Assembly: GCA_039802145.1 (NCBI GenBank)
Contig: JBDRWA010000003.1
Coordinates: 1 to 42,175, forward strand
Source of the DNA: a candidate division WOR-3 bacterium
GTDB lineage: Bacteria > Hydrothermota > Tepidihabitantia > SM23-42 > JAOAFX01
Length of the DNA stretch: 42,175 bases
Direction of reading: 5' to 3'
The notes under the pieces were generated by a model, which did no database searches, was not told where the DNA came from, and saw only the letters and a list, made by a program, of their open reading frames with translations. The translations under genes and the position numbers were made by a program. Positions 1 through 42,175 of the stretch are shown here, in pieces (position 1 is the first letter of the stretch; every line of letters starts with the position of its first letter).

Positions 1-2238
1 TGCAGTATACAATTTCTCGCGCACCTTTGAAATCTTTGTGTAGAATGCCTGAGCAATCTTTTCATTTATTTCTATCGGCGTAGTGTAATTAACCGGGAAC
101 GGGTCTCTGGGAGTAAGGGTTGAAAACATTACGACCTCTGCCCTTTCATCAATTGCTGGTTGTTTAACAATGTTTGCTGGTTCAAATCCGTGGATTTCAT
201 AACGCGGGGTCATTATCTCTTTTTCCAGAGTAAAATAAACCTTTTCCAGCCCCGGCTGTAATTCACTCACTGCAAAGACTGCCTCATCAACGATTGCCAG
301 ACAGAGTGCTGCGATCTTAGGTCTGCCATTTCTGTCGGTAATCTTAAATACGATCTCACCATCCTCACCAGGTAGATACTCTTTTTTATTTGGTTCTGCT
401 TTTATCACCAAATCATTTGCCCCGTGAATATAGCAGAATCTTGTATCACGAATGATATCTGACCCCGGAGTAACTATATATGCGTGCAACCAGATTGAAC
501 CCGTAATATCTGGTGTCAGTTGCAGTTGATAATTTCCCTTGCCATTTTTAATCTCAACTGATTTGGTGAGAATAGTTTGATTATCTTTGACAATATCAAG
601 ATAAACTCTACCTGTTTTTTTCGTTGTTAGAAATTCTAAATTGATATTATCACCAACCTTGTATATTCCCCGTTTCATGCGTATTATTATCTGGTCCTGT
701 TCTGTATTTAGAGTAAATTCTTTTTTCACCTCTGCAGCTTCGCCTTTATTATCGGTAACCTTCGCACTAATCTTTATTTTATCATCTTTTGGTTTATATA
801 CAAATTCTGCAACACCATAATCATCGGTCTTGCTGATCAGTTTTGTTCCTTCTATATTTAATTCAACCTGTGCCAGACAGGGCGAACCATCAGGATAATT
901 CGCCACGACATATATTCTGTTTTCAAGATTGGGTTTTAATTGGCCACCTTCCGGCACAATTGCAATATTAATCAGATTCTGCACAACCTTTTTTGTCAAA
1001 GATATCTTTTCACTGTGATTTGCTTTATCAATTACCTCTATATCAAGACGGACAAAGGCATCCCCTTTTTCCAGGGGCTCACCAACAAAGTATTCAGGAA
1101 GTCTATAACTGAGATGATATAAACCATCTTTATTAGTCCTGCCTTCAATGACTGCTTCTTCGTTGAAGCCGATATCAAATTTATATACTGTGATCTTTAC
1201 CTTTCCATCCACGACCGGTTTGCCAAAGAAATACTGGACATCAATGTCTCCTTCAATTCTTTCACCGGGTAAATAGAATTCTTTATCAGTCTTAAGTGTA
1301 ATTTTGAATTTGGGCAGGACATATTTTTCAATCTTTACGGTTTTCTCAGTCTTTTCATTATCAAGGATTGCACGAATCACCCAGTTGCCAAAATTGACCT
1401 CATCAGCAAGTAAAAAAGGTGTATATGCAACGCCGAATTCATCAGTCTTTAATGCCTTTTTAAAAACCTTATTGCCCTTTGCATCTTCAACCTCAAATAT
1501 TATCTCTTTATTCTTCACTGCATTTAGTTTGGGCTTCTGGAGTGACAATGTTCTTATATGGATTGTCTGTCCGGGTTGATAAATTGGCTTATCCGTAACC
1601 AGATATGTTAAATTACCCGTTGTTATTTTAAAACTTGTATTATATTCGTCTTTGCCTAAATCAGAATTTACAATGAATTTTAATTCACCACCCTTTACAT
1701 CCTCTGGTAAATTAAAAGAAACTTCACAGTTACCAAAATAGTCTGTGCTGCCTTCATAAACGGTGCGGTCAGTCTTTTGCCCCTGTAAAACTACCTTTAT
1801 TTTTGCCCCGGTAATAGGCTCTTCAGTCCTTTGATTTTTTACGATAACGCGATATTTTATTAAAGTACCGGAAATAAAATTATCCTGCCCCAAAATTTTA
1901 ACGATCATCTTATCTTGAAGTTGGAATAAAGAATAAACCTTTTCGGTTTTCTTAAATTTTACCTTTATCCTTAAAAGGTCCGGGTCTTCAACTTCTTTTT
2001 TTAATCTTATTTTTGTCGAAAATGAATAATAATCCTTGTTTATGTATATCCATTGGCTGAATTCCCCTATAACATTATCTTCAGGGTCCAATACCCAGAC
2101 TTCACACTTGCCGATTTCTCCTTTTAATCCTTCAAACGGTATATTTAAGGTAAGTTCAGTGCCTTTACCATTGGAACCATTACCGGATATTAGTCCTAAA
2201 GCAAGTATTCCAATGCTCAATGGTAAAAATGATTTCAT
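1..2238 (-). CDS. Alpha-2-macroglobulin family protein (MG2/MG3/A2M_BRD region), 3' part outside window
   Basis: Absent from ORF track. ATG at 2238 with AAGGAGG RBS (2243-2249); frame reads open to position 1. Signal-like N-terminus MKSFLPLSIGILALGLISG. Motifs LVTDKPIYQPGQTIHIR, TDEFGVAYTPFLL, EKYVLPKFKI, LAIVDEAVFAV are typical of A2M. Confidence 0.88.
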   Translation of the reverse strand, partial: MKSFLPLSIGILALGLISGNGSNGKGTELTLNIPFEGLKGEIGKCEVWVLDPEDNVIGEFSQWIYINKDYYSFSTKIRLKKEVEDPDLLRIKVKFKKTEKVYSLFQLQDKMIVKILGQDNFISGTLIKYRVIVKNQRTEEPITGAKIKVVLQGQKTDRTVYEGSTDYFGNCEVSFNLPEDVKGGELKFIVNSDLGKDEYNTSFKITTGNLTYLVTDKPIYQPGQTIHIRTLSLQKPKLNAVKNKEIIFEVEDAKGNKVFKKALKTDEFGVAYTPFLLADEVNFGNWVIRAILDNEKTEKTVKIEKYVLPKFKITLKTDKEFYLPGERIEGDIDVQYFFGKPVVDGKVKITVYKFDIGFNEEAVIEGRTNKDGLYHLSYRLPEYFVGEPLEKGDAFVRLDIEVIDKANHSEKISLTKKVVQNLINIAIVPEGGQLKPNLENRIYVVANYPDGSPCLAQVELNIEGTKLISKTDDYGVAEFVYKPKDDKIKISAKVTDNKGEAAEVKKEFTLNTEQDQIIIRMKRGIYKVGDNINLEFLTTKKTGRVYLDIVKDNQTILTKSVEIKNGKGNYQLQLTPDITGSIWLHAYIVTPGSDIIRDTRFCYIHGANDLVIKAEPNKKEYLPGEDGEIVFKITDRNGRPKIAALCLAIVDEAVFAVSELQPGLEKVYFTLEKEIMTPRYEIHGFEPANIVKQPAIDERAEVVMFSTLTPRDPFPVNYTTPIEINEKIAQAFYTKISKVREKLYTA

Positions 2239-2291
2239 TATTCCTCCTTATCTATAATTAATTACAAATTTTCTTAAAAAAAATTCCTTTT

Positions 2292-3593
2292 TTATAACTT
2301 TATTTTATTTAGTTCATTCACCGGTTTTGGTCTGCAAAGATAAAATCCCTGTCCATATTTAATTCCAAGGTCTTTCAGGAACTCCAATTCATTTTCATTC
2401 TCTATCCCTTCCGCGATAATTGTAGAATTAATACGATTAGCAAAATTTACAAATGATTTTATCAATTCCTGACGAATGAGATTTTTATCTATATCCCTGA
2501 CCAGGGTCCGGTCGTATTTCAAATAATCAGGTCCTATCTCGCTAATCCTTTCCAGCGTTGAATACCCCACACCTACATCATCAAGGGCTATCTTTAATCC
2601 TCTGCCTTTTGTCCTGACCAGTATCTCCTGATAGGTACCATAGTGGGGAATAGCAAATTTCTCAGTGATCTCAATGACGACACGATTATCTTTAACTCTA
2701 CATTCAGAAAGAAAATCAACAAAATGGTTATCAAGCAATCTCGGTATCTGGTCCGGAGTAATATTCAAAAATATTAATGAATTAGAATTAAGTTTGGATG
2801 CCTCCCTTATTGCATTATAGAGACACAATTCTTCAACCTTTGGTAGTAATTCATACCTTGCCGCGAATGTAAATATGGTATCAGGGTCTTCAAAGAAAGA
2901 ATCTTTTGGCCCACGACTGAGTGCCTCATAACCATAGATTGTTCCATCTCTTAAGTTAAATATAGGTTGATAAACCGTATAGATTGCCTTATTATCCAGC
3001 ATCTTCATTAATTCCGAGTAAAGTTCTTTTTCTTTCAATTTATCGGGATAATGGGCGGCATATTTTAAATCCTCAATCGCATGATAAAGAAGTCTCTCGG
3101 TTCTAACCATTGGGTCAAGCCTTATGATTTGATAACTTGTATGCAAATCAATTCTTTCTATTACCTCCTTATGTCCAAATTCATTTTTTATTACTTCAAC
3201 CTTATTCCTGAATTGCTCTGACAGGGTACTTAAATATGTTTTATCAACCAATCCACCGGATGAATTTTTGGTCAAAAAGATAAAAAAACCATCACCCATT
3301 ATTGAAGAAATGGCGATCAATGCTGAACGGGGAATTAGTTTGCCAATTTCTCCCATTACACATATTGTAAAAAGTTTTATCAGTTCGTCATAAACCTCCC
3401 ATCCAAACACCGGTTCAATCCTTTCCTGGTCACCTATTGAAAGGTACAAAATTCCAATTATCTTTTCTTTTTCAATAATCCTTCTCAAATCTTCTAATAC
3501 ACCATAGACCGTAGGGAGACCGCTTGCACGATCATAAAGATTAACGCGGTATTTATATAATTCAGATTGAACCTTTTCTATTTCATTATTCAT
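2292..3593 (-). CDS. EAL-domain c-di-GMP phosphodiesterase with N-terminal degenerate GGDEF domain
   Basis: EAL motifs YQPI, YEALSRG, FLNI, IEITE, LDDVGVGYS, KYDR, AEGIE, GQGF intact. N-terminus has DRASGLP and MGDGF, a degenerate GGDEF signature. Confidence 0.9.
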   Translation of the reverse strand: MNNEIEKVQSELYKYRVNLYDRASGLPTVYGVLEDLRRIIEKEKIIGILYLSIGDQERIEPVFGWEVYDELIKLFTICVMGEIGKLIPRSALIAISSIMGDGFFIFLTKNSSGGLVDKTYLSTLSEQFRNKVEVIKNEFGHKEVIERIDLHTSYQIIRLDPMVRTERLLYHAIEDLKYAAHYPDKLKEKELYSELMKMLDNKAIYTVYQPIFNLRDGTIYGYEALSRGPKDSFFEDPDTIFTFAARYELLPKVEELCLYNAIREASKLNSNSLIFLNITPDQIPRLLDNHFVDFLSECRVKDNRVVIEITEKFAIPHYGTYQEILVRTKGRGLKIALDDVGVGYSTLERISEIGPDYLKYDRTLVRDIDKNLIRQELIKSFVNFANRINSTIIAEGIENENELEFLKDLGIKYGQGFYLCRPKPVNELNKIKL

Positions 3594-3976
3594 AGATTAT
3601 TCTTTTTAATGTAAAGAAAAATATCATTTATCCTTTTTAGCAGTTCGTCAGCAGTGAACGGTTTACAGATATAATCAACTGCACCTTCCTTTAATCCAAT
3701 GATCTTATCATAGGCGTCCACCCTTGCAGTCAACATCGCAACCGGGATCTTTTTTAATTGCTCTTCCGATTTCAACATCTGCATCATCTGCCAACCATCA
3801 ATTTCAGGAAGCATAATATCAAGCAATATAAGATCTATCTTTTCGGACTGAAGGATTGCCAGCCCCTGTTTGGCATCCTTTGCCTTAAAGACCTTATACC
3901 CTCCATCCTTCAACACCCTTTCCACAAAATCAAGGATGTCGTCTTCATCATCAATGACCAGAATATTTTTATTCAT
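3590..3976 (-). CDS. Single-domain response regulator (receiver only)
   Basis: VIDDE, LLDIMLP (phospho-Asp), LTA, KPF; 128 aa with no output domain. Confidence 0.93.
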   Translation of the reverse strand: MNKNILVIDDEDDILDFVERVLKDGGYKVFKAKDAKQGLAILQSEKIDLILLDIMLPEIDGWQMMQMLKSEEQLKKIPVAMLTARVDAYDKIIGLKEGAVDYICKPFTADELLKRINDIFLYIKKNNL

Positions 3977-5447
3977 TCTGCCCTCCCTGGGGTATGATAA
4001 AATAAAAGCTTGTCAACCCCTCTTTGCTCTCTGCCCATATCTTCCCTTGATGGGCTTCAATGATATTTTGGGCAATAGTTAGTCCAAGACCAATGCCCCC
4101 ATATTTTCTTGAAGTTGTGGCATCGACCTGATAAAAAGGTTCAAAAATTTTTCCGACCTGATCTGGAGGGATAGTTGCACCATAATTTGAGATTTTAAAT
4201 CTAAAATATTCTTGGTTTTCTTTATTTATCATATCAGTTTTGAAAATTATTTCTGTTTCAGGAGTGGTAAATTTTATGCTGTTGTTTATCAAATTTTCAA
4301 TCACGGTTCTAAGATTATCTTTGTCAGCGTAGAGCCTTTTTGCTTCAATTGATTTTTTTATCACAAGACCCTTCAGTTTGATTTCGGGTGTAAAATTATT
4401 TATAACATCATCTATTAACTCATTAATATCAAACTCTTCAGGCTTTAATTTGATTCCTTCCATTGTATATTTAGAGATCAAAAGGAGAGAATGGATTTCT
4501 TTATTTAACCGCTCTAAATTTCTGCGGATTATTTCAAGGCTATGCTTCTGGTCCTGGCTTAGAGGACCCATCTTTTCCTTCTCCATATAATCTACATAAC
4601 CAATTGAGGCAGTTAGCGGTGTCCTCAGTTCGTGGGAAATATTGGCAAGAAGGTGAGTCTTCTGGGCATCCCTTTTTCTCAATTCGTCAATTAAATTATT
4701 CAATTCCCTTATATTATCCCTTATTTTTTCGGTCATAAAGTTGAATGCATTTGCAAGGTCTTCAAATTCATCACCAGTTTTAATTCTAATTAATTGGTTG
4801 AAATCACCCCGGGCAATCTTTCTTGCGGCGTCGGTTAAGACTTTTAAATGACCGGTGATTCGATTAGAAGCGATGATTGAAAGTATTATACTCAAAATTA
4901 TTGTGGATACTCCCATCAATACACTACTTAATACAACTGCGGATAATTCTTTCTTTAATCGCACAAGAGAAAAGTAATAGATAATAGAATAATTGTGAAC
5001 ACCATACTCATCTATATATGGAGCAACAATACAGACTTCATTATCAGTATGGATATTTATCTCCATCTTCTTTATATTCTCAAGAACAAATTTGTCATTC
5101 GTATATTTGATATCAGATACTGAGAAAAAGCCCTTCTCATACAACTCCATATCATATTGGATTCTACCTGAAAGGTCAATGATCTGAATATTTTTCAAAT
5201 CACGATTCAAATCCTTCTGGCTAATAACAATTGAACGGAATTTAAAAAAAGCATTTTTAAAATAACGTAAAAAAGACTCGCCGACCTTGTCGTTTGATAA
5301 TTGGACAAACATTTCAGCACCGGTAACAATTTCGGTCTGTAACTCTCTCACCCGATATGAGGCCATAAATACTCCCATTATACTGAAGACCACAATAATG
5401 ATACAAGAGAGCACAAATATCAATTTAGTTTTAAATGAAAGTCTCAT
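3969..5447 (-). CDS. Membrane sensor histidine kinase (2 TM, periplasmic domain, HAMP, HisKA, HATPase_c)
   Basis: Two hydrophobic segments, HAMP-like IARGDFN..TGDEFEDLANAFN, SHELRTPL, ENLINNSIKF, IFEPFYQ, GIGLGL. Confidence 0.93.
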   Translation of the reverse strand: MRLSFKTKLIFVLSCIIIVVFSIMGVFMASYRVRELQTEIVTGAEMFVQLSNDKVGESFLRYFKNAFFKFRSIVISQKDLNRDLKNIQIIDLSGRIQYDMELYEKGFFSVSDIKYTNDKFVLENIKKMEINIHTDNEVCIVAPYIDEYGVHNYSIIYYFSLVRLKKELSAVVLSSVLMGVSTIILSIILSIIASNRITGHLKVLTDAARKIARGDFNQLIRIKTGDEFEDLANAFNFMTEKIRDNIRELNNLIDELRKRDAQKTHLLANISHELRTPLTASIGYVDYMEKEKMGPLSQDQKHSLEIIRRNLERLNKEIHSLLLISKYTMEGIKLKPEEFDINELIDDVINNFTPEIKLKGLVIKKSIEAKRLYADKDNLRTVIENLINNSIKFTTPETEIIFKTDMINKENQEYFRFKISNYGATIPPDQVGKIFEPFYQVDATTSRKYGGIGLGLTIAQNIIEAHQGKIWAESKEGLTSFYFIIPQGGQNE

Positions 5448-6919
5448 TTGCTAAACTCTATTTCTTTCAAGCGTATTGTTTGATCAATTCTGGGTTTGAA
5501 TTCAATATCCTTAGAGATACCGTATAATCTTGGTTCCCATACGATCGGAACAGCCGGCATATCATTCAGTAGAACGATTTGTATTTCTTTAATTAGATTT
5601 AATCTTTGTTCGAGGTCTTCGGTTTTGAAAGCAAGGTCAATAAGACTATCAACTATCGGTTTTGAAAATCCTGAACGATTCATTAAACCAGTTCTTTTAT
5701 CAGGATTAAATGTGTAGAAAAATGGGGCAATCATGCCGCCAAGCCCGTCTAAATTTGTGACCAAAGACGAAATCAAAATAAAATCAAACTTCCTTTCTTC
5801 AACAACTCTCCAGAATTCTTCAATATCAAGGGCAGTTTCTTTCACATCAATTCCTATTGCATGTAAATAACCACCAATTTTACTTGCGATGCGTTGGACC
5901 GGCTTGCCATAATAGAAAGAAATCTTTGTTTTACCAAAGTCTTTAATTAGCAATCTTGCACTATCAGGATTATATTGAAGTGGTGGGAGATCGGAGCAAT
6001 AGCCAATCAACCCTTTGGGAACGAATTGATTCGCAGGTTCAGCAAGTCCATAATATAATTGATTATCAATCTCCTGTCTATTTATTGCCATTGACAATGC
6101 CTTACGGAAATCTTTATTATTAAATGGTTGCTTTTTTAAATTAAATTGAAGATACCTTGTTGCTACAATAGCTATTATCTCCATTTTTATACTATCTTTC
6201 AGTTTATAGTATAAATCTACTGGCAAACCATACATAATACAGAATTCCGAACTTTTAAGCAATTTTATACGGTCTTCTAATTCAGGTATAAATCTGAATA
6301 CACCTTTTACAATCAGAGGTTTCTTCCCCCAATAATTTTGATACAAATCACAAATGATAGAATCTTCCGAAACAAAAACATTTCTGTACGGGCCAGTGCC
6401 CACCGGATTTGAAAAATCATTATAGCCATTGGGAATAATATATAGTAAATCGAGTTCGTTTAAAAGAGAATAGTAGGGAAATTTTGTCTTTATTACAATT
6501 CGGTAAGAATTTATAGCATATATCGTATCAATTACTCTAACAAGACCAGACCTCTCGCTTTTTTTTTCACGAATCGGTCGGTATAATGAATATACAACAT
6601 CTTCGGCCTTCATTTCTTTGCCATTATGGAATAATACATTTTCTCGTAGGTCAAATATCCAGGTTAAACTATCGCTTTGATACCAATTTTTGGCAAGACA
6701 AGGGGTTATTCTCAAATCGGGTGTATAGTCAACAAGGGCTTCATAAATATTAGAAAGGATAGAAATAGTTACTATTTCATTACGCAGATGTGGATCAAGT
6801 GTTCTTGGTGGATGGTCATATAAAACAGTAATTGTATATGTTCTCCTATGGCAGAAGATTGAGAATAATAGGCAGTATATTAGAAATAAAAATTTAATTT
6901 TTTTTATATTATTCATCAT
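5444..6919 (-). CDS. Family 5 (OppA/DppA/NikA-like) solute-binding protein, probable lipoprotein
   Basis: TLDPH, NIYEALV, FDLRENVLFHNGKEMKAEDVVYS, PVGTGPY, RKALSMAINR; signal peptide ending SIFC. Confidence 0.88.
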   Translation of the reverse strand: MMNNIKKIKFLFLIYCLLFSIFCHRRTYTITVLYDHPPRTLDPHLRNEIVTISILSNIYEALVDYTPDLRITPCLAKNWYQSDSLTWIFDLRENVLFHNGKEMKAEDVVYSLYRPIREKKSERSGLVRVIDTIYAINSYRIVIKTKFPYYSLLNELDLLYIIPNGYNDFSNPVGTGPYRNVFVSEDSIICDLYQNYWGKKPLIVKGVFRFIPELEDRIKLLKSSEFCIMYGLPVDLYYKLKDSIKMEIIAIVATRYLQFNLKKQPFNNKDFRKALSMAINRQEIDNQLYYGLAEPANQFVPKGLIGYCSDLPPLQYNPDSARLLIKDFGKTKISFYYGKPVQRIASKIGGYLHAIGIDVKETALDIEEFWRVVEERKFDFILISSLVTNLDGLGGMIAPFFYTFNPDKRTGLMNRSGFSKPIVDSLIDLAFKTEDLEQRLNLIKEIQIVLLNDMPAVPIVWEPRLYGISKDIEFKPRIDQTIRLKEIEFSK

Positions 6920-8412
6920 TTTCGTAATTTTATTTCCTTTATAATTATCAACTCATCCAGCCTTGGATTCCAATCTATTCTATCTGAAATACCATATATC
7001 TCCTTTTCCCAGACCACCGGAATTTTCGGCAGGTCTTTTAGTAAAATTTTCTGGGCATCACTGATGAGTTTTGCACAAGTGCGTAAATCATAGATACGAA
7101 TCATTTTCTCAATTATAAGGTCCAGTTCTTTGTTTGAATAATTACTATTATTTAAATTCCCTAATCCTTTTTTAGTATCTTTTGTATGAAAAGAACTGCG
7201 CAATATACTCACACCTTCATTGGAAAGCGGAACACTTCCAATAAGGTAAAAATCAGACCTTTTGCTATTTATTTTTTCCCAGTATTTATCCACAGAAAGT
7301 GGGTGGGCAGTTATCTTAATTCCAATTTTTTCCATATCTTCAATGATTGCCCTTGCAATAAAGGCGCGGGATTCTGCAAAATCAAAGTCAATCACCGGGA
7401 GTTCGCCAATCTTTTTTAACAACTTCCTTGCACTATCAGGATTATAGATAAATTGTGGTAGATTATAATCAAAGCCAAATAACCCCTGACTTATAAACTG
7501 GTTTGCGGGAACCGCAAAATTTTGATACACATTTTCTGCAAGGAATTGCCTATTTATACCAAGGTTTAGTGCCTGACGAAATTCGGGTTGATTAAATGGA
7601 AATTTACTCAAATCCATTTCTATGTACCTGACTGCGACACCGGAAGTTGCAATAATCCTTCCTGCATTTGATATTTGCTCTAAATATGTTAGGGGGATAA
7701 ATGTTATTATATCAGCCTTTTTTTCTCTCAATAATTCAATTCTTTTTGTCACTTCAGGAACAAAAATGATTGTAGCACGCTCAAAATCAATTCTGTTATT
7801 CCAGTAATTACTAAATCTCACCAGTTCAATCTTATCTTTACCTAAATTTTTTACTCGGTAGGGACCGGTCCCACAGAATATCCTATCCGATGGATTAAAT
7901 TTTTCAGGAATGATAAAAATATTTGCGAGGTCATACAATAAAAAAGGATTGGGCATCTTCAAACGAACCAAAATCTTATTTGTATCCTCAGGAATTATAG
8001 TGTCAACATAACCCTTGAGTGCAGTATATTGTGAGCCGGGAAGATTAAAAGGTCGATAAATTGAGTATATTACATCAGATGAACTTAATTTCTTATCATT
8101 ATGGAATCGCACATTATCTCTCAGGTAAAAACGCCAGGTGAGGGAATCGAGTTTTTCCCAGTATTCAGCGATACCGGGGATTATCTTCATATTCGGGTCA
8201 ACTGTTACAAGTGCTTCATATATGTTGCTGAGAATTGAAATTGTAACAATCTGTCTCCGTAAGTGAGGATCAAAACTTGCAGGCATTGCATCATATACGA
8301 TCGTAATTTGGTTATTCTGATGAGAACAACCTATGAGAAAAAGATTAAAAGATATCAATATAAAACAAAAAATCACTTTGACATTTGACATTTGGCATTT
8401 GAAATTTTTCAT
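6916..8412 (-). CDS. Family 5 solute-binding lipoprotein (paralogue of the adjacent one)
   Basis: Lipobox LIGC; SFDPH, NIYEALV, LRDNVRFHN, GTGPY, RQALNLGINR. Start overlaps the hutU stop (TAATG). Confidence 0.88.
   Translation of the reverse strand: MKNFKCQMSNVKVIFCFILISFNLFLIGCSHQNNQITIVYDAMPASFDPHLRRQIVTISILSNIYEALVTVDPNMKIIPGIAEYWEKLDSLTWRFYLRDNVRFHNDKKLSSSDVIYSIYRPFNLPGSQYTALKGYVDTIIPEDTNKILVRLKMPNPFLLYDLANIFIIPEKFNPSDRIFCGTGPYRVKNLGKDKIELVRFSNYWNNRIDFERATIIFVPEVTKRIELLREKKADIITFIPLTYLEQISNAGRIIATSGVAVRYIEMDLSKFPFNQPEFRQALNLGINRQFLAENVYQNFAVPANQFISQGLFGFDYNLPQFIYNPDSARKLLKKIGELPVIDFDFAESRAFIARAIIEDMEKIGIKITAHPLSVDKYWEKINSKRSDFYLIGSVPLSNEGVSILRSSFHTKDTKKGLGNLNNSNYSNKELDLIIEKMIRIYDLRTCAKLISDAQKILLKDLPKIPVVWEKEIYGISDRIDWNPRLDELIIIKEIKLRK
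8377..8404. repeat. Degenerate heptamer tandem repeat TTTGACA/TTTGACA/TTTGGCA/TTTGAAA inside the SBP signal-peptide n-region
   Basis: Read directly; encodes FKCQMSNVK on the minus strand. Confidence 0.75.
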
Positions 8413-10091
8413 TATTTTTCCATTGGTATCTTTATCTTATATTTTTTTGCAAATTCAATCGCCTCTTTATATCCTGCATCACAGTGCCTCGCCACACCAA
8501 TCCCGGGGTCATTGGTCAATACCCTTTCAATCCTTTTATCCATTGTCTCTGTACCGTCACAGACTAAAACCTGTCCGGCATGGATTGAATAACCAATCCC
8601 CACTCCCCCACCATGGTGCACTGAAACCCAAGATGCACCAGATGCAGTATTCAAAAGCGCATTAAGAATGGGCCAATCTGCAATCGCATCCGAACCATCA
8701 ATCATTCCTTCAGTCTCCCGATACGGTGATGCAACTGAACCACAATCAAGGTGGTCTCGCCCAATGACTATCGGCGCCTTTAATTTACCTTCCCGGACGA
8801 GTTGATTTATTCTCAGACCAAATTTATCCCTTTCTCCATAACCAAGCCACATAATCCTTGCGGGCAATCCCTGAAATGGAATTTTTTTCTGGGCAAGTTC
8901 AATCCACCTGCGGATCGAAGGATTATCACCAAACATTTTTAGTACTTCACTATCTAATAAATAAATATCTTCTTTTTCACCGGATAGTGTTGCCCAGCGA
9001 AAAGGACCTTTCCCTTCGCAAAATAGTGGTCTTATATATTCAGGCACAAATCCGGGAATTTTAAACGGATCTTCAACTCCTGCCCTTTTTGCCTGACCAC
9101 GAATATTATTTCCATAATCAAAGGCAATTGCGCCTCTTTTCTGCATCTCAATCATCGCTTCCATTTGTTTTGCAATTGATTCCAGGGCCCGCTTTTTATA
9201 CTCTTCAGGGTTTCTACTCCGAAGTGCAAGCGCCTCATCAAGACTCATACCACCGGGCACGTAGCCATTTAATTCGTCATGGGCAGAGGTTTGGTCAGTC
9301 AGGACATCGGGGATGATATTCCTCTTTACAAGTTCTGGTTCAACATCTGCACAATTCCCCACGAGTCCGATTGAGCGTGGAATCTTTTTTTCAACCGCTT
9401 CAAATACCAACTTCAATGCCTCATCAAGATCATCTACCATCATATCACAGAAACCCTGTTTTACCCTGCGTTCAATCCTTTTGGGGTCAACCTCAATATC
9501 AAGTATCACACCTTCATTCATTGTAACGGCAAGGGGTTGGGCACCACTCATTCCACCCATACCACCGGTTAAAACCCATTTGCCTTTTAATGTTCCGCCA
9601 AAATGTTTTCTTGCACAGGCAGCAAAGGTTTCATAGGTCCCCTGAATGATCCCCTGGGTTCCAATATAAATCCAGCTCCCGGCAGTCATCTGTCCATACA
9701 TTATCAGACCAAGCATTTCCAGTTTTCTAAAATAATCCCAGTTTGCCCAGGCGGGTACCAATAAAGAATTTGCAATCAACACCCTTGGTGCATATTCAAA
9801 TGTTTTAAAGATCCCAACCGGCTTTCCTGATTGTATCAGTAGGGTTTCGTCATTTTCCAATGATTTGAGCGATTCTACAATCTTTTTGTAGCATTCCCAA
9901 TTTCTTGCCGCCCTACCACTTCCACCATAAACAATCAATTCTTCAGGTCTCTCGGCAACATCGGGGTCAAGGTTATTTTGTAGCATTCGTAAGGCGCCTT
10001 CCTGTTGCCAGGATTTACAAATCAATTTTGAACCCCGGGGCGCCCTTACTGGTTGATAAGAAAACTCCTTTAAGGTCATTGTTTTCTTCAT
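8412..10091 (-). CDS. hutU: Urocanate hydratase
   Basis: [64 protein letters not shown]; GGAGG RBS at 10096-10100. Confidence 0.97.
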
Positions 10092-10107
10092 CAGACCTCC
10101 GTATATA

Positions 10108-10135
10108 ATTTTAATCCAATTTTATTGTATGTCAA
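10108..10135 (-). promoter_or_regulatory. sigma70-type promoter of hutU operon, TTGACA-16-TAAAAT
   Basis: -35 at 10135-10130, -10 at 10113-10108, followed by a short leader with GGAGG. Confidence 0.7.
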
Positions 10136-10210
10136 GTTAAATTTTTCGCTTTTAAATTGTTATAGTTATTTTTATTGAGGGTCTGAGCTTGTCAAAAGTT
10201 TTATAAACTC

Positions 10211-10265
10211 AATTTCAAAAGTCAACTTTTTCCAGGCTGTCTGCAAAGTGTTGACCTTTGAATTT
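10211..10265 (-). other. Long imperfect stem-loop downstream of the SDR gene (terminator or structured RNA candidate)
   Basis: Arms TTCAAAAGTCAAC (10214-10226) and GTTGACCTTTGAA (10250-10262). The single mismatch becomes a G-U pair on the minus strand. Confidence 0.5.
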
Positions 10266-10291
10266 CTTTTATCTAAAAAAAACCTAACTAT

Positions 10292-11050
10292 TTATCTCAT
10301 ATAACTTCCGGCATTGATATCTATTGTACATCCTGTGGCATGGTCCATAAATCCACTTGCAAGGAACAATACCGCAGGTGCTACATCTTCAGGTGCAGTC
10401 AATTCATTTAAGGCAAGATTTTTAATAATACTATTGACACCAAATTTTTTTATGTAATCATCTATCATCCTGGTTTTTACAAAACCCGGAGCAACAACGA
10501 AGCATTTAATATTATCCTTCCCATATTCTTTGGCAATTGTTCTACTCAATGTAACTATTCCGCCTTTCGCAGCACCGTAAGCCCAGTGGTCCTTATCTTC
10601 CCCTCTAAATGCAGCACGAGACGCAATATTTATTATCCTTCCACCACCGGATTTTTGAAAATACTTCACCGCCTCACGGCACAACACGGCAACCGATGTA
10701 AGATTTATATTTATGGTTCTATTCCAATCCTTTAACCATCTTAATATTTTTCTACTAATTGGTGATGATTCATATATCCCGGCATTATTGACAATGGCAT
10801 CAAGCCTTTTATACTCTTTAACAACTTTGTTAATTAAAGAAGCACATTCTTCAGGTTTTGCAAGGTCTGCAAAGAATATTTTTGAATTGTTGCCAATCTC
10901 TCTGGCAAGTTGATTTGCTCTTTTTCTATCACTATAATAGTGGATCCCGATTGTCGCACCATATTCACCGAGCAATCTTACTATTGCTGAACCTATGCCA
11001 CCTGTTGCACCGGTGATTAGGATAACGTTTTTCTTAAGATCTATTACCAT
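10292..11050 (-). CDS. Short-chain dehydrogenase/reductase (FabG-like SDR)
   Basis: TGATGGIG, VNNAG, INIAS, YGAAK, APGFVKT. Confidence 0.93.
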   Translation of the reverse strand: MVIDLKKNVILITGATGGIGSAIVRLLGEYGATIGIHYYSDRKRANQLAREIGNNSKIFFADLAKPEECASLINKVVKEYKRLDAIVNNAGIYESSPISRKILRWLKDWNRTININLTSVAVLCREAVKYFQKSGGGRIINIASRAAFRGEDKDHWAYGAAKGGIVTLSRTIAKEYGKDNIKCFVVAPGFVKTRMIDDYIKKFGVNSIIKNLALNELTAPEDVAPAVLFLASGFMDHATGCTIDINAGSYMR

Positions 11051-11056
11051 TGATAA

Positions 11057-11084
11057 ATAATAATCAAAAAATCTTCGTAATCAA
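11057..11084 (-). promoter_or_regulatory. Promoter TTGATT-16-TATTAT, 6 nt upstream of the SDR ATG (leaderless)
   Basis: Read directly; no SD before ATG 11050. Confidence 0.6.
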
Positions 11085-11133
11085 GATGTGAATCTTTGCC
11101 GCGAAATACTTAATGTAAAAAAACAAAAAGATA

Positions 11134-11161
11134 TTGACTTTTCTTGAAAAATGGGTATAAT
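11134..11161 (+). promoter_or_regulatory. Promoter TTGACT-16-TATAAT, 7 nt upstream of the rplM ATG (leaderless)
   Basis: Read directly; no SD before ATG 11169. Confidence 0.75.
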
Positions 11162-11168
11162 TTTTGCT

Positions 11169-11597
11169 ATGAAAACAAAGGTCTTAAAGAAGAATGAGAT
11201 AAAGCGAAACTGGTATGTGGTCGACGCCCAAGGTAAAATACTGGGAAGAATGGCAACCAGGATTGCCAGGATTCTAATGGGTAAAGATAAGCCACAGTAT
11301 TCACCCCATGTTGATTGTGGGGATTATGTGGTTGTGCTCAATGCTGATAAATTTAAGGTCACGGGCAATAAGCTCGAGGATAAGATTTATTATCGACATT
11401 CTTTTTATCTCGGTGGCTTGAAGGCGATTAATCTAAAACTTATGCTTGAAAAGAATCCCCAAAAGGTGCTCTATCATGCGGTCAGCGGAATGCTGCCAAA
11501 GAATAAATTCCGAGCACGAAGGCTTAAAAGATTGAAAATTTATCTTGGAACTGAGCACCCTCATAAGGCACAATCACCAAGGGAAATTAAGGTGTAG
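11169..11597 (+). CDS. rplM: 50S ribosomal protein L13
   Basis: MKT..RNWYVVDAQGKILGRMAT, GKDKPQYSPHVDCGD, GMLPKN. Start moved from 11151, which lies inside the promoter. Confidence 0.97.
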   Translation: MKTKVLKKNEIKRNWYVVDAQGKILGRMATRIARILMGKDKPQYSPHVDCGDYVVVLNADKFKVTGNKLEDKIYYRHSFYLGGLKAINLKLMLEKNPQKVLYHAVSGMLPKNKFRARRLKRLKIYLGTEHPHKAQSPREIKV

Positions 11598-11608
11598 GAG
11601 GTTTATTG

Positions 11609-11992
11609 ATGGAATCAATCTTCACCGGTTCACGTAAGAGGAGTGTAGCAAAAATAAGATTATTCCCTGGCAAAGGGATTATAAAAATAAACGGTAAAGA
11701 CCCTATTAAATATTTCTGTCGCCAAGATCTTGTTGATCTTGTAAATCTTCCGCTAATCACCGCAGGTGTGAAGGGAGCGGTAGATATCTATGCAAAGGTT
11801 TCAGGTGGTGGAGTTTCGGGTCAGGCAGGTGCGGTTAGCTTAGGGATTGCCAAGGCGCTCGTCAATTTCAATCCCGAGCTGAGACCAACACTAAAAAGTG
11901 CCGGATTATTGAAAAGGGACCCGCGGGAAAAAGAACGGATGAAATATGGACTGGCAAAGAGGCGCAAAAGATTCCAGTTCTCCAAACGTTAA
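11609..11992 (+). CDS. rpsI: 30S ribosomal protein S9
   Basis: GSRKRSVA, SGGGVSGQAGA, RDPREKERMKYGL, QFSKR; AGGAGG RBS. Confidence 0.97.
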   Translation: MESIFTGSRKRSVAKIRLFPGKGIIKINGKDPIKYFCRQDLVDLVNLPLITAGVKGAVDIYAKVSGGGVSGQAGAVSLGIAKALVNFNPELRPTLKSAGLLKRDPREKERMKYGLAKRRKRFQFSKR

Positions 11993-12007
11993 AGCGAAGG
12001 AGGTATT

Positions 12008-12715
12008 TTGGAGATAGTTACAATGCAGGAATTGATAAGTACCGGAATACATTTTGGACATAGAACAAAGCGTTGGAATCCCAAGATGGCTAAATATATT
12101 TTCGGGAAAAAGAATGGAGTCCATATCATTGATCTGCGTCAGACCCTTGAAAGTCTTAAAAAAGCCTATGAAACAACGGTTCGTATTGCTGAACAAGGCA
12201 AAGGGATATTATATATCGGAACCAAAAAACAGGCACGGGATGTTATAAAAGAAGAGGCATTAAGGGCAGGTGCATTCTATATCACTGAACGCTGGCTTGG
12301 TGGTTTACTTACAAATTTCAACACATTATATACCAGAGTTCAGAGATTGAGAGAACTGGAGCAGATGAAAGAAGATGGACGTTGGTCAATGTTGCCAAAA
12401 AAGGAACTTGTTCGTTATGAACGCGAATTTACGAAATTATCAAAGTATTTTGAAGGGATAAAAGAAATGGACAGGCTTCCGGGGCTGGTATTTATCGTTG
12501 ATGTAATAAAAGATGCTACCGCGGTGAAAGAAGCGAAGAAGGTAGGCATTCCGATAATTGCAATAGTAGACACAAATACCGATCCTACCGATGTAGATTA
12601 CCCAATTCCTGGAAACGATGATTCACTCAGGGCGATTTCACTTGTTGCAAAGATCATTTCTAATGCGGTCCTTGAAGGTAGAAAAGGTTTTGAAACCGAA
12701 GAAAAGGAGGCATAA
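12008..12715 (+). CDS. rpsB: 30S ribosomal protein S2
   Basis: GIHFGHRTKRWNPKM, RWLGGLLTN, IPGNDDS; TTG start with AAGGAGG. Confidence 0.97.
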   Translation: MEIVTMQELISTGIHFGHRTKRWNPKMAKYIFGKKNGVHIIDLRQTLESLKKAYETTVRIAEQGKGILYIGTKKQARDVIKEEALRAGAFYITERWLGGLLTNFNTLYTRVQRLRELEQMKEDGRWSMLPKKELVRYEREFTKLSKYFEGIKEMDRLPGLVFIVDVIKDATAVKEAKKVGIPIIAIVDTNTDPTDVDYPIPGNDDSLRAISLVAKIISNAVLEGRKGFETEEKEA

Positions 12716-13303
12716 ATGGATACCGAAAAAATCAGGGAGTTAAGGGAGAGGACCGGTGCAGGTATTGTTGATTGTAAAGATGCCTTGATGCAGGCAAATG
12801 GAGATATAGAACAGGCAGTTGATATTTTGAGAAAGAAAGGAGTTGCCCTTGCGGCAAAAAAGGTAGGCAGAATTACAAAAGAAGGCATTATTGATGCCTA
12901 TATTCATCCCGGTGATCGATTAGGAGTGCTTGTTGAGGTGAACTGTGAAACAGATTTTGTTGCCCGCAATCAGGATTTTCGTAGGTTTGTTCATGATATT
13001 GCATTGCAGATCGCCGCAAGCGAACCACTGGTAGTCAGTCGTGAGGAATTAACCCCGGAAATAATTGAAAAGGAAAAAGAGATATACCGGAGTCAGATGC
13101 AGGATGTGAAAAAACCGCCCGAAATAATAGAAAAGATTATTGAAGGTAAGATGGAGAAGTTTTATAACTCTGTCTGCCTTTTAGAACAGCCTTTTGTAAA
13201 AATTCCAGAAAAGACCGTTGGTGACTATTTGAAAGAACAGATTGCAAAATTCGGCGAAAATATTGTCATCAGAAGATTTGTTCGTTTTCGCCTCGGTGAG
13301 TAA
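12716..13303 (+). CDS. tsf: Translation elongation factor Ts (short, about 195 aa type)
   Basis: LRERTGAGIVDCKDAL, EVNCETDFVA, LLEQPFVK. Confidence 0.96.
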   Translation: MDTEKIRELRERTGAGIVDCKDALMQANGDIEQAVDILRKKGVALAAKKVGRITKEGIIDAYIHPGDRLGVLVEVNCETDFVARNQDFRRFVHDIALQIAASEPLVVSREELTPEIIEKEKEIYRSQMQDVKKPPEIIEKIIEGKMEKFYNSVCLLEQPFVKIPEKTVGDYLKEQIAKFGENIVIRRFVRFRLGE

Positions 13304-14003
13304 AGACAAGATAAAATACAAAAGAATTCTTTTGAAAATATCCGGTGAAATACTCGGACAGGATGATGAAGTTATAACACCGAGAATATTGCATTATATC
13401 ACTGAACAAATCCTTTCAGTTTATAAACTTGGTGTTAAAATTGCTGTCGTGGTGGGTGGTGGAAATATCATAAGAGGTAAAGAGGTTTCCTGGTTAAGCC
13501 CGGTGGAGGCAGATTTATGTGGGATGGTCGCAACGGTAATAAATGGTATGGCACTTTGTTCCATACTGAAAAAAAAGATAGATAATGTCTATTTACGCAG
13601 CAGTTTTGAAGTAACGGGATTTGTAGAAAGTTTCCACAAAATAGAAGACCAGACGATTTATAACCAGGGCGGGGTAATAATTCTTGTTGGTGGAACAGGC
13701 AATCCTTTATTTACCACTGATACTGCCGCAGCACTTCGAGCAGTTGAACTATCTTCAGAATTACTTATAAAAGGGACAAAGGTTGAAGGGGTATATTCAT
13801 CCGATCCCCAAAAAAATAAAAATGCAAAATTTTATCGTAAATTGAGATTTCAGGAAGCGATTAAAAAAAATTTAAATGTTATGGATATCACAGCATTTAG
13901 GATCTGCAAGGACGCAAATATTCCTATCTATGTTTATAATCTTATGAAATATCCTCTCAAAAAGATTATTTATGGAGAGGCGGTGGGTACTCTTGTCTAT
14001 TGA
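13296..14003 (+). CDS. pyrH: UMP kinase
   Basis: RILLKISGE, VVGGGNI, GGTGNPLFTTDTAAALRA, GVYSSDP; GTG start at 13296 overlapping the tsf end. Confidence 0.95.
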   Translation: MSKDKIKYKRILLKISGEILGQDDEVITPRILHYITEQILSVYKLGVKIAVVVGGGNIIRGKEVSWLSPVEADLCGMVATVINGMALCSILKKKIDNVYLRSSFEVTGFVESFHKIEDQTIYNQGGVIILVGGTGNPLFTTDTAAALRAVELSSELLIKGTKVEGVYSSDPQKNKNAKFYRKLRFQEAIKKNLNVMDITAFRICKDANIPIYVYNLMKYPLKKIIYGEAVGTLVY

Positions 14004-14021
14004 AAGTTTCAGGAGGATTTT

Positions 14022-14579
14022 ATGATAGAAAAAATCAAAAATGATGCGCGTCAGAAGATGGAGAAATCCATAAGCCTTTTAAATCAAGAATTTGCAAAGA
14101 TAAGGACCGGTCGGGCAACGCCTGCACTCCTTGATGGTGTAAAGGTTGAGTATTATGATAGCCTTTTGCCATTGAATCAGGTTGCCAGTATCAACATCCC
14201 TGAGCCCAGATTGATTGTGATCCAACCCTGGGATAAACAGGCACTTTCTGCGATTGAGAAGGCGATATATAAGGCAGATATTGGTTTAACACCGAATAAT
14301 GATGGAAATGTGATCAGACTCACCTTGCCACCCTTGACCGCGGAAAGAAGAGAAGAACTTGTGAAGCTCACCCAGAAACTCGCTGAAGAATGCAGGGTGG
14401 CAATAAGAAACATTAGAAGGGATGCAAATAATGAGTTGAAAAAAACAGAAAAGGAAAAAAAGATTTCTGAAGACGATTCATTTAAAGCGCAGGAATCAAT
14501 CCAGAAAATGACCGATGAGTACATAAAAAAAGTTGATGAAATACTCAAGAAAAAAGAAAAAGAGATCAGAGAAGTTTAA
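14022..14579 (+). CDS. frr: Ribosome recycling factor
   Basis: IRTGRATP, PLNQVASI, LTAERREEL, AIRNIRRDAN; AGGAGG RBS. Confidence 0.97.
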   Translation: MIEKIKNDARQKMEKSISLLNQEFAKIRTGRATPALLDGVKVEYYDSLLPLNQVASINIPEPRLIVIQPWDKQALSAIEKAIYKADIGLTPNNDGNVIRLTLPPLTAERREELVKLTQKLAEECRVAIRNIRRDANNELKKTEKEKKISEDDSFKAQESIQKMTDEYIKKVDEILKKKEKEIREV

Positions 14580-15257
14580 CTAATCAAATAGCCGATAAAA
14601 AAACACCATACCTATTCCTGAATGGTTTAAAACTGCGCTTGGATTATTATGATTTTCAGGTCCAATATATATATATTCCATTTCCTCGTTGTAATATAAA
14701 TAACCATCTTTATTGAAAAACTGGTCATTTAATAGATAATTATAACAAATTTCTAATTTGAATTTTTTAAATTCCCTGCTTAACCCCACGAACAAACCTA
14801 CATCATTGCTTGTAAAAATTTTTGGATATGCATCGTCCATTTCATAATTGCTCTGAGCATCAATGTTCAATTTTGTACATGAGATCTCAAACCCACTTAT
14901 AAAGCTTACTGGACCTATATTGAGATTAAATTTAATGTCAATCGGTATACGGTCGTATTTCCACTCTTCTTTTAGATTCAGCGTATCAGTGAGACTATGG
15001 TATGTGAATTCACCGCTATTCTTATCCCTGAAATAGTAAACTGAAAGACTGGCTGAAAAATTTTCAATCTTCATAAATTCTAATTCTAAGGTTGGTGAAT
15101 ACAAGAAATTATTAAATCTGCCTAAATCCCCATTCCAGCCAAGCATTGATGCCCGGTTTTCGAGAAATTGGAAATGTTTATTAAAATGACCAATTGTGCA
15201 ATAATTTATCTTTAATCCAATATAAAATGGGAGAAAACCGATAAGAAAGAAAATCAT
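14580..15257 (-). CDS. Hypothetical protein, possible outer-membrane beta-barrel
   Basis: Alternating aromatic/polar beta-like segments, C-terminal GIGMVFFYRLF; ATGA-coupled to the upstream gene. Confidence 0.5.
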   Translation of the reverse strand: MIFFLIGFLPFYIGLKINYCTIGHFNKHFQFLENRASMLGWNGDLGRFNNFLYSPTLELEFMKIENFSASLSVYYFRDKNSGEFTYHSLTDTLNLKEEWKYDRIPIDIKFNLNIGPVSFISGFEISCTKLNIDAQSNYEMDDAYPKIFTSNDVGLFVGLSREFKKFKLEICYNYLLNDQFFNKDGYLYYNEEMEYIYIGPENHNNPSAVLNHSGIGMVFFYRLFD

Positions 15258-16237
15258 GGTGGTAAAGGTGTATCAGAAAAAGATAATAGAGTAGATTCCT
15301 TTTCAAGGTCGTCACTAAATGAGATAAGAAATCTTTTATCATTGACCACTGCGATTACGGGTAATTCTGAGATAGATGCAAAATTATGGACTATGCCCAT
15401 AGAGATATCATATACCTTGCCGTCGGCATATAATTTAAATGCATTTACATTTAACCCATCTGAATAGAAAAGCAAGAGCCCATCCTCAATTCCCGCAATC
15501 GTTGCCGCACTATAATTTCCATGGTATAACTCAATCCAGTTTGTCCAATCTTGAGACATTAAAATTCGCTTCTGGATTAAAAGATAAAGTCTTTGTTTTT
15601 TATCCATCGCAAAACCACTTATTAGGTCGGTTTCTAAGGTATAAAGAGTATCCCATCGAAGACCTTGATCGATTGAACAAAATAGAAAATGCGTGGTTGC
15701 TACAAATAGTTCTCCGGATTCTTTGACAGAAAGATTTATGATTTTTTCTGAACTACTTAATATTGTATCAATGTCAACGCCTGCAATATCAGATTTCAAT
15801 AAAATACTGTTACCCGCGAGATAAAATATTGATGTATCCAAGGGTGAGAATGAAAGGTGTTCAATTTGTTCAATATCTGGAAAGGAAATTATTTTTATCA
15901 CTCCGTCCATACTACAATAATAAACCTCTCTATTATCAGTTCCAATGAGCAATCGCTGGGGAGTATTAAAAGAAGATGCAATAACTGTGGAGGCTCTATA
16001 TGGATAGGTAATCGGCAATCGTTTTATGATAGAGTCCTGAAGGATATATATATTGTACTGACTGCCGATGAAAAATTCGTTTCTGTTAATTTTTGATGCC
16101 TCTATGTGGTAAATCAAATCCTCAAAATTAATTTTCTTCCAGCAATCTTCAAATTCGTCACCAAGCGGAACAAAGTGCCCATAATAATCAGTGCAGGCAA
16201 TAAAAAGCAAAATTATGAGCAGATGTTTTTTTTTCAT
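15254..16237 (-). CDS. Hypothetical lipoprotein, probable beta-propeller (BNR/Asp-box-like)
   Basis: Lipobox LFIAC; SIDQGLRWD Asp-box-like motif; repeated short beta-strand pattern. Confidence 0.6.
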   Translation of the reverse strand: MKKKHLLIILLFIACTDYYGHFVPLGDEFEDCWKKINFEDLIYHIEASKINRNEFFIGSQYNIYILQDSIIKRLPITYPYRASTVIASSFNTPQRLLIGTDNREVYYCSMDGVIKIISFPDIEQIEHLSFSPLDTSIFYLAGNSILLKSDIAGVDIDTILSSSEKIINLSVKESGELFVATTHFLFCSIDQGLRWDTLYTLETDLISGFAMDKKQRLYLLIQKRILMSQDWTNWIELYHGNYSAATIAGIEDGLLLFYSDGLNVNAFKLYADGKVYDISMGIVHNFASISELPVIAVVNDKRFLISFSDDLEKESTLLSFSDTPLPP

Positions 16238-16773
16238 CTTAAATCAAGATATAAAATTCTAAAACATAATTTGGGGGAATCCGACTCCATCAGCGTATCT
16301 TTATTATTATCTTTGATTTCTAAAGGTACTGAGTTATGTCCTGAGACTGCACCGATTATTGGGAAAGGCAGTACAAAAAGCCCTGCCCAGTATTTTGCAT
16401 CTTTAGAAATATGTGAGGAGATGAGAATCGTGCATAAGCCGAGTTGTACCCCAATAAGGCTATTTTTTATTGCTTTAACAAAAGATTTTCTTGAATGATT
16501 TTTATTATAAGGGCTGAAATGGATAAAAGAAGATGCGCAGATGGGCATTCCTATGGTATAACCGAACAAATAACCAAGTTCCTGAGTAAAATTTTCAGAA
16601 TAGTGATTTATTGTGGAAAGAGAAAAAAATGTAATATAAGCAGCTGAGACGAATCCAACTGTCCCACCAATAAATCCATGGATTCCATCTACAAAATAAT
16701 TGTGGTCTCTTACAATTACTGAATCAATAGAATTGATGCTTAAACTCACTATTGAAAGAATCAAAACAATCAT
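16234..16773 (-). CDS. Hypothetical membrane or exported protein with Gly-rich hydrophobic helices
   Basis: Start reassigned to ATG 16773, directly downstream of a promoter. The track's TTG at 16890 lies upstream of that promoter. Confidence 0.6.
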   Translation of the reverse strand: MIVLILSIVSLSINSIDSVIVRDHNYFVDGIHGFIGGTVGFVSAAYITFFSLSTINHYSENFTQELGYLFGYTIGMPICASSFIHFSPYNKNHSRKSFVKAIKNSLIGVQLGLCTILISSHISKDAKYWAGLFVLPFPIIGAVSGHNSVPLEIKDNNKDTLMESDSPKLCFRILYLDLR

Positions 16774-16781
16774 TTCTTCAA

Positions 16782-16809
16782 ATTCTATATAACTATTCCC
16801 ATATGTCAA
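16782..16809 (-). promoter_or_regulatory. Promoter TTGACA-16-TAGAAT, 8 nt upstream of ATG 16773 (leaderless)
   Basis: Read directly. Confidence 0.7.
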
Positions 16810-16910
16810 CACACTTTGCGGACTTTTAAAAATAAATTCATAATCTATAAGTACTTCTCTAACTAAACCCAATTTACTATTATTTGTCAAAATTTTTAGT
16901 AGGAGGTAAA

Positions 16911-17216
16911 ATGCCCAAATTTTGGGATGACTTTTCGCGCTGGCTTGAGGATGCTTCTAAGGTTCTGAGCAAGGAAGCAGGCGATCTGACGATGAAGGGT
17001 AAATTGAAAATAGAAATCTTTGAACTCAAGAGGCAGTTGCAGGAATTATTCAGGGAGCTCGGACAGACATTCTATGGCTTTTTCCCTTTGAAGGGAAATG
17101 AAGATTTTAAAAACGAGCAAAAAATTAAACATCTTGTTCAAAAAATAAAACGCATCAAGAACGAAATAACAAAAAAAGAGACCGAATACAAAAAGATAGG
17201 TCAGAAGAATAAATAA
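16911..17216 (+). CDS. Small coiled-coil hypothetical protein, first gene of the heat-shock operon
   Basis: AGGAGG at 16901 before ATG 16911; helical, K/E-rich sequence. Confidence 0.75.
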   Translation: MPKFWDDFSRWLEDASKVLSKEAGDLTMKGKLKIEIFELKRQLQELFRELGQTFYGFFPLKGNEDFKNEQKIKHLVQKIKRIKNEITKKETEYKKIGQKNK

Positions 17217-17240
17217 TAAATAACCGAAAGGAGGTTAACT

Positions 17241-17690
17241 ATGGCAGATAAACTGATAAAAAGATGGGACCCATTCAGGGAATTGATGTCTTTAAGAGAC
17301 GATATGGATAGGTTATTCAACGCATTCTTTGGTAAACCAATTGCTGAAGAAAGTGAAGGAATATGGATTCCAGTGATTGATATTGAAGAAGATAATGAAA
17401 ATTTCATTGTAAGTGCTGAACTTCCTGGTTTGAAAAAAGAAGATGTTAAGATTTCGGTCAGGGGCAATCTGCTTACCATCTCCGGTGAAAGAAAACAGGA
17501 ATCAGAGACAAAAAACAAGACCTATCATCGGGTTGAAAGAATGTATGGAAAATTCTCAAGGACAATAACATTACCGAGCGAAGTTGATGTCAATAAGATA
17601 AAGGCGGTATATAAAGATGGTGTGCTCCACATTACCCTGCCTAAGCCTGAAACAATGAAGCCTAAAGAGATTGAGGTTGAAATAAAATAG
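17241..17690 (+). CDS. Small heat-shock protein, Hsp20/alpha-crystallin family
   Basis: WDPFREL, PVIDIEE, ELPGLKKEDV, ERMYGKFSRTITLP, AVYKDGVLHITLPK. Confidence 0.96.
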   Translation: MADKLIKRWDPFRELMSLRDDMDRLFNAFFGKPIAEESEGIWIPVIDIEEDNENFIVSAELPGLKKEDVKISVRGNLLTISGERKQESETKNKTYHRVERMYGKFSRTITLPSEVDVNKIKAVYKDGVLHITLPKPETMKPKEIEVEIK

Positions 17691-17698
17691 AGGTGACA

Positions 17699-19189
17699 AT
17701 GGAAGCTAAGATCTCATTAAAATCCGCAGGGATTATTGCTGGAGTTGCTGCGATTGTTGCCTTCTTATTCGGGTTGATTATTAGTACAGGGATTCCTGGT
17801 ATTTCAAACAAAACCGAAGCAAGTCAGGGCACGGTTGGATTAAACCCAATCGTTACCGAACAAGGAGAGAGTCCTTTTACAAGGGTTGCAGAGATGGTAT
17901 CACCCGCAGTTGTAAATATCTCAGCGGAAAGGACCGTGAAGACCGGGTTTGAAGATTTTGAATGGAATTTCCGTGGTCCGTTTGAAGACTTCTTCCGTGA
18001 TTTCTTCAAAAATTTTCCTCGTGGCGATACCAAAACCAAAACACTCGGCTCTGGATTTATTATCTCTGAAGATGGCTATGTGGTAACAAATCACCATGTC
18101 ATAAAGAATGCGACAAATATAATAATTCGGCTTACAAACAAAAAAGAATACAAAGGCAATGATGTCAAGATAATCGGTTCTGATTCACGGACTGATGTGG
18201 CTCTGTTAAAAATAGAGACAAAAGAAAGACTTCCTTACTTAAAATTTGGTGATTCTGATAAAATTAAAGTTGGCGACTGGGTAATGGCTGTTGGCAATCC
18301 TTTCAATCTTGAAGGAACGGTTACCGTCGGTGTGATATCAGCAAAAGGCAGGAGTCATATTCCATTGAGCGAAGGACCGGATTTACAGAATTTTTTGCAG
18401 ACAGATGCGGCGATAAATCCTGGTAATTCAGGAGGTCCATTATTAAACCTTCAAGGTGAAGTAATAGGCATTAATACGGCAATTACATCAACAAGTGGTG
18501 GTAATATCGGAATTGGTTTTGCGATACCTATAAATCTCGCAAAGAATATTATTGAAGAACTGAAGTCAAAAGGTAAGGTTACAAGAGGTTATCTTGGCGT
18601 ATATCTTGAAGATTTGACCGAGGATATGAAGAATGCCTTGAATCTTTCATCCCTTGATGGGGTTATGATTAATGAGGTAATTGCTAATTCACCTGCCGAC
18701 AATGCTGGAATAAAAGAAGGTGATGTGATTATTGAATATGATGGGAAGAAGGTGACTGATGTCCAGTCATTCAGAATTATGGTTGCATCAACGACTCCTG
18801 GCAGGACAGTAAGGTTAAAATTGATAAGGAATGGGAAGGAAATGGATTTGAAAGTGAAGATTGGTGAAATGAAGGAAGAGGTTGCTGGTGTGGTTGGAGA
18901 AAAACAGGGGGCTGAACTTGGTTTGCAAGTTGTGGATATTGACAGTCCTGATGCAAAAGTATATAATATTAGCGCTAAAAAAGGGGTTGTCGTGACGAAT
19001 GTTGAATCCGATTCTCCTGCTGGTAATGCTGGACTACAAACTGGCGATGTCATCATTAGTATAGACAACAAGAAGATTGATGATATATCTGATTTCAAGA
19101 AGGCAGTAAAGGAATTAAAGAAGGGAAAGCCAGTGATCTTCCAGATTCAACGAGGTGAGAGAAAAAGGTATGTAGCAGTGACACCATAG
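17699..19189 (+). CDS. degP: DegP/DegQ (HtrA, Do) serine endoprotease with two PDZ domains
   Basis: LGSGFII, TNHHV, TDVAL, QTDAAINPGNSGGPL, two PDZ repeats; GAGGTG RBS before ATG 17699. Confidence 0.93.
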   Translation: MEAKISLKSAGIIAGVAAIVAFLFGLIISTGIPGISNKTEASQGTVGLNPIVTEQGESPFTRVAEMVSPAVVNISAERTVKTGFEDFEWNFRGPFEDFFRDFFKNFPRGDTKTKTLGSGFIISEDGYVVTNHHVIKNATNIIIRLTNKKEYKGNDVKIIGSDSRTDVALLKIETKERLPYLKFGDSDKIKVGDWVMAVGNPFNLEGTVTVGVISAKGRSHIPLSEGPDLQNFLQTDAAINPGNSGGPLLNLQGEVIGINTAITSTSGGNIGIGFAIPINLAKNIIEELKSKGKVTRGYLGVYLEDLTEDMKNALNLSSLDGVMINEVIANSPADNAGIKEGDVIIEYDGKKVTDVQSFRIMVASTTPGRTVRLKLIRNGKEMDLKVKIGEMKEEVAGVVGEKQGAELGLQVVDIDSPDAKVYNISAKKGVVVTNVESDSPAGNAGLQTGDVIISIDNKKIDDISDFKKAVKELKKGKPVIFQIQRGERKRYVAVTP

Positions 19190-19193
19190 ATTG

Positions 19194-20033
19194 ATGAGGA
19201 TACCGAAACGGGTAACAGAAAGGGGGTTGAAGCAATTTATAGAGGAAATTAGCAAATATCCGCTTCTTTCAAAAGATGAAGAATTTGAACTCGCACGCAG
19301 AATAAGAGAAAAAAAAGACAGCGCAGCAAAAGAAAAATTAATACTCTCAAATCTGAGGAATGTCATTCATATATGCAAAAATTTTCAGGATTATGGGTTG
19401 GGTTTGAGTGAACTGATAAATGCAGGAACGCAGGGATTGATCCATGCTATAGAGAAATTTGATGAAAGAAAAGGGTATAGATTGAGTACATATGCAACCT
19501 GGTGGATAAAGCGAGAAATTTACAAGGCAATATTCTCCGACCAAGAGCTTATCCCCAAGAGCCATCTGGCAAGACGCATAAAGATGTTCATTCCAAATTT
19601 TGTCCAGGAACATGGGCGCGAACCAACAATTCAAGAAATTGCAAAACACTTTAAAGTTTCAATCCATCAGGTCTCAAATGCCATGACGGAATTACTACCG
19701 ATGCTTTCGCTGGATGAAGCACAGGCAGATGAAGATGCCGGTCCTTTTATAGAAACTTTATCCATTGAGCAGTCTGCTGCGGAAAAATTTGTTTTGCCTT
19801 CGCCCGAAGAAATTTTAAAACAAAAACAGGAGACAGAACGAATTCAGCAGGTATTAAAAAGACTTTCACCAAGGGAAAAAGAGATAATCGAGAGGAACTT
19901 TGGGCTCGGAGATTTTGAAGCCCAGAGCCTTGAAGAAATAAGCAGGTTGATGAATATCACAAAGGAGAGGGTGAGACAGATAAGGGATAATGCATTGAAG
20001 AAATTGCGTTTGATTCTGCCACGGATAAAATAA
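19194..20033 (+). CDS. Alternative sigma-70 family factor (regions 1.2-4, no 1.1)
   Basis: YPLLSKDEEFELA, LILSNLR, GLIHAIEKFDERKGYRLSTYATWWI, GREPT, SLEEISRLMNITKERVRQI. Confidence 0.92.
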   Translation: MRIPKRVTERGLKQFIEEISKYPLLSKDEEFELARRIREKKDSAAKEKLILSNLRNVIHICKNFQDYGLGLSELINAGTQGLIHAIEKFDERKGYRLSTYATWWIKREIYKAIFSDQELIPKSHLARRIKMFIPNFVQEHGREPTIQEIAKHFKVSIHQVSNAMTELLPMLSLDEAQADEDAGPFIETLSIEQSAAEKFVLPSPEEILKQKQETERIQQVLKRLSPREKEIIERNFGLGDFEAQSLEEISRLMNITKERVRQIRDNALKKLRLILPRIK

Positions 20034-20053
20034 TTACTAAAATCAGCGGTTAA

Positions 20054-20578
20054 CTATATCTCTTCTATGAAGATTTCGGTATTAGTGTAGATGCAAATTT
20101 TTGCCGCAATGTTTATTGATTCTTCAACTATCTCTCGTGCCGATAGGTTAGTGTATTTTATAAGTGCCCGTGCCGCAGCCAGGGCGTAAGGAGAACCGGA
20201 GCCGATTGCAACAATGCCATCATCCGGCTCAATCACATCACCTACACCTGAAACAATATATGAATGCTCTTTATCGAGGATTGCCAGAAATGCCTCAAGC
20301 CTTCTTAGAATTTTGTCTTGACGCCAATCCTTGGCAAGTTCAATTACACTCCTAGCTACATTGCCTCTATATTCTTCTAATTTTGCCTCAAATCTTTCAA
20401 ATAATGTTAAAGCATCCGCCGTCGCCCCCGCAAAACCAACAAGAATTTTATCATTATACATCTTACGAATCTTCCTTGCGCGATGTTTCATTATCGTTTC
20501 GCCGGTTGTCACCTGACCGTCACAACCGATTGCAACTTTATTATCGCGGCGTAAACCGAGTATGGTGGTTGAATGCAT
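20054..20578 (-). CDS. hslV: ATP-dependent protease peptidase subunit HslV
   Basis: [44 protein letters not shown]. Confidence 0.96.
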
Positions 20579-20583
20579 AGATT

Positions 20584-20611
20584 ATTATAATCACAGAATT
20601 TTCTCTGTCAA
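20584..20611 (-). promoter_or_regulatory. Promoter TTGACA-16-TATAAT, 5 nt upstream of the hslV ATG (leaderless)
   Basis: Perfect consensus hexamers; no SD. Confidence 0.78.
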
Positions 20612-20614
20612 TCA

Positions 20615-20642
20615 TTGATTTTATTCAAATTTTGAGTATAAT
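20615..20642 (+). promoter_or_regulatory. Promoter TTGATT-16-TATAAT of serA-DUF1015, back-to-back with the hslV promoter
   Basis: Read directly; AAGGAGG follows. Confidence 0.72.
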
Positions 20643-20660
20643 TACTAAAAGGAGGTCAAA

Positions 20661-21557
20661 TTGAAAGTTTTAATCTCAGACCCGATTGCAAAAGAAGGAA
20701 TTGAGATTTTAAAGAAGAGCGGTTTTGAGGTTATTGAAAAGACCGGGATGCCACCTGAAGAATTAATAAAAATTATTCCGGATTTTGATGCCATAATTGT
20801 CCGGAGTGCAACAAAGGTAACGAAAGATGTTATCGCCGCCGGTAAGAAATTAAAAGTCATTGGGCGGGCTGGTGTTGGGCTTGATAATGTTGATGCTGAG
20901 GCAGCAAAGGCAAAGGGAATTAAAGTCGTGAATACACCCGCCGCAACTTCTATATCCGTTGCTGAGCTTGCCCTAGGAATGATGCTCTCAGCGGCAAGAA
21001 TGATTCCACAGGCGACTGCATCTACAAAGGCAGGCAAATGGGAGAAGAAAAAATTCCATGGAACTGAGCTCTATGGTAAAACACTGGGTATTATAGGAAT
21101 TGGCAGGATTGGTTCTGAATTAGCAAAGAGGGCGAAGGCACTGGGAATGGAAGTTATTGCCTATGACCCTTATGTGCAGTCTTCCGATTTTGCAAAAATT
21201 GTTGATTTTGATACACTATTAAAAACTTCGGATTTTATTTCCCTCCATATTCCCAAGACAAAGGAAACGACTCATTTATTGAATAAATCTGCATTTGATA
21301 AAATGAAGAACGGTGTGATTATTGTGAACTGTGCAAGGGGCGGTGTTGTGGATGAGGAGGCACTTTATGATGCACTCGTATCAGGAAAAGTGAAAGTTGC
21401 CTGTCTTGATGTCTTTGAGGTAGAGCCTGCAAAAGAACATAAATTATTCGGCTTGGAACAGGTTATCCTAACACCCCATATTGGTGCCCAGACCGATGAA
21501 GGACAGCAAAGGGCAGGGGTTCAGATTGCGGAACTGGTGAGAGACGCACTGAGATAA
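20661..21557 (+). CDS. serA: D-3-phosphoglycerate dehydrogenase / D-2-hydroxyacid dehydrogenase, short form without ACT domain
   Basis: IVRSATKVT, GRAGVGLDNVD, GIIGIGRIG, NCARGG, LDVFEVEP, TPHIGAQT. Confidence 0.85.
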   Translation: MKVLISDPIAKEGIEILKKSGFEVIEKTGMPPEELIKIIPDFDAIIVRSATKVTKDVIAAGKKLKVIGRAGVGLDNVDAEAAKAKGIKVVNTPAATSISVAELALGMMLSAARMIPQATASTKAGKWEKKKFHGTELYGKTLGIIGIGRIGSELAKRAKALGMEVIAYDPYVQSSDFAKIVDFDTLLKTSDFISLHIPKTKETTHLLNKSAFDKMKNGVIIVNCARGGVVDEEALYDALVSGKVKVACLDVFEVEPAKEHKLFGLEQVILTPHIGAQTDEGQQRAGVQIAELVRDALR

Positions 21558-21642
21558 ATACCTAAAAGCTTAAACTTTAGAGGTTAATAATGTTCTAAAT
21601 CCGCTTTGTTTCGGATAAAGATACAATAATAGAGGAGGCTAA

Positions 21643-22914
21643 ATGCCAGAGATAAGAGCTTTTAAAGGGATAAGATATAATCCAGCAAAAATTAAGAATC
21701 TTGCTGATGTGATAACCCAGCCCTACGACCAGATAACAGATGAAATGGAAAAAGAATACAAAATAAGGAGCCCTTATAGTTTTGTTAATCTCGTCCTTAC
21801 TCATTATGCTGATGGGCATGATCGTAATAAAGAGTATGAGAATGCAAAGAATTGTGTTGAAACCTGGTTGAAAGATAATATATTTGTGCAAGATAAAGAA
21901 GATTCGATTTATCCTTATTTTCAAGAATTCAGTCTTGAAGGAAAAACCTATATAAGAAAGGGTTTTATATGCAGATTGAGAATTGAAGAATTAGGAAAAG
22001 GTAATATCTTGCCCCATGAAAAGACCCTTTCTAAGCCCAAAGAAGACCGTTTGAATCTTACAAGAATTACGAAAAAAGATTTTGAACCAGTATTTTTATT
22101 GTACACCGACCCGGAGAATGTAGTGATGGACATGATCGAGAAGGAATGTAAGGACAGACCACTCGTCGATGTGAAGGACGACCGGGGAGTGACACATAAA
22201 TTATGGAAGATTTCAGATAAAGATACAATCAAGAAAGTTGCCGCCACATTAAAGGGAGCAATATTTGTCATTGCTGATGGTCATCATCGCTATGAAACCG
22301 CATTCAATTACCTCAATGAGCTGGGAGAGATTGGAATGGAACATCCTGCGAATTTCAAAATGGTGACGCTTGTAAATATCCAAGATCCAGGGCTTGTAAT
22401 CCTCCCCACCCATCGTTTGATAATGAATTTAAAGGATTTTAAAACCAATGCTTTTACAAAAAGGGCAGAAGATTTTTTTGATGTTAAAAAAACAGATAGA
22501 AAGAATCTTAAATCAGCACTTGAAAAAGAAAGGATGTATGCATTTGGATTTTACACAAAAAGGGATAGTTATATCCTTAAACTGAAGGATTTAAAGGTGA
22601 TGGAGAAATTTCTTCCTGACCGGAGCCAAGAATACCAGAGTCTTGATGTAGCAATACTCCATACAATTTTGATTGAAAATATCCTTGGTATAAAGCCTGA
22701 AAAGATTGAAGATCATGTTAGATACCAAAGGGGGATTGAAGAGACTTTGAAAAGAGTTGATTCTGGCGAATTCCAGTTTGCATTCTTGATGAATCCAACA
22801 AGGCCAGAACAGGTACGTGATGTTGCATCAAAGAAAGAAAGGATGCCGCAGAAGTCAACCGATTTCTATCCTAAACTAATTTCGGGATTGGTATTTTACG
22901 ATATAAAGGAGTAG
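21643..22914 (+). CDS. DUF1015 family protein (ParB/Srx-like DGHHR motif)
   Basis: IRAFKGIRY, QPYD, ILPHEKT, IADGHHRYETA, ILPTHR, MPQKSTDFYPKL. Confidence 0.92.
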   Translation: MPEIRAFKGIRYNPAKIKNLADVITQPYDQITDEMEKEYKIRSPYSFVNLVLTHYADGHDRNKEYENAKNCVETWLKDNIFVQDKEDSIYPYFQEFSLEGKTYIRKGFICRLRIEELGKGNILPHEKTLSKPKEDRLNLTRITKKDFEPVFLLYTDPENVVMDMIEKECKDRPLVDVKDDRGVTHKLWKISDKDTIKKVAATLKGAIFVIADGHHRYETAFNYLNELGEIGMEHPANFKMVTLVNIQDPGLVILPTHRLIMNLKDFKTNAFTKRAEDFFDVKKTDRKNLKSALEKERMYAFGFYTKRDSYILKLKDLKVMEKFLPDRSQEYQSLDVAILHTILIENILGIKPEKIEDHVRYQRGIEETLKRVDSGEFQFAFLMNPTRPEQVRDVASKKERMPQKSTDFYPKLISGLVFYDIKE

Positions 22915-23508
22915 CTAAAGATATAATTTATTCTTTTCTATATATTCTATAACCCTGGGGACTGTTAGATATTCAATACGCAGTCCCTTTTTTATTCTTT
23001 CCCTTATTAGTGTTGAAGATACATCTATCAATGGAGCACTGCTGAGTAAAATTTTATCGTAAAATGGCCTGATTTTTTTTATCTCAAAATTAGGACGTGG
23101 TAATACAATCACTTTTGTTTCATTAAAGATTATCTCAGGATTTTTCCAGTGCTTTATCTCATTCCACTGGTCCGCACCGATTATCAAATAAAGATTTGCT
23201 TTCTGATATATTTTATTAGATTTCCTCAGCGCTTTTATTACCTTAAATGTATAACTCCTACCTTTGATTTTCTTTTCAATATCGCTGATAAAAAATCTTT
23301 TATTACCCTTGATTGCAATTTCTATCATTTTATAGCGGTGTCTATAAGAAGAATACTTTCTTTTATGGGGTGGATTAAATGCAGGAATGAAAACTATTCT
23401 ATCAAGATTGAATTCCTCAAGGACCCACTCGCTTATTATCAGATGCCCAATATGGGGTGGATCAAAAAGACCACCCAAGATGCCCGCTGATATATTATGG
23501 CTTTTCAA
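22915..23508 (-). CDS. nadD: Nicotinate-nucleotide adenylyltransferase
   Basis: GGLFDPPHIGH, PPHK, SYT, IIGAD, WKN, VSSTLIR. Confidence 0.95.
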   Translation of the reverse strand: MKSHNISAGILGGLFDPPHIGHLIISEWVLEEFNLDRIVFIPAFNPPHKRKYSSYRHRYKMIEIAIKGNKRFFISDIEKKIKGRSYTFKVIKALRKSNKIYQKANLYLIIGADQWNEIKHWKNPEIIFNETKVIVLPRPNFEIKKIRPFYDKILLSSAPLIDVSSTLIRERIKKGLRIEYLTVPRVIEYIEKNKLYL

Positions 23509-24256
23509 TTTTCAATCTTTTTATTCTTTTTTCTGCTGCTCTTTTCCAATTTTCATTTTCAAGTAGCTCTTTATATTTCTCATATGCCTCTTGTATTTTA
23601 TTAACTTTTTCATAGGTAAAGGCAAGCAAAAATTTTGATTCATCTGCAGACGGCGTTTCAGGATAATTTTCAATGACATATTTAAAATACAGGATTGCCG
23701 ATTCATATTCCTTCATCTTGAGATATAATCTGCCATTTTCTAATTCCTTCTTTGCCAGACGATTCCTTGCCTGAAGTATTAATAATCTTACAGAATCACC
23801 ATAACTTGAATTCGGAAAACGGGTTATGAAATCATCAAATAAGGATATTGCCTCTTTAGTCTCGGTCTGGTCTTTTTCATAGCCTGGTGCTTTTAAAAAG
23901 TATGCCTTCGCCCTTAATAGATAACCTTGTTCAAGAAATGGACTGTTGGGGAAGTTTTTTATCAAGTAATCAAATTCAGTGATTGCCTGATTATAATCCC
24001 TTTTTTCAAAATATGATTTTGCGAGATAGAACTGGGCATCATCAACAAACTCGGTTGAGGCATGATAGAATATTATTTTTTCAAAGGATTTGATTGCCGA
24101 ATCGTATTTTTTGTTATTATAGAATTCCATTGCCCGCTCAAACTCATCTTCAGGCTCAAGTGGCGCCAGCATCTGTTTGCTACAAAAAACAACAAAGCAT
24201 AATATCAATAATCTTAATTTCGGATTTCGGATTTCGGATTTCGGATTTTTATTCAT
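23495..24256 (-). CDS. bamD: Outer membrane protein assembly factor BamD
   Basis: TPR repeats, DQTETKEAISLFDDFITRFPNS, RNRLAKKELENGRLYLK..Y.SA..YF. Confidence 0.88.
   Translation of the reverse strand: MNKNPKSEIRNPKLRLLILCFVVFCSKQMLAPLEPEDEFERAMEFYNNKKYDSAIKSFEKIIFYHASTEFVDDAQFYLAKSYFEKRDYNQAITEFDYLIKNFPNSPFLEQGYLLRAKAYFLKAPGYEKDQTETKEAISLFDDFITRFPNSSYGDSVRLLILQARNRLAKKELENGRLYLKMKEYESAILYFKYVIENYPETPSADESKFLLAFTYEKVNKIQEAYEKYKELLENENWKRAAEKRIKRLKIEKP
24217..24248. repeat. Perfect heptamer tandem repeat (ATTTCGG)x4 in the bamD 5' end
   Basis: Read directly; encodes NPKSEIRNPK on the minus strand. Confidence 0.9.
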
Positions 24257-25125
24257 TATTTCTCCTTTATCTCTTTTATCCTTTCGCGGGATTTTTGAAC
24301 AAGTTCACCTTTTTGATACGGGTTGAGGCGAAGCACCTTCTTGTAATAATCCATTGCCTGGTCATACTTTTCACTGGCATAAAATATTTCACCAAGATAA
24401 AAGCAGGCATCGTCAAGCAGCGATTTTGGTTCTTGATTCGTCTCAACTTCCTTAAAAAATACAGTCGCGCTGTCATACTGCCCTTTATCATAATATTTTT
24501 TTCCTAAAAGAAAATTAATTTCACCGAGCAATAATAAATTTTCTGAAGTCTTTATCCTTTTGTACTCTCTTTGGGCTATCATCCGCGCAGTCAAAAGGTT
24601 GTCACATTCAATCAGGGATTTCAAAAAATTTTTTACTGATTTCCTTGCCATCTCAGAAGTAGAATCAATCTCATAGGCTTTAATATAACCAGCAAGGGCA
24701 CCAGAATAATTGCCCTGTTGGAAATGCAAATCGGCAACTAAAAATAGATTATCTGCCTGTTTGTAATCCGGAATTAAGTCAGGAATTGTTTTATAAAACT
24801 GCAGCGCCTTTTGTAAATCAGATATTTTTAAAGCTTTCTTGGCTGAGGTAGTATAGACATATATAATACTATCTTTGAATAGTGTATCCAACTGAAGGGA
24901 ATTTCTAAAATGGTCTTTTGCCTGATCGTACTCGTTTTTCCCGAAGTAGCAGATACCTAAAAGATATTGGATCTCTGCGTCTTTATCTTCCCGATATTTT
25001 AATATTTCAATGAGTGCCCGGTCATAATTCCACTGATTTATAAACTTTCTGGCATTTTTGATATGGGTATTTTTTTGAGAACAGACTAATAAAAAAATTA
25101 TTGCTAATAAAAATTTGAACTTCAC
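24256..25125 (-). CDS. Tetratricopeptide-repeat protein, probable lipoprotein
   Basis: Multiple TPRs (YLLGICYF, FYLGEIFY..YKKVLRLNP); signal peptide ending LLVC. Confidence 0.85.
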   Translation of the reverse strand: MKFKFLLAIIFLLVCSQKNTHIKNARKFINQWNYDRALIEILKYREDKDAEIQYLLGICYFGKNEYDQAKDHFRNSLQLDTLFKDSIIYVYTTSAKKALKISDLQKALQFYKTIPDLIPDYKQADNLFLVADLHFQQGNYSGALAGYIKAYEIDSTSEMARKSVKNFLKSLIECDNLLTARMIAQREYKRIKTSENLLLLGEINFLLGKKYYDKGQYDSATVFFKEVETNQEPKSLLDDACFYLGEIFYASEKYDQAMDYYKKVLRLNPYQKGELVQKSRERIKEIKEK

Positions 25126-25934
25126 AGTTTGGCGACCACACCCTCCACAATTTTTATCAATTTGGGCTCGGCCCTTTTTGCCGCCAGGAGTATCTTTACA
25201 ATGCTTGCAGGCTGGAGCGCGTCTGGAATTCCCATATCAGTAATCACTGAAAGCCCGAGCACCTTTATTCCCAAGTACCTTGCCATAATCACCTCAGGGA
25301 CAGTGGACATTCCTACCGCATCAGCCCCAATCGTTCTAAGAAAACGGTACTCAGCACGCGTCTCAAGATTCGGGCCCGGAACAGCAACATAAACTCCCTT
25401 TTTTATGAAAATACCTAATCTCTGTGCAACAGTCTCGGTGAGCCTGACAAGTCTTGGGTCATAACAATTGAACATATCAGGAAATCTCGGTCCCATCTTC
25501 AATTCATCATAACCCCGTAAGGGATTATCAAAAATAAGATTGATATGGTCGGTAATGATCATTATATCACTTGCTGAGAATTCAGGGTTAAGACCCCCGG
25601 CAGCATTTGAAATTATAAGGTATTTTACACCCATTTTCTTCATTATAATTAGTGGATATACAATTTCCTTAGCACTGTACCCTTCATAATAATGGAATCT
25701 GCCCTGCATCACCATTACCGCACGATTACCAAGATGCCCAAAGAGCAATCTTCCTTTATGGAATTCAACTGTCGAAACTGGAAAATGGGGGATTTCAGTA
25801 TAATCAAATGAAGTTTTAATCTTAATACATTTTACCAATCTACCAAGTCCAGTTCCAAGTATGATTCCGATTTCAGGCTTTAGATCGGTTCTCTCACATA
25901 GATAATCCAGGGTTTTTTTTATTTTCGTCTTCAT
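25122..25934 (-). CDS. Purine-nucleoside phosphorylase (trimeric, PunA/XapA family)
   Basis: IILGTGLG, QGRFHYYEG, SNAAGGLN, GPNLETRAE, AVGMSTVPE. Confidence 0.95.
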   Translation of the reverse strand: MKTKIKKTLDYLCERTDLKPEIGIILGTGLGRLVKCIKIKTSFDYTEIPHFPVSTVEFHKGRLLFGHLGNRAVMVMQGRFHYYEGYSAKEIVYPLIIMKKMGVKYLIISNAAGGLNPEFSASDIMIITDHINLIFDNPLRGYDELKMGPRFPDMFNCYDPRLVRLTETVAQRLGIFIKKGVYVAVPGPNLETRAEYRFLRTIGADAVGMSTVPEVIMARYLGIKVLGLSVITDMGIPDALQPASIVKILLAAKRAEPKLIKIVEGVVAKL

Positions 25935-26380
25935 TTCTTCTCTAATCTTTCAAGCAAACGAAGATAGGATTCAAGAAGCCCACGAAATTCAGAGACGAGC
26001 AGCAATTTCTGGTGCTCCACCATTTTTGTCTCTTCTTTTATCCGCGCCAGTTCAGCCTGCGCTTCTCGTAAAAATCGCTGTGCTTCAACGCGGGCATTAG
26101 CAATGATTGTTTCTGCCTCTTTTTTTGCTCCTTCTCTAAGTTCTTCAGTCGCCTTCTGCGTTGTAGTCAATGTATCCTGCAATATCTTCTCCATTCTCCG
26201 GTAGTCTTCAATCTTTGCATCAAGGTCTTTAACCTTCTCAGCAAGAGCGGCATTCTCTCTTAACAGACCTTCAAGTTCGTTTGAGATCATCTCCAGAAAT
26301 GAACGAACTTCATGTGGGTCATATCCACGCAGGGCTTTTCTAAATTCCTGTTTCCGAATTTCCAAAGGAGTTATCGCCAT
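25931..26380 (-). CDS. divIVA: DivIVA domain protein
   Basis: ITPLEIRKQEFRKALRGYDPHEV..FLE followed by coiled coil; AGGAGG RBS. Confidence 0.9.
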   Translation of the reverse strand: MAITPLEIRKQEFRKALRGYDPHEVRSFLEMISNELEGLLRENAALAEKVKDLDAKIEDYRRMEKILQDTLTTTQKATEELREGAKKEAETIIANARVEAQRFLREAQAELARIKEETKMVEHQKLLLVSEFRGLLESYLRLLERLEKK

Positions 26381-26391
26381 CATACCTCCTT

Positions 26392-27396
26392 TTACATAAA
26401 GACCATAATCTGGTTACCGCCTCTCTCTTTTGCTTTATAAAGGGCAATATCAGCCTTCTTTATCAATTCATATGTTCCACCAGCATCATCCGGGAAGGAT
26501 GCAACGCCGATTGAGACACCGAGTTCCTTTATTTTAGGATTACCTTTGAAGAAATCGTAACGCTGGATTGCATACAGAATGCGATTCGCAGTCTTATACG
26601 CTGACTCCTTTTTTGTCTCTGGTAAAAGGATTATAAATTCATCTCCACCATAACGGGCAATTACATCAACACTACGCAGATTTCTTTCAAGAAGCTGGGC
26701 AAGTTCTAATAATACCTGATCACCAACTTGATGGCCAAATTCATCATTAACCTTCTTAAATTTATCTATATCAATAAAGAGAATAGATAAACAGTGTTCA
26801 TAACGTGATGCCCTCTGTAATTCCTTACTCAACTGGTTTTCAAAATATCTGCGATTAAATATCCCGGTCAGGGGATCAAGCCAGATGCGATGTTTTACAC
26901 GAGAATAGAAGCAGTTTGGTTTCAATAGATGTTCTACAAATACATAAGGATGGTCTTTCAAAATTTCAAGCACCTCCTCAGAGCTAATTTTTTCAATCCG
27001 ATACTGACATAACACAAAAAGTTTCAAATCAGGCTGGGTATTGAAATCATCAAGCATTTCTTCAAAGGTTAAAAATTCTTTACTGCTTTCCACAAATACC
27101 CGCATTCCCTGGTAATTCTTGGTTAATTTATCATATTCGTTCTTCAGCCAAGGGAGAAAAAAAGAAGGCTGCATTATCTCTTCAACAATCATTATTTGAT
27201 TTTTGAACTCATTTTTCAATTCTTTTATACAAGATTCTTTTCCTATGTATATGCACCGCTCCTTGCGCTCAATTCCTTCTTTTATTAAAGGCTTTATATT
27301 TTCAAGAAGCTGGTTTTCATCACGATAAAGATAAAGGGCATGAACAGGAAGTTCAAGTTCAATGCCCTCGTATCCAAGTTTTATATAGCGATTCAT
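26392..27396 (-). CDS. Diguanylate cyclase with N-terminal MEDS-like sensor domain
   Basis: HALYLY..EGIERKERCIYI, LCQY, HPYV (MEDS-like); DPLTGIFNRR, DIDKFKKVND.FGH..GD, RSVD I-site, RYGGDEF. Confidence 0.88.
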   Translation of the reverse strand: MNRYIKLGYEGIELELPVHALYLYRDENQLLENIKPLIKEGIERKERCIYIGKESCIKELKNEFKNQIMIVEEIMQPSFFLPWLKNEYDKLTKNYQGMRVFVESSKEFLTFEEMLDDFNTQPDLKLFVLCQYRIEKISSEEVLEILKDHPYVFVEHLLKPNCFYSRVKHRIWLDPLTGIFNRRYFENQLSKELQRASRYEHCLSILFIDIDKFKKVNDEFGHQVGDQVLLELAQLLERNLRSVDVIARYGGDEFIILLPETKKESAYKTANRILYAIQRYDFFKGNPKIKELGVSIGVASFPDDAGGTYELIKKADIALYKAKERGGNQIMVFM

Positions 27397-27424
27397 TTTC
27401 CTGCCCTCCTTAATGGAGTTTGAG

Positions 27425-28525
27425 TCATCTCCGTTTATTTTTGATTTTAATTCTTTTTGTCATTACCATTTCAAGAATATCAAGGGCCCGCGATAATTTC
27501 CTTATATTATAATTCCCCATATGGCCTATGCGCAATATCTTTCCCTTCATTTCTCCCTGACCATTGGCAAAAAGAATTCCATATTTTTCTTTGCATTCTT
27601 TTATTATTTCAGTGCTATCCATTCCTTCAGGCATCTTTACGACTGTTAATCCATTGGATGGGCTCTCGGAAAATAACTCATAACCCATTTTTTTAATCCT
27701 CTCTCGAACATAATCAGCCATTTTTTTATGGCGCAAAAAATTTTCTTCTATTCCTATCTTTGTGATTTTTTCTAATCCTTTTTTCAATCCATATAAGATT
27801 GTGATCGCCGGTGTCCAAGGAGTCTGTCCTTTTTCCAAGAACTTCTCATACAGGCTGAAATTAAAATAGTACCGTGGTGTGTCTGAATTTTTAATCTTTT
27901 CAAAGGCACGCGGTGATAATCCAACAAATGCAATCCCTGGAGGCGCCATCAGAGCTTTCTGTGAGGCAGCAGCAATAACATCAACACCCCATTTATCTTG
28001 ATAAAAAGGGTCAGCACCAATACCCGCGACTCCATCAACGATAAGATAACCTTGGTATTTCTTTACCACTTCATTTATTGCTTTTATATCATTTACTACG
28101 CCCGTAGAAGTCTCGGTTAGGGTTGTAAAAACAAGGGGCGGCTTTTTTGTTTGTTTCAGACCCTGCTCAATCATTTCTGGCGTGACAGGTTTTCCAAATT
28201 CCTGCCGGATAACAATCGGTTCTTTTCCATAATTTTTGCATAATTCCGTCCATCTTTCACCGAACTTACCACAAACTGCCACAATAACATCATCAGATTT
28301 GGAAACCATATTTACATACGCTGCTTCCATCGCTCCCGTACCCGAGGAAGTCAAGAGATAAATTCTGTGGTGACAGTTGAGCACTTCCTTAAGCATATCA
28401 GCAATATTGTTAAGCAAAACCCTGAATTTGTCTTCTCTGTGATAAATGCATTTGTGAGCAGTTGCCTGAAGTATATCTTCAGGTATATCAATTGGTCCTG
28501 GGGTAAAAAGCCTGTATGCCCTCAA
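27425..28525 (-). CDS. Class V PLP aminotransferase (serine-pyruvate/alanine-glyoxylate or archaeal-type phosphoserine aminotransferase)
   Basis: LFTPGP, SSGTGAMEA, ETSTGV, VDGV, ASQKALMAPPG, RIGHMG; start reassigned to TTG 28525 after AGGAGG. Confidence 0.9.
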   Translation of the reverse strand: MRAYRLFTPGPIDIPEDILQATAHKCIYHREDKFRVLLNNIADMLKEVLNCHHRIYLLTSSGTGAMEAAYVNMVSKSDDVIVAVCGKFGERWTELCKNYGKEPIVIRQEFGKPVTPEMIEQGLKQTKKPPLVFTTLTETSTGVVNDIKAINEVVKKYQGYLIVDGVAGIGADPFYQDKWGVDVIAAASQKALMAPPGIAFVGLSPRAFEKIKNSDTPRYYFNFSLYEKFLEKGQTPWTPAITILYGLKKGLEKITKIGIEENFLRHKKMADYVRERIKKMGYELFSESPSNGLTVVKMPEGMDSTEIIKECKEKYGILFANGQGEMKGKILRIGHMGNYNIRKLSRALDILEMVMTKRIKIKNKRR

Positions 28526-29003
28526 TCTTCCTCCTGCATTCTTCACACAAATCAACTCCTTTTCTATCTGTATCAACTATTGTATTTGAAAAATACATAA
28601 CACAGGTTGGGGTTTGACAATGGTGTAAACCAACGATGTGTCCGATTTCATGAACGACTTCCTTTGCCAATCTTTCTTTCAATAAACCATTTTTTGAAAG
28701 ACGATAAATAGAGACAATTGCTACATTTCTATGAATATCTGCAAGTCCGAATATGAAATTAAACCTTGGGGCATAGATATCCACATCAACTATGATTAAA
28801 TGTTTGTCACATCTTTTATCATAACAATCTGTAAGTGATTCAATGATTCTTGATGCCTCATACTGGTTCCTCAAAGGATTGAATGTCTCCGATGCAATAT
28901 GGAAATCTTTGGAACGAATGACGGAAAGGTTAAACTGTTTTTTCAGAATGCCACTTATCAAATCAGAAAACTCCAGCCCTTCCTGTTGATACAGACAGAC
29001 CAT
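28488..29003 (-). CDS. Archaemetzincin (M54) zinc metalloprotease
   Basis: RNQY, NFIFGLA, KEVVHEIGHIVGLHHCQTPTCVMYFS, DRK..LCEEC. Confidence 0.92.
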   Translation of the reverse strand: MVCLYQQEGLEFSDLISGILKKQFNLSVIRSKDFHIASETFNPLRNQYEASRIIESLTDCYDKRCDKHLIIVDVDIYAPRFNFIFGLADIHRNVAIVSIYRLSKNGLLKERLAKEVVHEIGHIVGLHHCQTPTCVMYFSNTIVDTDRKGVDLCEECRRKIEGIQAFYPRTN

Positions 29004-29755
29004 TATTCTTTTTCACCCATTTTTTTGATAAATGGAGTAAAAAGGTCTATTGGTATGGGAAAGATCGTAGTAGAATTCTTTTCAGTCGCAACTTCGGTCA
29101 GTGTCTGTAAGAATCTCAATTGAATACCGGTGGGTGTCTGCCCAATAATCTGTGCTGCTTTGTTTAACTTTTCTGCTGCCTGTAGTTCTCCTTCGGCATG
29201 GATGATTTTCGCGCGCCGCTCCCTTTCTGCCTCTGCCTGGCGCGCAATTGCCCTCTGCATCTCTTGTGGTATATCAACATGTTTGATTTCAACAGTTGAA
29301 ACCTTGATTCCCCAAGGGTCAGTATGTTCATCAATTATCTTCTGGAGTCTCATATTTATTTTCTCTCTTTGCGTTAATAAATCATCAAGTTCATATTCAC
29401 CAAGCACACTCCTCAATGTAGTCTGGGCAATCTGGCTTGTTGCATATAGATAATCTTCCACTTCAATAACCGCTTTTGCTGCATCAAAGACCCTAAAATA
29501 AGCGACGGCATTAACCTTTACCGATATGTTATCCTTTGTTATCACATCCTGCGGCGCAACATCCATCGTTACAACCCTTAAAGAGACTTTCACCATTTTG
29601 TCAATTCCAGGCCAGAGAATGAAAATCCCTGGTCCTTTAACACCGATAAATCGTCCCAACCTGAATACTACCGCCCGTTCGTATTCCCTTAAGACTTTAA
29701 TTGCACTCAAGACGATCAAAATCAGGACAATAATTATTATAGTCGTTAATCCCAT
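29003..29755 (-). CDS. SPFH/band 7 stomatin-like (slipin) protein
   Basis: [55 protein letters not shown]. Confidence 0.95.
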
Positions 29756-29777
29756 TTATCCTCCCTTAAAATATAAT

Positions 29778-29805
29778 ATTATAGTCTTTTTTTCTATCAA
29801 GTCAA
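29778..29805 (-). promoter_or_regulatory. Promoter TTGACT-16-TATAAT of the stomatin...nadD operon
   Basis: Read directly; GGGAGG RBS follows. Confidence 0.72.
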
Positions 29806-29869
29806 GTATGCGTTTTTTAATAGGTTGACAAATTATAGTGAATTGGCAGAATACAATGCGAAAGGATAA

Positions 29870-30970
29870 TCAGAACCGGACTATCTTGGTTTTAGGATAA
29901 TAATGCCTCAAGATATCCTTATAATTCTTACCCCTTTTTGCCATACCCATTGCACCAAATTGACACATTCCTACACCATGGCCGAATCCCCTTCCCTCAA
30001 TGACTATCATACTATCCCTGCAATAGATAGTAAAATTATTAGATTTCAACATTCCATCAGGGTCTTTTTCTGAACCGAATAATCGGCGGATGTTATATGC
30101 AGATATTTTATATTCATCTTTGTCGGTTATTATATTTACTTCAACAACCCTTTTACTTCTCGGATTTCTTCGTAATATCAAACTCTTTATTAATTCTGTA
30201 TCAGAAATTACAATTCCAATCTGGCAAAGATTCTTTCTTAGGTTCTTAAAAAATTCCTTTTTATTCATTTCCTTTCTCCAGCGAAAGTGTGGACTATCAT
30301 TGCAGAATTTACATTCTACACTTCGCAAATATGGCATTGAATTTTCACTCCATGCGTCATTGAAATCCGCGGTCATGCCACCGCAGGTTGAGTGATATTT
30401 TGCATCAATGGGTTTATCTTGATAAGTAATAACCAGATTTCTTGTTTTGCTGATTGCAATATTTATAAGACTATCTTCTGCCTGGATGCCACCGTATGCC
30501 TGATCTCTTATTGTTGCATAAAGATCAAAGCCAAGGTTTTCGTGTTTATTCAGATTTGCATAGGCATAAGTACGGGCAGCGATTGCCTGTGCCTTTGCAG
30601 ACTCTATTAAGTCGGTATTGATCTTACCCAGTTCGCAGGGAACCACTCCTTTCAGATAGTCTTCTATGTCAAGGATATTTATGACCCATATTTTGCCGTT
30701 TATTTTTTTTATTTCTAAATCACCATAATAAAGTCTATTATTAACAACTATTCTATTATTTTTGGACTTTAAAAAAATAGGTAGCTCATCGGAAATTCTG
30801 ATGGTATAATCTTTAAGATATTCATTGTTTTTAAATCCACTGACTTTTACTGAATCTAAACCTGTAAGAATCGCAATACGAATCAAATGTTGATATCTGG
30901 ATTTCTGGACATAGGGAATACAATTAATACAGACGCCGAATAATATTACTATATTTAACCACTTAACCAT
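29870..30970 (-). CDS. SpoIID/LytB domain lytic transglycosylase-like protein
   Basis: IEDYLKGVVPCE, KAQAIAARTYA, DQAYGG, YHSTCGG, GFGHGVGMCQFGA..MA, ILRHYYP. Confidence 0.93.
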   Translation of the reverse strand: MVKWLNIVILFGVCINCIPYVQKSRYQHLIRIAILTGLDSVKVSGFKNNEYLKDYTIRISDELPIFLKSKNNRIVVNNRLYYGDLEIKKINGKIWVINILDIEDYLKGVVPCELGKINTDLIESAKAQAIAARTYAYANLNKHENLGFDLYATIRDQAYGGIQAEDSLINIAISKTRNLVITYQDKPIDAKYHSTCGGMTADFNDAWSENSMPYLRSVECKFCNDSPHFRWRKEMNKKEFFKNLRKNLCQIGIVISDTELIKSLILRRNPRSKRVVEVNIITDKDEYKISAYNIRRLFGSEKDPDGMLKSNNFTIYCRDSMIVIEGRGFGHGVGMCQFGAMGMAKRGKNYKDILRHYYPKTKIVRF

Positions 30971-30977
30971 TTAACCA
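30954..30977. repeat. Octamer tandem repeat (T/C)TTAACCA x3 spanning the Mut7-C stop and SpoIID start
   Basis: TTTAACCA CTTAACCA TTTAACCA read directly. Confidence 0.7.
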
Positions 30978-31408
30978 ATTAATTTTTTTATATCCTGTAT
31001 CATCTTCTGATAGTGACTTCCCTTCCAGTAAACACGATGGCATCTGGGGCAGCGAGCAAATTCATTATAATTTTTATATGTATAATAGGGAATAACACCC
31101 TTCACGCCCTCCTTATCTATACTTACGAGTAACTCATTACAGCAAAGACATCTCGTGAAAAAATTCAATTCATTATCAAGATTGAAATGTTTGATTATTG
31201 TATTCAGCTGAATTGGAAGGACTTCAGATTCAATGAAAAAAACTCCTTCTTTATCTTTTAATTGTGTATTTCTTGTCAAGAATATCCTGTTTTCCTTTTT
31301 TGCCAAAAAGAACGCCTTCATACCTTCATTAGAATAAAGTGTATCAATCCCGCAGATCCTCAAATATTTGCAGAGTTTACCGAGCATACCATTACACAAA
31401 AATTTCAT
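30971..31408 (-). CDS. Mut7-C RNase (PIN-like plus Zn ribbon) domain protein
   Basis: MLGKLCKYLRICGIDT, FTRCLCCN, CPRCHRVYWKGSH. Confidence 0.9.
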   Translation of the reverse strand: MKFLCNGMLGKLCKYLRICGIDTLYSNEGMKAFFLAKKENRIFLTRNTQLKDKEGVFFIESEVLPIQLNTIIKHFNLDNELNFFTRCLCCNELLVSIDKEGVKGVIPYYTYKNYNEFARCPRCHRVYWKGSHYQKMIQDIKKLIG

Positions 31409-31419
31409 ATTAGAATTTT

Positions 31420-32370
31420 TTATGGTAACTTAATAAGGGTATTTAATAAAAGAATTAAATGATTGGGATTATGCTCAAGAAGATTTATACAATTATTGAG
31501 CATTAAAATTGTATTGATGATAATATCCATGCGGATTCTCTGCGCTTTACTTACAATGTCCTGTCCAAATTCGTAGTTTTTATCCCGGAATAATTGGTTA
31601 TAAAAAACACACCTGTAAAAGAGCAAAAGACCGAAGAAAAGGTCAGTAAGATTTTCTTTCGCGAGTTCCCTGGAAAACTTCACTGCATTTTCTGTTGAAA
31701 GCGGGGCTTTTTGGAAAATTTCACGGGCGGTTGCCAAAAGTGTATTCTCTCTAAGACTCATTATCTCACCCGGGCTACCAAGAATAAAATTGTCTTCTCC
31801 ATCAAAAATAATATTTGCTATTTGCGCATTATTTAAATAACTGAATTTAATTATCTGACAGCGTGAACGAATCGTTGGCAATAAAAAATCGGGCCTTGAA
31901 GATGTAAGAATAAATATTGTATCAAGGGGAGGCTCCTCAAGTGTCTTTAGAAAACTGTTTGCTGACTCTTCATTCATGCGATCAGCTTCAAGAATGATAA
32001 CAACCCTTTTTGTTCCTTTTGCAGGCATCAATAGAAGCCATTCAATTAAGTGTCTTATCTGTTTTATTACAATAGAAGAATGGTCTTCAATCTTTACAAT
32101 TGTATTTTCGGGAAGATAAGTCTTCATATAATCAAATATTTTTTCATCTTTCTCTTTTTCTTTAATTGAGGGTGGCACTGGTGCAATCAGCATAAAGTTT
32201 GGCGAATGGGGTGGACAACCCAATGTCTTTGCTATGGCAAACGCAGTCTGCCTTTTACCTACACCTTTTGGACCCGCAAGGAGGAGATTATAAATATGCC
32301 CTTTTTTCAGGGCATTACGAATAAAATTTTTTGCTGTTTCCTGCCCAATGATCTCATCAAGATAATCCAC
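31420..32370 (-). CDS. holB: DNA polymerase III delta' subunit (clamp loader)
   Basis: IIGQ, GPKGVGK, EADRMNEESANSFLKTLEEPP, LLPTIRSRC; GTG start. Confidence 0.85.
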   Translation of the reverse strand: MDYLDEIIGQETAKNFIRNALKKGHIYNLLLAGPKGVGKRQTAFAIAKTLGCPPHSPNFMLIAPVPPSIKEKEKDEKIFDYMKTYLPENTIVKIEDHSSIVIKQIRHLIEWLLLMPAKGTKRVVIILEADRMNEESANSFLKTLEEPPLDTIFILTSSRPDFLLPTIRSRCQIIKFSYLNNAQIANIIFDGEDNFILGSPGEIMSLRENTLLATAREIFQKAPLSTENAVKFSRELAKENLTDLFFGLLLFYRCVFYNQLFRDKNYEFGQDIVSKAQRIRMDIIINTILMLNNCINLLEHNPNHLILLLNTLIKLP

Positions 32371-32375
32371 GGATT

Positions 32376-32403
32376 ATTATAATAATTTTTTTTAGTAAAT
32401 CAA
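32376..32403 (-). promoter_or_regulatory. Promoter TTGATT-16-TATAAT, 5 nt upstream of the holB GTG (leaderless)
   Basis: Read directly; same TATAAT-AATC(T/C)-start layout as hslV. Confidence 0.7.
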
Positions 32404-32406
32404 GGT

Positions 32407-33003
32407 TCAATCAGATTCTATTTCTTTCGCAAAATTCTTGAGCAAAAATTTTCTGAATTTTTTTAATGCCTTTGCACGATGGCTTATGCGATTTTTTACC
32501 ATTGGTCCAAGCTCAGCAAATGTTTTTCTATACCCTTTTGGAATAAATATAGGGTCGTATCCAAATCCCCATTCCCCCCTGGGTTCATAGGTTATTCTTC
32601 CTTCAATCTCTCCTTCAAATACTCTATATTTTTTTATATCGTAGAAATAAACAAATACGGCGCGGAACCACGCCCTTCTATTTTTTGCCCTTCCCAGTTC
32701 TCTTAAAACCCTCTCTATTTTTTTCTCATCATTCACCTCATATCTTGACGATAGAACTCCAGGTGCACCATTCAGTTCTTCAATAAATAATCCTGAATCA
32801 TCAGCAAGTGCTGGGAGTCTAATTATCTTATGTATAAATTCTGCTTTTAAGAAACTATTCTCAACGAGTGTATCCCCGGGTTCAGGAATGTGAAAATCAA
32901 TGAACCGTGTGTATGGAATCAGTAAGACTTTATCTAAGTGTAGTATATCACTTATTTCTTCAATTTTATGATAATTTTTTGTTGCCAGAACAATGTGGAA
33001 CAT
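32407..33003 (-). CDS. rdgB: Non-canonical purine NTP pyrophosphatase (RdgB/HAM1)
   Basis: ATKNYHK, ADDSGL, PGVLSSRY, FGYDPIF, KNRISHR. Confidence 0.95.
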   Translation of the reverse strand: MFHIVLATKNYHKIEEISDILHLDKVLLIPYTRFIDFHIPEPGDTLVENSFLKAEFIHKIIRLPALADDSGLFIEELNGAPGVLSSRYEVNDEKKIERVLRELGRAKNRRAWFRAVFVYFYDIKKYRVFEGEIEGRITYEPRGEWGFGYDPIFIPKGYRKTFAELGPMVKNRISHRAKALKKFRKFLLKNFAKEIESD

Positions 33004-33009
33004 AAATTC

Positions 33010-33036
33010 ATACAGGGGGTCAAAGACCCCCTGTAT
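33010..33036. terminator. Perfect 12-bp GC-rich hairpin between the SPOR gene and rdgB
   Basis: ATACAGGGGGTC-AAA-GACCCCCTGTAT; lacks a clear U-tract. Confidence 0.6.
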
Positions 33037-33048
33037 TCATCTTCCCAT

Positions 33049-33657
33049 TTAAGGATTTATCATCGTTTCAACTACAAATGCACCCCTATAGCCCTTGCTT
33101 ATTGCAAGATTTTTAAGAGATTCTGCTTCTTCCTTTGTAAGACAGTCTCCAACCCGAACCTTATAATAAGGTGGTGTGTGCTCAATGTAAACCTTTCCAC
33201 CAAATATGCTCCGCGCATCTTCGGCAACTTTTGAAGCGCCTTTTTGAGTTGATGAAGCAAAAATCTGAACCCGGAAACCATATACTGAAGCTGGAGCAGC
33301 CGATGGAGTGGGCGCTGGTGTGTAAGTTGGTGCGGGCGTAGGGGTTAATGGTACTGCAGTTACTTCTTCCATTGGTAATGGTGCGAGCGGTGCTGGAGCA
33401 GGTGGTGCAACTGTGACTTCTTCCATAGGCGCGGGAGCCTCCTCTATTGCAGGCGGTAATGCGGGGGCCTCTGTTGGTGGTGCTGAGATCTCAGGTGCTG
33501 GTGCAGGAGTTGGATAGACTGGTTCTTCAGAGATATTCTTTCCTTCTTCACCAAATACAACGACCTCTTCCAGTCCCTCGGTCTTTACGGTAGTTTTTTT
33601 GGGTGCACAGAATACAAAAAGTATAATGACACCCATTATTAGCAACTTCTTCATCAT
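33049..33657 (-). CDS. SPOR domain lipoprotein with Pro/Ala-rich linker
   Basis: Signal ending FVFC, long P/A/T/E linker, GFRVQIFAS, PYYKVRVGD, GYRGAFVV. Confidence 0.9.
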   Translation of the reverse strand: MMKKLLIMGVIILFVFCAPKKTTVKTEGLEEVVVFGEEGKNISEEPVYPTPAPAPEISAPPTEAPALPPAIEEAPAPMEEVTVAPPAPAPLAPLPMEEVTAVPLTPTPAPTYTPAPTPSAAPASVYGFRVQIFASSTQKGASKVAEDARSIFGGKVYIEHTPPYYKVRVGDCLTKEEAESLKNLAISKGYRGAFVVETMINP

Positions 33658-34691
33658 AACCTCCTTTTTTTCTTTTCTTTATAAAAAGAAAGAAGTTTTT
33701 TTAACTCTGGAGCCCTTTGCTTTCTACATACAAGGACTCCTTTAGGGCTTGCCACGACCACAAGCCCATTTATTCCAAAGATCCTGACTGGAACACCATT
33801 AGTATATACAATTGAACTACTCGTTTCAAGACCCAAAACATCTCCTAAAAATATGTTGCCATTTTTGTCTTTTTTGAAATACCTCTCCAAGGCAAGATAG
33901 GTACCAACGTCATCCCAGCCAAAGTCTGATTTTATTACACATATTTTATCACTCCTTTCCATTATTCCGTAATCTATTGATATTTCAGAAATCCTTTCAA
34001 AATATCTTTTATCTTTAAATTTTAAATAATCTTTTACTCCATCATAGACATCTGGAATGAATGTCTTAATCTCATTAAGAACGGTACTTATTCTATAAGT
34101 AAATATCCCGCTATTCCATAAATACCTTTTGGTCTTGACGTATTCCTCTGCCTTATTAATTGAAGGTTTTTCAGTGAAGCCTTCACAGTAAAATCTTGTA
34201 ATTCCTCTTTTCCTGTCGATTACCTTCCCAATCTTTATATAACCGTAACCGGTCTCAGGTCTATTGGGGGTTATTCCATACGTAACCAAAAGTCCTTTCT
34301 CAGCCATGGTTTCGCCATATCTGAGACATTGAATGAATTTTCTTTTATCTTTAATAATATGGTCTGCAGGCATTATGTGAATTATCCCATCGCCGTATTT
34401 TTCCTTTAACAACATTGCACAGAGGCATATTGCTGGTGCGGTATTTCTCCGCGCAGGTTCAATAATAAGATTCTCGTTACCGACAAATCTCTTTGTTATA
34501 ACCTTTAGTTCTTCAGGAATTACTAAAAATCTTTCGCTTTTTTTGAAATATTTATTGATTCGTTCAATCGTTTGATTTATCAAGGGTTTATTATTGAATA
34601 TATTGATAAATTGTTTTGGAAAGTCCGGCTGACTCAAAGGCCAGAACCTTTCTCCCTGTCCACCTGCAAGAATTATCGCAAATCTTTTAAT
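33654..34691 (-). CDS. manC: Mannose-1-phosphate guanylyltransferase
   Basis: AIILAGGQGERFWPLS..PKQF (upstream of the track's TTG), EPARRNTAPAI, PADH, ETGYGYI, FTEKP, WNSG, SIDYGIME, WDDVG. Start placed at ATT 34691. Confidence 0.9.
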   Translation of the reverse strand: MKRFAIILAGGQGERFWPLSQPDFPKQFINIFNNKPLINQTIERINKYFKKSERFLVIPEELKVITKRFVGNENLIIEPARRNTAPAICLCAMLLKEKYGDGIIHIMPADHIIKDKRKFIQCLRYGETMAEKGLLVTYGITPNRPETGYGYIKIGKVIDRKRGITRFYCEGFTEKPSINKAEEYVKTKRYLWNSGIFTYRISTVLNEIKTFIPDVYDGVKDYLKFKDKRYFERISEISIDYGIMERSDKICVIKSDFGWDDVGTYLALERYFKKDKNGNIFLGDVLGLETSSSIVYTNGVPVRIFGINGLVVVASPKGVLVCRKQRAPELKKLLSFYKEKKKRRL

Positions 34692-35427
34692 TAGACACCT
34701 CTTTTAATTTAAATAATACAGTACCGAATTTAAGTTTTGTCTTTATTTGGACCGGAAATCTTTTTTCATCATTCGTGTACCATATATCCATTGAACCACC
34801 AGCACCGAATACACCCTTGTTAGAAGTTTTTGGTGTTACGCGAATTGTTGAAAATTTACCCAGTGGTGTTCTTATAATTTCTTTTTTTCCCACCACGCAA
34901 TCTATTCTGTGTTGTTGCTTTGCTTCAAATATATATAGAACGATTGTATCATTTTCAATCAGCGGTACGCATCTTAAATAGTACCAGAAACTGAGTAAGT
35001 CCATTACTCGCTGAGAAATTTTTATCTTTGATGAATCATTGATTATTACATATAAACTATCCTGATTGAATTTCAATTTCTGATAATTTGTGTATTTACC
35101 TTCGTGTATTCTCTTTTCATAAAAAACCGGCATTAAATCATTAATTGTTGTGGTAACATTTATTGTATCATTCAATGAGAAGAGAAACTTCAAATCAGAA
35201 CTGGAGTTGAGATAAGATGTGATGAGATAACATTGTTTGCCATCAACCGTCGTTGTATCCACGATTTTCAAAACCATATTACCAAGGTCTATGAATCCGA
35301 ATCTTGCTTCATATTCAAGTTTCTCACCTATGGGGAAAAATTTTAAATTCTGTCCAAATGGGATAGCGGAAGAGATGATAAGCAAAGATAAAAGTAATAG
35401 TACACTTCCTAAATTCTTGACATTCAT
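34687..35427 (-). CDS. DUF3108 family exported protein
   Basis: Signal peptide; GEKLEY, DLLSFWYYLR, TPLGKF, IWYTND..RFPV.I. Confidence 0.8.
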   Translation of the reverse strand: MNVKNLGSVLLLLSLLIISSAIPFGQNLKFFPIGEKLEYEARFGFIDLGNMVLKIVDTTTVDGKQCYLITSYLNSSSDLKFLFSLNDTINVTTTINDLMPVFYEKRIHEGKYTNYQKLKFNQDSLYVIINDSSKIKISQRVMDLLSFWYYLRCVPLIENDTIVLYIFEAKQQHRIDCVVGKKEIIRTPLGKFSTIRVTPKTSNKGVFGAGGSMDIWYTNDEKRFPVQIKTKLKFGTVLFKLKEVSN

Positions 35428-35432
35428 TTTTA

Positions 35433-36335
35433 TTAGACAACCAAGCTATTTAGTCTTTCTATTCTTTTATCTATAGGGGGGTGGGTTGAGAACAGATTAG
35501 AGATATTAAATCTGTCTTTGCCGAACGGGCTCGCAATGAATAAATGGGCATTTGACTGGGATGCCTTTGCCATTGGCTGATAGGCTTGTTTCAATTTAGC
35601 CAGTGCTTGAGCAAGCCCCTGGGGGTAACGGGTGATATAGGCACCTGATGCATCGGCGAGATATTCACGCTGTCGTGATATCGCTGCCCTTATCAATGCG
35701 ACAAATAATGGAGCGATGATTGCAAGAACAAGACCGATTAATATCAAAATTCCCCCACCTCTACCACTGCGACTGCTTTTCCGTCTGCCTCCTAAAAACA
35801 TACCCCGCAAGAAGAAGTCCCTTAACAAAACAATCAAACCACCGATTGCTGCAACCACGGTCATCAAAAGAATATCATAGTTTCTTATATGTGCCATCTC
35901 ATGAGCAATGACCCCCTGCAATTCTTCACGATTCATAATCTCAAGCAAACCCGTAGTAACAGCAACTGCTGCATTCTGTGGGTTCCTGCCTGTAGCAAAT
36001 GCGTTGGGCGCAGGTGAAGGTGTGATGTAAACTTTAGGTTTTGGGACGCCTGCGGCAATCGCCACTTCTTCAACAACATTATGAAGTTGTTTAAATTCTT
36101 CAGGATCAGCAGGGACTGAGCCGGTGGAGGCAAGGGCAATTTTATCTGAATTATAGTAAAGAACAAAATTGTAGATGATTATGAAAAGGGCGAAGAAGAT
36201 ATATCCTGCGGTTCCCCAGTTTAGGAGTTCAACAACAACATATCCGAGTGCGCCAAGAAAGAGGCTGGTTATCACTATAAAAATAAAGGTCTTGCGCTTA
36301 TTTGCAGCTATCTGGTCATATAGTGTTTCGCGCAT
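35433..36335 (-). CDS. htpX: HtpX family M48 zinc metalloprotease
   Basis: PNAFATGRNP, AVTTGLL, HEMAH, SRQREYLAD, FSTHPP. Confidence 0.95.
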   Translation of the reverse strand: MRETLYDQIAANKRKTFIFIVITSLFLGALGYVVVELLNWGTAGYIFFALFIIIYNFVLYYNSDKIALASTGSVPADPEEFKQLHNVVEEVAIAAGVPKPKVYITPSPAPNAFATGRNPQNAAVAVTTGLLEIMNREELQGVIAHEMAHIRNYDILLMTVVAAIGGLIVLLRDFFLRGMFLGGRRKSSRSGRGGGILILIGLVLAIIAPLFVALIRAAISRQREYLADASGAYITRYPQGLAQALAKLKQAYQPMAKASQSNAHLFIASPFGKDRFNISNLFSTHPPIDKRIERLNSLVV

Positions 36336-36336
36336 A

Positions 36337-36879
36337 TTAGAATTTTACCTTTACTGCCTCTCTTTCTTCAGCCGGAGCGGTGAAGAATTCTCTTGGTTTG
36401 AAATTGAACATTGAAGCAATTATCGTCTGCGGAAATTTCTGTATTGTGACATTATAATCCATTACGACATCATTATAAAATTGCCGGGCAAAGGCAATTT
36501 TATTTTCGGTTGCAGTCAATTCTTCCTGGAGTCTCATAAAATTCTCATTTGCCTTTAACTGCGGGTAATTTTCAGCAACCGCGAACAAAGTTTTTAATGT
36601 TGCACTGAGCATATTGTTCGCTTCAGCAGCTTCCTTAGGACTGGTTGCACCCATCGCCCTTGAGCGCAACTCTGCAACCTTTTCCAGAACTTCTTTTTCA
36701 TGTGCCGCATAACCCTTAACGGTTTCTACCAGATTCGGTATCAAATCATAGCGGCGTTTCAATTGCACATCAATCTGTGCCCAGCCATTATCCACTCTGG
36801 TCCTTTTGGTTATGAGACTATTATAAATTGCAATAACCCATATTACCAGAAGGATAATGACAATTAAAAGTATTATCAT
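36337..36879 (-). CDS. lemA: LemA family protein
   Basis: WAQIDVQLKRRYDLIPNLVETVKGYAAHE, ENYPQLKANENF, ARQFYN. Confidence 0.96.
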   Translation of the reverse strand: MIILLIVIILLVIWVIAIYNSLITKRTRVDNGWAQIDVQLKRRYDLIPNLVETVKGYAAHEKEVLEKVAELRSRAMGATSPKEAAEANNMLSATLKTLFAVAENYPQLKANENFMRLQEELTATENKIAFARQFYNDVVMDYNVTIQKFPQTIIASMFNFKPREFFTAPAEEREAVKVKF

Positions 36880-36898
36880 TGAACCTCCATTTTTATAA

Positions 36899-36926
36899 AG
36901 TTTACTTAAAATCCTTAATTTGTCAA
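36899..36926 (-). promoter_or_regulatory. Promoter TTGACA-16-TAAACT of the lemA-htpX operon
   Basis: Read directly; GGAGG at 36888-36884. Confidence 0.65.
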
Positions 36927-36962
36927 CTGCTAATAATAATTAATAATTTAAAATGAATTTAT

Positions 36963-39083
36963 TTATCTTTCTGATAAATTTAAACCGAGTTTTTCCATAA
37001 TAAAAGACCAAACATCAACATCTTCGTCAATCTGTTCAGAAAGTGTTGTTCCACCACCATGACCAGCATATCTGCGCACAATAAGCAGAATTGGTTCTTT
37101 ACCGCTCTGATTTTCTTGGACCTTTGCTGCCATCTTCATTGCGTGCATTGGATGGCATCTTGGATCATTATCGCTTGCTTCAAAAAGAACCGCAGGATAT
37201 TTACACCTTTTGACATTGTGATACGGCGAATATTTAATTAAGTATTCAAATTGTTCCGGATTATCAGCACTACCATATTCTTCTGCCCAGATATTCGCAT
37301 AACTCAATTTATGATACCTGAGCATATCAAGTAAAGGGACACCCACATAGACAACTTTAAATAATTCCGGTGCTTGGACTAAAGCTGCTCCCATAAGAAG
37401 CCCACCATTGCTTGCACCACCAATTGCAAGATGCTTGGGACTTGTGTATCTATTTTCAATGAGATATTTTGCTGCATATATAAAATCATCAAAGACATTC
37501 TGTTTTTTATCAAGCATCCCTGCCTTATGCCATTCATCGCCGAATTCTCCACCTCCACGCAGATTCGGAATTGCGATCATCCCTCCGGATTCAAGAAAAA
37601 CCGCATAGTTTGTTGAAAAATAAGGTCCCACCGATATTTTGAACCCCCCATAGCCGGTTAAATAAGTCGGATTTTTCCCATTATTTTGTATATTTTTATG
37701 ATGCACAAGAAACATTGGAATTTTTGTTTTGTCCTTGGAACTATACCAGACCTGTTCTACAACAAAATCAGATAGGTCAATATCAATAGGCGGACGGTGA
37801 TACATAACCAATCTATCATTTTCAAAATCGTACTTATATATCGTTGGTGGATGTGTAAAAGATGTAAATGATAACCAAACATCTGGTTTTGACCAGTATC
37901 CCCAGACCCAGGCATTGCCAAGGGTTGGTAGTGGCAAATCTCTGATGTATTTCCCTTCAATTGTATAAATCTTTATAATCTTGTAGGCATTATGAGTATA
38001 AACCGCGTAAAGATGTCCACCAATTGCATCTATGTATTCAAGATTATCAGTCGTTTCGGGAATAATTTCTATCCAGTATTTCTTATCTAATTTATCAATT
38101 GTGGTTGAGAATACCCTTCCATTTGGTGCATTGAGGTTAGTTTTGATTATCAAACGTTCATCAACCAATATTATAGTATACTGGGCATCAAATCCTGTAA
38201 CAATTGGTTTCATTGGCTCTTCAGAATCCAACTCTTGAATATAGACTTCATCTTTATAGAACATCGAACGGTAAAAAAGAATGTATTTGCCATCTTCGGT
38301 AACAACTGCATTGTGGAAATATTCTTTTATCTCAGTATGAAAAAATATCTTTTTATCTTCGGAACCCGGCGTGCCAAGTCTATGTAAATACACAGCATCC
38401 CAGTAGTTTTCTTCACCCTCAGGTACAGTCCCTTTCAGCGGATTTGCAGTGTAATAAAAGCCTGAATTGTCAGGAAGCCAGGATATTCCACTCTGACGCC
38501 AGCCCTGAAGCGAATCAGGTAAGATGCTACCTGTTTCTACATCCATAATTTTTATAATTGGATTTTCTTTTCCTGCATCTTCAATTCCATAAGCAACGTA
38601 CTTACCGTCGCGTGATGGATAGACAGCTCCAAGTGTTTTTAACCCCCATTGGTTGGGGTCGAGCAAAAGGACTGGTTCTGTTGTTTCATTCTCTTTTGTA
38701 TAATATGCCCATCTCTCCCATCCTTTTTTTATTGCGGAATAAAAAATTCTTTCACCAACCAAGACTTTATGCGGCGCGGATTCATCATCGTATCGTCTTA
38801 ATTCAGTAAACCTTTTCTTTAGCCATTCCCGGTGAGAAATTTTATTAAGAAATGCCCGCGATAATCTATTCTGCGCTTCAACCCATTCTTTAACTTTGTG
38901 ATCATTGAAATCTTCTAACCATTGATATTCATCAATAATAATTTTACCATAAAATGTATCTTCAACTGGATTCTTTTTAGTCTCAGGATAGATTATTTTC
39001 GTATATTTCATAGTACACATAAATGCCATTAAAAAAAAAGCATAAAAACCAAATATATAGGGCTTTTTCGCACTATTTTTCAA
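36963..39083 (-). CDS. Prolyl oligopeptidase (S9A), probably exported
   Basis: DEYQWLED, GYGGF, NLRGGGEFG, KQNVFDDF, GASNGGLL, DPRC, GHG catalytic motifs; hydrophobic N-terminus. Confidence 0.95.
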   Translation of the reverse strand: MKNSAKKPYIFGFYAFFLMAFMCTMKYTKIIYPETKKNPVEDTFYGKIIIDEYQWLEDFNDHKVKEWVEAQNRLSRAFLNKISHREWLKKRFTELRRYDDESAPHKVLVGERIFYSAIKKGWERWAYYTKENETTEPVLLLDPNQWGLKTLGAVYPSRDGKYVAYGIEDAGKENPIIKIMDVETGSILPDSLQGWRQSGISWLPDNSGFYYTANPLKGTVPEGEENYWDAVYLHRLGTPGSEDKKIFFHTEIKEYFHNAVVTEDGKYILFYRSMFYKDEVYIQELDSEEPMKPIVTGFDAQYTIILVDERLIIKTNLNAPNGRVFSTTIDKLDKKYWIEIIPETTDNLEYIDAIGGHLYAVYTHNAYKIIKIYTIEGKYIRDLPLPTLGNAWVWGYWSKPDVWLSFTSFTHPPTIYKYDFENDRLVMYHRPPIDIDLSDFVVEQVWYSSKDKTKIPMFLVHHKNIQNNGKNPTYLTGYGGFKISVGPYFSTNYAVFLESGGMIAIPNLRGGGEFGDEWHKAGMLDKKQNVFDDFIYAAKYLIENRYTSPKHLAIGGASNGGLLMGAALVQAPELFKVVYVGVPLLDMLRYHKLSYANIWAEEYGSADNPEQFEYLIKYSPYHNVKRCKYPAVLFEASDNDPRCHPMHAMKMAAKVQENQSGKEPILLIVRRYAGHGGGTTLSEQIDEDVDVWSFIMEKLGLNLSER

Positions 39084-40410
39084 CTTTTTCTAAGGTAAAC
39101 TCACCGACTGCAGAAAATTCCTCACCACTTAAAAGGTCGGTGGTACGTGCCACGATTATATAATTACCCGCAGGTAAATCCATTGGATGGTATTTGGCTC
39201 CTATGTATGCAACATCCCCGCCACTACTTCCAGTCTGGGTCATAATATCAACTATCTCCTTCCGCATTTTCTCTTTATTGTAGATCTCATAATCGGTCTT
39301 TAATAAATATTGCCCTTCTTGCATTTTTAAATTATAGACTTCATGGTAAACATAAAATGGCGTAGAAATCGGCAGGACCGGATGAACAAGCGGCATAACC
39401 CTTCCCACTGGTTTATAGAATTTCTCATCACACATTGATTCATCAATCAATTTCCCAAATACCAGGTCACTTATCTTCTTTGCATCATCCTTATAATCAA
39501 GCAAATCAGCAGAAAACTCTTTTTTCCCACTCTCTTTTGTCTTAAGGTTAGTATATTCTATTACCACCTTATATTTCTGAGGCGGCAACCATAAATTGAG
39601 TTCATCATAAAAATATTCTTTTTCCCCACTTACTGGCACTAAGATACTATTTTTTTCAGTTATAATACTATCTGACTGATTATATATCTGTGCTCTCCGC
39701 AACAACCTGCAATTCAGTGTATCATCAATAAAAAGCTGTGCATATATCTCCAGTCTCACAAGTTCTTTCCTCTGCCTGAAACGACCAAATGATACATTAA
39801 AATTTAACTTACCTGAAGGGATAATTTCAGAAATTATCTGACTGAGTGTATCTTCTCGTAGATACGGTATAATTACATTTTCTCCAAATTGACTCCGGGC
39901 AATTATCTTATAAGCGCGAGCAAGCCTAATAAAATCAAACTCAATTCCTTCATTTTTGTAAGTCCATATCTCTGCGGGCCTGACATATTCCTTGGTCACA
40001 ATACCAACTTTTTTCTCAGGCGTAATAACATACCGTCTTGTGGGATTTCCATATTTCACATATACTGGGATACGGTCATCACTCAGCGGGGCATGTTTTC
40101 CAAATTCCTTAAATGCATATTCTGACCTTTTTTCAAACTCCCGATGCTCATCATCTCTGCCCTGCCAGTACTGGTCATAGAAAATTTTTCTTTCTGTTGC
40201 TGAAGGAAGATTGAGATATTTATCAGCAGCAATTGAGTCAATACCCCGTAAACCCAAATATAACTTACGCTCTTTTTCTAAGAGGCGATAATATTTTGCG
40301 CCGAGAATATTACCAGCACATGCTAATGCCAAGAATAGAAAATACAATAAAAATTTCCTATATCTATGAAGATAGAAACCTTTCATTTTTCTAAAAACGA
40401 TGCCTATCAT
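39073..40410 (-). CDS. GWxTD-like domain lipoprotein (GWxTD-like N-terminal, beta-sandwich C-terminal)
   Basis: LALAC lipobox; FYDQYW..EFEKRSEYAFKEF..SDDRIPVYVKYGNP..EIWTY resembles GWxTD domains; AGGAGG RBS. Confidence 0.65.
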   Translation of the reverse strand: MIGIVFRKMKGFYLHRYRKFLLYFLFLALACAGNILGAKYYRLLEKERKLYLGLRGIDSIAADKYLNLPSATERKIFYDQYWQGRDDEHREFEKRSEYAFKEFGKHAPLSDDRIPVYVKYGNPTRRYVITPEKKVGIVTKEYVRPAEIWTYKNEGIEFDFIRLARAYKIIARSQFGENVIIPYLREDTLSQIISEIIPSGKLNFNVSFGRFRQRKELVRLEIYAQLFIDDTLNCRLLRRAQIYNQSDSIITEKNSILVPVSGEKEYFYDELNLWLPPQKYKVVIEYTNLKTKESGKKEFSADLLDYKDDAKKISDLVFGKLIDESMCDEKFYKPVGRVMPLVHPVLPISTPFYVYHEVYNLKMQEGQYLLKTDYEIYNKEKMRKEIVDIMTQTGSSGGDVAYIGAKYHPMDLPAGNYIIVARTTDLLSGEEFSAVGEFTLEKVEK

Positions 40411-40440
40411 AAAACCTCCTTTTAATTAACCAGACATTTC

Positions 40441-41655
40441 TCACTCAGTAAGTTTTGAAACCCCAATCAATTCAAAGGTTCCATCGTTATTTATATCTTT
40501 GAATATTACCTGGAGTCCTTTTAATTCATAAACCCAAACAACCTGTGGTTCACTTATATGTGAACCATATAAAACCTCGGACCTTTTTGGCGGTGGCATC
40601 ACATAACTGCGAACTTCATCGGGCGGACCATTGATAATATAATATTTACCCATTGGTGTATCACGTCCCCTTATAAAGGGGGTTGAAAATTTTCTATCTG
40701 CTTCAAGTACCCTTGTTTCAAATTCTTTATAGTTCCTTTTTGACCAGAATTTTTTAAGATAAAGTTTTTTCTCTTCCTTGCTCATTTTGAGAAATTTTTT
40801 ATATTCTTTTTCTGAAATAAGATACTTAATCTCCCAGGCAAGTGGTTCATCAGTTATATCTGGCAATGATTCAATAATCTTAAATCTGGATTTTTTTTGC
40901 ACCTTCACATTTAATGTTGGTTCAACTATCTCAACTGAAATTGTATATTCACCCGCAGAAAAATTTTCTAAGAGTATAGATAGTGTATCAAATTGGGTAC
41001 AATCGTATTTAAGGCGTTTGAATGAATTGTCATAAATTATTCTGCGTTTATCATCTTTTATCTGATAATGAACTCCATAAAATAAACTGTCCGGTACAAG
41101 TCCATAGATTTCTGTATAGCAGAAGAGAATATCCCTGTTAGAATATTCGGGCTTAATTAATGGGATCAACTCAACACCCTTGCGATAAAAACCTTTATTC
41201 TTACGGATATTACCGGATAACAATAAATCACTCGTATAAAACAGAGCAGTGTCAGGTAGAACCTCTATCCTCCCTTTTTTTCTAATCATTTCCCCACCAG
41301 ACGCAATTTCAAAATAAAAAGAGAAATTTCCTGATGGAAGATAAAGTGGGAAGTAATCAAAAATGTAATTTTCCTTATTAGAAGTATTTTTTATTATTGT
41401 ATATTTTTCACCCTCCTTCAATACAGAATCATTTTTTTCAATATAAACTACAAACCGGTATAAATAGTGTTTCACTATAGAATCAGCCGGTGCGGATAGT
41501 TCATCAATCGAAAAAATATTTTCAGCAGGGATTTTATACCAGAATTCACAATATCCTTCTTCAAATTGATAAAGCGCAGTCTCTATTCCTGAATTTATTT
41601 GATTCTGAAAAATTAAATATAAAATAAGATGGCATAGATAAATTACTATCTCCAT
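40441..41655 (-). CDS. GWxTD-like domain protein (beta-sandwich N-terminal, GWxTD-like C-terminal)
   Basis: IKYLISEKE, KKFWSKR..RVLEADRKFS..GRDTPMGKYYIINGPPD..VWVY; SDLLL and YTEIYGL motifs. Confidence 0.72.
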   Translation of the reverse strand: MEIVIYLCHLILYLIFQNQINSGIETALYQFEEGYCEFWYKIPAENIFSIDELSAPADSIVKHYLYRFVVYIEKNDSVLKEGEKYTIIKNTSNKENYIFDYFPLYLPSGNFSFYFEIASGGEMIRKKGRIEVLPDTALFYTSDLLLSGNIRKNKGFYRKGVELIPLIKPEYSNRDILFCYTEIYGLVPDSLFYGVHYQIKDDKRRIIYDNSFKRLKYDCTQFDTLSILLENFSAGEYTISVEIVEPTLNVKVQKKSRFKIIESLPDITDEPLAWEIKYLISEKEYKKFLKMSKEEKKLYLKKFWSKRNYKEFETRVLEADRKFSTPFIRGRDTPMGKYYIINGPPDEVRSYVMPPPKRSEVLYGSHISEPQVVWVYELKGLQVIFKDINNDGTFELIGVSKLTE

Positions 41656-41663
41656 TTACACTA

Positions 41664-41691
41664 ATTATATATGTGTCATGAGCAATGTCAA
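41664..41691 (-). promoter_or_regulatory. Promoter TTGACA-16-TATAAT, 8 nt upstream of ATG 41655 (leaderless)
   Basis: Perfect hexamers; no SD. Confidence 0.78.
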
Positions 41692-41818
41692 GAAAAAAAT
41701 CTTTAGATTATCTTAATATCTATTTACCAAATTCACCGCAAAAATCCCTGTTTATAAATATGGTTGAAGGTAGCCCTTTGAATTTGGCTAAATGACTTAA
41801 TAACTACCCAACAAAGTA

Positions 41819-41846
41819 TTGATTTTTTTTAAAATTTAAATATAAT
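41819..41846 (+). promoter_or_regulatory. Promoter TTGATT-16-TATAAT, 7 nt upstream of the atpB ATG (leaderless)
   Basis: Read directly; no SD. Confidence 0.72.
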
Positions 41847-41853
41847 CTTTCCT

Positions 41854-42175
41854 ATGCATATATCCATTGCAGCTGAAGAATTATTCAGGATAGGAAACTT
41901 CCCGGTAACAAATTCTCTTATCGTTACCTATCTTACAATTCTATTATTTGTAATCATCATCATTCTGGTGAAAAGGCGTATCATTCCGGTTGGTATTCAG
42001 AATGTCGTGGAATATATAATGGAATATTTTTATAACCTTGTCTGTGAGGTCTTTGGTAGCGAAGAAAAAGGCAGGAAGTTCTTCCCTCTGGTGATGACGA
42101 TATTTTTGTTTGTTTTGATAATAAACTGGTTCGGACTTCTACCAGGTGTTGGTTCTATCGGGTTTTACCGGGAAA
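41854..42175 (+). CDS. atpB: F0F1 ATP synthase subunit a, truncated by window end
   Basis: Absent from ORF track. MHISIAAEELFRIGNFPVTNS..IPVGIQNVVEYIME..FFPLVMTIFLFVLIINWFGLLPGVG. Confidence 0.92.
   Translation, partial: MHISIAAEELFRIGNFPVTNSLIVTYLTILLFVIIIILVKRRIIPVGIQNVVEYIMEYFYNLVCEVFGSEEKGRKFFPLVMTIFLFVLIINWFGLLPGVGSIGFYRE

Follow-up and report, generated by a model that had tools for sequence, protein, structure and literature searches.

Six overlapping genes in a 42,175-nucleotide stretch of bacterial DNA (the window, by which we mean the whole stretch analysed) encode a urocanase, two family-5 solute-binding lipoproteins, a membrane histidine kinase, a stand-alone receiver and a protein that couples a degenerate GGDEF domain to an EAL domain. 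The last five of these make up a cassette which, judged from comparative sequence data, is a real, conserved and previously unstudied form of binding-protein-stimulated sensor kinase system. We propose that the binding proteins, which lack a transporter, probably act as outside sensors for the kinase, in a two-component pathway that would have c-di-GMP hydrolysis as its output; we infer its protein contacts, ligand, export and direction of control, and give this reading a probability of about 0.6.

Results

A conserved promoter precedes six overlapping genes

A preliminary description of this DNA had proposed six overlapping genes read from a single promoter, with no permease or ATPase gene among them. 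The open reading frame coordinates and all junctions agree with the sequence (Table 1): hutU and SBP1 overlap by one base (TAATG), the SBP1/SBP2, SBP2/kinase and receiver/EAL junctions read ATGA, and the kinase and receiver genes share eight bases. Permease and ATPase genes are likewise absent from the open reading frames and Pfam matches of the cluster. The promoter, found as expected and running from 10135 to 10108, matches the consensus at 11 of 12 positions and is kept in relatives, TTGACA being invariant and the -10 element nearly invariant in 12/12 aligned upstream regions, across which the remaining spacer is not conserved. Since promoter-like matches are frequent in this AT-rich DNA (56 found vs 37.1 +/- 6.5 in shuffles), the case for the promoter rests on conservation rather than on the scan. 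No Rfam family reached its gathering score anywhere in the 42 kb, the hutU leader had no match even at E<=1, and there is no sign of a riboswitch.

The alpha-2-macroglobulin-like gene lies 53 bases downstream of the EAL gene and has its own ribosome-binding site. It follows the EAL gene in all 10 loci of genus g1, G014 having no match, and is a genus-level neighbour outside the core that may be co-transcribed. The stretch itself also occurs in hot-spring metagenomes, in six DNA runs that come from three studies.

Table 1. Coordinates of the operon, its promoter and the downstream gene within the window.
Feature	Position	Strand	Length (aa)	Description
Promoter	10108-10135	-		sigma-70-type, TTGACA-16-TAAAAT; ahead of hutU, then RBS GGAGG
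hutU	8412-10091	-	559	first gene of operon
SBP1	6916-8412	-	498	family-5 solute-binding lipoprotein, SBP_bac_5
SBP2	5444-6919	-	491	paralogous SBP_bac_5 lipoprotein
Kinase	3969-5447	-	492	sensor histidine kinase
REC	3590-3976	-	128	stand-alone receiver
EAL	2292-3593	-	433	degenerate GGDEF + EAL protein
A2M-like	1-2238	-		alpha-2-macroglobulin-like gene; MG2, MG3, A2M_BRD; truncated at window end

The cassette is conserved around a receiver-EAL pair

A survey of gene neighbourhoods, suggested at the outset as a check on conservation in relatives, found the cassette there and far beyond, in loci among which kinase identity falls to about 28%. The receiver and EAL genes are adjacent in 24/29 kinase loci (11/13 close ones and 13/16 distant ones, one ended by a contig end), and in 12/12 loci sampled around EAL genes, six of which have no kinase beside the pair. 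Their ends usually overlap or closely abut, and the kinase usually lies upstream. By gene order, the receiver and the EAL protein appear as the oldest pair of the cassette.

A family-5 binding-protein gene is found directly upstream of the kinase in 12/12 informative close loci and 10/16 distant loci, the two gene ends mostly overlapping or abutting, and the other six distant loci show kinase, receiver and EAL genes with no adjoining binding protein. Two genomes (G057 and G058) carry the SBP-kinase pair on one contig and REC-EAL-MutL on another. G063 retains a binding-protein remnant of ~100 residues just upstream of the kinase; like G064 and G041, it nowhere encodes a stand-alone binding protein of ~500 aa. 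The arrangement hutU-SBP-kinase-REC occurs in G039, a 79% complete genome with no EAL match. In G015 (assembly of ~470 contigs) the kinase C-terminus continues into sequence of the EAL N-terminus, the receiver is missing and the EAL is in fragments. Of the 31 genomes with the kinase, 28 contain an EAL gene as well; the locus counts leave out G066, where the sensor-domain match lies in a 141-aa frame.

Searching contigs with a profile of the kinase N-terminus returned only two full-length relatives, the other 78 loci kept matching the query partly, mostly at its HAMP-proximal end. A metagenome search with a narrow alignment yielded nine loci, every one the cassette, of which at least two apparently represent the G011 and G039 organisms again and are not independent.

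The receiver and EAL protein are predicted to be functional

The receiver consists of a sole Response_reg domain (100.2 bits) whose phospho-acceptor pocket is intact (D9, D10, D53, T83 and K105, with T83 read from the translation); D53 and K105 are invariant in 25 orthologues, D9 and D10 conserved in at least 90%. Pfam agrees with the original reading of an output-less receiver next to a HAMP kinase, the latter matching HAMP, HisKA and HATPase_c.

The EAL domain (residues 194-422; Pfam 167.9 bits) is predicted to be a catalytically intact c-di-GMP phosphodiesterase, its catalytic residues E223-A-L-x-R227, N277, E308/E311, D338-D339, K359, E395 and Q415 being invariant in 22 orthologues. At the GGDEF position the sequence is MGDGF here and degenerate in all 22 aligned orthologues, others having KVGGF, RAGKF, RGESF and similar motifs. 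The N-terminal 192 residues have no Pfam match at E<=10, including to GGDEF (PF00990); the alignment to NCBIfam PRK10060 spans residues 21-430, and the model of the protein (pLDDT 86.8) aligns with solved GGDEF-EAL tandems across some 430-450 columns, among them PA0575 (5m3c, E 5.6e-28). The model suggests a GGDEF domain kept as a fold only; motif, tandem fold and catalytic residues all fit the dead GGDEF and intact EAL first proposed.

Structural matches of this protein include RocR (3sy8), and its NCBIfam PvrR match is weak. A fused receiver is present in 5/59 longer homologues, which speaks for a REC-EAL link; the closest of the longer homologues carry CBS domains, not receivers. The EAL protein is encoded by the one EAL gene of the window's genome, and apart from a contig-edge fragment in G003, all EAL matches of family f1 are at the cassette locus. 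The window's genome also encodes 11 GGDEF proteins and about 10 HD-GYP-type (HD_5) proteins; given the latter, c-di-GMP phosphodiesterases other than the EAL protein are possible. A search of this genome (85.6% complete) for PilZ effectors found none.

The binding proteins appear to have no cognate transporter

SBP1 and SBP2 both match SBP_bac_5 (PF00496) well above the cut-off of 32.4 bits (197.4 and 190.6 bits, respectively) and are 37-38% identical, as expected of the paralogous family-5 pair described earlier. SBP1 has an N-terminal hydrophobic leader and the lipobox LIGC, whose Cys29 is shared by all 29 binding proteins compared; leader and lipobox point to an extracytoplasmic location for the binding proteins. 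SBP1 groups in the tree with single-copy binding proteins of other lineages, and SBP2 forms a separate clade of nine rows; on this tree SBP2 is placed as a duplicate that evolves faster and occurs in family f1 only. As the tree tracks family taxonomy, the binding proteins appear to have been inherited together with the kinase.

The nearest solved relatives are 5u4o, GsiB/YliB, HbpA and DppA for SBP1 and 5u4o, NikA and GsiB for SBP2. A nickel-type binding protein model is the best NCBIfam match of both, at 154 bits vs a cut-off of 600, and all equivalog models fall far under their cut-offs. The closest longer SBP1 homologue, P0060, is fused to an MMPL transporter domain (E 1.6e-62). In the window's genome, another SBP_bac_5 paralogue is fused to a TonB C-terminal domain and three further paralogues to membrane-less chemoreceptor-like hairpins.

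Permeases encoded elsewhere would have weighed against a sensory role, and we looked for their markers. Both oligo_HPY (PF08352) and BPD_transp_1_N (PF19300) occur in 0/31 genomes with the kinase sensor domain, compared with 25/272 and 20/272 genomes of the phylum, respectively, and PF08352 occurs in 0/16 genomes of the window genome's family. The BPD_transp_1 permeases of the window's genome are Pst and UgpAE-like only. In G005, a 97% complete genome, NCBIfam identifies one Pst set; a second is assigned as Pst by its size, in comparison with that of the window's genome, and a further permease pair is similar in size to the UgpAE-like pair. With no Dpp/Opp markers in 31 genomes, the binding proteins therefore appear to be without a cognate transporter.

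The kinase has a predicted Cache-like periplasmic domain

The kinase comprises TM1, a periplasmic domain (residues ~31-168), TM2, HAMP, HisKA with His272, and HATPase_c. H272, N389 and the G-box residues G451, G453 and G455 are invariant in 28 kinase sequences, as is P143 in the sensor domain, where G149 and H151 are nearly so. The periplasmic domain has no Pfam family at E<=10. The kinase model (pLDDT 86.2) has helices at 5-62 and 162-198, and Foldseek matches the sensor domain to WalK (4ywz), KinD (4jgo), DcuS (3by8) and CitA (1p0z) with E 5e-5 to 6e-3, target-normalised TM 0.47-0.70 and identity 9-13%. The model is consistent with a single-Cache/PDC-like fold, in which a long N-terminal helix and a PAS-like beta-sheet lie between the TM helices.

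Loci that lack a binding protein imply that the kinase can work without one, and it may bind ligand directly via its Cache-like domain. A complex prediction for SBP1 (30-498) and the kinase domain (31-168), run without controls, gave scores of 0.05 and 0.01 and weighs neither for nor against a contact. We also considered P0211, in which SBP_bac_5 and the same sensor kinase share one 900-aa frame, evidently from a different organism. It was rejected as proof of a fusion, as an N-terminal periplasmic domain before TM1 would place the sensor inside the cell; with a topology so unsuited it counts for adjacency only, possibly being two neighbouring genes read through.

Among the SBP-stimulated receptors covered in the review PMC8050422, AioS is sCache-like, and ChiS and MbaA are dCache-like. 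The same review states that genes for kinase-stimulating SBPs sit with signalling genes and those of transport-linked SBPs by transporters, and the cassette, with a binding-protein gene tied to a kinase gene and no transporter, would fall with the former.

hutU is linked to the cassette only in family f1 and G039

The first gene is predicted to encode a true urocanase (urocanate hydratase): it scores 919.9 bits with TIGR01228 (equivalog cut-off 375), matches Urocanase_N, Urocanase and Urocanase_C in Pfam, and stays below the thiourocanate models' own cut-offs. It is directly upstream of the cassette in 12/12 informative close loci from three genera and beside it in 0/16 distant loci, lying on other contigs in 5/5 distant cassette genomes checked. 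The window's genome has hutH on another contig (C45), and hutI is on non-cassette contigs in 15/16 family genomes. By this distribution, hutU is taken to have entered the operon only in family f1 and the neighbouring-family genome G039, which bears out an initial caution that it could be an unrelated neighbour.

Discussion

These observations suggest a pathway in which the conserved promoter would transcribe hutU, SBP1, SBP2 and the kinase, receiver and EAL genes as a translationally coupled unit. Exported as lipoproteins, SBP1 and SBP2 would be pure receptors for small, probably peptide-like, ligands, because they have no Dpp/Opp transporter to serve. They would dock on the kinase's periplasmic, single-Cache-like domain and alter autophosphorylation at His272, and the phosphoryl group would pass to Asp53 of the stand-alone receiver. 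The phosphorylated receiver would then bind the dead-GGDEF/EAL protein and change its phosphodiesterase activity, in a split version of REC-EAL enzymes, and so alter the c-di-GMP pool supplied by the genome's 11 GGDEF proteins. As the histidine-catabolic hutU heads the operon in the family, urocanase and sensor would be made together. The central idea of the preliminary description, a route from binding proteins through kinase and receiver to the EAL protein, thus gains support at the sequence level from cassette conservation and the absence of transporter markers.

The binding proteins might instead capture nutrients (peptides, glutathione-like compounds or metal chelates) for a non-canonical or unrecognised uptake route, with the kinase sensing its own ligand via the Cache-like domain and adjacency reflecting co-regulation. 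Such a role would suit the closeness of SBP1 and SBP2 to the transport proteins 5u4o, GsiB, DppA, NikA and HbpA, the persistence of kinase-REC-EAL without a binding protein in 6/16 distant loci, the MMPL fusion of P0060 and the paralogue with a TonB C-terminal domain. We consider it unlikely, given that Dpp/Opp ATPase and permease markers occur in 0/31 genomes, that the binding protein remains beside the kinase across deep divergence, also when the two are apart from REC-EAL, and that kinase-stimulating SBP genes are placed with signalling genes by PMC8050422.

A break in the route could also lie further down, with the receiver being a phosphate sink or a factor for another target and the EAL protein either constitutive or controlled, for instance by GTP, through its degenerate GGDEF domain. 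Stand-alone receivers frequently serve as sinks or connectors, and the CBS domains in the closest longer EAL homologues would fit. This we hold to be rather less likely still, as no feature of the locus is better conserved than the adjacency of REC and EAL, seen in 12/12 EAL-centred loci including the six without an adjoining kinase, and the cassette encodes no other output domain. Least probable to us is that hutU is functionally central, with the cassette tuning histidine catabolism and the binding proteins as sensors of histidine, urocanate or a His-containing ligand. The one-base overlap with SBP1, the conserved promoter in common, the linkage in 12/12 informative close loci of three genera and the nickel-type model as best, if sub-threshold, match of both binding proteins speak for it; its absence beside all 16 distant cassettes, the location of hutH here, and of hutI in 15/16 family genomes, off the cassette contig and the lack of a DNA-binding output able to regulate hut genes speak against it.

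A bolder extension of the preferred pathway, for which we see some chance but which is doubtful, is that this phylum-level lineage lost peptide ABC import and turned its entire SBP_bac_5 repertoire to signalling or capture, the cassette becoming a master switch that couples extracellular peptide or histidine-derived cues to the sole EAL phosphodiesterase. The cues would then come from secreted proteases, and the split complex of receiver and dead-GGDEF-EAL protein would have no described counterpart.

All parts of the cassette come from well-known families. We found no SBP_bac_5 - kinase - stand-alone REC - EAL cassette described in full-text searches of the literature, and no account of the c-di-GMP system of this lineage, although supplementary files might list such neighbourhoods. 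SBP-stimulated receptors are thought to be widespread, with few characterised, according to PMC8050422. With the cognate transporter family missing from 31 genomes, any ligand response here must be signalling, and the output is one directly assayable enzyme, the genome's sole EAL protein. As a natural split form of REC-GGDEF-EAL enzymes, the cassette could show receiver control of EAL in trans, and it opens a first way to study how c-di-GMP is controlled in this uncultured group of amino-acid degraders from hot springs.

Several known systems resemble parts of the cassette. LuxP-LuxQ pairs a dedicated binding protein with the kinase that it stimulates and that is encoded beside it; LuxQ and TorS are hybrid kinases that signal to DNA-binding regulators through Hpt relays. 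Both systems differ from the cassette in their binding-protein families and sensor folds. TorT-TorS shares with it a dedicated binding protein encoded beside the stimulated kinase, as PMC8050422 describes. That source likewise presents CBP-ChiS of Vibrio cholerae (CBP being the chitin-oligosaccharide binding protein and ChiS its sensor kinase), where a periplasmic family-5 (PF00496) SBP controls a membrane kinase via a Cache-like domain, and where ChiS is a non-canonical DNA-binding kinase with a transcriptional output, whereas the cassette has a receiver and an EAL enzyme. CBP also serves an ABC transporter, unlike the present SBPs, and ChiS has a double-Cache-like sensor, not a single one. 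For NspS-MbaA, also of V. cholerae, PMC8050422 reports a signalling-only SBP that controls c-di-GMP turnover by a GGDEF-EAL protein; unlike the cassette SBPs, NspS is an SBP_bac_8 protein, and it contacts the periplasmic domain of the membrane-bound GGDEF-EAL protein itself, so that neither a kinase nor a receiver stands between them.

The extracellular PDC/sCache domains of WalK, DcuS, CitA and KinD have the same fold as that modelled for the periplasmic domain of the cassette kinase, and direct ligand binding is known or assumed for them. On the output side, RocS1-RocR resembles the proposed pathway in that a receiver domain relays control from a histidine kinase to c-di-GMP hydrolysis, and PvrR and VieA are further REC-EAL phosphodiesterases of this type. 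Proteins of the RocR type combine receiver and EAL in one polypeptide with no GGDEF-like domain, whereas across the phylum the cassette receiver has a gene of its own, and its EAL partner carries a dead GGDEF.

Organization of the predicted six-gene operon

Re-reading of the open reading frames (ORFs) in the window reproduced exactly the six minus-strand genes proposed in the preliminary description, which encode hutU, two family-5 solute-binding lipoproteins (SBP1 and SBP2), a histidine kinase, a stand-alone receiver (REC) and a GGDEF-EAL protein. Their junctions overlap as had been claimed, with TAATG at hutU/SBP1, ATGA at SBP1/SBP2, SBP2/kinase and REC/EAL, and eight bases shared between kinase and REC, and the run has no gap or convincing terminator (nine terminator-like sites versus 5.5 ± 2.5 expected, all weak and within coding sequence). 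In a promoter scan, the predicted promoter ahead of the six genes, TTGACA-16-TAAAAT, ranked first in the region, in AT-rich DNA where such sites are common (56 found versus 37.1 ± 6.5 in shuffles). Alignment of 12 upstream regions shows TTGACA to be invariant and the −10 element and GGAGG nearly so, with sequence farther upstream unconserved. The source genome is a 2.0-Mb MAG of 150 contigs, 85.6% complete, of which the window is contig C3; window DNA is also present in hot-spring metagenomes.

An alpha-2-macroglobulin-like (A2M) gene starts 53 bases past the stop codon of the EAL gene, behind a strong ribosome-binding site of its own, and may or may not be co-transcribed with the cassette. 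Among 13 loci from close relatives, the 10 of the window's genus all have it next to EAL on the downstream side, and no other locus does. The window also encodes DegP-like and prolyl-oligopeptidase genes, and these, together with A2M, fit a protease- and peptide-centred lifestyle.

Features of the window, of the remaining contigs (C) of its genome, G000, and of fetched loci (L) from relatives
Feature	Location	Strand	Remarks
Promoter-like site	window 10135-10108
hutU	window 8412-10091	−
SBP1	window 6916-8412	−
SBP2	window 5444-6919	−
Kinase	window 3969-5447	−
REC	window 3590-3976	−
GGDEF-EAL protein	window 2292-3593	−
A2M, bacterial	window 1-2238	−	~1560 aa; after EAL gene, also in L013-L020, L022, L024
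DegP-like	window 17693-19189
MEDS-GGDEF protein	window 26392-27396	−	334 aa; one of 11 GGDEF proteins; adjoins DivIVA gene (25931-26383)
Prolyl-oligopeptidase	window 36963-39083
SBP_bac_5 + TonB C-terminal domain lipoprotein	G000 C73:8671-10734 = L029:3672-5735	−	687 aa; PF03544, 71.9 bits
SBP_bac_5 protein	G000 C28:9094-12237	+	~1050 aa
SBP_bac_5 protein	G000 C145:1888-5142	+	~1050 aa
SBP_bac_5 protein	G000 C1:35509-38655	+	~1050 aa
Binding-protein remnant, G063	L111:7644-7946		~100 residues; kinase begins at 7999
Damaged locus, G015	L023:508-3180

Domain architecture of the encoded proteins

Pfam and NCBIfam models assign both binding proteins to SBP_bac_5 and, at 37–38% mutual identity, they are the paralogues that had been described. 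Each carries a hydrophobic leader and a lipobox cysteine, the latter invariant in 29 orthologues. Nearest to a profile of 29 binding proteins are 5u4o (unnamed), GsiB/YliB, HbpA, DppA and AapF, with a likeness to NikA in SBP2 alone; our best guess for the ligand is a short peptide-like molecule. In the tree, SBP2 has longer branches and is a duplicate at the level of the family, which suggests a second specificity. Among longer SBP1 homologues are two kinases, one hybrid and one Ser/Thr, each with SBP_bac_5, and an MMPL fusion. The closest of them (P0060, 1184 aa, MMPL PF03176 plus SBP_bac_5) matches at E 1.6e-62 with 98% coverage.

The kinase has a HAMP-HisKA-HATPase_c architecture (Pfam, NCBIfam), with H-box, N-box and G-boxes invariant in 28 sequences. 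Between its two membrane helices lies a ~140-residue domain that no Pfam model matches, even at E ≤ 10. A model built from the 28 sequences (pLDDT 86.2) gives this sensor the shape of a long helix and a PAS sheet, a predicted fold resembling single-Cache/PDC sensors, and Foldseek matched it to the sensor domains of WalK, KinD, DcuS and CitA. The same sequences show full conservation of P143 in this sensor and near-full conservation of G149 and H151.

REC is indeed output-less, containing a receiver domain and no other domain in its 128 residues; across 25 orthologues, D53 and K105 never vary, and D9 and D10 are each conserved in 90% or more. In the 433-residue EAL protein, all catalytic and metal-binding residues of the EAL domain (194–422) are invariant in 22 orthologues, and the GGDEF motif position is degenerate in all 22 (MGDGF, KVGGF, RAGKF, RGESF and others). 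Its model (pLDDT 86.8) aligns over ~430–450 columns with the solved GGDEF-EAL tandems PA0575, MorA, RbdA, DosP and LapD. Residues, motif and modelled fold thus all agree with the proposed intact EAL joined to a dead GGDEF, and the label 'dead GGDEF, live EAL' appears correct. Longer homologues are mostly CBS-GGDEF-EAL proteins, with a receiver in 5 of 59.

Conservation of the cassette

A neighbourhood survey found the cassette to be kept in relatives, close and distant. A kinase query against 40 related genomes returned full-length orthologues in 13, and all 13 loci were fetched. Nine show the complete order hutU-SBP1-SBP2-kinase-REC-EAL, G007 and G009 have the same order with one binding protein, and in G039, which belongs to another family, hutU-SBP-kinase-REC precedes an unrelated ORF of 288 aa, with EAL absent. 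These loci show that a binding protein and hutU adjoin in 12 of 12 informative close cases. The thirteenth, G015, is a short contig beginning just upstream of the kinase, with a damaged EAL and no receiver; the locus is either decaying or, in a genome of ~470 contigs, misassembled. There, the tail of the kinase ORF matches N-terminal sequence of the EAL protein, no receiver intervenes, and the EAL gene is broken into three pieces.

Across the phylum, the kinase sensor region (residues 1–190, E ≤ 1e-5) matched in 31 of 272 genomes, 17 of them outside the close set; 16 were fetched, omitting G066 (fragment match). In 10 of the 16 (G228, G116–G119, G121, G124, G126, G057 and G058), the gene immediately upstream of the kinase encodes a binding protein. 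The other six (G063, G064, G067, G068, G224 and G249) have kinase-REC-EAL and then mutL. Just upstream of the G063 kinase is a binding-protein remnant 41% identical to the SBP2 N-terminus, which suggests recent loss in the G063 family. Of the 16 distant loci, 14 have a receiver after the kinase and 13 have EAL after the receiver (one truncated at a contig end); G119 has an IS transposase where EAL would be. In many lineages mutL is directly downstream of the EAL gene, ends often overlapping (L111, L114–L116, L126, L127, L130, L132–L134 and L136).

Of the phylum's 272 genomes, 72 contain EAL, almost always as a single gene of ~400–460 residues; so do 28 of the 31 kinase-positive genomes. We also sampled 12 EAL-centred loci, 10 in genomes that the sensor query missed and one each on the EAL-bearing contigs in G057 and G058. 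A small receiver gene is directly upstream of EAL in all 12 (two divergent receivers, family f24), and a kinase precedes it in six; in G057 and G058, REC-EAL-mutL and SBP-kinase lie on separate contigs. Together, the distant and EAL-centred gene orders indicate a locus made of two stable pairs, SBP-kinase and REC-EAL, usually joined.

On a wider scale, a sensor-region profile searched against 1.84 billion proteins matched 637 cluster representatives at E ≤ 1e-3 (404 at E ≤ 1e-10); among the 150 representatives listed, seven of ten sampled were histidine or hybrid kinases. One of these seven, P0211, holds SBP_bac_5 and the same sensor kinase in a single 900-residue frame (31% identity to the window kinase over all 492 residues, 25% to SBP1). 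Its topology argues against a functional fusion, so it was counted as SBP-kinase adjacency in another lineage.

Transporters, hutU and c-di-GMP turnover

The main alternative to a sensory role, as the preliminary description recognized, is a cognate transporter elsewhere in the genome, and we checked for one. Against six SBP_bac_5 genes, the window's genome encodes four BPD_transp_1 permeases, one pair of Pst type and one UgpAE-like, and no oligo_HPY ATPase domain was found in it, nor in any of 16 family genomes, of which 11 reach 90% completeness or more. The additional permease pair of G005 (97% complete) is a second Pst system. Phylum-wide, oligo_HPY occurs in 25 and BPD_transp_1_N in 20 of 272 genomes, and both markers are absent from all 31 kinase-bearing genomes, in line with the noted lack of permease and ATPase genes beside the binding proteins. 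Besides the cassette pair, the genome encodes a TonB-fused lipoprotein, its SBP_bac_5 domain complete and a Pro/Thr-rich linker between the two domains, and three proteins with no membrane segment, a coiled-coil N-terminal half bearing a chemoreceptor-tip-like motif, and a C-terminal SBP_bac_5. All six SBP_bac_5 genes are therefore non-canonical. SBP_bac_5 ORFs similar in size to the TonB fusion (~690–716 aa) occur in G063, G064, G224, G249 and G041.

hutU encodes a bona fide urocanate hydratase (919.9 bits to TIGR01228, whose cut-off is 375) and is a genuine catabolic gene. The genome carries hutH on contig C45 (NF006871, 535.9 bits, cut-off 524); hutI was not found in this 85.6%-complete genome, but 15 of 16 family genomes carry it at a site apart from the cassette. 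Identity of hutU is 81–97%, far above that of its neighbours. It adjoins the cassette in none of 16 distant loci and lies elsewhere in all five distant genomes checked, bearing out the earlier suspicion of an unrelated neighbour: hutU entered the operon in the window's family, f1, and in G039. The cassette has no DNA-binding output able to regulate hut genes, and we read hutU as a co-expressed passenger outside the signalling mechanism, which may hint at a physiological context of amino-acid or peptide catabolism.

In the window's genome, matches number 11 for GGDEF, 10 for HD_5 (HD-GYP-type) and one for EAL, the cassette gene; PilZ gave no match in this genome (85.6% complete). Throughout the family every EAL match is at the cassette locus, save a contig-edge fragment in G003, giving a single EAL locus per genome, and the two family genomes without EAL are also without the kinase.

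Comparison with known systems

The cassette is real as an observed gene arrangement. Its best-supported reading, to which we give a probability of roughly 60%, is that the binding proteins are ligand sensors acting through the kinase and receiver on c-di-GMP breakdown by the EAL protein. Full-text literature searches returned no account of an SBP_bac_5-kinase-stand-alone receiver-dead-GGDEF/EAL cassette, and we regard it as a new arrangement of known themes: transporter-less family-5 SBP, kinase with a predicted sCache-like sensor, stand-alone receiver and dead-GGDEF/EAL protein. The review PMC8050422 describes genes for kinase-stimulating SBPs as located with signalling genes, and gives CBP-ChiS as the one family-5 precedent for kinase control; the cassette shares with it a family-5 SBP and a kinase, but its SBPs are transporter-less. 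The same review assigns AioS, partner of AioX, an sCache-like sensor, a feature that the cassette kinase would share according to its model. It also describes NspS-MbaA and ScrB-ScrC, where the GGDEF-EAL protein is under direct control of a binding protein, whereas the cassette has a kinase and a stand-alone receiver as well.

Follow-up and report, generated by a model that had tools for sequence, protein, structure and literature searches.

Eleven promoters of housekeeping type, all with a 16-bp spacer, raise the question whether the 17-bp spacer, which is treated as a near-universal bacterial constant and is built into promoter predictors and synthetic-biology designs, applies in the lineage that carries them. 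They were reported in an earlier note on the window, by which we mean the whole 42,175-nt stretch of DNA analyzed here, from a candidate division WOR-3 bacterium. The note proposed that the RNA polymerase or primary sigma of this lineage has a shifted spacer preference. A cross-bacterial survey of 49 species gives, in its accessible part, a spacer mode of 17 bp (PMC12641261). According to the accessible part of a preprint, each member of a 49-genome panel has a median of 17 bp, and no phylum out of 67 falls significantly short of using 17 bp equally (bioRxiv 10.64898/2026.09.23.753901). No 16-bp optimum for a primary sigma was found in the literature searched, which also yielded nothing on promoters of WOR-3 or Stahlbacteria; Table S47 of the preprint, arranged by phylum, may hold a figure for this phylum.

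The pattern TTGAYW-N16-TANNNT was found 14 times in the window, compared with 4.30 ± 1.82 times in shuffled sequence (14 or more in 0 of 100 shuffles). All 11 sites of the earlier note were recovered among these matches with unchanged coordinates. The remaining three lie at 1831 (+), 10788 (+) and 29773 (-), the last overlapping the site at 29778. The same degenerate pattern with spacers of 13, 14, 15, 17, 18, 19 and 20 bp gave 8, 4, 5, 7, 5, 9 and 7 matches, respectively. The enrichment in raw number within the window is only modest; the striking part is the placement, with a gene start 5-22 nt downstream of each of the 11 sites.

Seven of the 11 are of leaderless type. Such promoters precede the SDR gene (11057-11084, minus strand, TTGATT-N16-TATTAT, 6 nt from -10 box to ATG), rplM (11134-11161, plus strand, TTGACT-N16-TATAAT, 7 nt to ATG), hslV (20584-20611, minus strand, TTGACA-N16-TATAAT, 5 nt to ATG), holB (32376-32403, minus strand, TTGATT-N16-TATAAT, 5 nt to GTG) and atpB (41819-41846, plus strand, TTGATT-N16-TATAAT, 7 nt to ATG). 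The -10 box stands 8 nt before ATG at the GWxTD-domain gene (41664-41691, minus strand, TTGACA-N16-TATAAT) and at an ORF that matched no family (16782-16809, minus strand, TTGACA-N16-TAGAAT). The other four have short leaders with a GGAGG motif: hutU (10108-10135, minus strand, TTGACA-N16-TAAAAT, 16 nt to the start codon, GGAGG Shine-Dalgarno), serA, encoding phosphoglycerate dehydrogenase (20615-20642, plus strand, TTGATT-N16-TATAAT, 18 nt to a TTG start, GGAGG), the gene first called stomatin, which encodes an HflK/C-like SPFH protein (29778-29805, minus strand, TTGACT-N16-TATAAT, 22 nt to ATG, GGGAGG), and lemA, which is LemA/MamQ-like (36899-36926, minus strand, TTGACA-N16-TAAACT, 19 nt to ATG, GGAGG). 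The gene names given earlier were confirmed. The claim that every consensus promoter has a 16-bp spacer held for the 11 sites, but the window also contains a perfect TTGACA-N17-TATAAT at 18939-18967 (+), inside an htrA-like gene and about 220 nt before an alternative sigma gene. The seven degenerate 17-bp matches comprise this site, one at 10910 that is antisense within the SDR gene and about 230 nt ahead of rplM, and five intragenic antisense matches.

The spacer distribution was then determined over the 2.0-Mb genome. TTGAC[AT]-Nx-TATAAT with x from 13 to 20 occurred 2, 4, 2, 259, 26, 3, 0 and 2 times, so that 288 of 298 exact matches fall at 16-18 bp. The perfect TTGACA-Nx-TATAAT was found 143 times at 16 bp, 19 times at 17 bp and 0-5 times at each of the remaining lengths between 10 and 25 bp. 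With one mismatch allowed, 268 matches at 16 bp and 57 at 17 bp were obtained over a background of 40.8 ± 9.5. A genome-wide peak at 17 bp would have spoken against the proposal; the peak is sharp and lies at 16 bp, and this histogram speaks to usage in the genome rather than to a preference of the enzyme. A repeated element carrying the promoter was rejected as the source, since all 259 spacers of the 16-bp sites are unique, with at least 13 of 16 bases in common in only 29 of 33,411 spacer pairs.

The logo of these 259 promoters shows TTGACA and TATAAT, an AT-rich spacer with a conserved T at -16, and an AT-rich discriminator (positions -6 to -1). Both hexamers are thus close to the sigma-70/sigma-A consensus; E. 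coli sigma-70 promoters (TTGACA-N17-TATAAT) have the same two hexamers, are likewise found upstream of genes and also drive housekeeping genes. The spacer mode, however, is 16 bp instead of 17 bp, the distribution is far narrower here (259, 26 and 3 at 16, 17 and 18 bp), and perfect consensus promoters are common (143), whereas to our knowledge E. coli has almost none. ECF sigma promoters have a similarly narrow spacer tolerance of about 16-17 bp. Their motifs are GGAAC-like at -35 and CGT-like at -10, and these were not seen in the logo, which has TTGACA/TATAAT hexamers in front of housekeeping genes.

Placement relative to genes was consistent with promoter function. For 205 of the 259 sites, the distance to a crudely assigned gene start is between -30 and +300 nt, and the genes served include those for ribosomal protein, ATP synthase, DNA polymerase and tRNA. 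A promoter with no more than two mismatches was found at 24 of 36 tRNA genes, with a 16-bp spacer in 21 of the 24. Judged by gene position, the promoters would lie just ahead of transcription starts, as start codons or tRNA 5' ends are 5-22 nt downstream. A start codon follows the -10 box by 0-9 nt at 112 of the 259 sites and by 5-8 nt, the spacing of leaderless-mRNA promoters, at 95. About 40% of the promoters directly abut the start codon, and their mRNAs are expected to be leaderless; the promoters examined outside this group have very short leaders. The accessible part of a report on leaderless promoters of Deinococcus-Thermus and Actinobacteria likewise describes a -10 box abutting the start codon, but the promoters here differ from those described there in having a strong -35 box and a fixed 16-bp spacer as well (PMC12340547).

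The 16-bp peak is lineage-specific. Within the window's order, all seven genomes sampled from families f1 and f2 had a 16:17 ratio of about 10:1 (sum 2076:202). On the other hand, eight genomes of family f21, which belongs to the same phylum, showed a strict 17-bp spacer (sum 52:2007, about 1:39). Reversed-pattern controls for these counts gave 0-5 per strand. Base composition was rejected as an artefactual source, because an f21 genome of nearly the same GC content (G098, 606 kb, 37.5%, compared with 37.3% here) had 82 matches at 17 bp, 1 at 16 bp and 0 at 18 bp. Three named genomes of other phyla favored 17 bp, with 16:17 counts of 2:9 (Elusimicrobium simillimum), 7:19 (a Bacillota MAG) and 4:37 (a Fusobacteria MAG). 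A count of 224:35 was obtained for candidate division TA06 bacterium DG_78; its RpoD and that of the window's genus share 71% identity.

The f21 promoters, most of which carry TRTGn, resemble the TRTGn ("-16 region") type of Gram-positive sigma-A promoters. The promoters studied here share with them strong -35 and -10 boxes. In the downstream half of their spacers, both also have a T-tract and then a purine, and this tract is equally far from the -35 box in the two lineages. The two types differ in the TG of the extended -10 element at -15/-14, which was present in 1141 of 2007 f21 promoters and in 11 of 259 here, a number expected by chance; 68 of the 259 have TG shifted upstream by one position. 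In all 500 bootstraps, the spacer profiles of the two lineages fitted best when position -15 or -14 was removed. That the 16-bp spacing results from loss of TG was rejected, because families f14, f28 and f32 have TG at chance level (16 of 310) yet favor 17 bp.

Since the histogram reflects usage, the 16-bp rule might mean that the polymerase has retained a 17-bp binding optimum while near-perfect hexamers are kept 1 bp off. The proposed benefit would be complexes that are not over-stable for promoter escape, or that can still be regulated, like those at E. coli rrn P1. The unusually near-consensus hexamers, with 143 perfect promoters in 2.0 Mb, and the 16-bp spacers at tRNA genes agree with this explanation, as stable-RNA promoters of E. 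coli often have 16 bp. E. coli rrn P1, a special regulated class with a 16-bp spacer and a GC-rich discriminator, indeed shares the spacing, good hexamers and stable RNA genes with the promoters seen here. However, the discriminator here is AT-rich, not GC-rich, and 16 bp is the general rule, extending beyond stable RNA genes to ordinary ones. Moreover, each f21 genome has 190-331 promoters that combine perfect hexamers, TRTGn and 17 bp, indicating that over-strong binding is tolerated in this phylum. In a synthetic E. coli library, according to the accessible part of its description, the mean strength of 16-bp promoters equaled that of 17-bp promoters, which also counts in favor of a usage effect (PMC8695583). 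On balance, we regard such an effect as rather unlikely.

An altered state of the DNA instead of the enzyme was also considered. Chromosome twist changed by temperature, relaxed or positive supercoiling or nucleoid proteins might reset the register of the two boxes. A hot-spring data set is the source of the genome, and a shorter spacer needs overtwisting, which would be favored by relaxed DNA. Full-length reverse gyrase was detected in 31 of 151 genomes, but in none of seven f1/f2 and none of eight f21 genomes; families f14, f28, f32 and f25, which prefer 17 bp, do have it. GyrA was found in three of three genomes of the window's order and in one of two f21 genomes tested. Reverse gyrase, or the loss of gyrase, does not account for the shift and was rejected as the cause. 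DG_78, which presumably originates from estuary sediment and not from a hot spring, favors 16 bp with its 224:35. Spacer length had only a minor effect on supercoiling sensitivity, as far as the accessible part of PMC8695583 reports. An origin in DNA state therefore appears quite improbable.

The window itself encodes a second sigma factor (19191-20033) whose region 4.2 is close to that of RpoD, so the spacing might be set by another factor, either a different sigma or RpoD together with a lineage-specific accessory protein bound to RNA polymerase. This gene encodes an RpoS/RpoH-like alternative sigma, not the primary one. It belongs to an hsp20-htrA-sigma stress operon and its region 2.4 differs from that of RpoD, so that it is unlikely to read the 16-bp promoters. 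With RpoD as query (E <= 1e-40), no second sigma match was obtained in 16-preferring genomes of f7 and f9, whereas one was obtained in 17-preferring genomes of f11 and f32. The service of ribosomal protein, ATP synthase, DNA polymerase and tRNA genes also argues against this explanation, which we consider very improbable.

These results support the proposed shift in the spacer preference of RNA polymerase or its primary sigma, as far as promoter usage, through the genome-wide peak at 16 bp and the contrast between lineages, can reveal it. Judged from the same usage, the cause most likely lies in the polymerase. RpoD is absent from this 85.6%-complete assembly, and sequences were therefore taken from relatives of the same genus; a match of at least 347 bits was obtained in 28 of 30 relatives. 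Those of the same genus encode a group-1 RpoD that aligns without gaps in regions 2 to 4 to solved sigma-A and to E. coli sigma-70. The distance from the YATWW motif to the C-terminus is 186-188 residues in the window's order and 186-187 in f21. Indels in regions 2 to 4 were thus rejected as the cause, and a simple change of sigma length offers no explanation. The earlier note had named the beta flap and the beta' zipper, besides RpoD regions 3-4, as places where indels might be found. None was present in the flap tip or zipper, and none in the flap tip or the beta' zipper/zinc-binding region separates the groups.

Other differences were observed in beta' and sigma. All eight f1/f2 genomes inspected, where the 16:17 ratio is about 10:1, have one extra residue at the beta' clamp-helix tip together with the zipper motif RAD. 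The zipper substitutions specific to these families are KPE to RAD and QK to QR. The insertion and the RAD motif were found in neither of two genomes of f3, a family of the same order with a ratio of 3-5:1 among the matches listed, and in none of the 16 genomes from other families. Four solved beta' chains among the matches listed likewise lack the insertion. Sigma region 3.0 carries the class-wide changes V454A, M456I and E458D (E. coli numbering). The resulting motif, P[A/S]HI.D, was present in 25 of 25 RpoDs read from the window's class, that of the window's own genome being unassembled, and all 25 genomes favor 16 bp, at 1.3 to 14.7:1. However, families f12, f15, f22 and f24 have the canonical PVHM.E-type motif and yet mostly favor 16 bp, up to 4.5:1, with a ratio near 1:1 in one f22 and one f24 genome, while f4, f5, f6 and f8 have the changed motif and reach only 1.3 to 3.7:1. 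The sigma 3.0 substitutions were therefore rejected as a necessary or sufficient cause. The clamp-helix insertion, the zipper changes and the sigma 3.0 changes are candidate determinants, all confounded with phylogeny; each marks a single clade and thus one evolutionary event, so that the correlation carries little statistical weight.

Taken together, the sequences make it probable that these are working housekeeping promoters of sigma-A/sigma-70 type, and that their strict 16-bp rule stems from the geometry of the lineage's own holoenzyme. The lineage consensus is TTGACA, a 16-bp spacer and TATAAT. In such a holoenzyme, the distance between sigma region 4 (on the beta flap) and region 2 (on the beta' clamp helices) would be 1 bp shorter than in E. 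coli, in a geometry with little tolerance with which the promoters would have co-evolved. More tentatively, the order's holoenzyme may be intrinsically and rigidly tuned to 16 bp through the beta' clamp-helix tip, the beta' zipper and sigma 3.0, whose remodelled contacts would surround the upstream edge of the -10 box.

A strict lineage-wide 16-bp rule is without precedent in the literature searched. A strict 16-bp clade beside strict 17-bp lineages in one phylum shows that the spacer constant can evolve, and averaging at phylum level would hide such a clade. The contrast provides matched enzymes for locating the parts of sigma, beta and beta' that set the spacing. For promoter calling in these metagenome-assembled genomes a 16-bp spacer should be used, and the sharp, near-consensus promoters make operon starts and leaderless genes legible from sequence alone. 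If the rigid tuning to 16 bp is true, the phylum would hold two promoter dialects that fit each other badly, a strict 16 bp without TG and a strict 17 bp with TRTGn. They would form a natural experiment on the determinants of spacer length, and could limit the expression of genes transferred between the 16-bp and 17-bp groups.

The length of the promoter spacer was counted over the whole assembly of the window's genome (1,996,620 bp in 150 contigs, 37% GC, completeness 85.6%, contamination 7.1%), in which the window is contig C3. The pattern TTGAC[AT]-Nx-TATAAT gave 2, 4, 2, 259, 26, 3, 0 and 2 matches for spacers of 13 to 20 bp. The earlier note had claimed a 16-bp spacer for the housekeeping promoters of the window and suggested such a genome-wide histogram, which peaked at 16 bp (259) over 17 bp (26), in agreement with it. 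Perfect TTGACA-Nx-TATAAT sites numbered 143 at 16 bp and 19 at 17 bp, with 0 to 5 at each remaining length in the range of 10 to 25 bp, and one-mismatch consensus sites numbered 268 and 57 at 16 and 17 bp, against a background of 40.8 ± 9.5. The spacer sequences of the 259 sites were all distinct, and a repeat family was therefore ruled out as their source. With genes called crudely, 205 of the 259 sites fell between -30 and +300 nt of a gene start. Counting from the -10 box, the first start codon to open an ORF of 60 codons or more was most often 5 nt away (44 sites; 25 at 6 nt, 10 at 7 nt and 16 at 8 nt), and a start codon, ATG in most cases, was found 0-9 nt after the -10 box at 112 of the 259. 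Judged from this distance, a leaderless or near-leaderless arrangement is very common in this genome; leaders, where present, are only ~10-15 nt long and contain GGAGG. A promoter with no more than two mismatches was present within 120 nt upstream of 24 of the 36 tRNA genes, with spacers of 16 bp in 21, 17 bp in two and 19 bp in one.

In the window itself, 14 TTGAYW-N16-TANNNT matches were found versus 4.30 ± 1.82 in shuffled sequences, and 14 or more were reached in 0 of 100 shuffles. The raw count is only modestly enriched, because the same pattern gave 8, 4, 5, 7, 5, 9 and 7 matches for spacers of 13, 14, 15, 17, 18, 19 and 20 bp; the distinctive feature is placement. All 11 promoters listed in the earlier note were recovered among the 14, with correct coordinates. 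Each is directed towards a gene, with the start codon 5-22 nt past the -10 box, and the gene names also held (hutU, SDR, rplM, hslV, phosphoglycerate dehydrogenase, an SPFH protein, holB, a LemA-like gene, a GWxTD protein and atpB), the remaining one being an ORF without family match. Seven of the 11 are of the leaderless type, and in four the leader is so short that GGAGG comes almost directly after the -10 box. Five of the seven 17-bp matches in the window were antisense within genes; the match at 10910 is antisense within the SDR gene, ~230 nt ahead of rplM. The statement that all promoters have 16-bp spacers is thus right for the 11 listed sites but not for the whole window, since a perfect TTGACA-N17-TATAAT is also present on the forward strand at 18939-18967, inside the htrA-like protease gene and ~220 nt upstream of an alternative sigma gene. 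This site, one of just 19 perfect 17-bp sites genome-wide, may be an internal promoter. The sigma gene (19191-20033, 280 aa) scored 171 bits against the RpoD model (cut-off 354) and matched the RpoS and RpoH models best, by which its product is classed as an alternative sigma. It is the last gene of a head-to-tail set on the forward strand, after hsp20 (17241-17690) and an HtrA/DegP-like protease with two PDZ domains (17693-19189), and 17241-20033 looks like a stress operon with its own sigma. This would be why no consensus 16-bp promoter was seen before hsp20 in the earlier note.

The distribution of the trait was measured by fixed-spacer searches in 151 genomes of the phylum. The closest named RpoD relatives (68-72% identity) belong to Candidatus Stahlbacteria, a candidate phylum in NCBI, and to candidate division TA06 bacterium DG_78. 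In the seven genomes of families f1 and f2, which belong to the window's order, the ratios of 16-bp to 17-bp sites were 259:26, 361:30, 331:35, 300:20, 266:26, 298:36 and 261:29 (sum 2076:202). For f3, also a family of this order, a hand tally among the matches listed gave 80:15 and 35:11, and the remaining families of the class favoured 16 bp by ~1.3:1 to 4.5:1. In contrast, the eight genomes of f21, a family of another class, gave 10:192, 5:265, 6:331, 3:243, 7:299, 8:210, 8:277 and 5:190 (sum 52:2007). Spacers of 17 bp were also favoured in f14, f28, f32, f25, f36, f23 and f11. Families f12, f15, f22 and f24 leaned to 16 bp, at ~1.6 to 4.5:1 in most genomes, with one f22 and one f24 genome near 1:1, and f17 leaned the same way at ~1.6:1. 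Because the counts differ from family to family, the spacer mode varies within the phylum, and it is sharply 16 bp in the window's clade. The pattern was nearly absent (0-9 per genome at 16 and 17 bp) from f27, f30, f33 and f10, whose housekeeping promoters may be built on other rules; most of these genomes carry a full-length reverse gyrase. Reversed-pattern controls gave 0-5 per strand. The full histogram of one f21 genome (G098, 606 kb, GC 37.5%) showed 82 sites at 17 bp, one at 16 bp and none at 18 bp. The same method gave 2:9 for an Elusimicrobium simillimum genome, 7:19 for a Bacillota MAG and 4:37 for a Fusobacteria MAG, and too few matches (1:0) for an Agathobacter genome. The histogram method thus returns 17 bp where 17 bp is expected.

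That DNA topology rather than the enzyme sets the spacer is unlikely. Full-length reverse gyrase was present in 31 of the 151 genomes, in none of seven f1/f2 genomes and none of eight f21 genomes, and was common among 17-preferring families, while GyrA was found on both sides. Temperature as the determinant is argued against by DG_78, which showed 224:35 although it comes from estuary sediment.

A sequence logo was built from 257 exact 16-bp promoters. It showed a T-tract from -19 to -17, T at -16 (76%), a purine at -15 (68%) and an AT-rich discriminator, with no base conserved at -14 or -13. TG was found at the canonical -15/-14 in 11 of 259 promoters and one position further upstream in 68. 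The f21 promoters, on the other hand, are of the Gram-positive TRTGn type (T at -17 in 80%, purine at -16 in 92%, T at -15 in 76%, G at -14 in 67%). They carry C immediately 5′ of the TTGACA box in 89%, whereas the window's genome has A or C there and avoids T (3%). The f21 promoters also have a T-rich, UP element-like region at -42 to -38 (loci L109-L145 of G098), and few are leaderless (~11/82). In both lineages the T-tract and the purine are equally far from the -35 box. When the columns of the f21 spacer profile were deleted one by one, what was left matched the 16-bp profile best after removal of -15 or -14 in all 500 bootstraps, with a sum of squared differences of 0.90-0.94 versus 2.0-2.26 for the first 13 columns. 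Because of this fit, the base pair absent relative to f21 is placed, on the promoter profiles, at the former TG position; this describes the one lineage pair and names no cause. Loss of the TG site is not a cause, because f14, f28 and f32 favour 17 bp with TG at chance level (16/310, compared with 1141/2007 in f21). A less probable reading of the sequence data is that the 16-bp peak reflects usage rather than the optimum of the enzyme; the AT-richness of the discriminator and the counter-example of f21 both count against it.

The rpoD gene was not found in the assembly of the window's genome (85.6% complete), and the RpoD analysis relies on the sequence of a same-genus relative. An RpoD_Cterm match of at least 347 bits, located in an open frame 523-554 residues long, was present in 28 of 30 relatives. 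Residues 280-516 of the same-genus RpoD aligned without gaps to 132-368 of SigA in a solved structure (8x6f_E), and its residues 273-516 aligned with a segment of equal length, 369-612, of E. coli sigma-70 (4jk1_X). The earlier note had suggested inspecting RpoD regions 3-4, the beta flap and the beta′ zipper for indels. A comparison of 77 RpoDs from the phylum showed no indel in regions 2 to 4 that separates 16-bp from 17-bp lineages, and the same held for the tip of the beta flap and for the zipper and zinc-binding region of beta′ in the 21 genomes in which core subunits were read. That a different sigma reads the 16-bp promoters is disfavoured, as second-sigma matches, with RpoD as query, do not track the spacer trait. 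Sigma region 3.0 reads P[A/S]HI.D (A454, H455, I456 and D458 in E. coli numbering) in all 25 RpoDs read from the window's class, and is of the P[V/I]HM.E type in other classes. The extended -10 TG is read by H455 and E458. As a cause of the 16-bp preference, the changed motif is not necessary (f12, f15, f22 and f24 are canonical yet mostly favour 16 bp) and not sufficient (f4, f5, f6 and f8 are changed, but reach merely 1.3 to 3.7:1).

In both f1 and f2 the tip of the beta′ clamp helices, the main docking site for sigma region 2, is longer by one inserted residue. The insertion, near E. coli residues 279-291, was also evident against four solved beta′ chains among the alignments listed. The f1/f2 zipper reads GEVTRAD...QRPE, as against GEVTK[P/A]E...QKPE in other families, and the f1/f2 beta subunit (rpoB at C61:3620-7325 in the window's genome) lacks ~10 residues near the N-terminus that are present in all 15 other aligned beta sequences. 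The insertion and the RAD motif were found in 8/8 f1/f2 genomes, 0/2 of f3 and 0/16 in other families, and thus follow the step from ~3-5:1 to ~10:1 in the spacer ratio. The correlation counts as a single event, because f1 and f2 are probably one clade. One sampled genome (G051) gave two rpoC matches of equal score, on contigs C13 and C30, which are probably an assembly duplicate.

In a survey of 49 species for which start sites were mapped, 17 bp predominated across species (PMC12641261). A 2026 preprint gives 17 bp as the median spacer for each genome of a 49-genome panel; of 67 phyla, 60 were enriched in 17 bp, and none fell significantly under the baseline of equal use (10.64898/2026.09.23.753901). 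Literature searches for a 16-bp optimum of a primary sigma found no report, and those for promoters of this phylum found nothing; among the RNA runs listed, none contained this DNA. The 16-bp spacer is real, strong and lineage-wide. The shifted RNAP/sigma preference proposed in the earlier note, which rests on promoter usage, is the best available reading. The 16-bp arrangement adds a new form to the sigma-70 promoter type; what makes it valuable is that one phylum offers matched lineages with 16-bp and with 17-bp spacers.
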